Source: a bacterium (GTDB taxonomy: Bacteria > Patescibacteriota > Minisyncoccia > Phycocordibacterales > UBA6899). From it: 64,000 nucleotides of DNA. Numbering within the stretch: the first letter of the stretch is position 1; every line of letters starts with the position of its first letter. Positions 1 to 64,000 of the stretch are shown here, in pieces. The notes beneath the pieces are model-generated. The model was given only the letters and a program-made list of their open reading frames with translations, ran no database searches and was not told the origin of the DNA. Both the position numbers and the translations under genes were made by a program. Where the stretch lies: assembly GCA_043756865.1 (NCBI GenBank), contig JAYUQG010000014.1, forward strand, positions 2,349-66,348. Reading direction: 5' to 3'.

Positions 1-700
1 ATACAATGAAATATTTACCTTGAAATGTTTTTGCGTCCTGCTGAAGTGAAATGTCAAAAGGATCTGGGGCAATGTTGTCTTCATGTACAATCTTGAGCCA
101 CTCATTTGATAACCCTTTTGAAACGAGCGCACGAGTATAGTCCCCGCCAATGGTTGCGAGCGGTGCAGGCGTACCGAATCCGTCATTCAATAATACCTGT
201 GTTCCTTCTTGAAATTGCACCGACATAGCAACACTACCAGTTGCCACCTTTCCACCAATCATGTTACCGGGGATGCTAAAGATTATTTTTGCAAGAATGT
301 TTGTTTTGCCGGGGTCACCCTGCACTCGCCCGCAATAGCCTGCGGGAATACCTCCTTCAAACGAGACAACTCCTTTCTCGTGGTCAACGAGCGGCTCAGT
401 AGGCCAAAGTGAGAGCAGTGATTCGCCTTTTGATACCGCAGATGCCTTCATCCAGTCTTTTGGGTACGAAATCTTTGCCGCAACCGCATTGACACAGTCT
501 GCACCATCTGGGTCTAGCCGCACCGTAAGTACAAATGTGTCCCCCGGTCCATATTCACCCGTTCTAGGTTCAATGGAAAGCGTCGCAGCAAAAAGCGTTG
601 TCGGCAGTATGTAAACCACAGCAGTGAGCACAAACAGCGCAATTGCTCCAACCGTTTCGCCTATTGTGGTTCGGGATTTAGTAGTTATCTTTGTGTTCAT
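1..700 (-). CDS. cohesin-domain secreted protein, N-terminal part; gene continues past the window start
   Basis: ATG at 698-700 on minus strand; signal peptide MNTKITTKSRTTIGETVGAIALFVLTAVVYILP followed by cohesin-like beta-sandwich (LSIEPRTGEYGPGDTFVLTVRLD...ISYPKDW...SLWPTEP...VSFEGGIPAGY); paralogous to the N-terminus of 31885..33372; absent from the ORF track because it runs off the edge. Confidence 0.5.
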   Translation of the reverse strand, partial: MNTKITTKSRTTIGETVGAIALFVLTAVVYILPTTLFAATLSIEPRTGEYGPGDTFVLTVRLDPDGADCVNAVAAKISYPKDWMKASAVSKGESLLSLWPTEPLVDHEKGVVSFEGGIPAGYCGRVQGDPGKTNILAKIIFSIPGNMIGGKVATGSVAMSVQFQEGTQVLLNDGFGTPAPLATIGGDYTRALVSKGLSNEWLKIVHEDNIAPDPFDISLQQDAKTFQGKYFIV

Positions 701-758
701 TGTGTTGCACTCATTGTATCTTTTCTATTGGCTAGTGACTACTTACCACTGACTGTGT

Positions 759-1940
759 CTACCCAGTCCAATGGAACAAAAGGATAGAGAAGTCTGTGAG
801 GTTCACTCTGCCATCCGAGTTTAAGTCTGCAATGCCGTGGTCTGTATCCCAATGGAAGAGCAATATAGAGAAGTCTACAAGATTCACACGACCGTCCCCA
901 TTCAAGTCGGCATTACCAGGCTCTTTTGCATCTTGGGTGCCCACATAGAAATTTATGGCTTGACTGTATCCACTTTTCGCCTGAGGAGGTGTACCAATTT
1001 GTTCAAACATTCCACGTACGGCATGAAATACCTCATCATCAAGACCTGCAGTTGATAAACTGGCATTCCAGAGCCCCGTCGGACTAGAAGTTCCTGTGCC
1101 GCGGGGTTCTTTTTCTTTGTTCACATATAAGGTGACTTTCGCATTTGGTGCAGTGGTGCCGAGTGCATCGAGCACATCTCCGACAGCTACTTTTTTTGTT
1201 GGGAGATCTATTGTCGGAGGAAGAAAAATATTTGAAACAGTAGTGACTGCATTTTGCGTAACCTGAAAGGTTGTCGTAAACATTACAGACCGTACACCAC
1301 GCGCATCGGTCGCCCAAAAACCAAATGTGGTGGGCCCGGGGCTAATTTCCGAAGTTTCGTAAGAAAAATTAGCATTTACATCCGCCTGTGCAACTGCCAC
1401 AACGGTGCCGTCCTTAAGTACGTTCACGTTTGCACTTGGATAGGCCTTACCCTCAAGCACGACTCGTGTTCGCGCACTTACTGGCACGTTTCCATCAAAT
1501 ACGCCGCCCCCACCACTACCACCTGGAGGTGGGGTTGGGGGTGGAGGTGGGGGTGCGGGAGGTGTGGTCGTCGAAATCGGCGGTGACTCCTGTACGCACA
1601 TATTCGTGCAGAGATCTCCAGAGACATTGTTGCCGTCATCGCATTGTTCAAGATAGAGCGCTTGGAGTGTCGAGTCTCCACAATACGGTCCGTAACCCGA
1701 GCATGTTGCATTGCATCGACGCTGTGCAGTGGTCGAGCCATAGGCACCATCGTTGAACAATCCGTCGTCACATACTTCTCCGGGATTAATAATTGCATCG
1801 TTGCAAATGGAGATGCGAATCGTCGTAGTCGCGAGTATTTGTGCGCGCACAACCGTGGGAACAAAAATGCCCTCACCCATTGGGAGGAGGAACAATGCCA
1901 CTAGCCCCACCCCGAGTACGTTTCGGAAAATATACTTCAT
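759..1940 (-). CDS. secreted dockerin-repeat protein with Cys-rich repeats, Pro-rich linker and Ig-like domain
   Basis: N-terminal signal peptide; repeated CxDGxxNxG...C motifs; PPAPPPPPPTPPPGGSGGGG linker; two C-terminal dockerin-type repeats DLNGDGRVNLVDFSILLFHW / DLNSDGRVNLTDFSILLFHW; lies 58 bp upstream of the cohesin gene at 1..700. Confidence 0.6.
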   Translation of the reverse strand: MKYIFRNVLGVGLVALFLLPMGEGIFVPTVVRAQILATTTIRISICNDAIINPGEVCDDGLFNDGAYGSTTAQRRCNATCSGYGPYCGDSTLQALYLEQCDDGNNVSGDLCTNMCVQESPPISTTTPPAPPPPPPTPPPGGSGGGGVFDGNVPVSARTRVVLEGKAYPSANVNVLKDGTVVAVAQADVNANFSYETSEISPGPTTFGFWATDARGVRSVMFTTTFQVTQNAVTTVSNIFLPPTIDLPTKKVAVGDVLDALGTTAPNAKVTLYVNKEKEPRGTGTSSPTGLWNASLSTAGLDDEVFHAVRGMFEQIGTPPQAKSGYSQAINFYVGTQDAKEPGNADLNGDGRVNLVDFSILLFHWDTDHGIADLNSDGRVNLTDFSILLFHWTG

Positions 1941-1951
1941 GAACTTGAATG

Positions 1952-2992
1952 CTATCGCTTACGTGAAAGGTCTACAACACCGCCTGACGCAACTGGGCGT
2001 CTACGCACAATTGGCTCATCGCGAGGCTCATCTCTTGGTGCAGAATCACGAGGTGTTCGCTCTTGGCGTCGTCTTGGCTTGCGCTTGAGGAATACAAAAC
2101 CCGCCACTATCGCCACCAGAAGTGTGGCGGGAATAATCACCGAAAGTTGATCTCCAATCCGCAGTCCTTCAAAGCCGTATGTCTCGTACCCCGTAATCGT
2201 GCCACGTGGAAGTACGGACATTGCGAGCTCACCTTGCTGCGCAACACGCTTTTCATCTTTTTGGATTGTATACTTTACGCGATAGCCTCCAGGAGGCAAC
2301 CACGTAGGCAAATACGCGAATACTTTTTTGGTATCAAATGGGAGTATTGTTTCAACAACATTTGTACTGAGTGTAGATTCTAACAGCTGCTGACCAGTCA
2401 CATCGTACACATCCATAGTCACCTTTGCAGGTGCGGAAGGTACATTTCCCGTATTTTCAATATACATCGCAAACTTAATTTTCCCAGGAAAGTCGAGCCA
2501 CCATTTGGCGTATCCTTGCTCTGCTTCAAAGAGTTCGACGCGTCGTACTTCAAAATTATATATCTCGTCAACAACATTCAGCTGTACATCAATTTGCGCA
2601 CCGAGCGCCAAAGAAACTCCTGTCGATGGGCCAGTTGAAGAAAATGTACGTATACGAATATTTCCATTATATGCGCCAAGTTTTGCGTCCTCAGGGACGC
2701 GCACCGTCACGTGCAGTTTCACCTGAGATTCACCCTTCGGAAGAATAAACTTCATGCCGCGGTCAAAAGAGAACCATCCTTCGATTGCGGGGAGGTTGAG
2801 TGCAAGTTCTGCGTTTAAGTCTTCAACTGGGTCACTGCGCACAATCACAATCTCCTGCGTGTACTCACTTCCAGGACGCAGTGTGTCATTGTGTACATAC
2901 GGAGGGGTAATACCAAAACCCGCGAATGCAAGATTCACAGTTCCTCCATAAAGGAAAACGCACACGGCAAAAAAAAGTATCCCCTGCCTCAT
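1952..2992 (-). CDS. CscA-like (DUF916/DUF3324-type) cell-surface protein: signal peptide, beta-rich ectodomain, C-terminal TM anchor and basic tail
   Basis: ORF 1952..3040 begins with a TTG; an ATG at 2990-2992 gives signal peptide MRQGILFFAVCVFLYGGTVNLAFA; GFGITPPYV motif near the N-terminus; C-terminal TM VIIPATLLVAIVAGFVFL followed by KRKPRRRQERTPRD tail; same architecture as 39358, 42093 and 43406 genes; start could also be 3019. Confidence 0.45.
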   Translation of the reverse strand: MRQGILFFAVCVFLYGGTVNLAFAGFGITPPYVHNDTLRPGSEYTQEIVIVRSDPVEDLNAELALNLPAIEGWFSFDRGMKFILPKGESQVKLHVTVRVPEDAKLGAYNGNIRIRTFSSTGPSTGVSLALGAQIDVQLNVVDEIYNFEVRRVELFEAEQGYAKWWLDFPGKIKFAMYIENTGNVPSAPAKVTMDVYDVTGQQLLESTLSTNVVETILPFDTKKVFAYLPTWLPPGGYRVKYTIQKDEKRVAQQGELAMSVLPRGTITGYETYGFEGLRIGDQLSVIIPATLLVAIVAGFVFLKRKPRRRQERTPRDSAPRDEPRDEPIVRRRPVASGGVVDLSRKR

Positions 2993-3074
2993 ATAATTAG
3001 GATACTGCAATTGTAACATGCACCACAAAATAAGATGCAAAAGAAGGATGTGGACGAGAAGTGGATATCCGCTC

Positions 3075-3215
3075 GGGATTATTCAAGCTGAAAGGCACAC
3101 GGTCGGCGCCTTCCGGCGAGCGCCGCCGTCACACTCGGGCAATTGCCCCATAAGAATGGGGACCAAGCCAATTGTCCTGCGTGAGACCTTTCAGCTTAAA
3201 TAATCCCTCGCTCCC
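3075..3215 (+). repeat. R1 structured repetitive element, copy 1 (candidate ncRNA or MITE-like element)
   Basis: core TGAAAGGCACACGGTCGG-hairpin-CCGCCGTCACACTCGG-hairpin-GACCAAGCCAATTGTCCTGCGTGAG-CCTTTCA closed by 11-bp inverted repeat AAGCTGAAAGG/CCTTTCAGCTT; two more copies at 10471..10608 and 31775..31880 whose internal hairpins have different sequences but preserved pairing. Confidence 0.55.
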
Positions 3216-3413
3216 GAGGTGAGAGTTAGCAATGTGTGGAGTCCCAAAACTTCATCATTCTCCTCGCTCCAAAGAAAAGAGCAAACAACTGTGCTGCGTG
3301 AGTGCTTTCATTTTGAACAGTCCTTCGCTCCAGAGGTGGGAGTTAACATTGTCGTCTGGAGTTCCAAAACTAGAACATTCTCCTCACTAAAAAGTACAGT
3401 GCTGGTGGCTGTG
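3167..3413 (+). repeat. imperfect tandem direct repeat (2 units of about 117-130 bp) duplicating the 3' tail of R1 copy 1
   Basis: unit a 3167..3283 and unit b 3284..3413 both start CTGCGTGAG.CCTTTCA....TCC.TCGCTCC.GAGGTG.GAGTTA..A.TGT...GGAGT.CCAAAACT..A.CATTCTCCTC.CT.AAAAG. Confidence 0.5.
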
Positions 3414-3429
3414 CTTTGTGTATTCTACT

Positions 3430-3562
3430 AAAAAACTTTCATAATTTTGATGGATTTCAGTTTTTTCGCGTCGGGAGTGTTTGAGAAGGTGTATGAGTTA
3501 TACATCATCCAAACCTTTCGACGATGAAAAAACTGAAAGGCGCAAAATTTGAAAGTTTTTTA
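3430..3562 (+). repeat. R2 structured element, copy 1 (nested inverted repeats), just past the stop of gene 3560..5467
   Basis: outer stem AAAAACTTTC (3431-3440) with GAAAGTTTTT (3551-3560); inner stem TTCAGTTTTTT (3456-3466) with AAAAAACTGAA (3527-3537); conserved GTGTATGAG, CCAAACCTTTC and ATTTTGATG blocks shared with copy 2 at 35054..35160. Confidence 0.5.
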
Positions 3563-5467
3563 CCAGTTGGCGCGCTCGCCGACAATACCTATAAGCGTAT
3601 TTTGACCTAAATAGTCACCAGAAAGTGTAATCGCTATGGGAACCGCGATGCCCCAATGTGTCGTACTTGATGCTTGCACACTAACGGAAGTTGATTTTGG
3701 AACGTTAAGCTCGATTTCGGCTCCTGGATTCGCAAGGAGTACCGTCGCTACTCCGTAGGCAAGTGTAGACGAGGCATATCTTTGGTTGGCGATAAAAATG
3801 GTTGAAGTTGCATTTCCAGAGCACGCTGCTGGGTAACCCGGACACATATTTACACCGTATAAAGTTTCATCCATTCCCACATTTCCCGCCGCGCGCAGTC
3901 CTGTTTGGTTTTGAGCTGTGTTTCCCACAGTGACTGTATCTTGCCCTGGTTGCAAACCTCCATAAGCGATAGTGGTAGTAGACACGGTGTATGCGAGAAA
4001 ACTTGTGAGCTCAGTACCTGATGTACTTTCAACGAGTGAGCTTGATGACGCATTGTCGTCGAATGCCCGAGCAGAGGCTAACCAGTTTTCTGCAAAATTC
4101 GGAGGATCTGTTGTGGGGACACCGTTACCATCCGTTGCTTCTGAAATATACCAAAGCGGAAATGTACAATCCCAAATGACATCTGAGTCTGTAGAACCGA
4201 GGCATGAAGTTGAACTTGCAACACAGTTCATGCTGTGCGTGGCAACAGTAGTCGTTGCAGGGCCAGGGTAACAATTGTTGGCATTATACTCCCCTGCTAT
4301 GTCGCAACCTGCCTGCGTTATTCCTGAGCGGTAAGTATTTGTGAACCCTGAAATAATCTCGCTTCCCGCAGCAAGATTCTGGCAACTATTCTGATCAGTG
4401 ACGGTGTATCGAACAGAAAATCCTTGCGTCTGAGTTGCAATGCCAGTAAGTGTGAGTGGTCCAGTCTGATCAGTATCAAGAAGTGAAATTGAAGCTGCAG
4501 CGATAGTTGGGGTCACATTGCTTACAAAAATCGAGGAATCCGCCCCCTGCGATCCCCCCGATGCCGCATGTGAACCGTGTTGGTCAATAATAAATCCAAA
4601 TGCCGTGTATGTTCCATCACGATAGGGAATCGCAAGCAATGTTGAAGTGGAAGGATTAGCTGCACTAAACGTGGATGTAGCCCACACTCCCCCTGGTCCG
4701 CAATTTGTGCCGGTAAAATCATTTGCACGGCAGACAAATAGTCTCACATCGTCTTGGTCAGCACCGATGTCCCCTGCGTATGTGTCAGTATCGGAGGAAG
4801 TTGCATAGAATATCACGGTACCACCCGGGTTTGTGGGGGAATTATCCATAAAAAAGGTAAATGTCGGGCGGTGGTTCACCACAAAAGGAGAACGCTCCCC
4901 CTCAGCACCGGGAGTGGTGGAACCTTGTCGAAATGCGGCATTGCAGGAGGCTCCGGGGCTTGTGCCGTCGCAAACCCAACCAAACCACGCATTAAACTCT
5001 GCGTTGAATTGCGAACCGATGCCTTCTGTTGTTGTGGTTGCAGCAGAAGCTCGAGCACCATTGGTGGTGGTTGCGGAAACCGCCCATTGGTTTGTATCGC
5101 CACCGTTACAATCGGGACGTCCGAGTGGACGTGGCGTGGGCAAGCCGCTTGTTTTGCAAATAAGTAGAAAGTAATTGTCGTTTGAAGAGTCGTTTGCTGA
5201 TCCTAGCCAAGTGATGACGCTTCCTGTATTTGTTGGTGTGGTTGTGGATGAAGGCGTGCTTTCATGTGCATCTTCAGCCCATTGCGGCGGAGTATTCAAT
5301 ACGGTAACTGAAGTAGTGGCTGAATCAGCCAATGCCACGTTCCCGCGGGGAATGTCCGCAACGAGCCCAAAACAAATAACAAATACGCCAAGTAGCGTTG
5401 TCGCGATACTGATTTTTCCCGTGATTGTGCTGTATCTTTCCCTCAACATATAGAAACTTAAGACCAT
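3560..5467 (-). CDS. large secreted Thr/Ser-rich hypothetical surface protein with N-terminal signal anchor
   Basis: 635-aa ORF; hydrophobic N-terminus ISIATTLLGVFVICFGLVA; many Cys pairs; no recognisable catalytic motif. Confidence 0.5.
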   Translation of the reverse strand: MVLSFYMLRERYSTITGKISIATTLLGVFVICFGLVADIPRGNVALADSATTSVTVLNTPPQWAEDAHESTPSSTTTPTNTGSVITWLGSANDSSNDNYFLLICKTSGLPTPRPLGRPDCNGGDTNQWAVSATTTNGARASAATTTTEGIGSQFNAEFNAWFGWVCDGTSPGASCNAAFRQGSTTPGAEGERSPFVVNHRPTFTFFMDNSPTNPGGTVIFYATSSDTDTYAGDIGADQDDVRLFVCRANDFTGTNCGPGGVWATSTFSAANPSTSTLLAIPYRDGTYTAFGFIIDQHGSHAASGGSQGADSSIFVSNVTPTIAAASISLLDTDQTGPLTLTGIATQTQGFSVRYTVTDQNSCQNLAAGSEIISGFTNTYRSGITQAGCDIAGEYNANNCYPGPATTTVATHSMNCVASSTSCLGSTDSDVIWDCTFPLWYISEATDGNGVPTTDPPNFAENWLASARAFDDNASSSSLVESTSGTELTSFLAYTVSTTTIAYGGLQPGQDTVTVGNTAQNQTGLRAAGNVGMDETLYGVNMCPGYPAACSGNATSTIFIANQRYASSTLAYGVATVLLANPGAEIELNVPKSTSVSVQASSTTHWGIAVPIAITLSGDYLGQNTLIGIVGERANW

Positions 5468-5614
5468 TATACATGAGCAATCCGCAAAAAAGGCAATAAG
5501 TTATACACAGTTTCAGAAAAAGATGGCAGAAATTTAGCCGAACCAGAAGAACAAAAAAAATATTGTCAGATTTTCTGTATTTTTCCTACTCCCTACTACT
5601 CCACTATCTTGCCA

Positions 5615-6823
5615 TTATTTATATCTAATCGCGTCAAGCGGATTTAAGCTTGCAGCGCGTCGGGCAGGAAATACTCCTGTCATAAAACCTACAATTGCAG
5701 AGAAAATGGCGATAAAAGTGAGAAATGTCAGAGGAAATGCAAAAAGGGAAACTGATTTTCCTCCAAAATTTGATGCGGCAACATTCATAGCACTATTAAT
5801 AACAAACCCAATAGTCCCGCCAAAAATAATACCCATGATTCCGCCAAGAAATCCCACAATGACTGCCTCTGCGACGAAAAGAATCTTGATGTCCCCCGAT
5901 GATGCACCGAGCGTGCGCATAATACCGATTTCTGCGGTGCGCTCGAGGAGGGTAACCGTCATGGTGTTGAACATTCCGATTGCAGATACCGTAAGCGCAA
6001 TACCTCCAAATACTGCAAGCACTGCCTGAATACCTTGAAAAATCTTATTCGCTTGTTCAACAGTCTTTGAGAGGGCAGTAACAACGAATCCTTTTTTTAC
6101 AATTTCTGCCTGGGTTGCGTCCAAAAACTCACTCTTTGTTATACGCACTTGCGCCTTATCGTAAGACTTTATTTCCAGATGTCCTGCGAGTTCAGCGAGT
6201 GTGATAATCGAAGCAATAAAATTTTCTTCGTTGGTGACCGCAACAATCTTATATGCCTTATTGATGGTCACCTCCTCGGAATCGTCCGTACCCTCGATGG
6301 GGACAAACACGCGAAATGTTGCCATCTTGCCCATGACGTCTTGTGGTTCTTTGTATCCAAAAAGCTTGAGTACCGCTTTTGTCACAATAATGCCATCTTT
6401 GTCCTTTGCTTCATTACCATCTTTAAAAAGCTCTCCCACAACAGCATTTGCACCGGTGTAGCGAAAGTATGGAGGTTCGGCACCCTGTAGAAAGGTATTC
6501 CCTGTAAGTCCGTCAATTGTAATAAGCGCAGGAAAACTGGCGAGTGGTGATACGTCCTTTACATCGGCCAGCCCTTCGAATTCTTTAATCGCTTTATCGG
6601 TAATCTGCACGACGCGCGAAGGAGGATTGTTTACCGCAAGTGAGAGTAGCGTCTCACCGAAAACGATTTGTTCGAGAATGATATTTTGTAGACCAAAGCC
6701 GAGTCCCACCAGTGTTACCACTGCGCCAGTACCCACACCCATGCCCGCAATAGTAAGCCACGTACGAGTGGGGTTCGTCTTAAACGCACGAGTGGAAAGC
6801 ATTGCGATGTCTTGCAGGCGCAT
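5615..6823 (-). CDS. ABC transporter permease, FtsX/MacB-like
   Basis: N-terminal TM, large extracytoplasmic loop, three C-terminal TM helices, C-terminal ...ARRAASLNPLDAIRYK typical of the FtsX family; ATG at 6821-6823 preceded by TTCTCTTCTATAATAGAATCAT promoter motif. Confidence 0.6.
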   Translation of the reverse strand: MRLQDIAMLSTRAFKTNPTRTWLTIAGMGVGTGAVVTLVGLGFGLQNIILEQIVFGETLLSLAVNNPPSRVVQITDKAIKEFEGLADVKDVSPLASFPALITIDGLTGNTFLQGAEPPYFRYTGANAVVGELFKDGNEAKDKDGIIVTKAVLKLFGYKEPQDVMGKMATFRVFVPIEGTDDSEEVTINKAYKIVAVTNEENFIASIITLAELAGHLEIKSYDKAQVRITKSEFLDATQAEIVKKGFVVTALSKTVEQANKIFQGIQAVLAVFGGIALTVSAIGMFNTMTVTLLERTAEIGIMRTLGASSGDIKILFVAEAVIVGFLGGIMGIIFGGTIGFVINSAMNVAASNFGGKSVSLFAFPLTFLTFIAIFSAIVGFMTGVFPARRAASLNPLDAIRYK

Positions 6824-6831
6824 ATGATTCT

Positions 6832-6837
6832 ATTATA
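6832..6837 (-). promoter_or_regulatory. -10 TATAAT box 8 nt upstream of the permease start codon (leaderless or short-leader promoter)
   Basis: minus-strand reading CGCTTCTCTTCTATAATAGAATCAT-ATG; same TTCTCTTCTATA(TA)ATAGAG motif precedes the ABC ATPase gene. Confidence 0.4.
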
Positions 6838-6952
6838 GAAGAGAAGCGAGAACTCACCAAGTTCTCTCCGCACGCTGTGTACCCAAAATTGACACGACGC
6901 GAGAATGACTTACTCTTGAAAAAGACTTCTTTTCTTTGAATAGGATACCCCC

Positions 6953-8251
6953 ATGTCCCTCGACATTTATGTAAAACGCCGCGCACGGCTTGCCAAAAAA
7001 TTGGGTACAGGTGCGGTTGCAATTATTCCCAGTGGACGAATGGTGCAGAGGAACGGTGACGTGCATTACCCATTTCGCCCCGATAGCGACTTCTTCTACC
7101 TTACAGGTTTCTCGGAACCAAATGCGCTCATTGTCCTTACGGGCGGTAAAGCAACATGCTCTGTGTTGTTCTGTGCACCGAAGGATCCAGAGAAGGAGTT
7201 GTGGGAGGGAGAGCGCATTGGCCCGAGAAAGGCGAAGCGTAACTTTGCATTTACTGCAGCCTACCCTGCCACATACGACGAAGATATGTGGCAACGCATT
7301 CGCGTATTCACAAACCCCGCAGTGAAAAAAGGCTTGCTTTCTTTTGCCGCGGGAGCACAGTCTCTCCTTCCTGAAGTAGTTGACCCCTCCGCAAAGAGCG
7401 CTACTGACCTGGCTGCATGCATTGGTGAAATGCGTCTTATCAAGTCTGCAAATGAGATTGCCACAATGCAGAAGGCGGCGAGTATTTCTGCGCGCGCACA
7501 CAAGGCGATACTTTTCATTGCGAAACCGCATATGCGCGAGTATGAACTTGAGGCCGAGCTCGCCTATCGTTTTCGCATCGCGGGCGGAGACCCACTCCAT
7601 GCCTACCCCCCGATTGTTGCGTCAGGAAAAAATGCATGCACGCTCCACTACACCAAAAATGACGCACTCCTTCGGAGTGGAGACCTCGTTCTCATTGATG
7701 CGGGTTGTGAGTATGAGGGATATGCCTCTGACATCACAAGGACGTTCCCCGCCAACGGCAAATTCACCAAAGCCCAGCGGACTCTATATGACATGGTGCT
7801 TCGTGCGCAGCTTGCTGCAATCAAAAAAGTGAAACCTGGCGTGCCACTCCATGAAGTGCACACCGCTGCAGCACTGGTCATTGCAGCAGGATTGTTGGAA
7901 CTTGGTTGGGTATATGCTGACGACGCATGGGAAGTTATTGCACGCAATCTTCATCGCCCCTACTTTCCGCATGGTACGAGCCACTGGCTAGGAAGTGACG
8001 TACATGACTCAGGCAATTACGAGCGGAGCGAAGATACGCGCAAGGCTATGCGGGTGCTTGAACCAGGAATGGTCATTACCGTGGAACCGGGACTCTATGT
8101 ACGCCCACAGAAAGGGATTCCGAGGGCATTCTGGAACATTGGTATCCGCATTGAAGATGATGTTCTTGTTACCAAGGACGGAAACACGGTACTCTCAAAG
8201 GAGGCGCCGAAAGATCCGGACGAAATTGAAAACATCATGGCTGCCAAGTAG
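6953..8251 (+). CDS. pepP: Xaa-Pro aminopeptidase (M24B family)
   Basis: 432 aa; HGTSHWLGSDVHD metal-binding motif, EPGMVITVEPGLY and IRIEDDVLVT pita-bread fold motifs. Confidence 0.7.
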   Translation: MSLDIYVKRRARLAKKLGTGAVAIIPSGRMVQRNGDVHYPFRPDSDFFYLTGFSEPNALIVLTGGKATCSVLFCAPKDPEKELWEGERIGPRKAKRNFAFTAAYPATYDEDMWQRIRVFTNPAVKKGLLSFAAGAQSLLPEVVDPSAKSATDLAACIGEMRLIKSANEIATMQKAASISARAHKAILFIAKPHMREYELEAELAYRFRIAGGDPLHAYPPIVASGKNACTLHYTKNDALLRSGDLVLIDAGCEYEGYASDITRTFPANGKFTKAQRTLYDMVLRAQLAAIKKVKPGVPLHEVHTAAALVIAAGLLELGWVYADDAWEVIARNLHRPYFPHGTSHWLGSDVHDSGNYERSEDTRKAMRVLEPGMVITVEPGLYVRPQKGIPRAFWNIGIRIEDDVLVTKDGNTVLSKEAPKDPDEIENIMAAK

Positions 8252-8260
8252 CCCACAAAC

Positions 8261-8287
8261 AACCGACCCACATAGGTCGGTTTTTTA
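8261..8287 (+). terminator. rho-independent terminator after pepP
   Basis: AACCGACC-CACATA-GGTCGGTT followed by TTTTTT. Confidence 0.55.
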
Positions 8288-8370
8288 TTAACTACAGACA
8301 CCAGACAAAGACAAAGACAAAGAATTTTACCCTTAATTTCGTTTTCTACAACTCTTAAACTTTGCCACAG

Positions 8371-8502
8371 TAGCAGTCGCAAAATTTTGGATGGAATGCG
8401 AGGCGACAAGGGTATGATGTTTGAGCGGACGTACTCCTCGTACGTTCGCCAAACTCATGCCCGCAGTCAACAAAGCAGTCCGCCAAAATTTTGCGACTGC
8501 TA
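8371..8502. repeat. perfect 20-bp inverted repeat pair flanking a 92-bp spacer
   Basis: TAGCAGTCGCAAAATTTTGG at 8371-8390 and its exact reverse complement CCAAAATTTTGCGACTGCTA at 8483-8502; the right arm overlaps the stop codon of the ABC ATPase gene; the spacer carries its own imperfect hairpin GGACGTAC-TCCTC-GTACGTTC. Confidence 0.5.
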
Positions 8503-9828
8503 GTGGTGGGCTTCGCCGGTGCGTGGAATACCCAATGCAATCAACTTCTCAATCAACCTTGTCACATCAAACGACTGTTTCTTGTTTAACCCCACTCCCC
8601 CTTCTTTCGTGGAAAGTTCAATTTGTGCCGAAAATTCATCACGTTTTGTAAATCCGCCAATACGTTGCGCGATGAAGTCTTCAAAGTGTTGTTTTTCGGA
8701 AGGTGCGAGCGAAAGAGAGAACTGATCTGAAACAAATTCAGCAATACGGTTTATAAATTCCATGTCGCGGATCTGTGTCCCTATTGCATTCTTGCGTCGA
8801 CGAAAACGCTGAATATCGAGGGAATGCTCGACAACAGACATCAATTTTGAAGACATTTCTGATGCGCGTGCCACAGGAAGTCCGACTCCTCCGCTTTCAA
8901 AATCTGCCATGAGTATGCGCAGGTATGCTGAGCCATCCATACGTCCGGAAATAACTGCCTCAGTTACTTTTTGTAAGCGCATAATTTGATCAAAGGTCAA
9001 TTCCTCGATGAGGTAATTGACGATGCTCTTCACCTGCAGTTCGTTTGGTGAGTCATAGGGATAAATACGGGCAATCTGCTCAATCTCGGTGACTATTGTC
9101 GTACCGGGTGCAAGCTTGAGAATTTGTTTCTTTTCAGGGTTTGGCACAATACGCTCAATCTTTCCGTCTGCCATATACACAATGCGGTGAGCATATGGGA
9201 GGTACTTTGCATCGTGTGTCACAAGAATAACCGTCTTTTTATCTTTATCGTTTATCTCTGCAAGTGTATTCATAACCTGTGCCGCAGTGATGGAGTCAAG
9301 GTTTCCGACCGGCTCATCAGCAATCAAGATCTGTGGATCATTCACCAAGGAGCGTGCGACAGAAACGCGCTGCTGCTGTCCACCCGAGAGCAGTGTCGGA
9401 CGTTTGTTTGCAACGTGGTCAATCATAAAACGGCGACACAATTCCATGCCACGCTCATAACGCTCATTGGGAGCAACTCCGTCAAAAATAAGCGGAAGCG
9501 CAACATTGTCCAAGACCGTAATAGATGGAATAAGGTTAAACGACTGGTACATGATACCCATCGTCTTACGTTGAAAGTGCACCATCTGCATTGGCGTAAA
9601 GTCATAGATACTTTCACCATTCACGTACATCTTCCCCGCCGAAGGCTCCAGCACTCCGAACATACAATAGAGCAGGGTCGACTTTCCGCAACCAGATGGA
9701 CCGAAAAGAATGATGTATTCTTGGTCAAAAATCTCGACGGTAGCACCCTTATTTGCCTTGAATTCATTCTCCTTTCCAAGGTTATAGGTAATTTCAATCT
9801 GGTCTCCAAAAATAATCGGTTTTGCCAT
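8500..9828 (-). CDS. ABC transporter ATP-binding protein (MacB-type ATPase) with roughly 200-aa C-terminal extension
   Basis: Walker A GPSGCGKST, signature LSGGQQQRV, Walker B LIADEP; ATG at 9826-9828 (MAKPIIFGDQ) is preferred over the ORF-track start at 9858 because the conserved TATAAT motif sits between them. Confidence 0.6.
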   Translation of the reverse strand: MAKPIIFGDQIEITYNLGKENEFKANKGATVEIFDQEYIILFGPSGCGKSTLLYCMFGVLEPSAGKMYVNGESIYDFTPMQMVHFQRKTMGIMYQSFNLIPSITVLDNVALPLIFDGVAPNERYERGMELCRRFMIDHVANKRPTLLSGGQQQRVSVARSLVNDPQILIADEPVGNLDSITAAQVMNTLAEINDKDKKTVILVTHDAKYLPYAHRIVYMADGKIERIVPNPEKKQILKLAPGTTIVTEIEQIARIYPYDSPNELQVKSIVNYLIEELTFDQIMRLQKVTEAVISGRMDGSAYLRILMADFESGGVGLPVARASEMSSKLMSVVEHSLDIQRFRRRKNAIGTQIRDMEFINRIAEFVSDQFSLSLAPSEKQHFEDFIAQRIGGFTKRDEFSAQIELSTKEGGVGLNKKQSFDVTRLIEKLIALGIPRTGEAHH

Positions 9829-9838
9829 GGCTCCCTCT

Positions 9839-9844
9839 ATTATA
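9839..9844 (-). promoter_or_regulatory. -10 TATAAT box 10 nt upstream of the ABC ATPase start codon
   Basis: minus-strand reading GATTCTCTTCTATATAATAGAGGGAGCC-ATG. Confidence 0.4.
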
Positions 9845-9917
9845 TAGAAGAGAATCAAAACCTCCCATGGGGAAACCCACTTTTCATAAGTGCGCTACAG
9901 AATTAATGCACTTTGAT

Positions 9918-9946
9918 TTGCTATTTCTTTAATAGTGTGATATAAT
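9918..9946 (+). promoter_or_regulatory. sigma70-like promoter for the SET gene (TTGCTA-N17-TGaTATAAT)
   Basis: -35 TTGCTA 9918-9923; extended -10 TGATATAAT 9938-9946; RBS AAGGA 9964-9968 seven nt before the ATG at 9976. Confidence 0.45.
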
Positions 9947-9975
9947 AATATAGTTCAACAAACAAGGAATTCAGG

Positions 9976-10320
9976 ATGAAACTGTCCTTCTTTCTCAAGC
10001 CCGAAAGTCTCGAACGCATCGTCATCGTGAGCGCGCAGGACATCCCCGCAGGCACGTACTTGCCAATCTTCGCAGCAAAGGACTACCGTCTGATGCGCAA
10101 AAAGACACTGACAAACATGCCGATGTCGGACGTCTTCGCGAACTACTGCGTTCTTGACTCGAGCGGTGTGCATGCGCCGAGCGACTTCAATCACATGTCT
10201 ATCGGCTGGTACATTACCCACTCCGACGTCCCCACGGCGCTCCACCGCAACTACCGCTACTACGCGGCCCGCGACATCAAGGCGGGAGAAAAAATCGCGG
10301 TGGACTTCAAGACCCTCTGA
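9976..10320 (+). CDS. minimal SET-domain protein (putative protein lysine methyltransferase)
   Basis: 114 aa; IVIVSAQDIPAGTYL resembles the GWGVRA...DIPKGTFI motif, FNHMS resembles NHSC, RNYRYYAARDIKAGEKIAVDF matches the ARDIKAGEELTFDY SET C-terminal motif; same size as viral vSET. Confidence 0.5.
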   Translation: MKLSFFLKPESLERIVIVSAQDIPAGTYLPIFAAKDYRLMRKKTLTNMPMSDVFANYCVLDSSGVHAPSDFNHMSIGWYITHSDVPTALHRNYRYYAARDIKAGEKIAVDFKTL

Positions 10321-10340
10321 CACAAGACCCTCTCTCAACC

Positions 10341-10376
10341 AGCTGCTTCACCCGAAGCAGCTTTCTGTTATTTTTT
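10341..10376 (+). terminator. rho-independent terminator after the SET gene
   Basis: AGCTGCTTC-ACCC-GAAGCAGCT followed by TTCTGTTATTTTTT. Confidence 0.55.
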
Positions 10377-10470
10377 GCCGCATGATAGTCACCGATTACC
10401 TATCAAAGTTTCTAACGAACCACATGAAACAATACTAAGCTATAGTCTCCCACACACTCAAACGCCGACG

Positions 10471-10608
10471 CTCCTGAGCGAGGGATTCTTCTGTTTGAAA
10501 GGACTCACGCAGGACAATTGGCTTGGTCTCCATTCTGATGGAGCAATTGGCCGAGTGTGACGGCGGACTCCGCAGGAGAGTCCGACCGTGTGCCTTTCAC
10601 ACAGAAAA
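10471..10608 (-). repeat. R1 structured repetitive element, copy 2, on the sense strand directly after the stop of the FN3 gene
   Basis: minus-strand reading TGAAAGGCACACGGTCGG-ACTCTCCTGCGGAGT-CCGCCGTCACACTCGG-CCAATTGCTCCATCAGAATGGAGACCAAGCCAATTGTCCTGCGTGAGTCCTTTCA; closing stem CTGTGTGAAAGG/CCTTTCAAACAG. Confidence 0.55.
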
Positions 10609-10621
10609 ACCCCGAGCGGCC

Positions 10622-12121
10622 CTATTTTCCGATGTTCTTAACCCAGCCAAACTGCCCCTCAAAGTTCTCCAAAATAATATCAATAATTGACTTCTCTTTG
10701 TTCGGTGTAAATAACACAAAGTTTTCCGACTTCGTCTTGTTCTTTGCATCATCGCGGCACTCTACCCAGAACTGATATACAGTGGAAGGCAGAAACTCTA
10801 CAACGACCTGCACATGAGATGTGCGTGGCTCTTTTTCCTCGCCAAGCCCCGTCGCTTCAGTTGCAGGATTCAATCCTTCGCGGAAGTAGAACTGGCAATA
10901 CGACTCCTCATCGGTTCCCCATGACACGATAGTTTGCACTTTCGCATCAGCGGAGGGATACAACGTAGACTCGTTCGACACTTTAGAAATTATTGGGGGA
11001 GCAATGTCTTTTATGGTTGTGAAGAAAAGCTGATTCGAAGTGACCTTCTCCCCCACCGCATTTTCTGCTTTCACCACCGCACTATAACGCACACCGAGTG
11101 ACAGTCCCGCAATTTTGACCTGCTGTGACGACGAGAAAATCGGCGAACCAGCAGACTTTATCTCTCTGGTCTTAATATTGGTGTACTCGACAACACCTGA
11201 TGCAGGAATATTTGTACGCCACGTAAGCGTTGCGGAATCTTCTTCGACTTTCGCAACACGAAAATTGGTGATAGTCGGGAGCGCAGCCTTCGTGGTGAAT
11301 GCACTGTCGCGGGACACTCCCGTGAGTTGCAACTCACCCTCAGACGCAACTTGAAAATGGTAGGTCGTACCTGCAATAAGTCCTGTGACGCGCACTTCGT
11401 GATCTTTGATGCGCTCTCCCTCATCTCCCGACTCGGTAGTGTAGGGATCCTCTGCGTCGGGGTTGTATTCTGATTCACGCACATAACGCACCACCGAACT
11501 TGCGTCGAGGTCGGTCGCCCAGCTAATCACGGCATAGTCGCTTCCTACCTCTTTCACTCTCGGACTACCTATGATGCGCGGAGCCTCCAGAATTTTTTGT
11601 GCAACTTCACCAAGTTCTGCCGCAACCATACGTACACCCTCGGGAGTCTTCAGTTCTCTAATTGATGCAATCGCGCGCTCAATAACCATACGCTCTTCTG
11701 GGGGAATATCTTCAATATCTTTAATATTCATCACCGCCTTTGTCGCTAGCACGTAGTCGCCAGAAAGTGCCTGATTCCCACCATAATCCTGTGAGCCAAT
11801 ACGGATATGATAAAAAACGGAAGGCTCAAGATCATCCAGAAGGACGCGATGCTTTTTCTTGTTTGGAAGTGGGTCTCTCGCCACACCGTAATCTTTGGTG
11901 AGACCGAAATTCACCTCTGAATCTGCTTCTTCGTCAGTTTCCCATGTGATTAATGCGGAAGTGGCGGTGGGAGAAACAATCTGAATATTTGAGAGTTTTG
12001 GCGGAATCCCGTCTCCTGACACCTGCGCAAAGAGTGAGTGCGGACCGAAAAGTCCGTACCCAAAGAGGCCTCCCACGATTGTGAGGAGTAAAAATGACCC
12101 CAATGTGCGCATGCGCGACAT
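10622..12121 (-). CDS. secreted protein with four fibronectin type III-like repeats
   Basis: ATG at 12119-12121 (MSRMRTLGSFLLLTIVGG signal peptide); repeated ...TDEEADS..., ...YHFQV/YHIRI FN3-like units; promoter motif TCTCTATATAATAGAGAGAGT directly before the ATG. Confidence 0.55.
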   Translation of the reverse strand: MSRMRTLGSFLLLTIVGGLFGYGLFGPHSLFAQVSGDGIPPKLSNIQIVSPTATSALITWETDEEADSEVNFGLTKDYGVARDPLPNKKKHRVLLDDLEPSVFYHIRIGSQDYGGNQALSGDYVLATKAVMNIKDIEDIPPEERMVIERAIASIRELKTPEGVRMVAAELGEVAQKILEAPRIIGSPRVKEVGSDYAVISWATDLDASSVVRYVRESEYNPDAEDPYTTESGDEGERIKDHEVRVTGLIAGTTYHFQVASEGELQLTGVSRDSAFTTKAALPTITNFRVAKVEEDSATLTWRTNIPASGVVEYTNIKTREIKSAGSPIFSSSQQVKIAGLSLGVRYSAVVKAENAVGEKVTSNQLFFTTIKDIAPPIISKVSNESTLYPSADAKVQTIVSWGTDEESYCQFYFREGLNPATEATGLGEEKEPRTSHVQVVVEFLPSTVYQFWVECRDDAKNKTKSENFVLFTPNKEKSIIDIILENFEGQFGWVKNIGK

Positions 12122-12130
12122 ACTCTCTCT

Positions 12131-12136
12131 ATTATA
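12131..12136 (-). promoter_or_regulatory. -10 TATAAT inside the palindrome CTCTCTATATAATAGAGAGAG, 9 nt before the FN3 gene start
   Basis: minus-strand reading TCTCTATATAATAGAGAGAGT-ATG; the palindrome CTCTCTATA/TATAGAGAG could also be an operator. Confidence 0.4.
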
Positions 12137-12171
12137 TAGAGAGACCTCGTTCACGAAAAGGCACAACCCTC

Positions 12172-15100
12172 TTAATTCGCAATAAAGTAGTTAGTCCCCG
12201 AGTGTGTGGTTGCAGCCGTACCGTTTGGAACTCCAAGCCCCCAATACACGTCTTTAAAGAACGGGTTTGTCGACGTAGGCTTCGTCACGCCGATATTATA
12301 CGGATTACTCGTAGTTGCGAGGAGGTTACAACCCGCACATCCCGAATAGGTGAAGGTTGAAGTGGCATACTTCTGTTGGTTGACGGCAATTGTCGAAGAG
12401 GCTGCGGTCATCGGAGACCCTGACAACAAGAGATTCAAGATTGTATTTCCCGTGTTTGTCACTGTCGTTGTCGAATTTGCCGCACCCGTATCTGCGCCTA
12501 CGGTAATTGAGCCGTAGTTCAGGCTTGAAGGAATGGTCAGCCCCTTAAGTGTGTACACATCCTGTGATGAGGATGCTCGTGCATGCGAGTTCGACGTATC
12601 CCATACGTCGATGAGCGCCTGCCAGTTTTCCGCTACGAATGTACTTCCAAAGTCAGTTGGGTCTGCAAAGTAATACATATCCGCGGTGCATGAAACCGTA
12701 CAGGAGTTCCCTGAACAGTTAATAAAGCTACATGAACTGGTGCTGATTTGATAACAGTTATTGTTGTCGGCGGTGCAGGCTGTCGAAGAAGATAGTCCCG
12801 AACGGAAAAACGTTGAGGATGCAAAAGAGAGGTCTGCATAACCGTTGTAATCAGTAACAGTTGAAGTCGCAAAAATCGTCGTTGTGGCACCTTCCGTCAG
12901 TGCAATGCTTGCGTTGTTGTTGAATGAGAAATTAGAAAGGACTGGTGCATGCAAAATGCGCAACTCAGCAACCTTGGTGTAATTATCAAGTGCACTACCT
13001 GAATTGGTGGTACGGAAACAGTAGGCATCCTGTGACGCAAATGCCGTCATCTGGAAGTTATATTCCACTTCAGTAAATTCACCTGATGCAAGCGACACAT
13101 TGCCCGTTTGATTTGACGGGTCCTCAAGTATTTGGCCGTAAGTAAACGTTTGCCCCGTCGGGATAGACAGTAATTGTGTTGTCGAAGACTTGTCACTGAA
13201 CTGTGTAGATGTTTTCATACATGCAGCACCTGAGCCACAACCCGCTCCGGAAGTCGTGGGTACGTCAACATAGCTTCCCCCAGATACTGATTCACAATTC
13301 GGTGAAACCGACTTCGGTGCAACCTGTAGTCTGAAGTTATTATTGTTAATTGGTGCGCCCGAATTTCGCACGGTCACGCGGAGGCGGAGATTTTCGTTAA
13401 TGAGCTGATTTGCCAGTGTTGTATTTTCAGCTGTCTTCCATGTTGCACCAGAGTCCGCCTGTTCTAACCCAAATACTGCGCCCGGTGCCGTGGCAATGTA
13501 CTCTCGAGCAGACGGGATATCCCAGCCTCCATGCTGACCCCAATATGCAAATCCTATCCCACCTGACGTATATGAGGAATCTGTGGCAGATGTTGTGGCA
13601 AATACGCTACCTGCTGAGTCGTACACGGTCACATTAATTTGATTGTTCGAGAGCCAGTTGATCGATGCCTCATACCACCCTGTCGCGTATGTGACACTGG
13701 TTGTTGCAAGTTGCGTCGCTCCGTCATTGCGACCATTATTTGCCGCATTCTTTGCTATGACGACTTTATCTGTCCCCGAAAATGGGGTGAGGCACACAGC
13801 ATAATTTTGATGCAAAGTTATGGGAGATTGGATAGCGAAAAGAAAACACGGCTCATTGGATCCACCGGCTGCAATATCAATATACTGAAAGAACCTAATC
13901 GTAGTATCGCGCCCCACTCCAGCAGACATCTGCCCGATACCGTCGGTGGTCTTTCCTGAAGCCTCATTACCCAGAGAGGCATCAATGCCACGTGTACGCT
14001 CGTAATTAAAGGCTGTAGATTGCTCAAAAAGAGTAGTGTTTCCAGAATATTCTGACATACTTCCATCCTCGAAATCGTCAAAGAATTTGAACGTACTGGT
14101 GCCGCTGGTTCCTCCGGCTACCGTCGCATGGCCGTAGTACATAAAGATATCTGCCATACCGGAAGCAGGAAGTGCCGGTACTTTCACCCATACGGTTGAT
14201 GATGCTGCTGCAGTAAGGCTCTCTATCCAATACGGAATAGATGTCGTTCCGGACGAGTCCGTGAATCGTAAATCATCGAAGTCACTTTGCATATCAGAAT
14301 CGTAGACAACATTAAATTTCACCTCGATGTTTACCTCAGACGAGGTTGCGTTGTTGTTGATTCGCACGCGCTTACGCTTTGACCAATTTTGGTCATACCA
14401 TTCAGTCGAAGGAACACCCTCTGCTCCGTTGTCATTTCGCCATCGGTAAGTCCGCTGATCAGAGAACAGACATGAACTATCGGTCCATCGGATAGACCCA
14501 CATCCATCATTTCCGTCGTTATCACGGGACTCAAGCGCCATATTGCCGTATTCACTTGCAAAAGTGATGGCATTTGTTGTCGTACCGATACGCGAAACAT
14601 TTGCTCCTTCTATTGCTGTGGTTGTGGCAAATCGTACGTAGAATATTTGACCTGACGCATTTTGGTCTATGGTGGTTGACGCGATGGTGATCATGCTGCC
14701 ACCCGATAGTCCGAGCTCAAAGTCCCCGTTTGAGAGTGAGGTGATGGTCGTCGTGCCACTCATATCAAGTCCCGCGGTATTCATGTTTCGGAACTGATAG
14801 TACTGCGCATTGATGTATGAGGAGCTGAGTGAAAGCCCATAGTTACCTGTCGTCGCACGATCAACTGTTGTAGACGCCGTACTAATACCTAACATCTGGA
14901 GCGTTGATGCATTTGAGAATGCTGCAGCCGCAGAAGGACCAAACCGCACATTCACCTGACGCGAACTACCGCCGAGTGCGGTGCCGTCGAAATCGGTGGC
15001 GTAGCTCCAATAGTCGGTACCCGTTGTGCGCGTGTATGCTCCATAAATGTGGAGAGTACCATCCACCGCTGCATGGTCTTGTGCATACACCGAAGTACCC

Positions 15101-18100
15101 GTGCCAAGCTCGTATGCAGCTGCAGAAGAATTCCAGTTGCGCACTATCGTGTTTGTACCAAGACGGATTATGCCATAGAGGTCTCCACCTGCTGTTTTGC
15201 TGTTCATGTTCAAACTGGTGCCTGAGTTGAGTGCGAGTCGGGAACCACTCCACGTAGTGGAGGCACCACCCAGATTGTTGGTAAATATTCCTCCGACTGC
15301 AAGTGCAGAAGAAGATGCTTGGATGAAGTTTCCGCTTGCAATAGTCATACTTCCTGTTGTTGTCGCAGATGCAGAAATATTCACAGTCGCAGCAGGAGCT
15401 CCTGCGACATACACTCCCGTAAGCGTTGAATTTCCTAGTGCCACAAGCGACGTTCCTGAGGTAGGGTTGAATGTTACAAGCGACGTCGTGGCTACGGCAA
15501 TGGTACCCGTCGCGATAAATGACCCACCAACGGTAAATGCTGCATTGGGGAGCGTTGAAGTTCCTGATGCAAAAATGACGTCGCCGGTAGCTGTGGCATT
15601 CGTATCAGTAAATGTAAACGTTCCTACGTCTGCGATAAAGAGATTGGCAAGACTCGAGCCATTCATGCGTATGATTCTTCCCGACGATGTGGCAGTCATA
15701 CGAATAGTTCCTCCATTTGCTGTCACTCCCCCACTTTGATTGTTGAGGTCTGTTCCGATTGCGAGTACGCCCGTCGGTAGTGTCGTGGTGCCGTTTTTCA
15801 AAAGTACTGCCCCTGTTGCGGTTGCATTTGTATCGAGGAAGGACCACCCGCCTCCGACTCCATCGAATTCAAGGTTCGCAAACGCAGAGGTAAGAGCGCG
15901 GATATTTTTCCCCGTTGCGGTAGACGTAAATTTCACCACGCCGGAATTGTGCAAGAATACACCGCCAGAGTTATCAAAAGTCCCGCCCACGGCAAGCGTG
16001 CCCGATGGGAGTGTTGTGGTTCCCGCAGAGAAAGTAAGGTTATTCGAGGTAGTTCCGACACCACCAATATTCCATGTACCACCACTGCCGCTCATGGTCA
16101 TGTTGTAAAACGTGAGTGAAGATGATGCCGAAACAAACTTGCCTGTTGTCGATGCGTTAAAGAAAAATGTTGAATTCGCAGGTGCAACCGAAGCCCCGCT
16201 CGCTGCGTAGAAAGAGCCGGCCAGTGTGTGCGTCTGTGTACCCGCCGCACTCCACGTCGAACTTGCGTACAGTTTCACCGTACCATCACGATCACTGCCC
16301 AGTGCATTACCATGTACGGTTACATCCCCTGCAGGTGCAAAGACTTTGCTGGTCCAAACAATCAGTGTGGTGTTCGATGGAAGCACAAGCGTATCTGGTG
16401 CTCCGGTGGTTGCCTTGAAACGAATATCGGTGTCTTGGTCGGAATCGTATTGATTCATGTTTGCAATCGAAAGTGCTGTTCCTCCTTCGTGGCGCACAAT
16501 AACTCGATCGCGATAGAGATGCATGTTTGCGATATTTGTTGCGGGGTCAACCGTGACGTTTGCCGCGGTAGTTGAACTGTTGGTGTCGAGATAAAGTGTC
16601 AGCACATCCCCTGGGTTAAAGACGACACTCGAGATTGAAAAAGCTCCCGTCGTGGAATTACAAGCCGATGTATATGCTCCAGCACCCTGTACTCGCAGTC
16701 GTACCGTTTGGGTCGACCCATCACAGGTTGGACCACCAACAGGAGTAATTCCCTCATCACCATAAACGTTACCTGAAATGGTAATATTCGCGGCTGAGTC
16801 GTCCCACACAATGTAACCGGGATCACCCCCTGGGTCAGAGTCAAACGCTTCGCCCGCAAGCACACCGAGTGAGGTCGGAGTCCCCGCAAAACGCCAAATT
16901 GATGCTGAGACTCCGGTGGCCTTAACGTTAAACCCTGAGCCCACACCTGTTGAAGTCCCAAAATAATTACGACTGAATATCTTAAGGGGATTTGCATCAA
17001 TTGTCGCACCCGCAACGGTAATCATACTTCCAGCCGCAACCCCAAGTTCGAAGTCTACGTCATCCATGAGATTCACAACTGGTGTTCCCGAAAAATTGAG
17101 TCCATTTCCGTCCACCCCACGGAAGCGTACGTACTTCATAGTTGTCGAACCACCAGAAATATTGAGTGCGTAGGTACCGAGCGTTTGTATGCTAAGGCTT
17201 GTCGATGCAGTATTTGTCCCGAGTATTTCAAGAGCACCGGTACCGGAAATAGAGATACTTGAGGCAGTGGCAAAGCGCACATTTGCCTGACGCGAGCTAA
17301 CGCCAAGTGCGGTGCCGTCGAAATCAGTGGCGTAACTCCAATAGTCAGTGCCTGCGGTACGCGCGTACGACCCCCAAATATACAGTTCGCCTGAAGTACT
17401 CGCATGATTCTGTGAATACAGACTCCCCGTAGCTGCGACGGCGGTCGTTGTTGCCGACGAGGCCCACATGCTTATCTTTGTACTTCCCCCCACTTGGAGT
17501 GTTTCATAGCGGTCACCCCCAAGAGCCTTCGTGTTCATTGCTGAAGTGACTCCAGAGTTCAAGTAGAGAGTCGAGCCTGTCCACGTCGTTGCACTTCCGC
17601 CTACAGCGTTGGTAAATACACCGCGCACTTCAAGTGTTGTGCCCGATGCCATGACAAACGATGATACCTGTGTGATGGAGAAGTTATTCGTAGTGGTTGC
17701 ATTTCCGAGTATCGTCCATCCGCCGATTGCAGCATTAAATGCTGCATTGTAAAACGCTGATGTACTCGGTGTAATTGTGCGTCCAGTGGTAGTTGCGACA
17801 AAAGAAACGGTTCCTGCGGACGGGGTATATGTTCCCTGATTGTACCAGTCACGATAAATATTAAAGGCGGCGCTATCAGACCCAACCAATGTTGCACTGC
17901 TCCTAATAATGAGGTCACCTTCGACATTCACTATGGGGTCATTTGTGGTAACGGTGGTCGTTCCACTATTTACTCCATCCCCCACCGTTAGGCTATTTCG
18001 CACGGTAAATGTTCCTGCCGAAAGCGAATATGTCGGACCACCCGCTCCACTTGGCGCAAGATAGAGACGATAATAATTTGCCGCAGCAACCGTCGTATTT

Positions 18101-21100
18101 GCAGTCGAGCTAAATCGAAAAACGGAAACCTCAGGATTCAGTGTTCCCGTAATCACCAAGGGAGTGGCGCCTCCTGTCAAATTCCACGCAGAGGGAACAC
18201 CTGCGTTAAGTGTATGCCCAGCAGTGACCGTCATTATGGTGGCTATAGAGATTGTCGAAGAACCGGTCTTCGTCGTTGTGCCACCCGCACCATTTCCAAA
18301 ATTGAGGTTATTGAAACTCCAGTTCGTGTTCCCCCCAAAAGTGCCTCCATTTGCAAATGTGACACTACCACCCGTCATAGCGACTGTACCAGCTCCCGTC
18401 ATATTGACGCCAGAGATAGTCATCGAATTTGCACCAACGAGTGTTCCCTGTGTGACCGTCAAATCATTTCCCGTGTTTGTCGTTTGGTTTACTGACCACT
18501 CCCCGCCACTTCCATTAAACACGAGATTCCAGAAATTAATCGGCGTAATACCCACGAGCAACTTCCCTGTTGTGGTGGCAGTAAAGGTGAATGTCGAAGA
18601 TGCAGCCGTAAAGGTTGCTCCTGCATCAAGGGCGAACCGCCCACCTACCGAGTGTGATTCATTTCCCTGTGCAGTAAATATGGCATTGTTGTCGACGTGG
18701 AATGTACCGTCCCAGTTGTTTCCCGAACCACCGGAGTTCAGTGTGATATTGCCATTTGGAATAAAGGTTTTTGCATTCCAGACCCAAAATTCTGTTTCTG
18801 GATTCACTGCAAGCGTGTTGGGTCCCGTTGTTGCGGCAGAGTATGAAATATCACTGTCATTGCCCGCGTCATATGCATTCATGTGCTCAATCCCAAGTGC
18901 AGCGGTATCTTCGTGTCGGACAATCACGCGGTCTTGATAAAGATTAATGCCGGTTAAGTCCGCAGATGCAGACCTCGTAACCAACGTTGCTTTTCGCCCA
19001 CCGTTTGTATCGAGGTAAACGGTCATCACCGTATCTCCAATAAACGTCACCCCCGGTACCGTATAGGTACCGTTAGCTGACGAGCATGGTGCTGCAAAGT
19101 TGCCGAGCCCGTTCACTCTGACGCGCACATTTGGTGTCACGTTATCACATGTTGTTGTGGACATCGGGGTTACGCCGGCGTCGCTATAAACCGTTCCTGA
19201 AATGGAGATGACAAAAATACTGTCGTCCCATCTTATGTATCCGGGGTTACCGCCAGGATCATTGTCATTGGACTCTCCTGCAATATTTCCATAATGCTGC
19301 CTAAAACGGATGAATGATGATCCCGCCGGAGTTCCGATTTCTGTAACGTTAAATGCCAAAATCGCTGTGGTTGTTGCAAACCGCACGGTGAACAGTTGAA
19401 TTCCGGTGTTCTGGTCGACGGTCGTCGACGCAATGGTGATTCCACTACCGCCATTCGTAGCAACTTCAAAATCTCCATAAGACAGTGAGGTGACGGTTGT
19501 TGTACCCGCAAGCTCAAGTCCGCGCGCACCCATGTTTCTAAACTGATAATAATTCGCATTCAAGGTTGCGTCTGAAAGTGCAACGACAAAACTTCCCGTT
19601 GTTGCGCGGTCTATGGTGGTTGAAGCGGTCGTGGATCCGATTATTTGGAGAGTTGCATTTGTGGTAAAGCTGGAAGTTGCGGTGGGTGCAAAGCGTACAT
19701 TTACCTGTCTTCCACTCCCCCCAAGTGCAGTGCCGTCAAAATCTGTCGCAAAACTCCAGTAGTCTGTTCCCGTTGTGCGAATATAGTTCCCACCAATAAA
19801 GAGCGAGCCATCTAATGCACTATCATCTTGGGAATACATCGACGACGTAGGGGTGAACTGGTACGTATTGCTCGAAGAATTCCACATGCGTACATTTGTC
19901 CCCAGAGCGAGACGCAGTGTCGCATAGCTATCGGCGCCTGTTGTTTTTGTATTCAGTGTGTAGCTCGTGCCCGAATACAGTGTGAGTGTAGTGCCGGTCC
20001 ACGTCGTCGAAGCACCACCGACATTATTGGTGAACGTACCTCCAACTGCAAGTGCAGTTGCCGTGGCCTGCGTGAAACCACCGGAAATAAGTGTAAATGC
20101 CGCCGTTGCCGTGGCGTTCCCGGTAATGCTTATGGTTGCAGTTGGCGTCGCGAGCACATTCACCGTTGCAAATGTTGAAGGTCCCGCAGAAACAGTTTTT
20201 GTTCCTGAAGCAGGGTTAAAATGTACCGCTCCGGACCCGGAAACAAATGCTCCAGTGGCTGAGAAGTTTCCTCCAATCGCAAAATTCGCCGTGGGTAATG
20301 TTGTGGTGCCCGCGGCAAATATTACATCACCTGTGGCGGTCGCGTTTGCGTCGGCAATTGTAAATCCGCCTGCGTTCGCGACAAAAAAGTTTGCAAGTGT
20401 TGAGCCGGAGAGGCGCACGATGCGGCCGGAAAGCACCGAGGTCATGCGCAGTGTTCCTCCGTTTGCAACGAATGCTCCTGATTGATTATCAAAGGTATTT
20501 CCCGCTTCGAGTGTTCCACTTGGCAATGTGGGTGTACCTGCAGTGATATAAAATGTTCCCACCGTGGTTGCATTTGTATCTTGGAATGTCCAAGCACCTC
20601 CAGCGCCAGCAAATAATATGTCATTCCACAACGAACCGTTCGCGCGCACATTTTTGCCCGATGCGGTGGAGGTGAAGCGTACAACACCGGAATTGTGGAC
20701 GAACGCCCCTGCTGTGTTTGAGAATGATCCCCCTATCGCCAGAGTTCCTGAGGGTAACGTAGTAGTTCCTACACCTGTAATTGCGAAATCATTGGTTGTG
20801 GTTGCATTGGTGTTCTGCCAAATCCATGTCCCTCCTACGCCACTAAAGGTCGTGTTGTAAAAATTCGATACACCTTGGTTTATTGTTTTGCCGGTTGTTG
20901 TTGCAGCAAAATCAACGGTACCCGTAAGTGAGGTAAAGGTTCCCGTGTTGTTCCAATTTTCCAGCACCGTCAATGTGTATGCGCTGCCGGCAGAAAGTGT
21001 GTCATCTGCTCCTATTACAATGTTTGTGGCCTTCACCGAGGATCCGAGTGTGAGCGTTTTTGCGGTACCATTGACCACCACATTCCCGAGGTCCTGCTTT

Positions 21101-24100
21101 GCGGCGGTATTGTCTGTCCATATTCTCGCAGCGGTGCCGGAAAATGTAGTTGTTGCAGTGCCCTTGATAAAGGTGCCTGACGCACCAATAGTGAGGTCCC
21201 CCTGCAGTGTGATGTCATTTGTGCCTTGTGAGGTCGTCCCAAAACTCATCGCAACAGTACCTGTGGCCACAAAGGCAGAACTCAGATTCCACGTCGCGGT
21301 GTTACCTGATTCTCCGAATGTAACATTATAAAATGTTGAGGTTGCTGCGCCCGTCGAGTCAATAGTGCGTGTTGAACTGGTGCCGTTAAAAATTACGGTT
21401 GAGGCATTTGAAGTAAAGCCGCCTAGGTTTCCCCATGAACCACTCACCTTGATGGTATTCGTATCTGCAAACAAAAATCCATTCACCCGCATATCCCACG
21501 TATTGATGGTCTCGGATGTTGAAGTTGCGGGTCTGAATGTGTTTGAAAACACGTGAATACTTGAATCGAGACAGGAGCCCACGACGCAATTATTAAAGTC
21601 ATTTCCTGCGTCGATATCGTAGAAAATATCTTCACTCCCTGAAACTGAATTATCATATTTCGCAAGATCGGTGAGGCTGATGGACTGACCTGTAGTAGAG
21701 GCAGAACCGATTGTGACCCAACGTTCACTGATTCGCATTCCTCCCATATCACCGGGGCCTGTATACTTCGCAACCGTAACAGCCTCATTAAAATCGTTTG
21801 CACCACTGATAAACACGGTCAGTGTGTTGCCGGGAAATACGGTGACATTGTCTATAAACCAGTCTCCGTTTGCAATCGTGCCGGTTCTCCCCACTTGGAG
21901 TGAGCCGTTAACTGCAACTGCCACTGTTCCCGAGGTGACAGTTGAGGTGAGATCATGCAGGCGCGCAGTTCCCGATATGCGAACCCCAGCCGCCCACTCA
22001 ACCGTCCAATCGTTAAGGGTCGGGCAAACCCCAGACATACAGGTCAGTGTCCCCTTTAAGCGTATGACATTGTAAAGAGTGGTATCCAGCGCAGTAATAC
22101 TGATAGGCGAAGTAGTAGTTCCTACAGAATTTCCAGGAATCAACGTGTCTGGAATTAGGGCCCACGTTCCCGATGCGTTTTGATATTGCACCTGTGTCAT
22201 AAAAGTGGTTTCCCCTGGTGTGGTTGCGTCCCACTTCACACGTTGCCACGCAGGTGCAATACCATCATCGTAGTCGATTGGTGTTCCAATAATGGTACCA
22301 ACGGACAAAGGACTTTGTGGAGCCATATAGAACGGTTCTCCGAAGGGACTCGCGGTGACCGAAGCAGTATCTTCGATTGTTTGGTGGTTCTCCCACGTGG
22401 AGGAGCCTACAAGCTCAGCATATTCATAATCAGTGCCCACATGGTCAAAAAACATCCCGAGCATAGTTCCAGAGGCAGAAGTGCGCACGAGCTGATTAGT
22501 GAATGAAGTGGGAAAGGTTGTTCCTCCCGTTGAAGCCATGTTGCGCTCCCCTTGATAAAGCACTCCATCCCAAAAACGCCATCGTGTTCCTGTCGTATCT
22601 GCATAGGGAACCATGATGTAGTTGGTGCGGCCACTTATGGTTTCGTACTGGCAATCAACAGGTCGACCATTGAAAGATTGTCCCGTGATCTCCAATTCGG
22701 TAAATGCTGCCCACGTATTAGTGGATCCCGTCCATCGTATAACGCCAATATCATTGTCCTGGTCGATATAACAAAGAGCCATATCGTCATTGGTCTTATT
22801 TCTCCGAAGGTTTCCACTTTCAAAATCGTCGCCGAGCGCAACCGTCGCGGTTGCCGTCCACGATGCACCATTCCAACTTTTCCATACAAAACTCGCATTT
22901 ATTCCATTGGATGCCACAACGACTGCATCGGTTCCCGAGTTCTCATACTCCACTGCCATGCCCTCATGCGCGATGTCTCGCATCGAGCCGAGCACCGTCG
23001 CATTTCCCCATGATGATGTGGTGGCATTCCACACCTGTGCCTCGTACATAGAACCGGTGTTGCGGAACAATCCGATGATTTCATTTGAAATGGGGTGAGA
23101 TGCCAGACGTACCCATTCACAATTTGTTGCGAAAGAAAGATTGACCGTGCCGGTTGCTGACCAGGCGCTCCCCGTCCAAATACGATATCCTGCCGTGGGG
23201 GAACTGTCACAAGTAACGGCAATCGCTCTTCCTGACACGGTTTCGTAGGCGACATCAAAACTCCTGCGTTGGGGCGACGGTGCAGCAGTCCCCGTTTCTT
23301 GAAGATTCGCCCATGCGCCACTTTCATATACTTGAAAGTTTGTGTCGCGGTCTGACCCAAGCGTACCCAGAATATATTGCGAGATAAGGGGAGAAGACTT
23401 CACGATTACCCACTGAATAGTAGCGCCAACAGAAAGCGCTGTTTGCTCACCCCCCAGTGTGATTCCATCAAAAATACGGAACCGTGGAGTTTGCACGGTG
23501 CCTTCACCGTAGGCCAGCATGACTTCATCCGTCGTGGTAGCAACGGTGGTTGAACCTGTACCCGTCAGGCGAAGTGAGGAGAGTGTGTCAGTCCTGAACT
23601 GGTCGTCCACGGTCTGAAACCACGTCGCAATAGTGATGGAAAGATCCACGGTGAAACTTCGTGTTTCCGAATAGAATGAATACGTATTCGCGCCAGTAGG
23701 ATCACGTCCGCGCACGCGCCAGAAGTACGTGCTCGAAGCAATAAGCGCATCTCCGGGCTGAATCGTGAAACGAATACGATCGCTTGAATTAAATGGTGTG
23801 GTGTCGGTGGCATTCTGAATATTTTGGAATCCAAGATTTACTCCGGAATTGCGTGTCGTGGATGAAGTAAACGCAGATGTGGTTGACCACTGGATTTCAT
23901 ACTCAATCGGGTCGCCCTGAGGGTCAGCGGCAGTCCATTCAAATGTAGGCGTCGTTGTATTTAGCTTGGCATTACTAAATGGTAAGTACAATGTCGGAGT
24001 TCCCACAGTAAAGCCCCAATCAATTGTCCAATCAAATAATACTGGTGTCCCCGTCGTATTCGTGAGATTCGCGCGTATGCGTATCGTCGCATACACCGTT

Positions 24101-27100
24101 GGGTCGATACTCAGCAGCGACACAGGTGAAGCTCCGAATCCCGCACCATTACCGGGGAGTGCAGTATCGGGGACCAGTGCCCACGATGATGTCGAGGTGA
24201 GATATTCTATTTGATACCCCACTGTTCCATAGACCTCACTATCGCTAAAACGCAGATTTCCCCACACCGAACCAATTGTTTTAATATTAAAATCAATTGC
24301 TGAAGAATATATGGTTCCCGTAGTTGAGCCGTTGATGAGCATCACGGCATCTGTGGCCGTTGAGTGTACTCCTGAAAGCGTGTCGAGTTGGAACTGATCA
24401 CGTGTGGTTTGGTGCCACGTTGATACCACTACCGCCGTATCAACGGTGAGACTGCGCGCGGTGGACCACTCACCCCACTGGTTAGACCCGCTCGAATCCT
24501 TTGCTCGTACTCGCCACCAATACGTACTACCGTTTGTGAGGGCAGTTGCTGATTTGAACTGAATTTTGTCTCCTGAATTAAAGGGTGCCTTGTTTGCAGG
24601 GGTATCCACATTTTCAAAAAGATCGGGGTCTGCGAGTGAATCTGAGTCTATAACGGAAGTAGTAAATGTCGCTGAAAATGAAATCTGCACTTGGTAATCA
24701 AGGTCATTGACCTCCCCATCGGTCGCGGTGAATTGAAATGATGGAGTTGTGGTGCCCACCTTCTCAAACGAAAATGGCGCAGATTGGACTGTTACCCCCG
24801 GTGATGCGTTGGTCAAGACAAGCGGATAATTCACATAGGTATCAAGCGGTGTACCATCTGACTTCACCATCCTAAAACAATACCGCGTATTCGGTGCTGC
24901 CAGATTGTCCTGAACGACCCAATCCCATTCTCCGACTCCACCAATCGGAACTTGTGTCCGTGTAGTCGTGGAATTATTTTCTTCAGCGTAAGCCTCGGCC
25001 ACTGTAGAGGATGAAAGGAGGAGCGTCGTGAGCGTCGCCCCATCGGAAACTCCCGTGTTATTGAATCCCCGCCATAGTGCGGTTGAGGAAGCGAGCGGGG
25101 AAACATCACTCCAATTCAATGCGGACTCGCAAATGGGGTCACTTGAATACTGGAGCTTAAATGCCTGAACTCCCACAGTGGAGGTCGCATTCCCCACAGA
25201 CACATTCATACGCAGACGAATTTTGTCGGTGGGTTTTAGGCTATCAAGCGATGTTTCAATCGGAGTATTTTCCGCGAGATCAGACCCACCAGGAGGCCAA
25301 GGGTCTGTCGGAGTCAACAGATTTGCGTTATTGTAGACCCGATAAGAATCTTGTGTAAATACAGGAACCCCAGAAAGTCGTTTTCCAAATATTACCTCGA
25401 CGTACCGAGGAAGCTGGCTTTCCGTAGAAAAACCCGTTAGGTCTACTGAATGCACATGTGTTGTTGGTGCCGCCTGTACACCAATACGTCCGGGGGCGCT
25501 TTCAGACGACGCACCCGTTACCGCACCCGTCATGTCCGAGTACGTATGGTCAACAGCTCCACCCGTTCCCCCATACGTGCTTGATGCTTTCACAAACTTT
25601 CCATTGAGTGTGCCACCGATGTCAGAAATTCGTGACCAGCCCGCCGCGGGGTCATTGTCCCACATGGTTATCATGTAATTTGAAGTGCCCGTCGCGGTCG
25701 CAAGCTTTGCAAATAACATTTCCACGTTGGGTGGTTCGCTATTTACGAGTGGGGTATTTGTGGCCGTAAGTGTGTGTGTGTGGTTTTCAGCAGAAGGAAG
25801 CGGGGTCGACTGAGTCCCTCCGAGGCGTGAGCGATATCTCTGCGGTGAGACACCGACTGTTGAAGAACCAGTCATAGGATGGATGTGCGTGTTTGAACCT
25901 GTAGCGGTACCGGCAGTATTTTGACCAAACGGATAATATCCATCTTGTGGTGTGTATCGATTCCAACCGGTTGGCAATGAAGACGAGGCGATATCAAAAA
26001 GTGCAATAGCACCGGCGGGAATAGTTGCGGGTTCACCTGCACTATTTGCCTGAATGACACGCAGCTGTCGAGAAAGCGGAACCGTGCTGGTTGCCCCGAC
26101 GGATACAGAGAGAGTGTGTGCGTGGGATATACCCGCCAAGAGTGTATTCACTACTGAATTTTCTGTTACCCCCGTTGACCCTGTGTTGAAAACAGTTGCG
26201 GTGACTGAATGGGTGCTGGTGGGTACTCCTCCAAACCCCCCGTATGTAGACGACCCGAAAGGTAATCGTTCATAAAAGGGATCCGTCGTGAGACAGGACA
26301 CACACGTCCAAGTGGCAGGGATGGTGACATTGTCATCCCAAAAAAGCATCATCTTCCCTGCTGCATCTGACGCTATCTGCCACTTTCGCGCTTCCACAAA
26401 CGAGTCATCTTCCCCACCCATAGAAAGTGGGCCCATGAGATAAAGGTACGGTGAAACATCAGGAGCATCAAATGTATATGCAAAGTCAACCACTCCGCCC
26501 GCTTCCAACTTTGTCGGCCACGATGCAGTCATAAAGGTGTGTGCATCGTCGCCCCAAGCAAGCGTGGCATTCCCACGGTCAATCACGATAAAGTCGCCGG
26601 GGATGCGCTCGACAATGTTTCCCTCAAATGCCTCAATCGCGCGCACACGTATCTTCATCGGATAGTGCGCTAAGGGGAAGATGCGTGTTGGTCCCACACG
26701 TTCGATTACATAGGGTACATAATCACGTACTTCGAACGTATCGGTCACTTGGCTCGCGACATTCTCGTTCACATCGAGACGCACAAGTTTTGCTTTATAC
26801 GTTCCCGTTGCTGCCAGCGGTATGTCGTATGCGGCAGCATAGTCGGGAACATCTACTACATTGTTACCGTTGCACTTCCCCGATGCCGTGACGGGGACCT
26901 CCGTCTCAGTCCCTCCCGGTGTGGTCACCCACAGTTTAAGCGGTGCATCACAGATGGTATTTCCATTGTTCGAAAGTGCGGCCAGCGAAATATCGAGACG
27001 CTCACCGGGCAGGGAAATACTCTTCGCATAATTGATAGCTAACACACCCCAATAGAAATCGAACTCATCTGTGTACGTATCGCCCCCCTCTTCAATCTCA

Positions 27101-30100
27101 ATATGCAGTGTGTACTTGCCGGGGCGAACGGCTCCGGTGTCGTCTTTTAACTGGAGTGACCACTCCCCGCCCTCACCATACTTCACATCATACTCCGCAG
27201 GTTTGTCTCCAAAATGTGGGTGGCGCAGCATAATGCGTGCAACAGTAAATGACTGCACGCCGAGCAGCTTCCGCACACCCTGCATCAGGCCGCTTGATTG
27301 GCTCTTGTATTGAAATCGAAATGTCGGCTTTTGGTGTAACGAGAACTCACGCTCTTTGGAGAGTAGCGTATCGACATGCTCTTTATCTTTGCCATCATCA
27401 GTCACATCGAGTTTGCGATGCTCACCGGGAACCACAAACTCAGTCTCCCCAAGTTGTAGTGTCACAAGCGCAGCACCCGGGGCACGCGAAAGTGCAGCAC
27501 TCTCAAGCATACGCACGCCCGCCCGCCCCATACCGACACCCGCCTCCGAGAATGTTCCTGCGGGTATTGCCATGCCTAAAAACTGAGTCACACTTCCTGA
27601 AACAGCCCGGAGCGTAAAGCCAAGCGGAAACACTCCGCTCTTGGGAAGAAAGTGTGTGGCACCGGGGCTATTTCCCCGTCCATGACATGTTGATGAAGCA
27701 ATCATTGTCCCCTCTTCGTCATAGAGTCCAAATAGGACGGGCTCAGGTGTGGGAGCACACACGAGGGCAATGTGACTTGCATCAAATGGGGAACGATAAC
27801 TTCCACCCATAAGACTACGGGGTAGTATGCTCAATAAAGATTCGGGGGGGGTCATGAGTCCCCCAATCGGTTGAGTGTGCGCGTCCACGCGAAATGCCTC
27901 CGCACCATCCAGCGGTCCAGAGTTACACTGGTCGACAACAAAACTCGCTCCCGCGCGTCGACCGTCGATGGATTTTCGCGCGCCACTTGCACACAGTGCA
28001 GTGATGTCGGTACCATCGTTTCTCACTCCAACCGTAATCTTTCCAAGCGCGAGTCCAAAGAGCGATTCGGTGGTAGCAGAAGGGATTGGTGTCGGTGCTC
28101 CACCTTCACCTCCTACGAGTGTGAGTACTGCATCGCGGTCGAGGTCAACAAGTACACTGTCTGAAAGTGTTATCGGTCGACGCACAATCGAACCGAAAAT
28201 AGGGTCAATGGACTCAACCGTGCCGCCAACACCGATTGCGCCATGAACTGCCTCACTATCAAGCGCTGCAATAGCGAGCTCACGTTCGCCACCAATTCCT
28301 GGGAGTACGAAATGCTCCCCTGCATATCCCAACGGAACATAAACGGCAACGGGCGAAACGGCAATCACCGATGCGGTAATCGGTCCATCCGCATGCACAA
28401 TAGTGCTGGGTTGAATTCCAGAAAAGAGCGCACTCTCTCCCTGCTCCAGAGTAACTGATTGTTGGTCTTCAATTTCCACACGCACATGAGGAGCGAGGGC
28501 AAGTACATGGAGTGTCATGTCCAGTTGACTACCTCCAAACACTACGCCGCGTGGAGTTAGTGCCGTGGTGCGAAACGGAGTGAATTCATTCGAGCGCGAA
28601 GTTGCGAACTGATCTCCAAAATACACATATACACTCGACGTAGCTCCCGCAGATAGTTTGGGTACACGCACCCACGCAAGTCCACGCTGTTCTTCACTAT
28701 TAAATTCAGCAAGCCAATATGGAAGTTCTATCTTCCCACTTTCATCGACGAAACGAATATCGGAACCGGAAGCAGAAACATACTCCCAGAAGTCTGCGGA
28801 CATCCCCGCAAAATCAACAGGGATGGCAAACTCTCCGTCCGCGCTCACCGCACTGCTGTCCCATGTTATTGGTATGCGATGATTCCACGAACCACCCCAA
28901 TCAGTGTGGAGCAATCCGTACGCACCCGACTCTGCGGCTGCTTCGATTGCGAGATCCCCACGTGCATTGAGTGGCACATCCAGTGTGACGCGAAAGTACA
29001 TGGTCTGCCCCGGATTCAAAAGTACGGAGTCGGCGAGATATGACTCCGCACGAAGTGAGGATGGAATCAAGTCAACGGGCATTTCTGCAACCAAGAAATC
29101 AATCGCCTTTGTAAATATCCCGCTTTCGTCAGCAATGGCACCCCGTGTAATTGGTAAAGTCGTCCAACCATCGCGATAGCGCGTTTCTGTCTCAAGCCCG
29201 ACACCGACTCCTTTTGCAATACAATTTGTACCTTCGATATTCAGTGCGTCACATGTCGCACGCTCCCGCGTCTCCACGCAGCTATACGCATCCGATCCGG
29301 AGTCTCTCGTACTCTCGTTCTCCCAACCCGCTGCACAAAAATATCCCACGTCGTCATACTTCAGTGCGCTGCCCTGATAGGGAGTATTGTGTGACCAGCG
29401 CGACAAAGTGCGCACCGTTGCTCCCTCATCTTGAAAACGAAACTGTAATTTCAATACCTCCGCTTCGGTGCTCTCATTTGTCACGTTGACGTATGCATCC
29501 ATGGTGCCAAGTGCGTGGTACGTTTTTTTGTCGCTTTTTATGACAAGCTTCTGTCCCTCATGCGCCTCTCCATTGGTAAACAATATCGTTCCCTCTTCAG
29601 GCGTGACCAGTTGGTCGCGACGCGCCTTGCGTGCCTCAGCATCCCGCGCGGACAGTGTGCTCCTGATATTCGCACCCGAAAGCGCAAACTCTTCGGCAGA
29701 TGAGTTCAGTGTAGTGTCTTGATAACGCACGTTTACCCAGAGGCCGTCCACATACACCGCAGCATCCTCTTCACTTGCGCGGTCATACTCCAGCACAACC
29801 TTCAAGTCTGACAAATCATCCCACGTTGAAATATTTGGAAGTTCAAATTTGAGATACCCCGCACGTTTCGCGTTAGACAACTCCCCCCGAATCTCAGAAC
29901 TTCCGAGAAATTCCCAGCGACCTGCGAGATAGGCGCGCACAAGCACACGGTCATATTCCCCGCTGGAGTAAGCACCTCGTCCTGCGAGCGAGAGCTCGAG
30001 TGTTGCACCAGCAACTGCTTTACCCTCGAGTGTACCGCCGAGGCCAAACCCTACATACTCGGCGAGATGACATGTTTTTCCAAACGTACTGCAAAGGGAG

Positions 30101-30912
30101 ACCGAGTATGGGTCGGGTGACTGCGTCGACTCAGCAACCGCAGCAAGCGGTGTGCCCGACGCTTGAGTGCTTGATGCTGCATCAGCAGCGCTCACAGGTA
30201 GCGGGTTCTTTTCCAGAGATGGGTCAGGGCTCTGCACAACAGAGACTACTTTCTCTTCTGTCTCTATAAGTTCGGGGATAGGCGAGGAATCGCCCGAGGG
30301 TGCTGCGGCGACTTCGGGCACATCTTGCGCCAACACTTTTTCACCTGCAAGAAAACCTGAAAACATGTGGCGCACGCGCTGCATTAAAAATGCCTCGGGT
30401 GCGCCCTGAGGGGCCACAGTGTCCGCGGGAGTTACGGTGGGGGAAACTGACGGTTCTTCTGGTGTCAGGAGCGGCATGAAAGGATTCGGGGTCGAAACAC
30501 TTTCGTTCGGTATTATTTCGGAAGGAACCTCTGAAGGAGGCGGCGTGGTGTCTGCCGTATCGGGTGTGACTCCCTCCAGTGTGGGTACGTCTTCGCCCTC
30601 AGTAGTCGTACCTACTTCAAGTGAAGCTCCGAAGTATACATAGGCAGAATTCTCTCGGCTAAAATCTGCGAGCTCGGCGTCCATCGAGAGGTCTTGACCA
30701 AGAGAAAGTTCACCCCCCTCCCACCCTTCAGTGACAACATTCGACGGTGACACATACACATGGGCTTCTTTCTCCGCAAATACGAACTCTGAGAGAAACC
30801 AGAGGCCGAACACTACAGCACTAAGCGCGACAAAAGCCCGAAAACGCCTTCCTGTGTGCGAGGTGAAACGCCAATGAAACTGCTTTGTGTGGGTGCGCAA
30901 AAAATGAAACAT
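12172..30912 (-). CDS. giant (6246 aa) secreted adhesin-like protein: signal peptide, two DUF2341-like domains, at least three long super-repeats of beta-helix-like units, WxL-like C-terminus
   Basis: uninterrupted 18.7-kb ORF; signal peptide RFRAFVALSAVVFGLWFLSEFVFA; DUF2341-like segments (IRFVDESGKIELPYWLAEFNSEEQRGLAWVRVPKL and DLRFTDSSGTTSIPYWIESLTAAASSTVWVKVPAL); three copies of the YSQDxxAxDGxLxIxGxYxRTxGTDYWSxATDFDGTALG super-repeat; about 60-aa NxxGAFVxNSG... units; DNA 15.2-16.1 kb and 19.9-20.9 kb are clearly paralogous. Confidence 0.7.
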   Translation of the reverse strand: MFHFLRTHTKQFHWRFTSHTGRRFRAFVALSAVVFGLWFLSEFVFAEKEAHVYVSPSNVVTEGWEGGELSLGQDLSMDAELADFSRENSAYVYFGASLEVGTTTEGEDVPTLEGVTPDTADTTPPPSEVPSEIIPNESVSTPNPFMPLLTPEEPSVSPTVTPADTVAPQGAPEAFLMQRVRHMFSGFLAGEKVLAQDVPEVAAAPSGDSSPIPELIETEEKVVSVVQSPDPSLEKNPLPVSAADAASSTQASGTPLAAVAESTQSPDPYSVSLCSTFGKTCHLAEYVGFGLGGTLEGKAVAGATLELSLAGRGAYSSGEYDRVLVRAYLAGRWEFLGSSEIRGELSNAKRAGYLKFELPNISTWDDLSDLKVVLEYDRASEEDAAVYVDGLWVNVRYQDTTLNSSAEEFALSGANIRSTLSARDAEARKARRDQLVTPEEGTILFTNGEAHEGQKLVIKSDKKTYHALGTMDAYVNVTNESTEAEVLKLQFRFQDEGATVRTLSRWSHNTPYQGSALKYDDVGYFCAAGWENESTRDSGSDAYSCVETRERATCDALNIEGTNCIAKGVGVGLETETRYRDGWTTLPITRGAIADESGIFTKAIDFLVAEMPVDLIPSSLRAESYLADSVLLNPGQTMYFRVTLDVPLNARGDLAIEAAAESGAYGLLHTDWGGSWNHRIPITWDSSAVSADGEFAIPVDFAGMSADFWEYVSASGSDIRFVDESGKIELPYWLAEFNSEEQRGLAWVRVPKLSAGATSSVYVYFGDQFATSRSNEFTPFRTTALTPRGVVFGGSQLDMTLHVLALAPHVRVEIEDQQSVTLEQGESALFSGIQPSTIVHADGPITASVIAVSPVAVYVPLGYAGEHFVLPGIGGERELAIAALDSEAVHGAIGVGGTVESIDPIFGSIVRRPITLSDSVLVDLDRDAVLTLVGGEGGAPTPIPSATTESLFGLALGKITVGVRNDGTDITALCASGARKSIDGRRAGASFVVDQCNSGPLDGAEAFRVDAHTQPIGGLMTPPESLLSILPRSLMGGSYRSPFDASHIALVCAPTPEPVLFGLYDEEGTMIASSTCHGRGNSPGATHFLPKSGVFPLGFTLRAVSGSVTQFLGMAIPAGTFSEAGVGMGRAGVRMLESAALSRAPGAALVTLQLGETEFVVPGEHRKLDVTDDGKDKEHVDTLLSKEREFSLHQKPTFRFQYKSQSSGLMQGVRKLLGVQSFTVARIMLRHPHFGDKPAEYDVKYGEGGEWSLQLKDDTGAVRPGKYTLHIEIEEGGDTYTDEFDFYWGVLAINYAKSISLPGERLDISLAALSNNGNTICDAPLKLWVTTPGGTETEVPVTASGKCNGNNVVDVPDYAAAYDIPLAATGTYKAKLVRLDVNENVASQVTDTFEVRDYVPYVIERVGPTRIFPLAHYPMKIRVRAIEAFEGNIVERIPGDFIVIDRGNATLAWGDDAHTFMTASWPTKLEAGGVVDFAYTFDAPDVSPYLYLMGPLSMGGEDDSFVEARKWQIASDAAGKMMLFWDDNVTIPATWTCVSCLTTDPFYERLPFGSSTYGGFGGVPTSTHSVTATVFNTGSTGVTENSVVNTLLAGISHAHTLSVSVGATSTVPLSRQLRVIQANSAGEPATIPAGAIALFDIASSSLPTGWNRYTPQDGYYPFGQNTAGTATGSNTHIHPMTGSSTVGVSPQRYRSRLGGTQSTPLPSAENHTHTLTATNTPLVNSEPPNVEMLFAKLATATGTSNYMITMWDNDPAAGWSRISDIGGTLNGKFVKASSTYGGTGGAVDHTYSDMTGAVTGASSESAPGRIGVQAAPTTHVHSVDLTGFSTESQLPRYVEVIFGKRLSGVPVFTQDSYRVYNNANLLTPTDPWPPGGSDLAENTPIETSLDSLKPTDKIRLRMNVSVGNATSTVGVQAFKLQYSSDPICESALNWSDVSPLASSTALWRGFNNTGVSDGATLTTLLLSSSTVAEAYAEENNSTTTRTQVPIGGVGEWDWVVQDNLAAPNTRYCFRMVKSDGTPLDTYVNYPLVLTNASPGVTVQSAPFSFEKVGTTTPSFQFTATDGEVNDLDYQVQISFSATFTTSVIDSDSLADPDLFENVDTPANKAPFNSGDKIQFKSATALTNGSTYWWRVRAKDSSGSNQWGEWSTARSLTVDTAVVVSTWHQTTRDQFQLDTLSGVHSTATDAVMLINGSTTGTIYSSAIDFNIKTIGSVWGNLRFSDSEVYGTVGYQIEYLTSTSSWALVPDTALPGNGAGFGASPVSLLSIDPTVYATIRIRANLTNTTGTPVLFDWTIDWGFTVGTPTLYLPFSNAKLNTTTPTFEWTAADPQGDPIEYEIQWSTTSAFTSSTTRNSGVNLGFQNIQNATDTTPFNSSDRIRFTIQPGDALIASSTYFWRVRGRDPTGANTYSFYSETRSFTVDLSITIATWFQTVDDQFRTDTLSSLRLTGTGSTTVATTTDEVMLAYGEGTVQTPRFRIFDGITLGGEQTALSVGATIQWVIVKSSPLISQYILGTLGSDRDTNFQVYESGAWANLQETGTAAPSPQRRSFDVAYETVSGRAIAVTCDSSPTAGYRIWTGSAWSATGTVNLSFATNCEWVRLASHPISNEIIGLFRNTGSMYEAQVWNATTSSWGNATVLGSMRDIAHEGMAVEYENSGTDAVVVASNGINASFVWKSWNGASWTATATVALGDDFESGNLRRNKTNDDMALCYIDQDNDIGVIRWTGSTNTWAAFTELEITGQSFNGRPVDCQYETISGRTNYIMVPYADTTGTRWRFWDGVLYQGERNMASTGGTTFPTSFTNQLVRTSASGTMLGMFFDHVGTDYEYAELVGSSTWENHQTIEDTASVTASPFGEPFYMAPQSPLSVGTIIGTPIDYDDGIAPAWQRVKWDATTPGETTFMTQVQYQNASGTWALIPDTLIPGNSVGTTTSPISITALDTTLYNVIRLKGTLTCMSGVCPTLNDWTVEWAAGVRISGTARLHDLTSTVTSGTVAVAVNGSLQVGRTGTIANGDWFIDNVTVFPGNTLTVFISGANDFNEAVTVAKYTGPGDMGGMRISERWVTIGSASTTGQSISLTDLAKYDNSVSGSEDIFYDIDAGNDFNNCVVGSCLDSSIHVFSNTFRPATSTSETINTWDMRVNGFLFADTNTIKVSGSWGNLGGFTSNASTVIFNGTSSTRTIDSTGAATSTFYNVTFGESGNTATWNLSSAFVATGTVAMSFGTTSQGTNDITLQGDLTIGASGTFIKGTATTTFSGTAARIWTDNTAAKQDLGNVVVNGTAKTLTLGSSVKATNIVIGADDTLSAGSAYTLTVLENWNNTGTFTSLTGTVDFAATTTGKTINQGVSNFYNTTFSGVGGTWIWQNTNATTTNDFAITGVGTTTLPSGTLAIGGSFSNTAGAFVHNSGVVRFTSTASGKNVRANGSLWNDILFAGAGGAWTFQDTNATTVGTFYITAGTPTLPSGTLEAGNTFDNQSGAFVANGGTLRMTSVLSGRIVRLSGSTLANFFVANAGGFTIADANATATGDVIFAAGTTTLPTANFAIGGNFSATGAFVSGSGAVHFNPASGTKTVSAGPSTFATVNVLATPTATISITGNATATAAFTLISGGFTQATATALAVGGTFTNNVGGASTTWTGTTLTLYSGTSYTLNTKTTGADSYATLRLALGTNVRMWNSSSNTYQFTPTSSMYSQDDSALDGSLFIGGNYIRTTGTDYWSFATDFDGTALGGSGRQVNVRFAPTATSSFTTNATLQIIGSTTASTTIDRATTGSFVVALSDATLNANYYQFRNMGARGLELAGTTTVTSLSYGDFEVATNGGSGITIASTTVDQNTGIQLFTVRFATTTAILAFNVTEIGTPAGSSFIRFRQHYGNIAGESNDNDPGGNPGYIRWDDSIFVISISGTVYSDAGVTPMSTTTCDNVTPNVRVRVNGLGNFAAPCSSANGTYTVPGVTFIGDTVMTVYLDTNGGRKATLVTRSASADLTGINLYQDRVIVRHEDTAALGIEHMNAYDAGNDSDISYSAATTGPNTLAVNPETEFWVWNAKTFIPNGNITLNSGGSGNNWDGTFHVDNNAIFTAQGNESHSVGGRFALDAGATFTAASSTFTFTATTTGKLLVGITPINFWNLVFNGSGGEWSVNQTTNTGNDLTVTQGTLVGANSMTISGVNMTGAGTVAMTGGSVTFANGGTFGGNTNWSFNNLNFGNGAGGTTTKTGSSTISIATIMTVTAGHTLNAGVPSAWNLTGGATPLVITGTLNPEVSVFRFSSTANTTVAAANYYRLYLAPSGAGGPTYSLSAGTFTVRNSLTVGDGVNSGTTTVTTNDPIVNVEGDLIIRSSATLVGSDSAAFNIYRDWYNQGTYTPSAGTVSFVATTTGRTITPSTSAFYNAAFNAAIGGWTILGNATTTNNFSITQVSSFVMASGTTLEVRGVFTNAVGGSATTWTGSTLYLNSGVTSAMNTKALGGDRYETLQVGGSTKISMWASSATTTAVAATGSLYSQNHASTSGELYIWGSYARTAGTDYWSYATDFDGTALGVSSRQANVRFATASSISISGTGALEILGTNTASTSLSIQTLGTYALNISGGSTTMKYVRFRGVDGNGLNFSGTPVVNLMDDVDFELGVAAGSMITVAGATIDANPLKIFSRNYFGTSTGVGSGFNVKATGVSASIWRFAGTPTSLGVLAGEAFDSDPGGDPGYIVWDDSAANITISGNVYGDEGITPVGGPTCDGSTQTVRLRVQGAGAYTSACNSTTGAFSISSVVFNPGDVLTLYLDTNSSTTAANVTVDPATNIANMHLYRDRVIVRHEGGTALSIANMNQYDSDQDTDIRFKATTGAPDTLVLPSNTTLIVWTSKVFAPAGDVTVHGNALGSDRDGTVKLYASSTWSAAGTQTHTLAGSFYAASGASVAPANSTFFFNASTTGKFVSASSSLTFYNMTMSGSGGTWNIGGVGTTSNNLTFSAGTTTLPSGTLAVGGTFDNSGGVFLHNSGVVKFTSTATGKNIRALTSAFANLEFDGVGGGWSFLDTNATATGAVLLKNGTTTLPTGVLAIGTDLNNQSGGVTANGGTIRMTATSSGRIIRMNGSSLANLFIADVGTFTFTDTNATATGDVIFASGTSTLPNAAFTVGGSFIATGTIAVATTSLVTFNPTSGTSLVALGNSTLTGVYVAGAPAATVNISASATTTGSMTIASGNFIQASSSALAVGGIFTNNLGGASTTWSGSRLALNSGTSLNMNSKTAGGDLYGIIRLGTNTIVRNWNSSAAAYELGTGTSVYAQDHAAVDGTLHIYGAYTRTTGTDYWSYATDFDGTALGGSSRQVNVRFGPSAAAAFSNASTLQMLGISTASTTVDRATTGNYGLSLSSSYINAQYYQFRNMNTAGLDMSGTTTITSLSNGDFELGLSGGSMITIASTTIDQNASGQIFYVRFATTTAIEGANVSRIGTTTNAITFASEYGNMALESRDNDGNDGCGSIRWTDSSCLFSDQRTYRWRNDNGAEGVPSTEWYDQNWSKRKRVRINNNATSSEVNIEVKFNVVYDSDMQSDFDDLRFTDSSGTTSIPYWIESLTAAASSTVWVKVPALPASGMADIFMYYGHATVAGGTSGTSTFKFFDDFEDGSMSEYSGNTTLFEQSTAFNYERTRGIDASLGNEASGKTTDGIGQMSAGVGRDTTIRFFQYIDIAAGGSNEPCFLFAIQSPITLHQNYAVCLTPFSGTDKVVIAKNAANNGRNDGATQLATTSVTYATGWYEASINWLSNNQINVTVYDSAGSVFATTSATDSSYTSGGIGFAYWGQHGGWDIPSAREYIATAPGAVFGLEQADSGATWKTAENTTLANQLINENLRLRVTVRNSGAPINNNNFRLQVAPKSVSPNCESVSGGSYVDVPTTSGAGCGSGAACMKTSTQFSDKSSTTQLLSIPTGQTFTYGQILEDPSNQTGNVSLASGEFTEVEYNFQMTAFASQDAYCFRTTNSGSALDNYTKVAELRILHAPVLSNFSFNNNASIALTEGATTTIFATSTVTDYNGYADLSFASSTFFRSGLSSSTACTADNNNCYQISTSSCSFINCSGNSCTVSCTADMYYFADPTDFGSTFVAENWQALIDVWDTSNSHARASSSQDVYTLKGLTIPSSLNYGSITVGADTGAANSTTTVTNTGNTILNLLLSGSPMTAASSTIAVNQQKYATSTFTYSGCAGCNLLATTSNPYNIGVTKPTSTNPFFKDVYWGLGVPNGTAATTHSGTNYFIAN

Positions 30913-31160
30913 ACGGACAAAAGCCGCCCTCCAACGATGGGCCGGTTATGCCCCTTATTTTATCAAGAAATTAGTAAAATATGGCTTTATTTCAATGCAA
31001 AATGACCATACATTGCATGGCTCTGTTGCAAGGGATTTATATGCTGATAAAAGTTTTCCACAGGTTTCCCTCGCTCGCGCGTCCTTATATATTCAAAAAT
31101 TGACATAATATTATTTTTAGTTCATAGTTATTTCAGAACCCACTCCAAAGACGAAGGTGG

Positions 31161-31589
31161 ATGATGGAAAATCTCAACCCCGAAGTAGAAGATGACTCTG
31201 CGGACTCCACACTCAGTCTGCTACGAAAAATACTTGTCACTTATGTTTTTGCGCTCATGTCTTCAGGATGCGCATTCCTGTTCTGCGCAATTACATCGTC
31301 AAACTACTCAATGAACGATGTGAGTATTGCACTCTTCCTTGCAAACATCTCGCACCTCACCAGCCTTCGCCACAAAGACACATGGGAGTATGCGAAGAAA
31401 ATATCACTGTTCAACTACGCAACCGAACGCGCAATTGCGGTAACTGGTTCAGTACTAATTTTCTTTGCGTTTCTTGCGCCGTGGTTTCCACGGATGGTAT
31501 TTGCATTTACGCTACTCGGGATCTTCTCCCTCATTACTGCCGCAATTATCTTCCGGCTTCGCGTGCTTGGCACTCCCCTGTTGAAATAA
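31161..31589 (+). CDS. small integral membrane protein (about 4 TM)
   Basis: 142-aa ORF with hydrophobic segments; followed by a clean terminator. Confidence 0.4.
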   Translation: MMENLNPEVEDDSADSTLSLLRKILVTYVFALMSSGCAFLFCAITSSNYSMNDVSIALFLANISHLTSLRHKDTWEYAKKISLFNYATERAIAVTGSVLIFFAFLAPWFPRMVFAFTLLGIFSLITAAIIFRLRVLGTPLLK

Positions 31590-31628
31590 TCCAGTATCCC
31601 CAAGAACAAACATAGGTCTCATAGTTGA

Positions 31629-31656
31629 ACCCGCCACAAGGCGGGTTTTGTTTTCT
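31629..31656 (+). terminator. rho-independent terminator between convergent genes
   Basis: ACCCGCC-ACAA-GGCGGGT followed by TTTTGTTTTCT. Confidence 0.6.
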
Positions 31657-31774
31657 ATAATAAATTACTCAATGTATTAAACGTTGCAAAATAAGACTTT
31701 TTAATAGTTAGTATGCCAACTATTTCAATTACAATGATTTGTCCTTGCACGAGCCTAACACTGGCCCTACGAGA

Positions 31775-31880
31775 GAGGGTCTGACGCATGGCAATCGGCT
31801 TGGTCACCGTTCTGACGATGCTATCATTCGAGTGCGACAACTGCGCCCGTAGGGGGCGCCGATTGTGTGTCTTTCAAAAG
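31775..31880 (-). repeat. R1 structured repetitive element, copy 3 (diverged), on the sense strand after the stop of the cohesin gene 31885..33372
   Basis: minus-strand reading TTGAAAGACACACAATCGG-CGCCCCCTACGGGCG-CAGTTGTCGCACTCGA-...CATCGTCAGAACGGTGACCAAGCCGATTGCCATGCGTCAG; both hairpins keep pairing with different sequence. Confidence 0.5.
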
Positions 31881-31884
31881 GGGC

Positions 31885-33372
31885 CTACATGAGGAGTTTG
31901 CGGACGTCTTCCACTTCTTTGGACAACAATTCCTCCGAAAGATCGATGGCCTCATTCATATTCTCCATCACTTCCCTGTCCTGTGCTGAGGGATTAGGCT
32001 TCTGGAAAAGCATACCTGCCTGCTCGCCCACTTCCTCGCGGAGTGCCGCAAAGATATTGCCCATGTTGTCGCGCAGTTCATCAGCCTCGCGTTTTGCAAC
32101 ATATTTTTCTCTTCGGAACATTTTTCGCTCATACCATAGATATCCGAGGAGGAAGGCGATAAATGCCACTAGTCCTATGTCAATAAAGAGTCGCCAGTCA
32201 GTTGGTTTTGGCTCGCCCTCTTCTGCAGACTTTTTCGTTGATGGCTCTTCACCCTCGATGGTATATTTTCCTTCAGCAGAGGTGCTATTCCCCGCCTTAT
32301 CAAACACATTGAGCACAAGCGTATGTTTGCCTGGCTCTTGTTCTGAAAGCGTGTATTCACCATTTTTCACCTCGACAAGAGCGACCTTGGTGGGTGGATT
32401 ACCATCAATAGCTATTTCGTAACGATCAAGCTGTGAGAGTGTATCGGTGGCCTGAAACTTAATTATGACCTCAGTAGATGATGCTGGCACCGAAAGATCA
32501 AGTGTGAAAGGTTCGGGAGGGGTCTTGTCCACGAGTATCTTTTTGTGTGCGGTTGGCCCCGCGCCTGCTTCGTTGACATAGCGTAAATGAAAATACATCA
32601 CTCCGTCAGTGAGCTGGTCAAATTCCTTCTCGTCTATTGCGGGGTCGTAGCTCGTTGTGGGCACGGTCTTGTCTTTCGTATCCAAACTCATACGCACCAC
32701 TGTGACATCAAGTGGGGGCTCCCACTTAAACATTGCCTTCGATAAATTGTAATAAAACTTCTCATCGAGGTGGGTAGTTGAAGTGACGTCAGGAATATCA
32801 GGTTTGGGTATAAGTACCGACGGTGGAGTGGGTGGGGGCGGAGGGGGTGGGTCTCCCGCTGCTGCGGTATTAATAGTGTATTCGCCGCCAAGCCAGAGGT
32901 CTTTAGCGGTAAGTTCGGTGCCTTTACCATCTGCAGCAAGGACGGTGCCTTCTACAAAAGACACCTTTGCTACTCCTTCCTTGAGAGCCTTAAACGTAAT
33001 CGATAGAATATTTTTCTTCCCTGATATTGCGGGTGGCGTTTTTCCTCCAGCAAAACTAATAGTTCCCGCAGTCGAGTCGGTTGCTGGTTCTTCTGGCCAA
33101 AGTGAAAACGCAGAATTATTTTTAGACAATCCCTGAACAGAAAGCAGTTCTTTGTCATAGGAAAGTTTTCCACCTCCAGAACCAAACTCCTTGGTGGATT
33201 CAATAACAATTTGTACAGTAAAGGTCTTCCCTAGACCGTAAGCACCGGTGGCGGGTGAAATCGACATAGTCGCACCAGTTGTCTGCGCGAGCGACAAGGA
33301 AGGTGCTGCAACGAGTGCGAGCATCAAACCTGCCGTAATCAACCGCATACGAAAAGTGCGAGAAATTATCAT
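31885..33372 (-). CDS. membrane-anchored cohesin-domain scaffold-like protein: signal peptide, cohesin, Pro-rich linker, Ig/FN3-like domain, TM, cytoplasmic coiled-coil tail
   Basis: cohesin-like N-terminus MSISPATGAYGLGKTFTVQIVIE...LSYDKELL...SLWPEEP...ISFAGG paralogous to the 1..700 product; PPPPPPPTPP linker; TM LFIDIGLVAFIAFLLGYLWY; charged C-terminal tail. Confidence 0.55.
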   Translation of the reverse strand: MIISRTFRMRLITAGLMLALVAAPSLSLAQTTGATMSISPATGAYGLGKTFTVQIVIESTKEFGSGGGKLSYDKELLSVQGLSKNNSAFSLWPEEPATDSTAGTISFAGGKTPPAISGKKNILSITFKALKEGVAKVSFVEGTVLAADGKGTELTAKDLWLGGEYTINTAAAGDPPPPPPPTPPSVLIPKPDIPDVTSTTHLDEKFYYNLSKAMFKWEPPLDVTVVRMSLDTKDKTVPTTSYDPAIDEKEFDQLTDGVMYFHLRYVNEAGAGPTAHKKILVDKTPPEPFTLDLSVPASSTEVIIKFQATDTLSQLDRYEIAIDGNPPTKVALVEVKNGEYTLSEQEPGKHTLVLNVFDKAGNSTSAEGKYTIEGEEPSTKKSAEEGEPKPTDWRLFIDIGLVAFIAFLLGYLWYERKMFRREKYVAKREADELRDNMGNIFAALREEVGEQAGMLFQKPNPSAQDREVMENMNEAIDLSEELLSKEVEDVRKLLM

Positions 33373-33379
33373 GGAGAAA

Positions 33380-33895
33380 TTAAGAACCCGAGTCTACCTT
33401 CTCGACATGCATACGCATTTTATTGTTTGCATGACCCTTGAGTGGTAGATGGAGTACGAGTACGCCGTCTTTGACCTTTGCTTGCGCAGCCTGTGCGTCT
33501 ACTTCTTGAGGAAGAATAATCTGGCGGAAAAATTTACCCCAAGCACATTCTTCGAGAGTAAATCCGTCGTGCTCTTCGCTTGCGTGCTGCACTCCTTGCG
33601 AGATTGCAACAACACCCTCGATTTTCACCTGAATCAAGTCTTCGGGGCGATGTGAGCTGCCGGAAATAGTAATGACATCATTGTCACCCTCTATGGACAC
33701 ATCAAGATCTTTGATTTCCGCACCGGGAACCTGAGCATAGATGATAATTTCTGTATCACTTTGCTTCACATCGACGGGGAGTTGCGAGACGCCACTCGGC
33801 ACCTCAGATTTAGCTGGTAGGCTTGCCGAGGAGACCGTATGGTCGTCCGAGACTCCCACGCCCTTGCCCTTGAGCTTTTGTAAAAAAGAACTCAT
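33380..33895 (-). CDS. Hsp20/alpha-crystallin family small heat-shock protein
   Basis: alpha-crystallin domain DVKQSDTEIIIYAQVPGAEIKDLDVSIEGDNDVITISG...GKFFRQIILPQEVDAQAAQAKVKDGVLVLHLPL. Confidence 0.6.
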   Translation of the reverse strand: MSSFLQKLKGKGVGVSDDHTVSSASLPAKSEVPSGVSQLPVDVKQSDTEIIIYAQVPGAEIKDLDVSIEGDNDVITISGSSHRPEDLIQVKIEGVVAISQGVQHASEEHDGFTLEECAWGKFFRQIILPQEVDAQAAQAKVKDGVLVLHLPLKGHANNKMRMHVEKVDSGS

Positions 33896-33992
33896 AGATT
33901 AAAAGTACAAATTAATTGTTAAGCAGCGCTTCCTCAAAACGCACAACGGTAGAGTTATATACATTATACGCGCATACGTGAGTGGCGTGCAA

Positions 33993-34340
33993 TCAAGTTG
34001 TGGAGAACAAGTGGATACTGCCCAGCAACTCAGTAAAGTTGCCTGCAATGGTCACGCGATTGACCGTGCGGGTAATCACTCCGTGTTCAATGAGGAAACC
34101 TTCCGCCCCGACAGAGTAGTCGCCAGTCGCGAGGTTAACGCCGTCGCCCATAATGCCGATGACGAGTAGTCCGTACGCAATATTTCGAATAAGTCCATCA
34201 CGCAGGATGACACTTGTGTGATCACCGCTTAGTACCCGCGGAGCAAAACAGACGTAAGTCTGTTTTTTATGACTGACAAAAACGTGTTGCCGTGCGTTGC
34301 TAGATGAATTTTGCGCAGTGCGCGATTGCCTGTACGTCAC
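33993..34340 (-). pseudogene. remnant of a TldD/PmbA-family metalloprotease gene (C-terminal roughly 75 aa only)
   Basis: AYGLLVIGIMGDGVNLATGDYSVGAEGFLIEHGVITRTVNRVTIAGNFTELLGSI matches the conserved C-terminus of PmbA/TldD ([49 protein letters not shown]) but stops early and lacks the N-terminal roughly 370 aa; its 5' side overlaps the collagen-like gene. Confidence 0.5.
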
Positions 34341-34971
34341 GGAGCTGACCGCTATTGTTTATTGCCGTGACCATCCAGACTCGCTGTCCGATCATAACAA
34401 TCGACGCTCTCGTGATATCTACTCCGCCCCCGCTCACGTCATATCCTCCCCCAACCATAGTCTCACCTTCTTGGCAGTACGCGAGTGCGTCTGCAATAGC
34501 AGGGACTGAAACCCATGCACTGGGGCGCAGAAAGACGACCATATTGCCACCTGTTCCAGTACCAGGAATACCCGGTGCTCCTGTTAGACCTTGAATTCCC
34601 TGTACACCTTGCGCACCCTGTGCGCCCGCTGGGCCTTGCAGTCCCATAGGGCCAACTTGACCTTGTGCGCCTGCTCCGCCCTGTGGTCCGACTGCCCCCG
34701 TATCGCCCTTCGGTCCGATTGCACCATCAGCACCCTGCGTTCCTTGTGTGCCGGGGATGCCCTGAATATTCCAAGAAAGCAATTTGTCCTGCGCGCGACA
34801 ATCGGTGCGCCGAAACCCTTCTCCAATAAAATACATCGCTCCGCTATTTCTTACACACACAGTAATCGCATGAGTATCTGCGAGCGCCACAGCACCGACA
34901 GCGAGACCTCCCGCCGAGAGCACAGTAAGTGCGCCAATAACCGCACGTTTAAGTAAAAGTGGTGTATTCAT
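34300..34971 (-). CDS. secreted collagen-like (Gly-X-Y triple-helix repeat) protein
   Basis: signal peptide [31 protein letters not shown]; about 30 GXX triplets ([34 protein letters not shown]...); Cys-containing globular ends. Confidence 0.6.
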
Positions 34972-35053
34972 AGTAAAAGTCGTTTATAATTATATACAAA
35001 AAGACTACTCCCATTCTAGTAAATGACAAGCAACGTGGAAAATATACACGCAT

Positions 35054-35160
35054 AAAAACTTTTACGATTTTGATGCAATTCAGTTTTTCATGAGGAAAGT
35101 GTATGAGAGGACGTATACGGATACGTCCTCCAAACCTTTCTGAAATAAAAAACTGAAGAG
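35054..35160 (+). repeat. R2 structured element, copy 2, 20 nt past the stop of the dockerin gene 35180..36922
   Basis: stem TTCAGTTTTT (35079-35088) with AAAAACTGAA (35148-35157); central perfect hairpin GAGGACGTAT-ACGG-ATACGTCCTC (35107-35130); shares ATTTTGATG, GTGTATGAG and CCAAACCTTTC blocks with copy 1. Confidence 0.5.
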
Positions 35161-35179
35161 CGCGGAAATAACCCTTTGA

Positions 35180-36922
35180 CTAGCCGGTCCAGTTGGAGAG
35201 CATAATCGAAAAGTCGGTGAGATTGACGATGCCGTCCTGATTAATATCTGCCGTCTCATCCGCCGTTCTCCAGTGAAACAACAAAATGGAGAAGTCAACG
35301 AGATTCACTTTTTTGTCTTTGTTTAAGTCTGAACGGTTGCCCATGTCGGGGTTCGGCTCCTCGCCGATACCCACATACACGACTGGCGATAAGAGGCTTT
35401 GATCTTTGCTTGAAATGAGAGAGATCATCTTTGCCTCATATGTCCCCTTTTTGAGCCCTGCGGTGGGGAGTGTGATTGACCAACCGCCGCTACCGTTTGC
35501 AGTTGTTGTTGCCGTCACTATCTTTCCCGTACTGGCCTCACCCTGCTTCGTCATAATTGCACGCACGTCTCGAAGCGCAATCGCGTAACCCGAAAGCACG
35601 AGGTCACCACCGAGTGCCACCGTAGTCGACGAACGATTGGTCGTTGGAGACAAATATACGGGTGCAATAATATTGTTTGACTTTGCAATAAGGTAAATAG
35701 TTGAAGAATAGGTCGAAGAATTTCTACCGTTTGCGTCACGCATGTATACACTCCATGTATATGTCCCACGCGGAAGGTTGGTAAATTTTTCAGAAAATTC
35801 TCCAAGAACGCTGACCACTGACTCCCTCACGTTAACTCCATCCTTGAGAAACACCGCGGTTACCCCAGGTGCGGCTTTTCCTTCGATCGTCACGTCACCA
35901 CCTGAAAGGAAGAGTCCTCCGCCGCCTCCCGGCCCTGATGGGCCGCCGCCTCCTGACGGAGGTGGGGGTGGAGGTGCGGGAGGAGTTGCCGTCGCACTTG
36001 GCACCACTCCCACCTCAAAGTTAATAAGATAGTCCGCGATATTGGGAATCTGTTGTGCATTCGCACACCGTACATAGAAATTATAAATAGTATTCGTCGC
36101 CGTGGTCACCGGTATGTAGTGCAGCGTAGCAACATTCGCTTGGGTAAAAATTGTCGAGGAGGACATAGTAAAGTACGGGACCCCAGCGGTCGTTGCATAC
36201 TTACACATCGCAAAAATATTGGTGTTGAGCGACATAAGCACACTTGCCGTTGTTCCCGGCAGAAGCCCTGTGGGCAAACCATTTGAGAGAACAGGAGGTG
36301 GGAATTGTTGCACGACTGCGCTCATTTGCACAGGATCGACAATAGCAATAATTGCTCCCTGTACATCAATCTGCACATCGCTTGCATCGCGCGTTTCAAT
36401 ATTTATGCGGTGTGAACCCACAGTTGAAGGTGACGTGATAAACTGATCCCCCGCCCCCCCAAAAAGTGCGATTGAACCTATTTCGATGGCCACCGTAGAA
36501 CTCGCGGCAATCCCAGCACCCGATGAGAGTGTAAGTGTAATCATACTAGGTGGGCCCGACGCCACACCAACGCCGTCTGCGACAGCAGACGGGAGTGTTG
36601 CAAGTGACCTCTCAGTAAAGGGCCCCGATGATGCGACTGCGGTAGAAAGGTCTATATCGGTAAAATCTAGTGCGCCGGGAATAGTGAACGCGGCGGCAAA
36701 TGTAAGCATTATTTTTCCATTGGCAGGAACGGCATTGGAGAGTGTAAACGTAACGGTGTGTGAAGTCGACGTAGACGATGGGGCCGAATTTGAAACAAGA
36801 TCACGCACATAGGTCAGATAGGCGGCAGATGCGTCTCGGGTAAAAAATGACGAAAACGCAATCACCAACACGGGTAGCAAGAGTAGTGCGCAAGTTGTCG
36901 AGTGAGTAAAACGGGAACGCAT
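35180..36922 (-). CDS. secreted dockerin-repeat protein with Pro/Gly-rich linker and Ig-like domain (paralog of 759..1940)
   Basis: ATG at 36920-36922 (MRSRFTHSTTCALLLLPVLVIAFSSFF; the ORF-track start at 36946 is GTG); PPAPPPPPPSGGGGPSGPGGGGG linker; C-terminal dockerin repeats DLNKDKKVNLVDFSILLFHW / DINQDGIVNLTDFSIMLSNW; GTTATAATATAGAT directly upstream of the ATG. Confidence 0.6.
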   Translation of the reverse strand: MRSRFTHSTTCALLLLPVLVIAFSSFFTRDASAAYLTYVRDLVSNSAPSSTSTSHTVTFTLSNAVPANGKIMLTFAAAFTIPGALDFTDIDLSTAVASSGPFTERSLATLPSAVADGVGVASGPPSMITLTLSSGAGIAASSTVAIEIGSIALFGGAGDQFITSPSTVGSHRINIETRDASDVQIDVQGAIIAIVDPVQMSAVVQQFPPPVLSNGLPTGLLPGTTASVLMSLNTNIFAMCKYATTAGVPYFTMSSSTIFTQANVATLHYIPVTTATNTIYNFYVRCANAQQIPNIADYLINFEVGVVPSATATPPAPPPPPPSGGGGPSGPGGGGGLFLSGGDVTIEGKAAPGVTAVFLKDGVNVRESVVSVLGEFSEKFTNLPRGTYTWSVYMRDANGRNSSTYSSTIYLIAKSNNIIAPVYLSPTTNRSSTTVALGGDLVLSGYAIALRDVRAIMTKQGEASTGKIVTATTTANGSGGWSITLPTAGLKKGTYEAKMISLISSKDQSLLSPVVYVGIGEEPNPDMGNRSDLNKDKKVNLVDFSILLFHWRTADETADINQDGIVNLTDFSIMLSNWTG

Positions 36923-36996
36923 ATCTATATTATAACAGAGGCACACAAGTTAGTACCGCGTCCACAGAGCTCCTATCCCGATAACACACATGCACA

Positions 36997-37866
36997 CTAG
37001 CGTGCACACCGAAATCCAACTGCAACACCGATAAATGACGGCTGAATCGTCGCGTTGATCGCATATATCCCCGCCTTTTCCTCCATCGACCAAAACCCCC
37101 CACGAAACATAGCACGTACTCCAGTAGACTCAATAAACCAGTGGTCACCACCAAACGTGTCTTGTGGCATGCTTCCGGTTGTGATGGGGACACCCCCAAG
37201 ATCGGCTTCACTCACGTATCCCTCAGTCGGAAGCGTGCGGTTGGAGTAGACTCCATCTGCCACCTCTGCATCAACCCATTCCCACACGTTTCCCACCATG
37301 TCGTAAGTTCCGTACGAAGACACACATGCATCATGACTTCCTGTATTGTCCGCACGTGCCTGCCCTGCGCGACCAAGCGCGCACTGTTTTTTGTCTTTGG
37401 AAACAGCGTCGGGGGTTCCCAAGGCGGCGCGGTACCACTCCTCGGGTGTTGCAAGATGTTTACCCGCACGGGCACACATGGACATCGCCTGGTGAAGCGA
37501 GATATTCACCCAAGGACGCTGGCCGGAATTCGATACAGCTCCACACTTTGGCTGCGCTATGTTTTCGTTTGTCTCAAATTGATTCAGTGGATCTTTGTGT
37601 CCACAAAACTCACCTGACGCAGCCTCATAGCGGTCAATGCAGAATCCACCCCCACCGCTAACAAATACCATATCGCTGGGACATTTTTCTTCAGTTATAC
37701 TGCCTCCCACACCAGCCAAAAGTGATACACCAGGGATGCGAAACGTATCACTTGCTTCAATAGCAAGTGTGGTGAGCACAATTGCTCCTCCCAATACAAC
37801 AATACTTTTCCATACGGAAACGGTTCGTTGCTTTTGCCGAGGAGGAGGAAGTCTCGTCGCATTCAT
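36997..37866 (-). CDS. membrane-anchored FGE/SUMF1-fold (formylglycine-generating-enzyme family, C-type-lectin-like) protein
   Basis: N-terminal TM; hallmark YDMVGNVWEWVD, RGGFWS and C-terminal GFRCAR motifs of the FGE-sulfatase domain. Confidence 0.6.
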   Translation of the reverse strand: MNATRLPPPRQKQRTVSVWKSIVVLGGAIVLTTLAIEASDTFRIPGVSLLAGVGGSITEEKCPSDMVFVSGGGGFCIDRYEAASGEFCGHKDPLNQFETNENIAQPKCGAVSNSGQRPWVNISLHQAMSMCARAGKHLATPEEWYRAALGTPDAVSKDKKQCALGRAGQARADNTGSHDACVSSYGTYDMVGNVWEWVDAEVADGVYSNRTLPTEGYVSEADLGGVPITTGSMPQDTFGGDHWFIESTGVRAMFRGGFWSMEEKAGIYAINATIQPSFIGVAVGFRCAR

Positions 37867-37905
37867 GAGTGTATTATACGTGATGTATCACCAAAGTGGC
37901 GCCTG

Positions 37906-38841
37906 TTATTTTGCACAGCGAAAACCCACAGCAACGCCAACAAACGAAGTAGGGATGGTTGCATTTAACGACGTAACTCCTGCCTTCTCCTCCATCGACC
38001 AGTATCCCCCACGAAACATTGCGCGCACCCCAGTATTGGCCGCAAAGAAATAATCTCGATGCCGGGTTTCTTCAGGTGTAATAGTTGTCATGAGCGGAAC
38101 GCCATCGACATCCACCACATCGACATACCCCTCGGCTGGGAGTGTCTCACCTTTGTAGACGCCGCCCCTGATCTCCCCGTCGACCCATTCCCATACATTT
38201 CCCACCATGTCGTATGTGCCGTACGAAGAGACGCATGCGTCATGACTTCCTGTGTTGTCCGCACGTGCCTGCCCTGCGCGACCAAGCGCGCACTGTTTTT
38301 TGTCTTTAGAAACAGTGTCGGGGGTTCCCAAGGCGGCTCGGTACCATTCCCCATTCGAGGGCAATCGTTTCCCTGCGCGCGAGCAAACCTCTTGTGCGAG
38401 TGTGAGTGAGATATTCACCCACGGTCGTGAATCTGGCTTTGATTCAGGCGCACATTGGGTTTGAATAAGGTTATTAATAGTTTCGAATTGGTTCAGTGGA
38501 TCTTTGTGTACACAAAATTCTCCTGCAGATGCTTCGAAACGGTCAATACAAAATCCGTCACCTTCACCAGTCACGTGCATCATTTCACTTGGGCAACGAG
38601 ATACGTTCTGGGTTCCCACTGCTGCTAGCTGCGTACTGTGAGGAGTTTTGAGTGCGTCACTTGCATGTATAATGAGGGTTGAGAAGACCGAAGCCAGTAG
38701 CACAATAAGTGCGGCACGCCCGAGATTACGCGGACTCTTGCGCTTTGGCACATCCTTTTTGGGTAGTTCATGTTTGGAAGCAACGCGTACTCCGCAGCTC
38801 TTGCGCAGGACCACTACTCCATGAGGTGAACGGTTCATCAT
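37906..38841 (-). CDS. membrane-anchored FGE/SUMF1-fold protein, tandem paralog
   Basis: same motifs (YDMVGNVWEWVD, RGGYWS, GFRCAK); a roughly 130-bp tract (38222-38355) is over 90 percent identical to 37307-37440 in its neighbour. Confidence 0.6.
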   Translation of the reverse strand: MMNRSPHGVVVLRKSCGVRVASKHELPKKDVPKRKSPRNLGRAALIVLLASVFSTLIIHASDALKTPHSTQLAAVGTQNVSRCPSEMMHVTGEGDGFCIDRFEASAGEFCVHKDPLNQFETINNLIQTQCAPESKPDSRPWVNISLTLAQEVCSRAGKRLPSNGEWYRAALGTPDTVSKDKKQCALGRAGQARADNTGSHDACVSSYGTYDMVGNVWEWVDGEIRGGVYKGETLPAEGYVDVVDVDGVPLMTTITPEETRHRDYFFAANTGVRAMFRGGYWSMEEKAGVTSLNATIPTSFVGVAVGFRCAK

Positions 38842-39290
38842 AGTCGCGTCTGTAGCTCTCCTTCGTGAGGACTTGGGTGCGATGCACTCACTCCCCGTTT
38901 CCAGTCAAGATAAAAGTTAAACAGTACAAGTAGGATAAGTACAAGCGACACAATCCCGAGCACAATAAGTGTGAGTTTATTGTTTGCGGCAATGGTTTCA
39001 CGGTATTCACGCCCAAGTGCTTCCTCGCGAGCAATCAGCGACTTTTCACGTTCTGTAAGTTCTGTTTGTTTTTGTTCAAGTGCCTGCGCAAGTGAGTTAA
39101 ATTCATTATCGGGAATTGCTGCACCGATACCGATTACCGAAGCCATATTTTCATAAGTAAAGTCTTGGATATGCTTCGCAGAATTACCAAGTGGTGCAAA
39201 TTGAATGACAGACACCAAAACAATGGCGAACGCCGAATATCGGAAAACAAGCCAGAAACGTGACTGCATAAGCGCGGCTAGCATATACAC
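38838..39290 (-). CDS. membrane protein with N- and C-terminal TM helices and central coiled coil
   Basis: 150-aa ORF; stop overlaps the start of the downstream FGE gene (ATGA at 38838-38841), suggesting translational coupling. Confidence 0.4.
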   Translation of the reverse strand: MYMLAALMQSRFWLVFRYSAFAIVLVSVIQFAPLGNSAKHIQDFTYENMASVIGIGAAIPDNEFNSLAQALEQKQTELTEREKSLIAREEALGREYRETIAANNKLTLIVLGIVSLVLILLVLFNFYLDWKRGVSASHPSPHEGELQTRL

Positions 39291-39357
39291 CTCATTGTAG
39301 CGCTAAAGCGCACATGGGTAAATGCGCTAATGAACCTTGTGTGCGCCCCTGCAGTTG

Positions 39358-40425
39358 CTATCCAACGAGGAAGAGCAGCACAACAAAACCTAAAATCACC
39401 GAGAGAAGGACTGCAATAACCACAATCGAGAGTTTCGAGAGCGCTGACGTATCCTTGCTGCTTGCCACTCTCTTACCGCCGGTGGCGCGAGAAATTTGTC
39501 GATTCACATACATTCGCAAAAGTACATAAAAGACGAGCAGGAAAACGAGGAGTCCTCCCAGAATCGGCAAAATGATGTTCAAGGGAATTATCCAGAAACT
39601 GAGTGTGGAATTGAGATTCTGCATACCCTGTGAGCCCTCGATAACAAGAGTGAGGTCAGCTCTGTACTTCCCTATTTGTAGTTTGTCGCTTGTCCAATCC
39701 ACCGTATAGGTGCGCTTCGATTTCGGGAATACTGAAGCACCGCCGTTATTAAAGGTAAGCGTTTCTACCTTGGTACCAAACATATTGATGATGTCGACAA
39801 AACCCTTTGGACGTGCAAATACATTGCCCATGTTGTCGATACGTGCACTAAATGTCACATTTGGCTGGTCATAAATCACCTTGTCGGCAAAAAACTCACC
39901 GAGGCGCGTGTCTTCAACAATATCGCCGGAAATACGAATAGCGAGAATTGAACCAACCTCATAACCGACAGCACTTCCTACAAGATTCGCAGGAGCTGCG
40001 GTGGAAATGGCGACCAATCCGATATGAGCGCCGGGGCCAGCAGTTGAGGGCACTTTTACGGTAAACCGGAGCTTCGCAGCACTTCTGGCAGGCACCCGAA
40101 GTTCACTCACATCAAAAGTTACCCACGATGAAAGTTCGTAGTCATTTGGATCCCCTGGCTTCGCAAATATAGGCTGTCCGCTTTCCGCAATTCCAACGAT
40201 ATCGCGGACTCGAGGATAAAATATCTCTGCTGTATCGCTCACATTCACAATATCCAGTGTATGTGCAAACATCGCCCCTGGATCGGTGCGCTCTTCTATG
40301 AGCGGAGGAGTGATTTTTGCTCCAATTTGTTCCTGCGCAAGTAGCGCATGAGGCGCAAAGACGAGTGCAGTAGCGCACAAAAGCGCGGCAATGACGCGAC
40401 GTGAGGGTGATGTAATGAATGCCAT
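39358..40425 (-). CDS. CscA-like (DUF916/DUF3324-type) cell-surface protein with C-terminal TM anchor
   Basis: ATG at 40423-40425 gives signal peptide MAFITSPSRRVIAALLCATALVFAPHALLA; AKITPPLIEE motif; C-terminal FWIIPLNIILPILGGLLVFLLVFYVLL TM plus basic tail; the upstream 93 codons of the ORF-track model are unlikely to be coding. Confidence 0.5.
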   Translation of the reverse strand: MAFITSPSRRVIAALLCATALVFAPHALLAQEQIGAKITPPLIEERTDPGAMFAHTLDIVNVSDTAEIFYPRVRDIVGIAESGQPIFAKPGDPNDYELSSWVTFDVSELRVPARSAAKLRFTVKVPSTAGPGAHIGLVAISTAAPANLVGSAVGYEVGSILAIRISGDIVEDTRLGEFFADKVIYDQPNVTFSARIDNMGNVFARPKGFVDIINMFGTKVETLTFNNGGASVFPKSKRTYTVDWTSDKLQIGKYRADLTLVIEGSQGMQNLNSTLSFWIIPLNIILPILGGLLVFLLVFYVLLRMYVNRQISRATGGKRVASSKDTSALSKLSIVVIAVLLSVILGFVVLLFLVG

Positions 40426-40582
40426 AGTAAAACTTGAGGTAGCGTTAATAGCGATAAATAAAGGTAGTGACAGTATACCTTGGCTTGTCCCACCCATCAA
40501 AGCAGCAACCCCGCAAGTGCGGGGTTGCTGTGTGGATAACCGTCCGGGTTTCCAAACGTGCTGGCAATTTGTCGAGCGCTGT

Positions 40583-41710
40583 CTAGAAAACTGGTGTACA
40601 AATGTACGTGAGTATATTTGCATAGTCAGTAGCCGCCTCCTGAAGCGCTCCAATCTGTATGCGGTAAGCCACCGTGGTCGTACCGATACCAATCGTTGTC
40701 CCATTTACTGGTGCGGAGTGGTACATAACGAGAAGCGGAGCTAGAGGTGCGAAGTTGCCTGTATAGAGTGTTCCTCCAGTAAATGGGTTTCCCGGTAACG
40801 TAGAGTCATCACTGGTGACACCAAAGTGACCATAGGTATTTTCTGAGCCAAGAATACTCGTGGGGGCAGACCACGCAGCAGGTGCTGCGGGGACGCCGTT
40901 TGCAAAGTAGTCAATATCGGCACCCGTATTTGACGTCAATGCTGCATTTGTCACGACAGTTACTGAATAGCCATTTTGCGCATTGGTTGATACCGATAGG
41001 AGCTGAGCACCAATTTCGTCATCAGCAACATCCAATGTACCGAATCCTATACCTGTAGCAGTGGTGGTTGTTGAAGTAGTTTGGCCACCAGTAAGTACGG
41101 TACTTGATGCAACTCCGGTAATTGTGAAGGTAAGCGATGTTGGCACACTCGCGCTCATGGTTACACCCTGAAGGATGGCCACGCGAGTATCTCCATTATG
41201 GGTCTGAGTACCTGCGATACGGATGACGTACGAACCAACAACGTTGGGGTTCGTAATACGGTTATTTGTAGCAGGAAGGGATATTGTTCCTAAGGGAATA
41301 GTATCACCAGCACAAACAGTGAGGGTGATTATATCCGGGTTAGAAGTGAATGCAACGGTTGCTTCATCTGTCCCAGCGCCACAGGCTCCAACAACAGCGA
41401 GACCTGTTTCACCGACAAAGTCTGCCGCAACAAGTCCAGCAATAGCAAAGAGACTTGTTGTTGGGTCGAGCTCTATGGTAATTGTTTGCCCTGCAGTAAC
41501 TGCCGCTGCTGATGTCCACAAAAATGTGTGATTCGTCGCGGTGGAGGTAGCGGAGCTGACGATCGTGTCGGAAACACTTGTCAGTGCCGCTGCTGATGCA
41601 ACATTAATAAAAGAAGGCAAACCCACTGCCCACGACAGCGTGGCTGCGATAAGAAACACTCCAAGCTGCTTTGCTCGTGAGAGTTTTTTGAATGAACGCG
41701 TATAGCTCAT
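40583..41710 (-). CDS. secreted protein with C-terminal WxL-like domain
   Basis: ATG at 41708-41710 (MSYTRSFKKLSRAKQLGVFLIAATLSWAVG signal peptide); C-terminal roughly 190 aa (IGFGTLDVADDEIGAQLLSVSTNAQNGYSVTVVTN...YANILTYICTPVF) align with the C-terminus of the 1790-aa protein (FGTLGVGVSEIGAHTLHVNTNATDGYQVLVSE...YETMIRYIVVPTF). Confidence 0.5.
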   Translation of the reverse strand: MSYTRSFKKLSRAKQLGVFLIAATLSWAVGLPSFINVASAAALTSVSDTIVSSATSTATNHTFLWTSAAAVTAGQTITIELDPTTSLFAIAGLVAADFVGETGLAVVGACGAGTDEATVAFTSNPDIITLTVCAGDTIPLGTISLPATNNRITNPNVVGSYVIRIAGTQTHNGDTRVAILQGVTMSASVPTSLTFTITGVASSTVLTGGQTTSTTTTATGIGFGTLDVADDEIGAQLLSVSTNAQNGYSVTVVTNAALTSNTGADIDYFANGVPAAPAAWSAPTSILGSENTYGHFGVTSDDSTLPGNPFTGGTLYTGNFAPLAPLLVMYHSAPVNGTTIGIGTTTVAYRIQIGALQEAATDYANILTYICTPVF

Positions 41711-41915
41711 AAAGAACTTTGTATAAAACGAATAATGGCTGTGAGAGAACTGCTGCATGTGTGTACGGTCTATATTTTTGATGTCTCTCCATTAGTGGGA
41801 TTAGAGAAACATAAAGACAACGCACCCCCGGACAGTGGACCACCAAGTCAGCGAATGACAAGATAATTCACCTAACCATTATTATACAATGAATAACGCA
41901 TAACGGGTGGATAAA

Positions 41916-42049
41916 CAGTGCGTAGGTGTGGATAAGCGCACCCATACTGTGGATACAGTTCAAGAAATATGCTTATTTACGAACAAACACAAAGTTTTTT
42001 TGCAAAATTCACTCGCAGGCATGTGGATAGCGTGGATAACCACGCTATA
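41916..42049 (+). promoter_or_regulatory. cluster of five same-strand DnaA-box-like 9-mers (TGTGGATAA and 1-mismatch variants)
   Basis: GGTGGATAA 41916-24, TGTGGATAA 41937-45 (perfect), TGTGGATAC 41958-66, TGTGGATAG 42032-40, CGTGGATAA 42041-49; AT-rich stretch CATTATTATACAATGAATAACGCATAAC just upstream. Confidence 0.4.
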
Positions 42050-42092
42050 ACTGCAACATGTTTGTGTTTGTCCTCTGTTTCCCCTGCTAGTA

Positions 42093-43403
42093 CTAAGGTA
42101 TGACGATATCCATTGCTCCGTTCTTTTTTATAACCATTTGGTATTCCCGCTCTGCCTTAAACACCGAAACAAAATACCAGCCAATCAGAAAAACACAAAC
42201 GAGGAGGACGAGCACAGAGCCGATAAACACACTGTAGCGTTTGATAAATCTAAAGTATGAAAATCGTCGTGCGGAGTGTCCCCTGAGCGAGCGGAGCTCT
42301 GCACCACCTTTTGCGAGTGGGCCATTAAGCACACGAAGTGTGAGGGCGGGTATTGCCTGTGCACTCGAATGTTTTTTGCCATCTACCCTTTGCTCCCCTT
42401 CTATTCGTGCATGCTCTAGCTGAATAGCCTCTGCAATGTAGCGGCGCAGCGCCCTACGGGTGAACCAGAAGAAAAAAGTCAGCGTGGTGAAAATGATGAG
42501 CAGGGGCACCCAAGGTACAACCCAAAAATGCACGTCCTTATATGCAGTCTTTGTCTTATCGTTACCGTAAGTAAGCACGGCGACGGCCTTGTAACGACCT
42601 ATGTCAAAAAAGTTTGACCCACCCTTCCATTCAAACGAAAATATACGAGATGCTCCCGGTAGTACCGTGCCGAATCGGTGCTCCTGATCAACAACAATTC
42701 GTCCACGTTCGCGCCCAAACATGTTAAAAATGATGATTTCGCCCTCGGGGTTAACGTGTACGTTGCCCGTATTTGTGAAACGCAAATCAAATCCTGCTTC
42801 TTGTTTCTGCACAAGGCCATGCTTGGGAAAAAGTCCGGTAATTTCTCCTTGTTCAATGATATTTCCCGATATCTTTACATAGAGAAGTGAGGAAACAAGT
42901 GAACTAAATGAGACATTACCTCCCCCACTTTGTGGGGAGGGGCCTATGAGTAACGCAGCATAGTGTCCACCCGGTTCGGCATTCATGGGAATTGTTATGG
43001 TAAAAGGTATGCGCACTTCTCCACCAGAAGGAACAAAAAAATCCTTATCGGAGAGCGTAACCCATGTCGCAAGTTCATGCGATGTTGGCTCATCTCTTGT
43101 CCCCGATGGAGCAAATACCGTCGCGCCGATTTGTCCATCAGCGCTGAAATTTTCGACAGTGGAACGGATTACCAGCTCGGTTTCCCCTCCATTGTGTAAA
43201 ATCACCGTACTTGACCACACTACTCCCCGCGCGAGGCCCAGCTGAAACAGCGGAGGTGAAACTGTCATCGTAACCCTCTCTGCGTGTTGCGGTGACTCCT
43301 CGGCAAAAAGCATATTCGGGAACAACATCCCAATAAGCAACAAGCAGGGAGTAAGGGCGCTGAGCACCGTGGAGAAAGTATTACGGAACGTTACTCCCGT
43401 CAT
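42093..43403 (-). CDS. CscA-like (DUF916/DUF3324-type) cell-surface protein with C-terminal TM anchor
   Basis: signal peptide; MTVSPPLFQ motif; C-terminal FWVVPWVPLLIIFTTLTFFFWF TM plus long basic tail; SD AAGAGGAAA 8 nt before the ATG; only 2 nt after the upstream paralog. Confidence 0.5.
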   Translation of the reverse strand: MTGVTFRNTFSTVLSALTPCLLLIGMLFPNMLFAEESPQHAERVTMTVSPPLFQLGLARGVVWSSTVILHNGGETELVIRSTVENFSADGQIGATVFAPSGTRDEPTSHELATWVTLSDKDFFVPSGGEVRIPFTITIPMNAEPGGHYAALLIGPSPQSGGGNVSFSSLVSSLLYVKISGNIIEQGEITGLFPKHGLVQKQEAGFDLRFTNTGNVHVNPEGEIIIFNMFGRERGRIVVDQEHRFGTVLPGASRIFSFEWKGGSNFFDIGRYKAVAVLTYGNDKTKTAYKDVHFWVVPWVPLLIIFTTLTFFFWFTRRALRRYIAEAIQLEHARIEGEQRVDGKKHSSAQAIPALTLRVLNGPLAKGGAELRSLRGHSARRFSYFRFIKRYSVFIGSVLVLLVCVFLIGWYFVSVFKAEREYQMVIKKNGAMDIVIP

Positions 43404-43405
43404 AT

Positions 43406-44746
43406 TTATTTCCTCTTTAAATCAACCACATGAGCGGGGTCAATTGGTTTTTTGACCTTTGCCACAAGGGTGGTGGGGGCAGGCATACGCTTAGGGGTGA
43501 TTTGAGATTTGGAAGGAATGGACTCACGCACAGGTGTGCTCGCCGGACTGCGTGCGACCATCGACAAAGACTCGGTGCGCATACGGGGTGGCGCGTAAGT
43601 CATTTTTGCCGGAATGCGCACCTCCGTAAACGCATTAATAGACGAAGTCGCAACATCCTCAATCTCTGCTCCTGATTTGCGCATATAGGGAAATGTAATA
43701 CGCGGAAAGTGTCCACGCAGCCGATCACGAAGTGTAAGTATGTCTGTCGGCTCATAAATTTCCTCGTCTTGTGCAGGTTCAACATCTGTCACATACACCA
43801 TCTTGCGCCCGCTCGTTGAATACGAATGAAAGAGGAGTGCAAGCATAACCATCAGCACCGAGAGTGAGAGGAAGTACGACAGAAGCTTCCCCCAAGGCAA
43901 AACCCAAAAGTACACCGTGTCCTGAATGACGCCACGGTCGCCATATTCGAGGTCGAGTATCGCTTTGTATTTACCGAACTCCCCTTGCGCAGCCCACACC
44001 GATGCGAGTTGTGCGTTGCCACTGGGCTCAATCTTTTCCCCATCTTCGTTTGCGGGCACAGAAGCAATCTCCTCTCCTTTTTTATCAAAGATGCGAATTG
44101 TCCCACGTGGTACCACACCGCGATTTCCTGTGTTTTCTATTCGATAATTAAACGATGCGGATTCGCCGCTAAAAATATTTTTGTCTGGTACGAAGGTGCC
44201 GAGTTGCAGATGCTCTTTTGCGTCATCAAGCACTTCAATATTGAGCATTACCTCGTGAGTAGCGTTTTTGTTTGCTTCCGCGCTGACTCGGTCGGGGCCC
44301 TCGGAAAAGTGCACGACCGCATGGTACATTCCCGGTTTTGCATTGAGATTTATCTGCACCAAGACGGGCACCTCGCGTTTGTCCCCTGGGAGTATGTCAA
44401 TCATGCTGCGTGTTACTTCTACCCAGCGCGTGAGTGACTCATGAGTCTCTTTTCCCTCGGTGCCACCAAGGTCTCGAGTACCACGCACGCCACTAACACC
44501 AAAGTCGGTCACCCACGGATAAATAGTGATTAGACGTTCACTGGCGTTTTCGATTGTCACGGTGTACCGAAGAATTTCGCGCTGCTTCCCTTTGCCGTCG
44601 ATCACCGCTGGCGTGACCACAATATCCTGCGCATACGCAATCGGCACAACTGCGGAAAAGCAGAAAAGGAGCGATATGAGCGCAAGTGCTATCCATCTCG
44701 TAGACCGAAATATCTTTGCAGAAAAATTGTAGAAGGTAGTCTTCAT
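43406..44746 (-). CDS. CscA-like (DUF916/DUF3324-type) cell-surface protein with C-terminal TM anchor
   Basis: ATG at 44744-44746 (MKTTFYNFSAKIFRSTRWIALALISLLFCFSAVVPIAYA); IVVTPAVIDG motif; C-terminal FWVLPWGKLLSYFLSLSVLMVMLALLF TM; CCATATAATAGAGTGTATTCA promoter motif before the ATG. Confidence 0.5.
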   Translation of the reverse strand: MKTTFYNFSAKIFRSTRWIALALISLLFCFSAVVPIAYAQDIVVTPAVIDGKGKQREILRYTVTIENASERLITIYPWVTDFGVSGVRGTRDLGGTEGKETHESLTRWVEVTRSMIDILPGDKREVPVLVQINLNAKPGMYHAVVHFSEGPDRVSAEANKNATHEVMLNIEVLDDAKEHLQLGTFVPDKNIFSGESASFNYRIENTGNRGVVPRGTIRIFDKKGEEIASVPANEDGEKIEPSGNAQLASVWAAQGEFGKYKAILDLEYGDRGVIQDTVYFWVLPWGKLLSYFLSLSVLMVMLALLFHSYSTSGRKMVYVTDVEPAQDEEIYEPTDILTLRDRLRGHFPRITFPYMRKSGAEIEDVATSSINAFTEVRIPAKMTYAPPRMRTESLSMVARSPASTPVRESIPSKSQITPKRMPAPTTLVAKVKKPIDPAHVVDLKRK

Positions 44747-44826
44747 TGAATACACTCTATTATATGGTATGTGGCGAGAAGCGAGGTGGGGACAAACCTT
44801 ATGTTGTGGAATATAAAACATATTCA

Positions 44827-47800
44827 TCAGAAGGTGGGGACTACAATATAGCGAATCATGGTCTCGTATTGACCGGCGGGAAGTAGAATATGGCGTTCAA
44901 CTCGGAATATAACGTCCGCAGTGTCCGTGGCGGTCGCGGGCACTGAGCCGTACATAACCTCGCGTGCAGGGGTTTCAAACTCCGCCCACGTGTCGTTAGG
45001 GGCAAACCGCGGTGAACCGCCAAATAGCGTGTTATCCCCTGCGTGATACCCAAAACACCCAGTCGAGGTGGCGGTGCAAGCCGTCGCCCATGGCATCGGT
45101 GTGGTGTTTGAGGCAGCAACTCCCGGAATTTCTGCCCCACCCGCAGAGATGAAATTTTGTGTTTCAGAGACCAGCACTTGGTATCCATCAGTCGCGTTTG
45201 TATTCACATGTAGTGTATGTGCACCTATTTCAGAAACCCCGACTCCCAGCGTGCCAAACGGTACTGCGGTTGGTGTTGTGGCAATTGTGGTCACAATACC
45301 TTCGGGTGTTGAGGATCCTGACACCACTCCAAGTACCGCAAAGGTGAGCGTCGTATCGCCTGTTGAAAGAGACGGATAAGACTTTCCGGTATCAATCGGA
45401 ACGGGGACACTGTTGTTCACGTCATAGAGCCTAAAAAAGTAAGTGGTGTTTGCCGCTGCTCCCGCATGGGTAATCGTGTACTCAAATTCATACGCAGTGT
45501 TGGCAAGCGGATCGATGGTTGCAGTCGTCGTTGGCGCCTCGTTGTGAGTACCGAATGCTGCGGAATCAGTAAGGAGGAGTGCGGTGATTAAACTTCCATC
45601 AGTATCTACTCCGTTTGCATAACACCACGCTGTTGTGCAGGAGGACGTCGCTGTTACGAACCCCACACCAGAGGAGAAATCGGAAAAGGTTGAGTATTGG
45701 AGGCGGAATTTTTGATTTACTCCACTGTGTCCGCGTGTATCAGAGGCCGTAATGCGCAGTTTTGCAATGTCACCCAACTTCAAGTTGACCGGTGCTATAT
45801 TTTCGCCAGCGAGTGCTGTTGTTGGAGTTTCATTGGTTTCATCGTCATACCACTTCCAGTTGCGTGACTTTGGAGTATATCCCGCGGTACGAATCATCGG
45901 ATATGCCGCGTAGTTTCCAAACGAAGTGCCTCCACTATAAGCCATACGGAAGCAATAATCAGTATTTGTGGCAGCGCCATTATCCTGAAGCACCCAGTCG
46001 TACTCAACGTCTTCTCCGATAAATACTGCGAAGGGGTTTCCTTTACTATTATTTACTTCTTCAAAAGTTCCCGCGCGATCAGAAAGCGAAAGGACCAAAT
46101 CCCCTCCCGTTGGCGGGTCACCCGAAAGATTTGTCTCGTCAGCTACGGCCGTATTAAAACCTCTCCATATTGAGCCGCTTCCAATACCCCCCACTGCAGA
46201 CCACGTTCCTCCGAGGTTTCCACATGTTGAGGTTGGTGTTCCATATTGAAGCGTAAAAGCCGTCGATGAAGCCAGTAGCGTAGTGGTCGACACATTAAAA
46301 CTCATGCGGAGTCGCACCACATCGCCGGAGTCGGGAGGAACATCCAGTGCCGTAATGTTCGTATTTTCACTCAAATTTACTGCTCCGGCAGGCCATGGGT
46401 CAGTCGGGAGCAACGCGTTATTGTTCACGTAGTAGCGGAAGTAGTCTTGCTGCAAAACGGGTGCCTTGAGCTGAAAATTGGTGTCATACGTCAAGACCAT
46501 CTCGCTGTTGGCTGCATATTCTTCAGTTTGATTACCGCGCACGAGTGTTTGGAATGCGCGCGTATTCCATGTAATAGGCGCACCAAAAGTGAAATTCGTC
46601 GACGTTGCCTGCGTGAGATATATTGCTCGGAAATTCTCGGCATCTTCTGTTCCTTCACTTATGGTCACAGGTGACCCGCCGGAAAGTGAGATGCGGACCG
46701 TACCGGGAATGATCGATGTAGCATCCGTATGCATGACCGAAGTGGAAAGGTAACTCGATCGATAGGTTTTCGTTACGGTTTCGGGAAGCGTAATAACAAA
46801 TGGAATTGAGTTGTCAGAATTTGCAAGTGCGGGAACCGCACTCGAGCTCCCGCCAAAAAACTTTCCCGTCTTCGTCACAGGACCATTAAGATTTCCTGCC
46901 CAATGAAACGTAATAAACGCCTCAACCCCGACTGCTGCATCGTACGTTGCCGCCTGATGGCGCACATCAATACTAAGGGTGGTAGTGGTACCGCTCCACG
47001 ATGAAGTCGCAGCACCCATGTCGTGAATAATGCGCATTTCACCACCACGGGGGAGTGAAAGTGTTGCGGTATACGTCACACCCGTCGTCGCTGAATTTCC
47101 TATTTTTCCCCCCACCGCAAGAAAGGGTGTATTCGTCACTGAGTCGTGTACTTTGTACCAGAGATTTTTTACCGTTGAGCTTCCATTTAATATCGTTGCA
47201 CTTTGCGTATAGGATGAAGACGCGGTCGCAGGCAGTGCAGCGGCCTGACCCATCCAGTATTGCACCGTTTCGGTTTGAATAGTCGCACCCGTCGAATATT
47301 TGTAGGTTATAACCACTTCCCCACCCAGTCCTCCAATAGCAGCAGTCGCGACTGCAATATTAAGTGTTTGTGATGATGTAGCTAAATTCACTCCTCCAAT
47401 CAATGGACGATACAGCAGAAAGCGCTCCATGCCGTCATTTAATACCTCAAGCGCATTATGTACTGCACCCACTGCGCCACCGCTGATTGAAGGGGTGACA
47501 TCAGCTGCTGCATTTTCGACATAGGAAATTTCAAAGAACGCGTCAACGATGTCTGAAGTGGTCGCAAGGTCAGGAACGTTTATTGCGTACCCAAACGCGC
47601 ATGTGGCCCCGGCGGCACAATCAGTACGCCTCGTGCCACTGTCACCAGCTTGTGTTGAACGAAGTGGGAAGCGCACTGTTTTCAGTGCCGTGTGTGGAAT
47701 AAGTGAATAGTCCTCTTCGTATGTAACGATCAGCTTCATCGTAGCCAAGTGCCACGTGGGTCCTGTGACCGAGAGCATGCCCACCACTGCGAGGCCACTG

Positions 47801-50199
47801 TTCCATTGGCTGTCTGTTTGTGTCTGAAAAAGTGAAGTGACATTCGCTTTTGCAGAAAGCAGCGGTGAAGAAACACCAGAATTGTCTACAAAAATAGCCG
47901 TCGCGGCATTACTTGCAACAGTGTCAGCGGCAATGTCCTCCCCCGATGCAATGCCGGGACTCACATCTAGTGTCATTTCAAAGTTTGATATGTCAGTCGA
48001 TGTGATAACACTCGAGGTTGTATCAAGGTATGCAGAAAGTACGCGAATACCCGAACCGAAGATCTGGACTGATTTTGTCCCCGCACTGCCCTTGGTGCTA
48101 TTCCAGGCACTCCCTGCATACACGTTGTCATCGGACGCGCGAGCAACACCGTTGTTGTCGGTTCCCGTTTGTGTGGCCGCAGCACCAGCCCCTCCCCCCA
48201 AAACGAATTCTACGGTGCGCAATTGTTTTCCCTCGCTCGCTTCTGGGTCATTCCCCGAGAGGTTGGCATCATACGTCACCACCATTTCGCTGTTGGCTGC
48301 ATACTCTTCAGTTTGATTACCGCGCACCAGCGTCGCAAACGCGCGACTCACCCAAGGAATCATTGCGTCGGGTGTAAAATTCGTTGAAGTAGCCTGCGTC
48401 ATGTACATTGCGCGAAAATTCTCCAAGTCTTCGGTTGCTTCAGTTATCGCCACGGGTGCGCCACCAGAGAGGGAGATACGTACGGTGCCGGAGAGAATCG
48501 CCGTCAGGTCAGTATGCATGACGGAGGTAGAAAGATAACTCGAACGATAAGTCTTTGTCACTGTTTCAGGAAGTGTCACCGTAAATGAAAACATATTGTC
48601 ACTATTTGCCAGTGCGGGGACACCACCAGATGAACCTGCAAAGAATTTTCCCGTTTTTGTTACGGCACCGTATGCCCCCCCCGACCAATGAAATGTAATC
48701 ATTGCTTCCACACCGGGTGCTGCATCATACGTCGCTGCCTGATGGCGCACGTCTATCGAAAGCGTGCTCGAGGCGCCGCTCCACGACGTCGTCGCAGCGC
48801 CCATATCGTGGATAATACGCAGCTCTCCACCGCGCGGATTCGCAAGCGTGCCAGTATAGGTCACTCCCGAAGTTGCAGAGTTGCCAACCTTTCCGCCTAT
48901 CGCAACAAACGGGGTGTTCGTCACCGAATCATGTACACGAAACCAAATGGACTTTGGATTCGCACCACCATTTACCAGTGTGGCGACTTGAGTAAATGTC
49001 GATGATGCCGTGCCGGGGAGTGCGCGCTGTTGTCCCATCCAATATTGCACTGTTTCTGTTTGCGTCGGTGCGTCACTTAAAAATTTGTAGGTCACCACTA
49101 TTTCACCCCCGAGTCCTGCGATGGTTCCTGTCGTTCCCACATCAAGTGTCTGCGCGGTATTAGAAAGATTGGGTGTCCCAATCGCGGGGCGATAAATAAT
49201 AAACCGCTCCATGCCATCAACTGCCACCTCAAGCGGATTATGCAAACTCCCTGCTGCCCCACCATTGATGGAGGGCGTGAGCACCGATGCACCGTCTTCG
49301 ATATAGGAAAGTTCAAACCATGCATCAACAATGTCCGCTGTTGCAACCAGCTCCGGAATATCGAGCAGATAGCTAAACGAACATGTGCCCACGGTACAGT
49401 CGGTGCGTTTTGTGCCAGAATCCCCCGATGCGGTGGACCGAAGCGGAAAGCGCACGGTCTTCATTTCCTGATGACTTGCTTCTGAGTAATTCTGCTCATA
49501 GGTAATAACAAGCTTCATGGTCGCGAGTGTCCATGTGGGCCCCGTGACTGAAAGCATGCCCACTACGGCGAGACCAGTATTCCACTGTCCGTCTGTCTGA
49601 GTTTGAAAAAGCGAAGTGACGTCTGCTTTTGCAGAAAGAATGGGCGACGAAAGTCCCGACGTATCGCTATACACCAAGCCCGTGCCATTTCGGGCAACTT
49701 CACCCACGGCCACATCGTCACCAGCACCTATCCCAGGACTTACATCGAGCGCAATTTCGATGTCGGTGACGTCTATTGCAGTAACCAGCGCTGAAGTGAG
49801 ATCGAGATATGCAGACAGCACTCGAATCCCCGAACCGGGTATCTGAACAGTTTTTGTCCCCGCAGTGCCCTTGGTGATATTCCACGAACTCCCCGCATAT
49901 ACATTATCGTCGGAGGTACGAGCAACCCCGCTATTATCAGTACCCGTCTGCGTTGCAGCAGTACCAACACCAGAGCCGAGTGCGTACTCGACAGTACGCA
50001 ACTGCTTGCCAGTATATGCGGCTTCCGCGCGTTTCGTGGTTTCACCAAAAAAGAATTCGTACCCACCCATGCCCGAGATGAGTAACGCGAGTATAACCAG
50101 AGAGGGTGGCACTCGTCGCAAACCCCCCATGACAAATTGCAACTTGCCATTCACGAAACAAAAAAACACGTTTAGTCGCCTTGCGTTGTCGTATTTCAT
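44827..50199 (-). CDS. 1790-aa secreted adhesin-like protein with two tandem roughly 590-aa repeats and WxL-like C-terminal domain
   Basis: N-terminal TM/signal; repeat 1 GKQLRTVEYALGSGVGTAATQTGTDNSGVARTSDDNVYAGSSWN... and repeat 2 GKQLRTVEFVLGGGAGAAATQTGTDNNGVARASDDNVYAGSAWN...; C-terminus ...YETMIRYIVVPTF aligns with the 391-aa protein; start overlaps the upstream gene by 4 nt. Confidence 0.6.
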   Translation of the reverse strand: MKYDNARRLNVFFCFVNGKLQFVMGGLRRVPPSLVILALLISGMGGYEFFFGETTKRAEAAYTGKQLRTVEYALGSGVGTAATQTGTDNSGVARTSDDNVYAGSSWNITKGTAGTKTVQIPGSGIRVLSAYLDLTSALVTAIDVTDIEIALDVSPGIGAGDDVAVGEVARNGTGLVYSDTSGLSSPILSAKADVTSLFQTQTDGQWNTGLAVVGMLSVTGPTWTLATMKLVITYEQNYSEASHQEMKTVRFPLRSTASGDSGTKRTDCTVGTCSFSYLLDIPELVATADIVDAWFELSYIEDGASVLTPSINGGAAGSLHNPLEVAVDGMERFIIYRPAIGTPNLSNTAQTLDVGTTGTIAGLGGEIVVTYKFLSDAPTQTETVQYWMGQQRALPGTASSTFTQVATLVNGGANPKSIWFRVHDSVTNTPFVAIGGKVGNSATSGVTYTGTLANPRGGELRIIHDMGAATTSWSGASSTLSIDVRHQAATYDAAPGVEAMITFHWSGGAYGAVTKTGKFFAGSSGGVPALANSDNMFSFTVTLPETVTKTYRSSYLSTSVMHTDLTAILSGTVRISLSGGAPVAITEATEDLENFRAMYMTQATSTNFTPDAMIPWVSRAFATLVRGNQTEEYAANSEMVVTYDANLSGNDPEASEGKQLRTVEFVLGGGAGAAATQTGTDNNGVARASDDNVYAGSAWNSTKGSAGTKSVQIFGSGIRVLSAYLDTTSSVITSTDISNFEMTLDVSPGIASGEDIAADTVASNAATAIFVDNSGVSSPLLSAKANVTSLFQTQTDSQWNSGLAVVGMLSVTGPTWHLATMKLIVTYEEDYSLIPHTALKTVRFPLRSTQAGDSGTRRTDCAAGATCAFGYAINVPDLATTSDIVDAFFEISYVENAAADVTPSISGGAVGAVHNALEVLNDGMERFLLYRPLIGGVNLATSSQTLNIAVATAAIGGLGGEVVITYKYSTGATIQTETVQYWMGQAAALPATASSSYTQSATILNGSSTVKNLWYKVHDSVTNTPFLAVGGKIGNSATTGVTYTATLSLPRGGEMRIIHDMGAATSSWSGTTTTLSIDVRHQAATYDAAVGVEAFITFHWAGNLNGPVTKTGKFFGGSSSAVPALANSDNSIPFVITLPETVTKTYRSSYLSTSVMHTDATSIIPGTVRISLSGGSPVTISEGTEDAENFRAIYLTQATSTNFTFGAPITWNTRAFQTLVRGNQTEEYAANSEMVLTYDTNFQLKAPVLQQDYFRYYVNNNALLPTDPWPAGAVNLSENTNITALDVPPDSGDVVRLRMSFNVSTTTLLASSTAFTLQYGTPTSTCGNLGGTWSAVGGIGSGSIWRGFNTAVADETNLSGDPPTGGDLVLSLSDRAGTFEEVNNSKGNPFAVFIGEDVEYDWVLQDNGAATNTDYCFRMAYSGGTSFGNYAAYPMIRTAGYTPKSRNWKWYDDETNETPTTALAGENIAPVNLKLGDIAKLRITASDTRGHSGVNQKFRLQYSTFSDFSSGVGFVTATSSCTTAWCYANGVDTDGSLITALLLTDSAAFGTHNEAPTTTATIDPLANTAYEFEYTITHAGAAANTTYFFRLYDVNNSVPVPIDTGKSYPSLSTGDTTLTFAVLGVVSGSSTPEGIVTTIATTPTAVPFGTLGVGVSEIGAHTLHVNTNATDGYQVLVSETQNFISAGGAEIPGVAASNTTPMPWATACTATSTGCFGYHAGDNTLFGGSPRFAPNDTWAEFETPAREVMYGSVPATATDTADVIFRVERHILLPAGQYETMIRYIVVPTF

Positions 50200-51953
50200 G
50201 GCAGTACGGAATTATCAGCACCACTATCGTCTTCACCTCGTGGGGTAGTGCTCGAACTTCCACCAATAGGAAGTGCGGCCTGATCACCCTGTGTTATCGG
50301 AGTCTCCGGCGGCGCACGATACGGCCCTTCGGGAAGCCGCGAGGACTCGCTGGTAAGGTCTACTTTTTTGCCCGTGGCCACATCATAACTCATCAGTCGT
50401 GCACGACCCTCTTGGTCTCGCTCTTCCCATGTAATTGCAAATCTAGGGTTCTCACTTTTCACTCCATCACTTGAAAGTTTGGTGCGTGTTTTCTCTACGA
50501 TGCTGTATGCATACACGACCCAGTTTTCCCCTTCGTGTGACTGCCACGTTACGATGTCGCCATGAAGTGACGGAAACATATCGTGCTCAGTATTCTCGGT
50601 AAGTCGCACCACCTCCCACTCGGGGCCTACGTTCATTAGTCGATTTGCGAGAGGTAAATGTTCACCTGCTAAGGGTGAAGAGTGCACACGACGGGTGGCC
50701 AAAAATACTTCCCAGTTTTCATCAACCCACCCTTGCCAAACGATATGGTTACCAGCAACCTTTGGATTAAAATTACTCTCGCGCGAGTCAGTGACTTGCA
50801 TCACACGTGGCGGTTCGCTTCCGGAAGTATCGGCATAGAAAATCTGCCATCGTCCACCTTTCATACCCTGCCAAACGAAGTGCACGCCCGAAATGTCTTG
50901 CGCTGGGAACGCATCATCCCACTCATTCTCAGTAAGCTGCATGCGCACTCCACCCTTGTCGATAAAAATTTCTTTGTCCCCTCCTGCTCCTTCGACGGCC
51001 TCCACCGTAACCATCGTCGCCTTTGGAGTGCCCGCTGCGCCCTTCTGCGTTCCATCTTTTATGCAGTAGTAGCCCGTATGTTCAAATGAAATACAGCCAC
51101 TCAAAAATTCTGCCTCGACTTCGCGTTTGAGTTCTGCGCGAAGTTGCGCTTCACGATAAAGTGCTGCACCTTCATCGGGTAGATGGACGTTGTCAGGATT
51201 CTCGGGCACTGCTTCCCCATCACCCACGAACTCGTCAGTTGTTGTCGCGTCACTGTCATTTTGTATATCTGGAGACACCTCGTCTGTTGTGGTTGCGCCC
51301 CCACCTCCGTCCTCTGTGTTTGCAACATCGGAAACCGTGGAGGTGGCCTCACTGTCAAACGCTCCTCCGCCACCCGTAGTATCCACGGGTGGTAATACTT
51401 CTTCGGTGCTCGACGCAACAGCCCGCTCGTCTGCGGTTGGCGAGGGAGGCTCGGTGACTTCTTCGGCGGGATGAACTTCAGATGGTTCATCTGGAGGTGC
51501 TGTTGGCAGCTCATCAGGAATATCAGAATGAGCAGGCTGAGCATCTTCGGAAGTGGATTGAGGAACAGTTTCCTCACTGATGGAGAGCGGAGCTTCTGTC
51601 GCAGATACGGGTGTGTCACTTGCGGGTGCAACCGATTCGTCCGCCGCATACAACGGAAGTAGCGGCTGAAGAAAAATCATCGGCACGAGGAGTATCGACG
51701 CCACTTTTCCGAGCAAGCCGGTTGCAAGGGTGAGGCCAAACGTGGAACTCAGTGCGTGCCGACGCTTATCCTCAATTGCCACTTTGATGGTGCGGCGAAG
51801 CGCACTACCTTTTAGTTGTATCGTGGTGTGTGCTTTGTGGGGAATGTTCACCGCGCGAAGTACGGTGCCTCGAGAAACTTTGGCATGTGGGGCGAGACGC
51901 ACAATATGTGTTGAATCATCGTACTTCATGGTGATATGTTCGGGCTCCAACAC
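50196..51953 (-). CDS. bitopic membrane protein: N-terminal cytoplasmic domain, TM, acidic Pro/Thr-rich linker, C-terminal beta-propeller-like repeats
   Basis: TM LGKVASILLVPMIFLQPLLPLYA; repeats HFVWQGMKGGRWQIFYAD / HIVWQGWVDENWEVFLAT / DIVTWQSHEGENWVVYAYS; domain assignment uncertain. Confidence 0.4.
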   Translation of the reverse strand: MLEPEHITMKYDDSTHIVRLAPHAKVSRGTVLRAVNIPHKAHTTIQLKGSALRRTIKVAIEDKRRHALSSTFGLTLATGLLGKVASILLVPMIFLQPLLPLYAADESVAPASDTPVSATEAPLSISEETVPQSTSEDAQPAHSDIPDELPTAPPDEPSEVHPAEEVTEPPSPTADERAVASSTEEVLPPVDTTGGGGAFDSEATSTVSDVANTEDGGGGATTTDEVSPDIQNDSDATTTDEFVGDGEAVPENPDNVHLPDEGAALYREAQLRAELKREVEAEFLSGCISFEHTGYYCIKDGTQKGAAGTPKATMVTVEAVEGAGGDKEIFIDKGGVRMQLTENEWDDAFPAQDISGVHFVWQGMKGGRWQIFYADTSGSEPPRVMQVTDSRESNFNPKVAGNHIVWQGWVDENWEVFLATRRVHSSPLAGEHLPLANRLMNVGPEWEVVRLTENTEHDMFPSLHGDIVTWQSHEGENWVVYAYSIVEKTRTKLSSDGVKSENPRFAITWEERDQEGRARLMSYDVATGKKVDLTSESSRLPEGPYRAPPETPITQGDQAALPIGGSSSTTPRGEDDSGADNSVLP

Positions 51954-52392
51954 TCTTTGCGGTCTGATTAGGGCGATACGTATGCACTACTTCGGTTTGT
52001 GTTTGCTTACGGAGCGATACACCGAGCGAGTCAGCGAGCATGTAACAAAGGAATATGGCAAAAAGCCCAAGTACTATAAGTAGCAGGTAAAGCACGCTGC
52101 GGTATGCAGTAAGGACGCGCGAAGGAAACACCCCCTCAATGACTCGGTCCAAAATGACTTCTTTGTGAGGATCTGCAGGCAACGTATCGTCTTGCTTGGG
52201 TACCTTCAAGAGGTAAGCTTCCATTGCCTCCGGTGTGGTCATCCAGACCACATTTGCGTACACTTGCTTCCCTTCAATTTTTCCCTTACGTATAAGCTGG
52301 CCGATATAGTCTGCCGAGTACCCAAACTGCTCACTCGCTTCCTTGAGGGTGATATAACCGTCTTGTTTCTCAATCGGGGTAGTCATATTCAA
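51916..52392 (-). CDS. membrane-anchored helix-turn-helix DNA-binding protein
   Basis: N-terminal HTH YITLKEASEQFGYSADYIGQLIRKGKIEG (excisionase/MerR-type); C-terminal TM SVLYLLLIVLGLFAIFLCYML; overlaps the downstream gene by 38 nt. Confidence 0.45.
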   Translation of the reverse strand: MNMTTPIEKQDGYITLKEASEQFGYSADYIGQLIRKGKIEGKQVYANVVWMTTPEAMEAYLLKVPKQDDTLPADPHKEVILDRVIEGVFPSRVLTAYRSVLYLLLIVLGLFAIFLCYMLADSLGVSLRKQTQTEVVHTYRPNQTAKSVGARTYHHEVR

Positions 52393-52420
52393 TTATTCCT
52401 CTGTACTGTGTATAAGTCTC

Positions 52421-52538
52421 GAGGGTCGATATTTCTATTTTACATTGAAAAATAAGGAAATAATAAAGTTATCCCCAGACAACCAACACGTTATACTGTC
52501 AATTGTCCACAGATTTCTCGACGGTCGATATTTTCTAT
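52421..52538. promoter_or_regulatory. pair of 21/22-bp direct repeats with palindromic core TCGACGGTCGA in a divergent promoter region
   Basis: CTCGAGGGTCGATATTTCTAT (52418-52438) and CTCGACGGTCGATATTTTCTAT (52517-52538); candidate operator for the adjacent HTH protein. Confidence 0.35.
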
Positions 52539-52603
52539 GCGACCTAAAGAAATATCCTTTAAAATTCATTAGTAACCCAATATATAGTTTTGGATGATAA
52601 AAC

Positions 52604-52632
52604 TTGCTATATTTCTACATAAATGGTATAAT
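52604..52632 (+). promoter_or_regulatory. sigma70-like promoter TTGCTA-N17-TGgTATAAT
   Basis: -35 TTGCTA 52604-09; extended -10 TGGTATAAT 52624-32; same -35 hexamer and geometry as the SET promoter. Confidence 0.4.
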
Positions 52633-52674
52633 ATTCATATGGTTTTTACGCCACTGCGAGTCGAGAGACATCGG

Positions 52675-53241
52675 ATGAATCAGGAGCAAACAAGCTTCCT
52701 TCTGTTTGCATGTGCAATTTTTACGATAGGTATTTTATTTGGATCATTGCTTGCCTCGTATGGCACATTCCCCGCACGCACTGCCACGAACCTCAATACG
52801 TCTGCAGTCATACTCTCTCACATCACAACCACTGCGACTCCCGAAGTCAGGGTGCCACTCGCTACAGAAACCACTACAAATTCCAGAGATGCACTCCCCA
52901 CCGAGGAGATCGGCACTGAATCAATTTTTGAGAATGCAGAGGCAATTGATGGGTTTTTTTCAGAGACGCTCACGCTCGTACGCACTGAAGTCGAGGAGAA
53001 AACAGCACGGACAAACGTACTCAGTACTGAAATTGAACGACTCACCAATGCGTCCGTTGTACTCATAGCTGGTTTTGAGCAGAGCTGTGGTAACTGGGCT
53101 GATACATGCGCAACCGCATACAAAAACGAGCTTGATAAAAATAATGCTTCCTATAACAGGCTTTCGGGGGAACTTGAATTGCTGTTAGCTGAAATTGAAC
53201 GCGCACAAGAAAGCGAGAGAATTATTCTCGCTTCGCAGTAA
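52675..53241 (+). CDS. membrane-anchored Thr-rich protein with C-terminal coiled coil
   Basis: ATG at 52675 (MNQEQTSFLLFACAIFTIGILFGSLLA); ORF-track start at 52594 is upstream of the predicted promoter. Confidence 0.4.
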   Translation: MNQEQTSFLLFACAIFTIGILFGSLLASYGTFPARTATNLNTSAVILSHITTTATPEVRVPLATETTTNSRDALPTEEIGTESIFENAEAIDGFFSETLTLVRTEVEEKTARTNVLSTEIERLTNASVVLIAGFEQSCGNWADTCATAYKNELDKNNASYNRLSGELELLLAEIERAQESERIILASQ

Positions 53242-53267
53242 TTATGTTTCTTCGCTGCGCGCTTATA

Positions 53268-53840
53268 CTAAGCTGACGGGATATGCCCGCGTTGCTTGAG
53301 AAACGCAAACGCAACCCAAATCTTTGGGTCAACACTGATATCCCCTTTCGTGAGATAGTCGAAAAGCGCATCAAGCGGGACAAGTACGGTGGTAATCATC
53401 TCTGCTGCACCAAGCAAAGTGTTGCTCTGCTTTTGTGCGTCCAAACCTAAGAATACATATGTTTCAGAGTCTGAATTACCAGGGTCGTTGGGAATGCACG
53501 CAAGCAGTGTGGTGCTGCTCACTACGTAGCCGGTCTCTTCCTTCAACTCTCGCTCTGCGATTGCTCTCGGCTCTTCTCCTCCTATATCATCACAACCGCC
53601 AGGGAGTTCGAGTACTTCCCGCCTAAGTGGAATGCGGTACGTGCGCTCGAGCACAATCTGCTTGTCCTTTGTAATCGCCGCGATAACAGCACCCGGTCCG
53701 CGCGTATTCAAGGAAATCATTTCCCATACATGTGGTACACCTTCCGTGTCGGTGTAGTGGCGCACTACCATGCGGGTATACGCGGTTTCATGCACGACCT
53801 CGTCATGGTCAATTGTTATTGCACGTAGGTGCTTTTTCAT
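53268..53840 (-). CDS. NUDIX hydrolase
   Basis: Nudix box GGCDDIGGEEPRAIAERELKEETGY (GX5EX7REUXEEXGU). Confidence 0.6.
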   Translation of the reverse strand: MKKHLRAITIDHDEVVHETAYTRMVVRHYTDTEGVPHVWEMISLNTRGPGAVIAAITKDKQIVLERTYRIPLRREVLELPGGCDDIGGEEPRAIAERELKEETGYVVSSTTLLACIPNDPGNSDSETYVFLGLDAQKQSNTLLGAAEMITTVLVPLDALFDYLTKGDISVDPKIWVAFAFLKQRGHIPSA

Positions 53841-54394
53841 TTAATTCGAGGAAGGTTCACGTCCTGCGGAATATTTGGAATCTGGTTGTATTTATATTTC
53901 AGTGTGGCTCCATCCTCAGGCCCGTAATTCACCAAAATGTGGTCGTTATTCTTCAGTTCATAAAACGAAAGTTCAGAGACTGCCACCGGAAGTCCGTTTA
54001 TAACTGCGCGCAAGGTGTTGTTGTCATCATTGCAAAACTTTCCATCATCGGGGGTTTCAATGCACGAAGCGGTCATGTTGACTCCCAGTGTTCTAAAAAA
54101 AGTAGGCAGCGTCACTCCGGTGGCATGCTTGTGCACAATAAAGCACTCATCATCTTCAAAGTGCGCAACGCGACTTTTCAACATGTACGCGGGCTTGCAA
54201 AAATTAACGGATTCTTTTCCTATCATGACGAGCAGTGCGATATGCGCATGCTCACTTCCCAGCTCACCGAGTGCGGGGACTTCCCTTGGAGGCGGGGGCG
54301 GGACGCTCAGTATCTTGTAGCCGTACGCTCCACCTGCAATGAGTATTGCGATTGCTGTAGCGATAATATAGGTCATACGAGTAGTCATTTGCAT
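53837..54394 (-). CDS. membrane-anchored hypothetical protein
   Basis: ATG at 54392-54394 (MQMTTRMTYIIATAIAILIAGGAYGY TM); PPPPP linker; four Cys; stop-start overlap with the NUDIX gene. Confidence 0.35.
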   Translation of the reverse strand: MQMTTRMTYIIATAIAILIAGGAYGYKILSVPPPPPREVPALGELGSEHAHIALLVMIGKESVNFCKPAYMLKSRVAHFEDDECFIVHKHATGVTLPTFFRTLGVNMTASCIETPDDGKFCNDDNNTLRAVINGLPVAVSELSFYELKNNDHILVNYGPEDGATLKYKYNQIPNIPQDVNLPRIK

Positions 54395-54456
54395 AAGCAC
54401 ATTATAGCACCTCACGTAGACGCATGTGAACCATGCGCACTGAACTAAAAACAAAA

Positions 54457-54485
54457 AACACTCGAGCGAACTCGAGTGTTTTTTG
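54457..54485 (-). terminator. rho-independent, potentially bidirectional terminator after the RRM gene
   Basis: AACACTCGAG-CGAA-CTCGAGTGTT with A-run 5' and TTTTG 3' on the plus strand (T-run on the minus strand too). Confidence 0.55.
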
Positions 54486-54495
54486 TGGGTATCGC

Positions 54496-54813
54496 TTAGT
54501 TGCGATCACGCCAACCTCCGCGGCGGTCACCACCAGCACCACCACCACCTCCCTGTGGGCGGTCCTCCTTCGGGCGAGCGACGTTCACTGTGAGTGTACG
54601 TCCGCCGAATTCCTTACCGTGCCACATGTCGATAGCAGCCTGCGCCTCTCCTTCCGATGCCATTTCGACGAAGCCGAATCCGCGTGAGCGGCCGGTCATA
54701 CGATCGGTGACAATCGACGACGAGACTACCGAACCCGCTGTCGCAAATGCGTCACCGAGTTCCTGATCTGTCGTAGAGTAGGGCAATCCTCCTACGTATA
54801 GCTTTTGAGCCAT
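54496..54813 (-). CDS. glycine-rich RNA-binding protein (RRM domain)
   Basis: RNP-2 LYVGGL and RNP-1 RGFGFVEM; C-terminal GGGGGAGGDRRGGWRDR tail. Confidence 0.7.
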   Translation of the reverse strand: MAQKLYVGGLPYSTTDQELGDAFATAGSVVSSSIVTDRMTGRSRGFGFVEMASEGEAQAAIDMWHGKEFGGRTLTVNVARPKEDRPQGGGGGAGGDRRGGWRDRN

Positions 54814-54975
54814 TTTGTGTCTGAACTACTTGCATAAAACATCGCGTACGACCTTCTCGATGCACTTAAGCGAATGCTCAGCCACTGATGCGAGAAACAC
54901 ACGAATGGAAACATTATACACGTTTATAATAAAAGCGCAACCCATTAGGAAGCGCTGTGTTAAGCTGTTATTTGG

Positions 54976-55149
54976 CTACTTGTTGGGAAACAGCGGAACA
55001 TAATTCCCTTGTACATTTCCTTCTTTAGTTTGGACTTTCGGATGTTCGCCTTCCTTGAGTGCGTTGAGCAATCTCTTTGCTTGCCGCTCTTCAAATTGTT
55101 TAAGAACGCTTTCCGCGCGTTCATTGCGGAGATGGTATCCACGAGACAC
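54976..55149 (-). CDS. candidate unannotated small basic protein (57 aa, GTG start), weakly S21-like
   Basis: MSRGYHLRNERAESVLKQFEERQAKRLLNALKEGEHPK...; preceded on the minus strand by TTGCGC-N16-TTATAT and an AAGGG Shine-Dalgarno 9 nt before the GTG; below the ORF-track length cut-off. Confidence 0.2.
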   Translation of the reverse strand: MSRGYHLRNERAESVLKQFEERQAKRLLNALKEGEHPKVQTKEGNVQGNYVPLFPNK

Positions 55150-55241
55150 GGTCGTGACCCTTCATTTCAACAGTGAAGTCTCGGATATAACAGAGGTGCG
55201 TATTCTGCGCAAAAAAACAGAGCGGAAGGCCTCCATTTTGT

Positions 55242-55994
55242 TTACTCTAGGACGAAACTTGCGCGCACGGTCACAAAGACTTCTTTATCGATATGCATCG
55301 TATCAAAGGAGCCGTAGTCAGAAACTTCGCCGGAGTTTACTGGCAACACTTGCACCACTCCTGACGATGCAGCCTTGAGCATTCCCACACGCTTGCTGTC
55401 CGCTCCGGCAATCTCCGTTGCACGGGCGCGAGCATCCTTGAGCGCGGCACCGAGAAGTTTGACCCGTAAGTCCGCAAGCTTTGAGTAATAATACTCGAGC
55501 GCAAGGGTGTTCACGAAGACCCCTTGGCCAACAAGTGTGTCGGTATTTTTGGCGAGCGTTGTGACCTTCCCCACATCATCGGCATGAACGACAATCGTTG
55601 TGCGTAGCATATACTCACGGGGGGTTCCATGTTGCTTGTTGTAGTCATAATTTTCCGAGGTATATACAGGTGTGGTGGTGATACTTTCCGCGGCAATTCC
55701 CGCCCCCGTAAGCCAAGTTGTGGCAGACGCGAGGTCGTCTTTCATCGCTTTGTTTGCCTCTTTTAACCCTGTCTCGTTGGTGCGGCGAGTAATTTCCATT
55801 GTCCACTTCACCGTGTCGGAAGTGACACGCTCTTTCGTAGAGCCGGTGACTGAAAGTGCATTATCAAACCCACGTACCGTCTTCCATGCAGACGTGCCAA
55901 TAAGTGTCGCGAGGACAAGTGCGAGACCCACGACAAGTGCTGCACTAATGACCGCAAGGCGGATATCTTTTGAATCAAGTTTGATGTTTTCCAT
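55242..55994 (-). CDS. SIMPL-domain (DUF541, YggE-like) periplasmic/membrane protein
   Basis: N-terminal TM; overall SIMPL-like pattern ...TTTPVYTSENYDY...LRTTIVVHADDVGKV...ATEIAGADSKRVGMLKAASSG... Confidence 0.45.
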   Translation of the reverse strand: MENIKLDSKDIRLAVISAALVVGLALVLATLIGTSAWKTVRGFDNALSVTGSTKERVTSDTVKWTMEITRRTNETGLKEANKAMKDDLASATTWLTGAGIAAESITTTPVYTSENYDYNKQHGTPREYMLRTTIVVHADDVGKVTTLAKNTDTLVGQGVFVNTLALEYYYSKLADLRVKLLGAALKDARARATEIAGADSKRVGMLKAASSGVVQVLPVNSGEVSDYGSFDTMHIDKEVFVTVRASFVLE

Positions 55995-56021
55995 GACGAG
56001 AAGTAGTGTTAATGTGCATTC

Positions 56022-56050
56022 ATTATAATATGCGGGGTGTGAGTTGGGAA
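56022..56050 (-). promoter_or_regulatory. sigma70-like promoter for the SIMPL gene (TTCCCA-N17-TATAAT)
   Basis: minus-strand reading GATTCCCAACTCACACCCCGCATATTATAATGAAT. Confidence 0.3.
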
Positions 56051-56101
56051 TCTTTCAAAATACTGAGTACGCCCTCTACACTGGGGTACGACAAACATAA
56101 A

Positions 56102-56129
56102 TAGACTTTTGTGCCTATAACTGTAGAAT
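56102..56129 (+). promoter_or_regulatory. sigma70-like promoter for 56164 gene (TAGACT-N16-TAGAAT) with GGAG Shine-Dalgarno
   Basis: -10 TAGAAT 56124-29; GGAG 56153-56 seven nt before the ATG. Confidence 0.3.
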
Positions 56130-56163
56130 ATTGCTCAGGTCATTTCGTTAATGGAGTCATGCA

Positions 56164-56430
56164 ATGGTTCTCGAAGCTTCCAAACGCATTGGGCTTTCAT
56201 CGCTCATGTTGGGTCTCACGTTTCTCTTTCTACTCTTTTCCGCGTGGTGCGGCTCCATCAATCCCTACATGCCAAACTTTCCTCTGATCAAGGAAACGTT
56301 CGCCATGATGCTCATCTTCGGGGTCGCCATAGGCCAAGTTGGAGCGACCGTAGGAATAGTGCTCGCCCTTATCGTTCTCTTCGTACCCACAAAGTGTGAG
56401 CCCGAGGAGAAAGAACTCGGTGCCTCATAA
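56164..56430 (+). CDS. small integral membrane protein (2-3 TM)
   Basis: 88-aa hydrophobic ORF followed by terminator. Confidence 0.4.
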   Translation: MVLEASKRIGLSSLMLGLTFLFLLFSAWCGSINPYMPNFPLIKETFAMMLIFGVAIGQVGATVGIVLALIVLFVPTKCEPEEKELGAS

Positions 56431-56461
56431 AAAACCCCCGCAGAGCGGGGATTTCTTTTTT
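56431..56461 (+). terminator. bidirectional rho-independent terminator between convergent genes (56164 gene and pepA)
   Basis: AAAAA-CCCCGC-AGA-GCGGGG-ATTTCTTTTTT. Confidence 0.6.
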
Positions 56462-56472
56462 GAACAAAAAAT

Positions 56473-57888
56473 TTATGGAGTGTTCTTTTCGAATGTTTCG
56501 AGTAATCGGACAAGTAGCCGCACAGGCTCACCTGCCGCCCCTTTTGCAAGGTAATCCCCTTCACAGGTCGTCATGCGCGGAGCGATATCGATGTGTACCC
56601 AAGGATATACGGGCGCATCTTTTTTCCCCTCTTTGGTAAACTGATAGAGAAATATAGCACCAGAAATTGCGCCTGCAAGTCTCCCTTTCCCAAGGTTTGC
56701 CCAGTCACCAAATGTGCCCTTGATATCTGCCTCATATTCATCCCAAAGCGGAAGTGGCCACACATAGTCACCCGTCGCTTCGCCAATTGCTCGGAAGCGT
56801 TCTTCAAGAAGAGTATCCTTTGTAAAAAGTGCTGAGGCCTTATTCCCTAGTGCAATGAGTGCAGCACCCGTCAGTGTCGCAACGTCCACCACAAGGGCGG
56901 GTTTAAACTGTTTTGCATAATGAAGCGCATCCGCAAGCACCACTCTTCCTTCGGCATCAGTATTTAATACTTCAATGGTTTTTCCAGACATGCTCCGTAT
57001 TACATCACCCGGGCGGTAACTCTCTCCTGATGGCATATTTTCTGCTGCAGGAACAAGGGCGACAATATTGCTTTTTAGCTTGAGGCGAGCGGCAATAATG
57101 ATTGCGTGGATGACCGCAGCACCTCCCGACATATCCATATGCATTTCATAAATTGCGTCAGATGGTTTCAGGTTGAGACCACCGGTGTCAAATGTAATTC
57201 CTTTTCCAACAAGCACAATGGGCTGTGCTTCGCGGTCACCCCCACGATATTCCATGCGAATAAACCGCGGTTTTGCATGCGAACCCTTTCCGACTGCGAG
57301 AATCGCGCCCATGCCCAGCTCTTTCATGGCATGCTCGTCATACACTGTGACCTCTATGGGAAGCCCTTGGGCGAGCTGGGTAGCCTCCTCTGCCAAAAGG
57401 GCAGGCGTCATGTCGCCACCGGGAGTGTTTGCGAGCGCGCGTGTTGCATTCACACCTTCCCCAATTATTTTTCCTTTTTTAATTCCCATCTCTACTTCCT
57501 TTGTAGCAGCGCAAACCAGCGTCAGTTCAGAAACGGCGTTCCAGCCATCCTTTGGTTTGGTCTTGTATTTTGTATACGCAAAATTCGCCATTTCACAATT
57601 TACTGCAACAAGTTCAGCGAGTTGCGCGGATGAAAGTGCGAGTTGAGGAAACTGCAGTGCAGTCCAATCAATAGCCAACTTGGATTGTTTTGCAGCAGTA
57701 GCTGCTGCAATCATTTTGCGAATGGTCGTGATGAGCTTGCGGAGTGTCATGGCCTCCCGACTGCCAATCCCAACCTCAATCACCATCTTTCCATTTGCAC
57801 CGCGCACAACCATGTCGGCACCTTCTATAAACACCACGCGTGCGATGTCGCTATCTTTTGGAGTCTTTGTGGAAAATATATATTTCAT
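56473..57888 (-). CDS. pepA: leucyl aminopeptidase (M17 family)
   Basis: NTDAEGRVVLADALHYA signature (NTDAEGRL), DVATLTGA, metal-binding residues in the C-terminal domain. Confidence 0.75.
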   Translation of the reverse strand: MKYIFSTKTPKDSDIARVVFIEGADMVVRGANGKMVIEVGIGSREAMTLRKLITTIRKMIAAATAAKQSKLAIDWTALQFPQLALSSAQLAELVAVNCEMANFAYTKYKTKPKDGWNAVSELTLVCAATKEVEMGIKKGKIIGEGVNATRALANTPGGDMTPALLAEEATQLAQGLPIEVTVYDEHAMKELGMGAILAVGKGSHAKPRFIRMEYRGGDREAQPIVLVGKGITFDTGGLNLKPSDAIYEMHMDMSGGAAVIHAIIIAARLKLKSNIVALVPAAENMPSGESYRPGDVIRSMSGKTIEVLNTDAEGRVVLADALHYAKQFKPALVVDVATLTGAALIALGNKASALFTKDTLLEERFRAIGEATGDYVWPLPLWDEYEADIKGTFGDWANLGKGRLAGAISGAIFLYQFTKEGKKDAPVYPWVHIDIAPRMTTCEGDYLAKGAAGEPVRLLVRLLETFEKNTP

Positions 57889-57981
57889 AAAATGCTGTGC
57901 GTGTAAGCAAAACTAATACTACTGCAAATAATGTGTGACTATTATACTATTCTGCACAAACTTGACTCCACGTCACTACCA

Positions 57982-60276
57982 CTAGAACCACTGTGCGATG
58001 TAGTCAGAAAACGGCTGCGTGATGCCACGATAGCCCTTTGCCATCATCACCGTCTTTCTCCGGCAATTTTTCGCGACTTGCTCTGGAACAGAACCAATCC
58101 CAATTACCTGCGTAATGCCGCCACGTGCAGCAGGAAGCAAGACCACATCCGAACCTGAGGCGGCCTTGAGAATGCCGGAGGCAAGATAGTCGGAATACAC
58201 AAGTTGTGAAGTGACATTCTGATCTTTGATTTTTAGCTCACGCACACGCTCCTCAAGAACCTTGCGATAGTATGCATCACTTTTACCGCGTACGTCTTCA
58301 GGTACAACCATGGCCACCGTCACTTTTGAACCATAGGTATGACAGAGCGCGGTTGCCACTTTGCCGGTGAATCGCAAATTTGGATTCCCGTCCACGGCAA
58401 CTGGAATGAACACCTGTTCCATCTTTGGTGTTGTGCCGAGCTTCACGGTAAGCAGGTCGCACTTAGCACGATGCAGTACCACGTCAATCTTCCTTCCAAA
58501 AATAAACCCTTTGGTGTCGACACCTCCATCCCAATTTAAAATAACGAGGTCAGCGTTCTCAGAAGCAACGGTTTCAAGAATTGCATCGGGGATGGAGTGT
58601 GCCGCAACAATACGCGTGTCGACGTTTTGCCGCTTACGTGACATATTCTCTTCTATTTCTTCGAGTACACGCTTCTCTCGTGAAGACTGAAATGCGTCGT
58701 CAACATGGTCACCCGCATGTATTTCGTGAATTTTTAGTGCAATTAAGTCACCTCCTTCTTCTTTGGTCATTGCAGAGGCAATGTCTGCAAAGGCTTGCCA
58801 GTTGCGTTCATCCCCCACAGGAAGGACAACTCTGTACTCACTCTTGGGGTGAAATCGTGTTGAATGCTCATACACAACATCGCGTGCGTGGTCTTCTCGT
58901 CTAATGCGTTTTGCATAACCAAGATAGTTGACGAGTCCGATGAGAATCCAAATCAACAGAAAATAAAGTGCGGTTGTCGACACGTGGAAGAGTGCGATAC
59001 CCAAGAGTCCGTACAAGAATACTGCAAACAAGGGGAGGACTGGCTCAAACGGTACCACATACTGCCAGCGTGCCTCGGGTTTTTGTCGGCGTAGCTGCAC
59101 ATATGCGTAATTGAGTTGCATAAAAAGTACAATAAAGAGAATACTTGCCGCACTCGCAATGTCCTGGAGTGGCAACGCGACGGCCACGAGAATAATTGCA
59201 ATAAGGGAAGCTATGAGTGCACGCGCAGGAATGTAGTTAACAGGGTGCATGACACCAAGTCCCGCGAAGACAAGCTTGTCTCGCCCAAGCGAGAAAAGTA
59301 CACGTGAGGAGGAGTAGATAGTTGCATTCAGTGCAGCAAGGTTCGCCAAGAGTCCCGCCACCAACATAATAATGTACCCAAATGGCATAAACTGCTCGGC
59401 AGACTCGATGATTGCCCGTTCGTGCACTGTACCCAAGAACTGCCACGAGGGTTCACCTGCGGAACCCGCTGTTGCGCCTGTAATAACAATCGCGATGAGC
59501 ACATAAATAATTGATACGACTGCCCACGAACTAAAGAGTCCAATTTTTAGCACACGTGCAGGGTTTTCAACCTCCTCACCGGTTTGAGCCTGGATTTCTG
59601 ATCCCTCAAACGCGATATAAAACAGGCCCGCAGCCTGTATGACACCCGCCAACCCCATAGGAAGAAGAGGAGTGAAATTGTGCACTGCCAATGCAGTATT
59701 TCCAATCATTGACTTGAGTCCTGAGACAATATAGAGGAAAAGAATGGCGAGTATTATGACTGCGATACCACCTCCCACTTTGCCAGAAAGTTGTACGCCT
59801 CGGTAGTTAATAAGCCCAAAAAGCAAAATGACACCAACAGTAAACAATGTTGCCCATGTGTCGTAAGTGAATAGGGCCGACGGGAGAGCAAGAAAATCAA
59901 ATAAAAATTCTTCGAGAAAAAATCCAAACGATACTGCATAGAGCGCACAGGCCACCGCAGACGCCATCCATGAACACCAGCCAGAAAGAAAACCGCTGAG
60001 ATCGCCCAGGCCTTCACGGACCCAATGATATCCCCCACCCGCCTGAGGAAACGTCGTCGCAAGCGCCACATACGCGTTCAAATTTATAAATGCAATACCC
60101 GCACCGAGGAGCATTGCAAATACAAGGCCTCCTCCCGCAATTCCCGACACAGTGCCAAGCAATGTAAACACGCCACCACCAAGCAGTGCGCCAATACCGA
60201 GGAGTGTCACTTCCGGTATGCCAAGGGAGCGAGCGAGTGTCGGGTCAGTTGATTGCTGCTTGCGATGGTTGTTCAT
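57982..60276 (-). CDS. APC-family amino acid permease fused to two C-terminal universal stress protein (UspA) domains
   Basis: roughly 12 TM N-terminal 440 aa with APC-like pattern; C-terminal DLVILNWDGG and DVVLLPAARGG Usp-like nucleotide-binding folds. Confidence 0.55.
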   Translation of the reverse strand: MNNHRKQQSTDPTLARSLGIPEVTLLGIGALLGGGVFTLLGTVSGIAGGGLVFAMLLGAGIAFINLNAYVALATTFPQAGGGYHWVREGLGDLSGFLSGWCSWMASAVACALYAVSFGFFLEEFLFDFLALPSALFTYDTWATLFTVGVILLFGLINYRGVQLSGKVGGGIAVIILAILFLYIVSGLKSMIGNTALAVHNFTPLLPMGLAGVIQAAGLFYIAFEGSEIQAQTGEEVENPARVLKIGLFSSWAVVSIIYVLIAIVITGATAGSAGEPSWQFLGTVHERAIIESAEQFMPFGYIIMLVAGLLANLAALNATIYSSSRVLFSLGRDKLVFAGLGVMHPVNYIPARALIASLIAIILVAVALPLQDIASAASILFIVLFMQLNYAYVQLRRQKPEARWQYVVPFEPVLPLFAVFLYGLLGIALFHVSTTALYFLLIWILIGLVNYLGYAKRIRREDHARDVVYEHSTRFHPKSEYRVVLPVGDERNWQAFADIASAMTKEEGGDLIALKIHEIHAGDHVDDAFQSSREKRVLEEIEENMSRKRQNVDTRIVAAHSIPDAILETVASENADLVILNWDGGVDTKGFIFGRKIDVVLHRAKCDLLTVKLGTTPKMEQVFIPVAVDGNPNLRFTGKVATALCHTYGSKVTVAMVVPEDVRGKSDAYYRKVLEERVRELKIKDQNVTSQLVYSDYLASGILKAASGSDVVLLPAARGGITQVIGIGSVPEQVAKNCRRKTVMMAKGYRGITQPFSDYIAQWF

Positions 60277-60494
60277 GGTTGTGGGTCATCGCATCTTAGG
60301 CGACAGAGCAAAAGAGTCAATGTCGAAACAGGGTGATTATACATCGCTTCCCACTACATGGGGAAGGCACGCAACACAAGAAACGCAACAATAGTGTTTG
60401 AGCCTTTAATAGGCAATGTGTCAATATTTTTGACCGCTATTCGAACGTTAAACTTTCTTATAATATAGAGAGTAATTAATCGCATTTACTTATC

Positions 60495-62489
60495 ATGACA
60501 AAAAAGCATGTTTGGATTGGAGTTATTGCACTCGTCGTTCTCGCAGGTGGTATCGCATTCACTTTCTCAGGGGATGCAACAGTTATAACAAAAGACACAT
60601 CTATTGCAGGCGACTTTGCTGTGCCCGGAGGCAAACATATCGTTATAAAAAACGGCGCAACACTCACCGTAGAAGGTAACCTAACGGTTGACGGCATGCT
60701 CTCCTGCCAAGATGGTGCACTATCCTTGCGTGTGGGAGGAGACCTCTTGGTAAACGGAACGGTTGACTGTCTGCTTGTCGAAAGTGGCGCGAAAAAAACC
60801 ACAGGAGTAAGCATTGCAATTGCCGCAGGTCATGTTGAGTTCGGTGAAGCCTCGACGCTTATTACGAACGGGCATATTGATATTGTGGGTGACAGCGCGA
60901 AACTGCTCGGGAGTGCAGCGGCGATTTCTGCACTTTATGACGAGACAATCGTTGACAGCGGAAGTACTCCACGCATCGGTCCGATGGTCGCAGAGAATCC
61001 CACTCGGAAGATTACTGCATTCAAAGGTGTGCGTACTGCGTCAGTAAACACCATTTCCGCAACTGATGAGACGGGGGGTTCTATTATTCCACGCGCATAC
61101 GCACACGGTGGAGACGATGCTGAAATCGGGGTTCGAAATGTCATATTGCGCGGTACGTGGCATGTTGGTGACGGCACTCCCCCGCCCGCTCATCTCGACC
61201 TCCCGACACCACCGAAGAATGTGAAAAAAATATTGGTGCACTTTGACTTTGGAGATAACGGAAAAATGAAAATTGCCAACTTCCGACTTATAGGGCCAGA
61301 TGGCGCGGATGGCGAAGGTGACATCGATGCATCTTGTGTAGCACGAGGGAGCGACGGTGAAAATGCAATGCGCATGCGCGCAAATGCGGGAAACATCAGC
61401 ATCAATGAATTTACACTTGAGCTTGGGGCAGGCGGTAATGGCGGAGCAGCAGCAACCTCAAATGACTGTGCAGATGGAGTGGCGCAAGGTGGAGCTGGTG
61501 GCGAAGCGGGCAACTTTAAAATGACCGCAACTGAATCAATCGATATAAAAAGCTTTCACCTTGTTCCGGGGGTTGGAGGAAATGGCGGTGACGCTACGGC
61601 AACGGGAAAAGACGGTGCAGATGCATGCCCGGGTACGGCTGGCGGCAATGCGACCGCAACCGGAGGCGTAGGTGGCGCAAACAAAAAAGAACTTTCGGCC
61701 CTTGGTGCCGTAAGCGGAATCGAGAGCGTTACTATTGATCGAGTGAAGGGCGGCATGGGTGGGAATGCGCTTGCAAACCCCGGTCGAGGTGGTGATGGAA
61801 CCGCATGTAATTGCGCTGGGGGTAAAGGTGGAGATGGAAAAGCGACGGGAGGCAGGGGTGGCGAAGCGACGGCATCCGCACCAGCAAGTACAGTGGAATC
61901 ACATGGCGGTGATGGGGGCGACGCTACAGCAGAAGGTGGAGGTGGTGGTCTTGGAGGACACTGCCCACTTAAACCCGCGGGTGGCAACGGGGGAAATGGG
62001 GGTAGTGCGGACGCCACGGCAGGAAAGTTTGGAAAAGGAAAAACTGTTAACGGCAATGACGGTGACATAAAAAATGAAAAGGGTGGTGACGGTGGAAATG
62101 GTGGTGACGGATGTGGCCCGGGCAAAGGAGGAAGAGGTGGACTCGGTGCACCACTCGGCACACCCGGCAAGGATGGTACAAAGATTTGCACAGAAGAGGA
62201 TAAGAAAATCATGGTAGTCCCGGGCGGTGGAGGAGTTACTCCACCCGAGCCAAAAGTAGACCCGATAACCACTCCACAAATCAAAGCGATTCTTTTTAGG
62301 GGAAAATACCTTCCCGTAGATCAACTCATTATTGAGAACGAAGCAGGCTGCGGTGCAGAGCACTGGCACGCAGAGGGTGGGGTGGTTGAAGCGACAGACA
62401 AATCAATGATAGAAGACCCCGGACCCCTATGTGGATACGGAAAAGTGAAAAACAACCCCACTGTATTAGTTCCTGCATCCATCGAGTAA
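60495..62489 (+). CDS. membrane-anchored Gly/Asp/Ala-rich repeat protein with predicted beta-helix N-domain
   Basis: N-terminal TM IGVIALVVLAGGIAF; beta-helix-like IVIKNGATLTVEGNLTVDGMLSCQDGALSLRVGGDLLVNGTVDC; about 15 repeats of GGxGGDATAxGKDG; TATAATATAGAGAG motif 29 nt upstream. Confidence 0.5.
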   Translation: MTKKHVWIGVIALVVLAGGIAFTFSGDATVITKDTSIAGDFAVPGGKHIVIKNGATLTVEGNLTVDGMLSCQDGALSLRVGGDLLVNGTVDCLLVESGAKKTTGVSIAIAAGHVEFGEASTLITNGHIDIVGDSAKLLGSAAAISALYDETIVDSGSTPRIGPMVAENPTRKITAFKGVRTASVNTISATDETGGSIIPRAYAHGGDDAEIGVRNVILRGTWHVGDGTPPPAHLDLPTPPKNVKKILVHFDFGDNGKMKIANFRLIGPDGADGEGDIDASCVARGSDGENAMRMRANAGNISINEFTLELGAGGNGGAAATSNDCADGVAQGGAGGEAGNFKMTATESIDIKSFHLVPGVGGNGGDATATGKDGADACPGTAGGNATATGGVGGANKKELSALGAVSGIESVTIDRVKGGMGGNALANPGRGGDGTACNCAGGKGGDGKATGGRGGEATASAPASTVESHGGDGGDATAEGGGGGLGGHCPLKPAGGNGGNGGSADATAGKFGKGKTVNGNDGDIKNEKGGDGGNGGDGCGPGKGGRGGLGAPLGTPGKDGTKICTEEDKKIMVVPGGGGVTPPEPKVDPITTPQIKAILFRGKYLPVDQLIIENEAGCGAEHWHAEGGVVEATDKSMIEDPGPLCGYGKVKNNPTVLVPASIE

Positions 62490-62516
62490 TTAGGAGGAAG
62501 AAATACAGTGCCTGAA

Positions 62517-62542
62517 ACACCCCTACACCTAGGGGTGTTTTC
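62517..62542 (+). terminator. rho-independent terminator after the Gly-rich protein gene
   Basis: ACACCCCTA-CACC-TAGGGGTGT followed by TTTT. Confidence 0.45.
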
Positions 62543-62631
62543 GTGTATCAAATCTTCTCCTGCTCATCCTCTGGAAAAACAAAACCCGAATAGTCCTTGG
62601 ATGCTTCATTTATAAGCACATATTTGCATAG

Positions 62632-62645
62632 CGAACGATTGTTCG
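62632..62645 (+). promoter_or_regulatory. LexA operator (Cheo-type SOS box CGAACGATTGTTCG)
   Basis: perfect palindrome CGAAC-GATT-GTTCG 14 nt upstream of the lexA ATG. Confidence 0.6.
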
Positions 62646-62658
62646 CTATCCTCTACTA

Positions 62659-63225
62659 ATGGACGAACACCACAAAAAACACATACTGCAGTTCCACGAA
62701 AAACATCAACGGATGCCCTCGTACAGTGAACTCATGGGGCAAACAGGTTTCACCTCACGTGCCTCAATCTTTAAGCTCATTCGTCGACTTACGGAAGAGC
62801 GGTTCCTCACAAAAGACGCACACGGGCATATTGCCCCTGGTAGTACGTGGGGAGGCCTGCGCGTACTTGGGTTGGTCGAGGCAGGCTTCGCATCCCCCGC
62901 CGAAGAAGACCGCGGAGACAGACTTTCGCTTGATGAATTTTTGATACCCGACCGAGACGCGTCATACATGCTCCGTGTCAAAGGCGACTCAATGAAAGAC
63001 GCGGGAATTGTTGACGGAGACATGGTCATTGTAGAGCGCGGAGCACAAGCCAAGGTCGGGTCAATCGTCATTGCCGAAGTAGATGGCGGCTGGACGATGA
63101 AATATTATCGCACCAAAGGAGGCAAGCCATATCTTGAGGCAGCAAATAGCGCATATAAACCCATCTACCCCACCCAAGATTTAACCATCGCAGCGGTTGT
63201 GCGCGCTGTTGTTCGTAAGTACTAG
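62659..63225 (+). CDS. lexA: LexA repressor
   Basis: N-terminal wHTH; S24 peptidase motifs VKGDSMKDAGI (Ser nucleophile) and GDMVIVER...K; 188 aa. Confidence 0.8.
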   Translation: MDEHHKKHILQFHEKHQRMPSYSELMGQTGFTSRASIFKLIRRLTEERFLTKDAHGHIAPGSTWGGLRVLGLVEAGFASPAEEDRGDRLSLDEFLIPDRDASYMLRVKGDSMKDAGIVDGDMVIVERGAQAKVGSIVIAEVDGGWTMKYYRTKGGKPYLEAANSAYKPIYPTQDLTIAAVVRAVVRKY

Positions 63226-63237
63226 CACCTTGTACAC

Positions 63238-64000
63238 ATGCGTACGCAACACCACACAGCGTTTACAAAAAACGTCTTTCCGAAAGCAATCCTCCACCTC
63301 GACGGCGACGGATTTTTCGCAGGCTGCGAAGTTGCAAAAGACCATCGACTCCAAGGAAAGCCCGTAGTGGTTGGACGCGAGCGCGGGATGGCAATTGCGA
63401 TGAGCAATGAGGCAAAGGTGCGCGGGGTGAAACGGGGCATGACGCTTCGCGAAGCAAAGGGCGTCTGCCCCGACGTTATTTTTCTAGATGCGGACCACGA
63501 GAGCTACGGACTCTTCTCGGGGCGCATGAACAACATCATCGAGCGGTACACGCCATTGATTGAACGCTACTCAATCGATGAATCATTTGCTGACCTCTCC
63601 GGCATGCGACTTCCCACGCATCAATCTTATAGAGCGGTTGCTGAAGATATAAAATCCACGCTCAAACGCGAACTAGGAATGACCTTCTCGCTCGGTATCG
63701 CCTCCACAAAAGTGCTCGCAAAAGTAGGTTCGAAGTTCAAGAAGCCTGACGGCTTAACCATTATCCCAAACCCCGACATACCCCATTATCTGGCACAGGT
63801 CGCAATCGGCGACGTATGGGGAATCGGGCGGCAAACCACTGCGTATCTCGAGGGGTACGGAATCAAAACGGCGCACGACTTCACAGAGAAAACGTTTGTG
63901 TGGGTGCAAACCCACCTTGCAAAACCGTATCGAGAAATCTGGCATGAACTCCGAGGAGAGAGTGTGCTTGAATTGCAGATAGGCGCACGGCCAGAGGAGC
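63238..64000 (+). CDS. dinB: Y-family DNA polymerase (DinB/UmuC-like), N-terminal part; continues past the window end
   Basis: ATG at 63238, 12 nt after the lexA stop; ILHLDGDGFFAGCEV (DxD), SIDESFADLSG (SIDEAFLD motif), GIGRQTTAYL; no stop before the window end. Confidence 0.65.
   Translation, partial: MRTQHHTAFTKNVFPKAILHLDGDGFFAGCEVAKDHRLQGKPVVVGRERGMAIAMSNEAKVRGVKRGMTLREAKGVCPDVIFLDADHESYGLFSGRMNNIIERYTPLIERYSIDESFADLSGMRLPTHQSYRAVAEDIKSTLKRELGMTFSLGIASTKVLAKVGSKFKKPDGLTIIPNPDIPHYLAQVAIGDVWGIGRQTTAYLEGYGIKTAHDFTEKTFVWVQTHLAKPYREIWHELRGESVLELQIGARPEE

Follow-up and report, generated by a model that had tools for sequence, protein, structure and literature searches.

The stretch of DNA analysed here (64,000 nucleotides; referred to as the window) carries a gene for a protein of 6,246 amino acids (the giant), and this gene is real and intact, being neither an assembly error nor the outcome of a recent repeat expansion. 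As judged from sequence comparison, the giant is a member of an old, conserved family of the ultra-small Parcubacteria (candidate phyla radiation), near-constant in length and domain order. It is probably a Sec-exported, nearly all-beta modular surface fibre that contacts a host or partner cell or a substrate. The features of the giant and of its conserved neighbours are collected in Table 1.

Table 1. Features of the giant and of the conserved downstream genes, with positions in the window
Feature	Positions	Strand	Basis and remarks
Giant ORF, 6,246 aa + stop codon	12172..30912	(-)	ORF call; full-length colinear orthologues
Hydrophobic segment, aa 26-47	30772..30837	(-)	Hydropathy scan; preceded by a 25-aa basic N-region, followed by VFA/EKE
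Pro/Ser/Glu-rich low-complexity linker, aa ~100-290	30043..30615	(-)	Read from translation
DUF2341 domain 1, aa 716-776	28585..28767	(-)	Pfam PF10102, 55 bits, E 1.2e-14
HxH module, aa 1515-1852: three ~112-aa repeats, two HxH positions each	25357..26370	(-)	Repeat alignment
Beta-sandwich domain, aa 1850-2034	24811..25365	(-)	Paralogue in the 1,790-aa ORF 44827-50199
Two fn3/Ig_Rha78A_N-like domain pairs, aa 2046-2198 and 2311-2472	23497..24777	(-)	PF25788, E 1e-10; fn3, E 8e-4
Seven ~49-aa Trp-rich repeats, aa ~2520-2860	22333..23355	(-)	Motif spacing; 20 Trp in aa 2501-3000
Super-repeat A, aa 3258-4100	18613..21141	(-)	Self-comparison, unit HMM, motif positions
Super-repeat B, aa 4101-4845	16378..18612	(-)	Self-comparison, unit HMM, motif positions
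Super-repeat C, aa 4846-5519	14356..16377	(-)	Self-comparison, unit HMM
DUF2341 domain 2 (aa 5544-5619), then candidate LamG-like jelly-roll (aa ~5620-5820)	13453..14283	(-)	PF10102, 80 bits, E 1.4e-22
C-terminal two-domain Cys-rich module, aa ~5990-6246, ending YWG[LI]xVP...G.N.F.A	12175..12945	(-)	hhalign with u635
fn3/PAP_N-domain exported protein, 514-aa ORF, directly downstream of the giant	10622..12166	(-)	Pfam; 74/82 loci
ABC ATPase, MacB/LolD/FtsE type, 452 aa, C-terminal extension	8500..9858	(-)	Syntenic in 69/82 loci
MacB_PCD + FtsX permease, 402 aa	5615..6823	(-)	Syntenic in 65/82 loci
u635, exported, 635 aa, with the giant's C-terminal module	3560..5467	(-)	Syntenic in 62/82 loci
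u362: signal peptide, two E-set-like beta-sandwich domains, TM segment, basic tail	1952..3040	(-)	Syntenic in 52/82 loci
u393: Cys-rich repeat (DUF4215), Big_6, dockerin domains	759..1940	(-)	Syntenic in 49/82 loci

An earlier, sequence-only reading of this DNA had described a single 18.7-kb ORF free of internal stops, and exactly this was found: the frame begins with ATG and runs through 6,246 codons with 0 internal stops to its stop codon. The chance of so many stop-free codons is about 1e-130, and of 62 orthologous loci, 60 keep the frame open as far as the retrieved DNA extends. The DNA had also been called highly repetitive, which it is not; the longest exact repeat within the gene measures 20 nt, and 0 21-mers occur twice. 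Assembly collapse or expansion of the super-repeats is no concern because their DNA copies are too diverged. The gene is large, yet the supposition that it is one of the longest bacterial ORFs was not confirmed, since proteins reaching 85,804 aa have been described (bioRxiv 10.1101/2023.11.21.568195) and its own orthologues are of equal size. Rfam and tRNA scans of the window returned nothing. In one related MAG (locus L003), the orthologue is interrupted by an in-frame TAA, a run of N and a frameshift, and many database homologues are fragments at contig ends; these observations are what can be said for taking the 18.7-kb frame as an assembly chimera or the read-through of a pseudogene. Against the odds of the open frame, the open orthologous loci and a 6,229-aa orthologue from an independent assembly that is colinear from residue 47 to the last residue, such an artefact is extremely improbable, and this reading was rejected.

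Homologue searches were performed using three pieces of the giant (~1,200-1,400 aa each) as queries. At least 530 related loci were obtained from a one-genome-per-species collection, all from Patescibacteria-type MAGs, with the best match in Candidatus Lloydbacteria. Within the Parcubacteria giant orthologue group (NCBI 'DUF2341 domain-containing protein'), full-length colinearity was observed for P0115 (6,229 aa; one HSP spanning aa 47-6245 of the giant at 50.9% identity) and P0143 (6,106 aa; 34-39% identity), and long single HSPs were obtained with L008 (5,250 aa at 54%) and L009 (5,170 aa at 60%). From aa ~1200 to 6246 the domain order and length are tightly kept, with gaps against P0115 of 0-2% over aa 1200-6246, and the first ~1200 residues vary. 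Vertical inheritance within Parcubacteria (Paceibacterota; Lloydbacteria-like) is the best explanation for the gene.

The giant is acidic and rich in Thr, Gly, Ser, Ala and Asn. According to the hydropathy scan, the segment near its N-terminus is the sole hydrophobic segment of the protein, and the 'A-EKE' context that follows it is also present in P0115 and P0143; by its sequence this segment may be either a Sec signal or an N-terminal signal-anchor. At the other end (…HSGTNYFIAN), neither LPXTG nor a TM segment was detected, nor any hydrophobic segment after aa 863. The class of sortase-anchored (LPXTG) adhesins was rejected for the giant, the required C-terminal motif and hydrophobic segment being absent. 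The C-terminal module common to the giant and u635 was confirmed with hhalign using 56 giant C-termini and 39 u635 orthologues (probability 100%, E 6.5e-41, 260 columns).

The C-terminus had been described as WxL-like. WxL domains contain two W-x-L motifs, the distal one being [LIV]TWxLxxxP. In the giant only one motif is present (YWGLGVP; the family consensus, YWGIxVP, is one residue shorter before Pro). The WxL model (PF13731) matched neither the window protein nor any of 56 orthologous C-termini at E<=1. A C-terminal WxL domain of the kind found in Lactobacillales, attached non-covalently both to the cell wall and to a WxL-interacting protein, could draw on this motif, on the occurrence of the C-terminal module in two proteins of one cluster, on the architecture of the TM-anchored, two-beta-sandwich u362, which fits a WxL-interacting protein and gave weak WxLIP_HBD matches in 3 of 37 orthologues, and on ORF 39358-40704, in which sub-threshold matches to WxLIP_PGBD (E 0.086) and WxLIP_HBD (E 0.019) stand in the right order. 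However, the u362 hits are spread across many generic E-set families, most orthologues have Ile as the third residue of the motif, and the motif is single. True WxL membership is therefore very improbable and was rejected, given no model match and only weak, non-specific hits in the candidate partner proteins. By analogy, it is possible that the C-terminal module docks in a WxL-like way without belonging to that family.

Both DUF2341-like modules noted from the sequence alone scored above the gathering cut-off of PF10102 (23.4 bits); in self-comparison, the two regions of the giant share 29% identity. In the window protein, no match to the LamG model PF13385 was obtained at E<=1; the orthologue P0010 carries Laminin_G_3 between its DUF2341 hits in precomputed annotation, and the AF2 model contains a beta-sandwich of LamG-compatible size behind DUF2341 domain 2. 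The beta-sandwich domain that follows the HxH module is 44% identical to part of the 1,790-aa ORF (tblastn, E 1e-30) and was modelled with pLDDT ~77-90. Between the two fn3/Ig pairs lies a domain (aa 2197-2309) which recurs at aa 2870-2986 (35-39% identity in self-BLAST). The Trp-rich repeats are a candidate beta-propeller, although the AF2 model is poor there; the model of aa 1501-2700 is reliable only over aa ~1520-2030, and that of aa 5047-6246 is all-beta with pLDDT 88. Foldseek searches with both 1,200-residue models gave generic Ig/fn3 chains only (TM ~0.1), and fragments of SiiE and of Bap-type proteins were among these generic matches. About 80% of the giant is without a sequence match in Pfam, NCBIfam, PHROG or PDB. 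Profile searches of PDB sequences with two family alignments yielded nothing below E 0.5, the NCBIfam scan yielded nothing meaningful, and no FhaB domain was detected with Pfam.

The HxH module (338 aa) is present end to end in 511 cluster representatives and was modelled with AF2 pLDDT ~80-95. Its six HxH positions correspond to twelve His columns that are 81-100% conserved among 151 modules, of which the window module keeps 10 of 12, and the conserved HxH motifs occur in sets of three (two per repeat, three repeats). HxH motifs of phage fibres and spikes form octahedral Fe or Zn sites, each Fe or Zn of the solved fibres being bound by three such motifs (PMC6116203). The HMM of the module family scored proteins of viral contigs at 104-286 bits, including L109 (111 bits), L116 (104) and L102 (129), and the scored proteins fall in the PHROG families tail, tail fiber and tail collar fiber. 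These three have hits to PHROG 5795, 8469 and 1800 (E 1e-12 to 6e-29), and L109 also has matches among proteins annotated as tail fibre and tail collar. The window module itself gave no direct match to Pfam Collar (PF07484), to PHROGs or, by tblastn, to GenBank phages, and super-repeat C likewise gave no match to GenBank phages. The module is thus related, as a distant relative at the profile level only and through a transitive link, to phage tail-collar fibre domains. Giant DUF2341 proteins of DPANN archaea contain the same 338-aa module.

A unit exceeding 500 aa had been reported in three copies, and the motif YSQD..G.L.I.G.Y.RT.GTDYWS.ATDFDGTALG was indeed located three times, with W at aa 3719, 4525 and 5302. 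In super-repeat A, four 77-aa solenoid units (aa 3335-3640) are followed by a YSQD/WSxATDFDG domain (aa ~3693-3900), an Ig-like domain and a linker domain; super-repeat B comprises two clear solenoid units and degenerate ones, a YSQN/WSYATDFDG domain (aa ~4499-4710) and an Ig-like domain; and super-repeat C consists of four solenoid units (aa 4918-5223) and a YAQD/WSYATDFDG domain (aa ~5276-5486). Super-repeat C was modelled as all-beta (AF2 pLDDT ~88) and contains the family's most invariant columns (W, D-F-D-G, R). Protein identity is 57-60% between A and C, and 40-46% between A and B and between B and C. Instead of the dozens of roughly 60-aa beta-helix-like units that had been counted, an HMM built from the units identified 10 confident units of ~77 aa (four in aa 3335-3640, one each in aa 4110-4184 and 4371-4446, four in aa 4918-5223) and a few degenerate ones. 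The suggested pectate-lyase-like beta-helix was not recovered, as no beta-helix, pectate lyase or PbH1 match was obtained in Pfam or NCBIfam at E<=1; the regularly spaced short strands in the AF2 model and the ten 77-aa repeats are compatible with some beta-solenoid.

The DNA blocks at 15.2-16.1 and 19.9-20.9 kb are paralogous, as had been noticed, and represent the beta-solenoid parts of C and A at an offset of ~4.75 kb; their proposed recent origin by unequal recombination did not stand. They are 56% identical in protein and 57.6% in DNA, and identity at third codon positions is near random (34%, the background being ~26%). The three copies recur with unchanged spacing in many species of Parcubacteria, and in comparisons between these they group for the most part by position; because the triplication is common, copy by copy, to many species, it is ancient. 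What speaks for a repeat-driven adhesin with recently recombined and possibly mis-assembled super-repeats is that three paralogous units exist, with A and C 57-60% identical, and that copy A of the window has slightly higher identity to copy C of the same protein (58%) than to the A copies of other species (55%), a hint of some past gene conversion. Considering the divergence of the blocks, the absence of any repeated 21-mer, the cross-species copy pattern and the equal total lengths of the orthologues, recent duplication and assembly collapse were judged highly improbable and were rejected.

The giant heads a conserved block, in which the fn3 protein, the MacB-type ABC ATPase and permease and then the three exported proteins follow in the same order; synteny was counted out of 82 loci, and the counts are limited by locus length. 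All six conserved downstream genes of the Parcubacteria giant group are present beside the giant of the window, and no pilus genes were found in the block. The exact neighbouring gene was also present in sequencing run SRR23617209. The antisense ORF 6854-7600 ('u248') was rejected as a cluster gene, since it is not conserved and overlaps a plus-strand aminopeptidase P gene.

The sequence-only reading had named the giant an adhesin. It is an exported multi-domain protein for which a surface or adhesin-type role, proposed from its domain types and from how distant relatives live, is the most reasonable interpretation; none of its domains was identified as a binding or enzymatic one whose ligand has been demonstrated. 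Epibiotic growth of cultivated Patescibacteria requires adhesins (PMC10633639). As a surface fibre, the giant would be threaded out through Sec via its single N-terminal hydrophobic segment, which would most likely be retained as a signal-anchor, with the Pro-rich linker spanning the envelope; alternatively, the signal might be cleaved at VFA/EKE and the giant held by the C-terminal module common to u635. The protein would then project a long rigid array of beta modules, namely a DUF2341/LamG lectin-like module, the HxH module of phage tail-fibre type, fn3/Ig spacers, a probable propeller and three solenoid-plus-WSYATDFDG units, and the triple-repeat HxH module is predicted to hold, probably, two buried metal ions. 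Through this array the giant would touch glycans or proteins carried by a host cell, a partner cell or a substrate, and the neighbouring MacB-type transporter and small exported proteins may assemble, hold or service the giant.

Unlike typical adhesins, which are variable, the giant shows almost no indels and almost no change in copy number, a pattern that fits a structural envelope component equally well. The giant might accordingly be a fixed-length building block or 'ruler' of the cell envelope (an S-layer-like lattice, a sheath or a division-associated scaffold) and not an adhesin, with the adjoining MacB/FtsX-type transporter acting on envelope assembly in an FtsEX-like manner. Length and domain order that are near indel-free over ~5,000 aa between species at 40-50% identity, the invariant copy number of the super-repeats, the conserved synteny with a type VII ABC transporter (MacB/LolCDE/FtsEX-like) and S-layer proteins among the many weak Foldseek matches (ranks 32 and 48) are consistent with such a role. 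The S-layer matches, however, are weak (TM ~0.08) and lie amid generic Ig-chain hits, those modules for which relatives can be identified belong to binding or fibre types (DUF2341/LamG, phage tail-collar fibre), and the variable N-terminal 1,200 aa are more typical of a specificity-determining end; an envelope role is the clearly less likely assignment. A lower probability still was given to the solenoid-plus-WSYATDFDG units being tailspike-like depolymerases, by which the giant would digest as well as bind the envelope polysaccharide of a host. The solenoid repeats precede the most invariant domain of the family (invariant W, D-F-D-G, R, E), phage tail-fibre-type modules are located elsewhere in the giant, and giants of Omnitrophota have been proposed to pair adhesion with carbohydrate degradation (bioRxiv 10.1101/2023.11.21.568195). 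Depolymerase activity appears improbable nonetheless, as no glycoside hydrolase, lyase or peptidase match was obtained in Pfam or NCBIfam at E<=1, no PDB sequence relative was found, and super-repeat C is unmatched in GenBank phages.

The surface fibre thus remains the preferred reading. A more far-reaching version of it, in which the giant and the six downstream genes constitute one Parcubacteria-wide, fixed-length host-contact organelle, is speculative and, on balance, unlikely to hold in full: its shaft would reuse phage tail-fibre parts (single-chain triple HxH metal-stapled modules and solenoids), the type VII ABC transporter would drive assembly or movement by mechanotransmission, and the fibre module would have been exchanged with DPANN archaea and viruses.

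Taken alone, a CPR genome encoding a giant surface protein with DUF2341 is what one would expect and no surprise. Within the candidate phyla radiation, Parcubacteria form the largest part and the one least brought into culture, and the giant may bear on their contact with other cells. An 18.7-kb gene kept near-constant in length and domain order across hundreds of species with small genomes must do something important, and its conserved partners, namely the MacB-type transporter and u635 with its copy of the C-terminal module, offer concrete, testable handles. The HxH module ties the cellular giants of CPR and DPANN to phage tail fibres, which suggests a common toolkit for touching other cells.

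Several known systems were compared with the giant. MshQ-type DUF2341/LamG proteins belong to MSHA and type IV pilus-like loci; they resemble the giant in carrying DUF2341, followed in the giant by a candidate LamG-like domain, whereas the giant is several-fold larger and lies in a conserved block without pilus genes. Ebh/Embp, SiiE, the Mobiluncus 7,651-aa adhesin and Apilactobacillus Giant1-5 are likewise very long exported chains of beta domains, but the giant differs from them in having neither an LPXTG/sortase signal nor a T1SS/RTX signal nor a long near-identical repeat array, being composed instead of heterogeneous domains in fixed copy number. Assignment to the FhaB/two-partner-secretion or the RTX/T1SS class was rejected, as there are no such Pfam hits in the giant and the neighbouring ABC transporter is of MacB/FtsX and not of HlyB type. 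With phage tail(-collar) fibres, such as the tail fiber of Prochlorococcus phage P-SSM2 and the tail collar fiber protein of Vibrio phage VvAW1, the giant shares repeated HxH in a Gly/Thr/Ser-rich beta context and the HMM link to PHROG 5795, 8469 and 1800. Metal sites of this kind are known from T4 gp37/gp12, P2 gpV and R-pyocin fibres, and in contrast to the three chains used by solved fibres, the three HxH-bearing repeats of the giant are in one chain, embedded in a cellular protein of 6,246 aa, and its metal sites are predicted only. The giants of DPANN archaea (Candidatus Woesearchaeota MBN2422330.1, 5,808 aa) are alike in size, in DUF2341 annotation and in the 338-aa HxH module, which occurs twice in MBN2422330.1; that module alone aligns, whereas the remainder and the C-terminus (…YDFE[FI]KVP…ELK) are unrelated to the giant.

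The Omnitrophota giants (bioRxiv 10.1101/2023.11.21.568195) also come from ultra-small bacteria with giant genes and a proposed attachment to other cells, but they reach sizes above 30,000 aa and contain numerous TM regions and SecA-like helicase domains, neither of which is present in the giant with its single N-terminal hydrophobic segment. Patescibacteria proteins of giant size with DUF2341 had been noted before, and the giant of the window adds a member to them. In the report on Patescibacterium danicum (PMC11809585), Patescibacteria proteins >4,000 aa with DUF2341 and/or FhaB were noted and interpreted as adhesion proteins, and the giants of P. danicum itself were without full-length homologues, for which rapid domain reshuffling was suggested. 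The giant shares with these proteins the phylum-level group, the size class, DUF2341 and an inferred role in adhesion or host interaction; it differs from them in that no FhaB domain was detected in it and in having full-length colinear orthologues, a near-constant length and a conserved neighbourhood.

The giant (the 6,246-aa predicted surface protein) is encoded, as the sequence-only reading had stated, by one ORF without internal stops; it is on the minus strand, runs from an ATG at 30912 down to 12172 and comprises 6,246 codons. If stops occur at 3/64, a frame of this length would be expected by chance with a probability of approximately 1e-130. The G+C content was flat along the gene at approximately 50%. 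The description of its DNA as highly repetitive did not hold: the longest exact repeat within the gene was 20 nt, no 21-mer occurred twice, and BLASTN within the gene returned just one 710-nt pair (66% identity) and one 97-nt pair (84.5%). GGAGG is located approximately 15 nt before the ATG. The non-coding stretch upstream of the start (30913-31884, approximately 970 nt) is unusually long, contains five terminator-like hairpins against approximately 1.2 expected, and matched no Rfam family.

Using the last 1,400 aa of the giant, fragments annotated as 'DUF2341 domain-containing protein' were retrieved from Candidatus Paceibacterota and Parcubacteria. In a scan of one genome per species, a relative was encoded at no fewer than 530 places; the best matches were in Candidatus Lloydbacteria (63% identity), with further ones in Kaiser-, Adler-, Nomura- and Sungbacteria. 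Of 62 loci for which sufficient upstream DNA was available, 60 had a frame that remained open as far as the fetched DNA extended, corresponding to at least 4,700-5,250 codons, and the alignments of two loci were each colinear in one HSP (L008, 5,250 aa, 54% identity; L009, 5,170 aa, 60% identity). The exception is the orthologue in the MAG L003 (GCA_964455445.1, 1-17257), which was called as four ORFs because it is interrupted by an in-frame TAA, a masked N run and a single frameshift; either a pseudogene or an assembly or masking problem may be the cause. An exhaustive representative search yielded complete orthologues, one of 6,106 aa (P0143) and one of 6,229 aa from a UBA6899 MAG (P0115); P0115 aligned in a single HSP to aa 47-6245 of the giant at 50.9% identity. 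Residues 1200-6246 were 46-72% identical to P0115 with gaps of 0-2%, and the first ~1200 residues were 22-41% identical, with indels; one orthologue lacks aa ~400-1200.

The YSQD...WSxATDFDG motif was confirmed in three copies (W at aa 3719, 4525 and 5302), one in each of super-repeats A, B and C. Each super-repeat opens with ~77-aa sub-repeats, for which an HMM built from them gave 10 confident copies (4 + 2 + 4 in A, B and C) and some degenerate ones, followed by the WSYATDFDG-containing domain; in A and B, an Ig-like and a linker domain come next. In the self-comparison, protein identity was 57-60% between A and C, and 40-46% between B and either of them. The blocks at 15.2-16.1 kb and 19.9-20.9 kb, which had been attributed to recent unequal recombination, correspond to the solenoid stretches of super-repeats C and A; their paralogy was borne out (56% protein identity) but their recency was not, since DNA identity was 57.6% and codon positions 1, 2 and 3 were 63%, 75% and 34% identical against a background of ~26%. 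This pattern is that of an old duplication under purifying selection. The WSYATDFDG copies are spaced by ~800 and ~770 aa in many species, with the last copy ~940 aa from the C-terminus, and copies cluster mostly by position across species. The triplication is therefore older than the split of these lineages, and the concern about assembly collapse or expansion of repeats does not apply. Copy A of the window was 58% identical to its own copy C and 55% to the nearest copy A from any other species; this marginal closeness allows some old gene conversion.

The domain order of the giant is summarized in the table together with the downstream genes. Its sole hydrophobic segment (aa 26-47) is preceded by a basic 25-residue stretch and followed by VFA/EKE. 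A signal-anchor is favoured because the segment is 21 residues long and the N-region is positive, and cleavage is possible because the A-EKE context is conserved in orthologues. Both DUF2341 modules claimed from the sequence exceeded the Pfam threshold. The proposed WxL-like C-terminus and pectate-lyase-type beta-helix were not detected in the giant, nor were FhaB, RTX or LPXTG features. The AF2 model of aa 5047-6246 was all-beta and confident (pLDDT 88), and that of aa 1501-2700 was confident for aa ~1520-2030 only. The Trp-rich repeats possibly form a propeller.

Domains of the giant, from N- to C-terminus, and genes downstream of it
Feature	Position	Strand	Remark
Pro/Ser/Glu-rich linker	aa ~100-290
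Variable region	between Pro/Ser/Glu-rich linker and HxH module		holds DUF2341 domain 1
HxH module	aa 1515-1852
Beta-sandwich	aa 1850-2034		44%-identical paralogue in 1,790-aa ORF 44827-50199
Two fn3/Ig_Rha78A_N-like pairs	C-terminal to beta-sandwich
Seven ~49-aa Trp-rich repeats	between the fn3/Ig_Rha78A_N-like pairs and super-repeats
Super-repeat A	aa ~3258-4100		self-comparison
Super-repeat B	aa ~4101-4845		self-comparison
Super-repeat C	aa 4846-5519		self-comparison
DUF2341 domain 2 and LamG-like domain	after super-repeats		LamG called in an orthologue only
Two beta-sandwich domains	between LamG-like domain and C-terminal module
C-terminal module	end of giant		common to u635
fn3/PAP_N protein	downstream gene 1	minus	74/82 loci
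ABC ATPase, MacB-type	downstream gene 2	minus	69/82 loci
MacB_PCD/FtsX permease	downstream gene 3	minus	65/82 loci
u635 (635-aa exported protein)	downstream gene 4	minus	62/82 loci
u362 (362-aa exported protein)	downstream gene 5	minus	52/82 loci
u393 (393-aa exported protein)	downstream gene 6	minus	49/82 loci

The order of the six downstream genes (window 759-12166, minus strand) is kept in most of 82 loci, with locus length setting a limit on the counts. The ATPase and permease resemble those of MacB/LolCDE/FtsEX (type VII) systems in kind, and neither reached an equivalog cut-off. The C-terminus of u635 is the two-domain Cys-rich module of the giant (…YWG[IL]xVP…G.N.F.A); profile-profile comparison of giant C-termini (n=56) with u635 orthologues (n=39) gave a probability of 100% and an E of 6.5e-41 over 260 columns. 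The u362 protein combines a signal peptide and two E-set-like beta-sandwiches with a TM segment and a basic tail, and u393 contains a Cys-rich repeat, Big_6 and dockerin. An aminopeptidase P (Xaa-Pro aminopeptidase) gene (6953-8251, plus strand; E 1e-103 to PDB 5wze and 1a16) is located between the ATPase and permease genes on the opposite strand; these two adjoin each other in most other genomes. The minus-strand ORF 6854-7600, which overlaps it, is probably spurious.

Almost all credible genes between 759 and 60276 are on the minus strand, and the cumulative GC skew declines steadily as far as ~60 kb, where it turns; tRNA and Rfam scans of the 64-kb window gave no match. Upstream of the giant are an HSP20 gene (33380-33895) and, at 34300-34971 and 36997-38841 (minus), genes for a protein with collagen triple-helix repeats and for two FGE-sulfatase-domain paralogues in tandem. 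One cohesin-domain and two dockerin-domain proteins are encoded in the same 64 kb (31885-33372, 35180-36946, 759-1940; all minus), which suggests that surface proteins encoded in this CPR genome are assembled by cohesin-dockerin pairing. The 1,790-aa ORF (minus strand, no Pfam family), which also has a weaker second copy of the domain related to the giant, is one of a series of unannotated ORFs (39358-51953), which may encode further surface proteins. In this series, a 448-aa ORF (39358-40704, minus) gave sub-threshold WxLIP_PGBD (E 0.086) and WxLIP_HBD (E 0.019) matches, in the order of WxL-interacting proteins and too weak to interpret.

The HxH module consists of three repeats of ~112 aa and is present over its whole length in 511 cluster representatives (325-7,246 aa), including a 5,808-aa DUF2341 protein from an archaeon of the Woesearchaeota (P0116) and giants from other MAGs. 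Twelve His columns (six HxH motifs, two per repeat) were conserved at 81-100% in 151 modules, and the window module keeps 10 of the 12 (exceptions, S1566 and Y1791). The window module itself had no match in Pfam Collar, PHROG or GenBank phages. An alignment-based scan of IMG/VR returned 52 loci, whose ORFs have the same triple HxH layout, scored 104-286 bits with the module family HMM, and are members of PHROG 5795 'tail protein', 8469 'tail fiber protein' and 1800 'tail collar fiber protein' (lowest E, 6e-29); one of the proteins matched annotated tail fibre/tail collar proteins of phages P-SSM2, VvAW1, Sf-FR1 and phiAsp2. These matches show, at the profile level, a relationship of the module to phage proteins. 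In solved phage fibres and spikes, one Fe or Zn is bound octahedrally by three HxH motifs (PMC6116203); we infer, as to both geometry and metal, that the module would be a fibre segment, formed by one chain and pseudo-threefold, in which two metal sites are buried. Three IMG/VR contigs (L084, L104 and L100) encode stand-alone proteins of 335-396 aa with little beyond the triple module, those of L084 and L104 scoring 149-286 bits; the protein of L084 resembles the cellular family so closely that this contig may come from a CPR phage or be a CPR fragment that was misclassified.

The case for a putative contact or adhesion fibre is based on export, a modular architecture that is all-beta, the presence of modules of lectin type (DUF2341/LamG) and of phage-fibre type, the variability of one end, and the biology of the phylum, in which adhesins are essential for epibiotic growth of Saccharibacteria (PMC10633639) and giant DUF2341/FhaB proteins of Patescibacteria were previously read as adhesion proteins (PMC11809585). 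The main rival is a structural role in the envelope, with which the near-invariant length and the adjoining type VII ABC transporter genes are consistent. The solenoid units could possibly be a depolymerase, a role that no domain model supported. The original observation was partly confirmed, and its interpretation partly supported.

Giant surface proteins with DUF2341 have already been described in CPR bacteria (PMC11809585), and orthologues of the giant were already deposited under the generic name 'DUF2341 domain-containing protein'; the gene is real, conserved and a source of testable leads, yet unsurprising for this phylum. Three points, not found in the literature searched, whose coverage was incomplete, are added here: the family is an orthologous group of fixed architecture with a conserved seven-gene block, its C-terminal module is shared with a second protein of that block, and giants of CPR bacteria and DPANN archaea are linked with phage tail fibres through a single module. 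P0116 and three further proteins (P0169, P0171 and P0202; 6,061-7,246 aa) contain one or two HxH modules each and a common C-terminus (…YDFE[FI]K[VI]P…Y.E[LI]K) unlike that of the giant; the module is what they have in common with the giant, the remainder being unrelated, and at least one of the four is archaeal (DPANN). The HxH module seems to be exchanged among episymbiont lineages and viruses.

Follow-up and report, generated by a model that had tools for sequence, protein, structure and literature searches.

The five DnaA-box-like 9-mers upstream of a secreted surface-protein gene in a 64,000-nt stretch of DNA (hereafter the window) are a regulator-binding array of the promoter of that gene and not an origin of replication. 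The array stands at a fixed distance from a -10 hexamer, and this arrangement is conserved in many distant relatives. We hold with moderate confidence that the promoter is DnaA-dependent, and activation is probable. DnaA is the putative binding protein, a proposal read from the sites and their arrangement.

The box cluster, its promoter and the surrounding locus

Homologues of the 436-aa protein encoded upstream of the boxes were found in Candidatus Paceibacterota, Lloydbacteria, Kaiserbacteria and similar Patescibacteria, and the organism is a CPR bacterium of the Paceibacteria type. All long ORFs between 759 and 60276 lie on the minus strand, and the window also encodes a dockerin, a cohesin, an FGE-sulfatase and a 6246-aa ORF. 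Among 36 window proteins scanned against Pfam, no classical regulator was found save a LexA-like protein and a sub-threshold HTH_17 domain, and the window encodes no response regulator. The target gene stands in the middle of a surface-protein operon that resembles a WxL locus. The label "WxL-like", which the preliminary description had given to this gene, has only faint support, from sub-threshold WxLIP matches in its neighbours (PF06030 and PF11797 on the 436-aa and 448-aa proteins, E = 0.02-0.13). The 375-aa protein itself had no Pfam match and no detectable WxL domain.

The target gene had been described as a 391-aa ORF (40583-41758). This ORF starts at an upstream in-frame ATG, and the signal peptide begins at Met17. 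The true start is probably the ATG at 41710, with a product of 375 aa; the same product was called independently on an identical contig. The C-terminal half of the 375-aa protein resembles the C-terminus of a 1790-aa protein of the same operon.

The boxes sit in the gap between the 436-aa and the 375-aa genes (Table 1). Five 9-mers that match TGTGGATAA on the plus strand with at most one mismatch lie on the same strand within 134 bp (41906-42039), and on the minus, coding strand they read TTATCCAC(A). A spacing of exactly 21 bp separates the first three, while the last two abut. Of 14 copies of the 7-mer core GTGGATA in the 64 kb, 5 fall inside the 134-bp stretch, and the remaining 9 are close to the uniform expectation of 7.8. 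In 300 first-order Markov versions of the window, the largest same-strand cluster per 134 bp was 1 in 227 runs and 2 in 73 runs, compared with the 5 observed. These counts and simulations confirmed the earlier statement that five same-strand boxes, one perfect and two abutting, are packed here at a density above chance.

Table 1. Features of the promoter region and of the second copy of the module in the window.
Feature	Coordinates	Strand	Remarks
Target gene, 375-aa secreted Thr/Ala/Gly-rich surface protein	40583..41710	-	Downstream of the box promoter
Predicted 5' leader, ~160 nt	41711..41868	-	Holds conserved GCCATTATTCG (41729-41739) shortly before the start codon
AGGTG	41869..41873	-	7-8 nt after the -10; predicted transcription start region
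-10 hexamer TATAAT	41881..41886	-	Perfect; inside the AT-rich stretch 41877-41904
Weak box-like 9-mer TTATTCATT (6/9)	41888..41896	-	In the spacer adjoining the -10
Box TTATCCACC (8/9)	41906..41914	-	GGTGGATAA on the + strand; 28 nt upstream of the -10 start; overlaps the would-be -35 position
Anchor box, perfect TTATCCACA	41927..41935	-	TGTGGATAA on the + strand; starts 49 nt upstream of the -10 start; conserved "anchor" position
Box GTATCCACA (8/9)	41948..41956	-	TGTGGATAC on the + strand; 70 nt upstream of the -10 start; 21 bp from the anchor
Distal box CTATCCACA (8/9)	42022..42030	-	TGTGGATAG on the + strand; 144 nt upstream of the -10 start
Distal box TTATCCACG (8/9)	42031..42039	-	CGTGGATAA on the + strand; abuts the box at 42022..42030; 153 nt upstream of the -10 start
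Perfect palindrome, 9-nt arms, ATAGCGTGG-ATAA-CCACGCTAT	42027..42048	.	Overlaps the distal boxes
Upstream gene, 436-aa DUF916/WxLIP-like membrane-anchored protein	42093..43403	-	Faint PF06030; some homologues carry PF06030
Second module copy, hsp20 promoter	33963..34018	-	GTATCCACT (34010-34018) at -50, TTCTCCACA (33999-34007) at -39
hsp20 promoter TATAAT	33963-33968	-	hsp20 gene at 33380-33895

The 28-bp AT-rich stretch reported beside the boxes is present, with 75% A+T, but it consists of a conserved TATAAT -10 hexamer with its spacer and is not an unwinding element. The hexamer was assigned via conservation. No -35 match was found 16-18 nt upstream of it, and for this reason a two-hexamer sigma-70 scan returned no minus-strand promoter at the site. 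The motif yAGGTG is kept in 8 of 9 aligned leaders, and transcription would be expected to start close to it. The alignment of leaders showed no consensus secondary structure, and Rfam gave no family match anywhere in the window, the leader included. The palindrome at the distal boxes is nested in an 11-nt long-range inverted repeat (41983-41993 / 42061-42071), and the hairpin overlapping these boxes had an RNA fold of -35.9 kcal/mol (z = -3.15). It is not kept in the closest relative; it may be a hairpin that ends the upstream operon, although its role is uncertain.

A same-orientation cluster adjoining a stretch of this A+T content is what could be expected of a chromosomal or plasmid replication origin with an AT-rich unwinding element, and an oriC-like region had been suggested. 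However, cumulative GC skew falls steadily through 40-44 kb without a change of sign, and the switch looked for at 41.9 kb is absent. The sole strand and skew switch in the window lies near 60.3 kb, in a gap without boxes. The site itself lies inside a co-directional operon, no AT-rich repeats of the unwinding-element kind were found at it, its AT-rich stretch belongs to a promoter conserved in dozens of species, and relatives often carry a single box. No DnaA homologue was detected in the window or in 81 loci by tblastn with domain IV of E. coli and B. subtilis DnaA, nor in the 3 kb past the window end, which contained only lexA-like, dinB-like and nuclease genes. The origin reading was rejected, and we give it next to no probability.

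Conservation and geometry of the module in relatives

For comparison, 80 Patescibacteria loci were gathered from species-representative genomes via the neighbouring DUF916-like gene, and the 375-aa protein had 54 full-length homologues in them, with identities of 33-57%. In an unbiased k-mer count over the 500-nt upstream regions, the top 8-mers were TTATCCAC and TATCCACA, present in 33 of 54 regions against 1.9 expected, and overlapping enriched k-mers extended to GTTATCCACA, the de novo consensus. Perfect 9/9 boxes, of which about 0.12 were expected, were found up to 300 nt before the start codon in 33 of 53 regions, and another 7 regions had an 8/9 box. About 40 of 53 species have the box-plus-promoter module in front of this gene family. 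Box density reached 2.0 per kb in the upstream regions, compared with 0.028 per kb in ORF DNA, which equals the random expectation. A DnaA-regulated promoter of the gene then taken to encode 391 aa had been one of the earlier proposals, and it is now the best-supported reading. Chance or a compositional artefact could be argued from the number of 9-mers with one mismatch or better in the whole window (22 compared with 14.8 expected), but the simulations never exceeded two per 134 bp, and together with the counts in the orthologous regions they refute this explanation, whose probability is negligible.

The base preferences around the core also bear on the identity of the site. Of 44 boxes with the core TATCCAC, 39 had T1, 35 had A9 and 33 had a 5' G; all three positions lie outside the selected core, and the flanking T and A complete the DnaA consensus. 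In the 8/9 boxes the single mismatches fell chiefly at positions 9, 5 and 3, which agrees with the relaxed consensus TTATNCACA given in PMC4447404.

The distance between box and promoter was then compared. TATAAT or TATACT stands at a set distance from the boxes in about 30 loci. The anchor lies 48-50 nt before this hexamer in 14 cases as the nearest box and in 20 cases in all, the latter with a perfect box; it lies 38-42 nt before it in 12 cases, and 28 nt in 3 cases; the -28 position is used in L008, L010 and L027. The number of boxes in relatives ranges from 1 to 5, while their position relative to the -10 is steady within 1-2 nt and falls into three helical-phase classes. Additional same-orientation box-like 9-mers occur at +10/11, +21/22, +32/33 and +53/54, with a phase of about 10.5 bp. 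A weak TTTTCmACA at -17, the counterpart of TTATTCATT in the window, usually ends about 8 nt before the -10 in the relatives, and in this element (TTTTCAACA, TTGTCAACA) the C at box position 6 is often missing. Promoters with forward boxes usually have no -35. One perfect box without any in-phase 9-mer of 6/9 or better was seen in at least 9 promoters, and in one clade an inverted box lies just upstream of a genuine -35. These single-box and inverted-box promoters fit a binder that reads one 9-mer as a monomer.

The closest relative (L082), which is 69% identical in the DUF916-like protein, has three proximal boxes at -70, -49 and -39, distances nearly as in the window, and the -70 box is also present in L015. 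Its distal, degenerate abutting pair TTTTCCACG-CAATCCACA lies at -151/-142, compared with -153/-144 in the window. This distal pair would be superfluous for a simple promoter, and a perfect box together with four single-mismatch boxes in 134 bp is comparable to known titration clusters (PMC3245932). The boxes might accordingly be a DnaA sink, like datA or the B. subtilis clusters, that tunes initiation and whose position at a promoter is incidental. Against this, box number varies while the position relative to the -10 is kept, and the module is found at several promoters of the locus. Selection on box position argues for transcription control; pure titration, which the preliminary description had raised, is not favoured, and we consider it improbable.

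The module was found at further promoters. In the window a second copy precedes hsp20 (Table 1), and perfect boxes at -51 and -41 were seen in the hsp20 promoters of L049 and L059. The module also stands before paralogues of two genes, p448 (448 aa) and p473 (473 aa), and before the gene that opens the operon in L054, L055, L060, L203 and L204, where the box is TTATCCACA or TTGTCCACA and lies 30-39 nt before the -10. Nearly all intergenic boxes in the 0.86 Mb sample, which is strongly biased to this locus, lie in promoters of the surface locus. The operon-start promoters carry a palindromic element as well, ATCTCG-N5-CGAGAT in the relatives and AAATATCGACCNTCGAGA, twice, in the window (52534-52516 and 52434-52417). 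The two weaker 9-mers pointed out earlier in that part of the window do exist (near 52469 and 52503), but they run in the opposite direction on the gene strand and match at only 8/9 positions.

Candidate binding proteins

The DnaA box is near-universally conserved, and it was taken here as the specificity of DnaA in this lineage. The consensus of the module agrees with the universal DnaA box in each of the nine positions, and a monomer-type site appears to be enough in many promoters and in either orientation. The order of an anchor followed by phased weak sites resembles, by analogy, the oligomerisation of DnaA-ATP. In the mechanism that we propose, domain IV of DnaA would bind the high-affinity anchor box, and the ATP form would then spread co-operatively along the phased weaker boxes toward the -10. 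The filament at the -10 would help RNA polymerase onto a promoter without a -35, as at sda of B. subtilis. Activation is favoured since forward-box promoters have no -35 of their own and the array extends as far as the -35 position; repression by occlusion would be the alternative sign. The same module is present at other promoters of the locus and at hsp20, and we therefore propose that the surface-locus promoters and the adjacent hsp20 share it as a DnaA-linked regulon. At box arrays outside oriC, DnaA is known to activate or repress transcription: sda is activated via 7 boxes and rpoH is repressed (PMC4447404, PMC8203912, PMC3245932).

Head-to-tail arrays of perfect boxes spaced by 10-12 bp also speak for DnaA, being common in metagenomes and often close to dnaA; at least 120 such loci were found. 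Among those listed, 16 were linked to dnaA, and these look like Firmicutes, Actinobacteria and similar bacteria. The surface-protein genes of the present locus were found at none of the tandem-box loci listed, and no Patescibacteria oriC was among them. The frequent loss of the C at box position 6 in the -17 element speaks against DnaA. A further counterpoint is that every box promoter found lies in or next to one locus, which is the classic sign of a locus-specific regulator, although the sampling was itself biased to this locus.

That sign would suit a different transcription factor which binds the same module and has a site that matches the DnaA box by coincidence. The possibility that GTGGATA is the site of another regulator had been raised before and is a live rival, as the locus encodes a conserved membrane-anchored HTH_17-like protein; this explanation is the main rival, and we regard it as less probable than DnaA. 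The most plausible candidate of this kind is the first gene product of the operon, a protein of 158 aa (51916-52392, minus strand), which would regulate its own synthesis. It has an N-terminal HTH_17/excisionase-like domain followed by a membrane helix, is fused to a large extracellular part in some species, and would act in the manner of ToxR or of BldC/Xis on head-to-tail direct repeats. Another possibility is a PhoB/OmpR-type response regulator encoded elsewhere.

Several observations agree with the 158-aa protein. An HTH-plus-transmembrane protein heads the locus in all five other loci with a visible operon start, and in these the promoter of its own gene carries the box. The HTH_17 domain is covered over its whole length in Pfam (E = 7e-4, 20.2 bits), and the best PDB match was the HTH protein AM32. 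In AT-rich lineages a small MerR/BldC-like gene lies inside the locus, and all targets found belong to one locus. Pho boxes show the same pattern, with direct repeats in place of a -35. The 10-11 bp period of the repeats, their variable number and their standing in for a -35 also match BldC (PMC5859096).

On the other hand, a non-DnaA binder requires the coincidence that the motif derived de novo agrees with the DnaA box in every one of its nine positions and includes the 5' G, a flank that is also found at R1 and R4 of E. coli. DnaA of the usual specificity would occupy such perfect boxes in any case. The HTH_17 match lies below the Pfam threshold of 27 bits, and the window holds no response regulator or other recognisable regulator gene. 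As for an operator of the BldC/Xis or PhoB/OmpR type, head-to-tail phased direct repeats are indeed present, but two or more repeats per site are not the rule, because a box stands alone in at least 9 of the orthologous promoters; such promoters are ill-suited to a binder that works as a tandem dimer. For the HTH protein of the locus, a better candidate operator is the palindromic element of the operon-start promoters, and if the protein binds there, the boxes would be free for DnaA.

Relation to known systems and significance

In B. subtilis, sda and the non-oriC clusters (PMC4447404, PMC3245932) are likewise intergenic promoter arrays of several TTATNCACA sites away from oriC, in which strong boxes stand beside weaker, co-operatively bound ones. 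They serve transcriptional control, as is predicted by analogy for the array described here. In contrast to them, the targets here are a secreted surface-protein locus and hsp20 in the CPR, and DnaA binding is putative. The anchor is fixed at 28, 39 or 49 nt from the -10, the phased boxes reach a promoter without a -35, and the module is conserved across very distant species.

The arrays of E. coli oriC are made of low-affinity DnaA-ATP sites nucleated from R1 and R4. The likeness to the present array lies in a high-affinity anchor followed by same-orientation weak 9-mers every ~10-11 bp, and in the flanks GTTATCCACA(G), which are those of R1 and R4. The difference is that an unwinding element, an origin context and a skew switch are missing here, and that the array stops at the -10 box. 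E. coli datA, which serves DnaA titration and the hydrolysis of DnaA-ATP, also has about five DnaA boxes outside oriC, but here it is the position relative to the promoter that is conserved and not the number of boxes.

A variable number of phased direct repeats that can replace a -35 is shared with the BldC/Xis winged-helix proteins (PMC5859096) and with the pho boxes of PhoB, and a small MerR/HTH_17-like protein is encoded in the locus here. However, the repeat unit of BldC is 9 bp long and reads AATTNNNN(C) (PMC5859096), whereas the unit here is a 9-mer DnaA box at 10-11 bp and single-box promoters are common. The HTH protein here also differs in being membrane-anchored, with a sub-threshold domain match. 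With the WxL/WxLIP (DUF916) loci of Firmicutes the present locus has in common a cluster of secreted and membrane-anchored proteins, together with faint PF06030/PF11797 matches in the 436-aa and 448-aa proteins; unlike in those loci, the 375-aa protein has no detectable WxL domain. A literature search found no DnaA-box promoters at the WxL loci of Firmicutes, nothing on WxL-like loci in the CPR, and no account of DnaA boxes in Patescibacteria beyond a remark on a Peregrinibacteria origin. DnaA-box promoters as such are already known, and what is new here is the target, a CPR surface locus with hsp20, the stereotyped geometry and the unusually deep conservation.

Gene regulation in the CPR/Patescibacteria is barely known. 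Most of these bacteria are uncultured, they have few recognisable transcription factors, and they need contact with the surface of a host. The module can be recognised from sequence alone and has been kept in dozens of species although the proteins are only 33-57% identical. It predicts a promoter, a transcription start and a small regulon of the surface locus and hsp20, and it names two candidate regulators. More tentatively, DnaA may be a conserved master regulator of the main surface-protein locus and hsp20 across Patescibacteria (Paceibacteria and at least some ABY1-type lineages). As part of the same tentative reading, the common design would be an anchor box in one of three helical phases and a filament on weaker boxes that replaces the -35, and in these episymbionts, with their tiny genomes and very few transcription factors, replication readiness would be directly coupled to the building of the surface or attachment apparatus.

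If the membrane-anchored HTH protein is the true binder, its site mimics a DnaA box, which would raise the question of cross-talk with replication control. If DnaA is the true binder, the initiator would serve as a transcription factor for cell-envelope genes, in an unusually deep and conserved example of this role.

Promoter modules of hsp20 and the surface-protein gene

A copy of the module, in which DnaA-box-like 9-mers lie at a fixed distance upstream of a TATAAT -10, was found at the hsp20 promoter, with two boxes (see table). In many of the collected loci the surface-protein cluster is followed by hsp20, and a perfect box was located upstream of hsp20 at -51 and -41 in L049 and L059. In one clade (L035, L047, L053, L054 (9343), L055 (9322), L057, and L060), the box before the surface-protein gene, whose product in the window is a secreted protein of 375 aa, is inverted (CTGTGGATAAG). 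It lies 6-7 nt 5' of a recognisable -35 (TTGAAA or TTGTAA), which is separated from the -10 by a spacer of 17-18 nt. Judged from these sequences, the box thus works in either orientation.

Beyond the surface-protein locus, the scan, in which about 4 chance matches were expected, gave a single module-like occurrence. This was TTGTCCACA at 12417 in L025, 39 nt upstream of TATAAT and ahead of a lexA-like gene, and it may be a chance match.

The leader of the surface-protein gene contains two short elements that were kept across many species: AGGTG, which coincides with the predicted transcription start, and GCCATTATTCG, which lies about 20-30 nt 5' of the start codon. No Shine-Dalgarno sequence was visible in this leader, nor did it yield a consensus RNA structure.

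Coordinates of the features in the window
Feature	Position	Strand	Remarks
Tandem repeat	3169-3420		unit ~117-120 nt
6246-aa ORF	12172-30912	minus	single ORF
hsp20 gene	33380-33895	minus
Module copy at hsp20 promoter	33963-34018	minus	GTATCCACT at -50 and TTCTCCACA at -39 from TATAAT
GCCATTATTCG	41729-41739	minus	leader of surface-protein gene
AGGTG	41869-41873	minus	leader of surface-protein gene
First operon gene, 158 aa	51916-52392	minus	N-terminal HTH_17/excisionase-like motif (sub-threshold), C-terminal membrane helix
AAATATCGACC[G/C]TCGAGA, two copies	52516-52534 and 52417-52434	minus	internal palindrome in each
TAAAAT -10	52437-52442
GAACGATTGTTCG, Gram-positive-type SOS box	~62631-62646		upstream of LexA-like gene
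LexA-like gene	62659-63225	plus	winged-helix N-terminus and Peptidase_S24

Gene content and the strand switch

After the 6246-aa ORF come genes that encode fibronectin-III, cohesin, dockerin, and collagen-repeat domains, and very large secreted or surface proteins therefore dominate the window. The tandem repeat (at least two copies, 72-79% identical) is located in a 519-bp intergenic gap 5' of a 362-aa gene and had no Rfam match.

The sole gene-strand switch of the window, from minus to plus, occurs at ~60277-60494, where GC and AT skew also become positive. DnaA-box-like 9-mers were absent from this gap and, with just 3.5 kb of sequence beyond it, the switch indicates nothing about an origin either way. 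Past the window end (L206), the LexA-like gene is followed by a gene of a DinB/IMS-family polymerase.

Operon start and a candidate regulator

The second palindromic copy lies immediately 3' of the TAAAAT -10, and in L203, L204, and L054 similar ATCTCG-N5-CGAGAT palindromes follow the -10 of the promoter at the operon start. These palindromes may serve as an operator, or they may form a 5' mRNA hairpin. The two weaker DnaA-like 9-mers that the preliminary description had placed near them are oriented away from the operon.

The gene of the 158-aa protein is overlapped by the next ORF of the operon (585 aa), and the counterparts of the two ORFs are fused in L060 (796 aa). In addition, it was kept in first position in L054, L055, L203, and L204. 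The 158-aa HTH_17-like protein is a candidate regulator of the locus.
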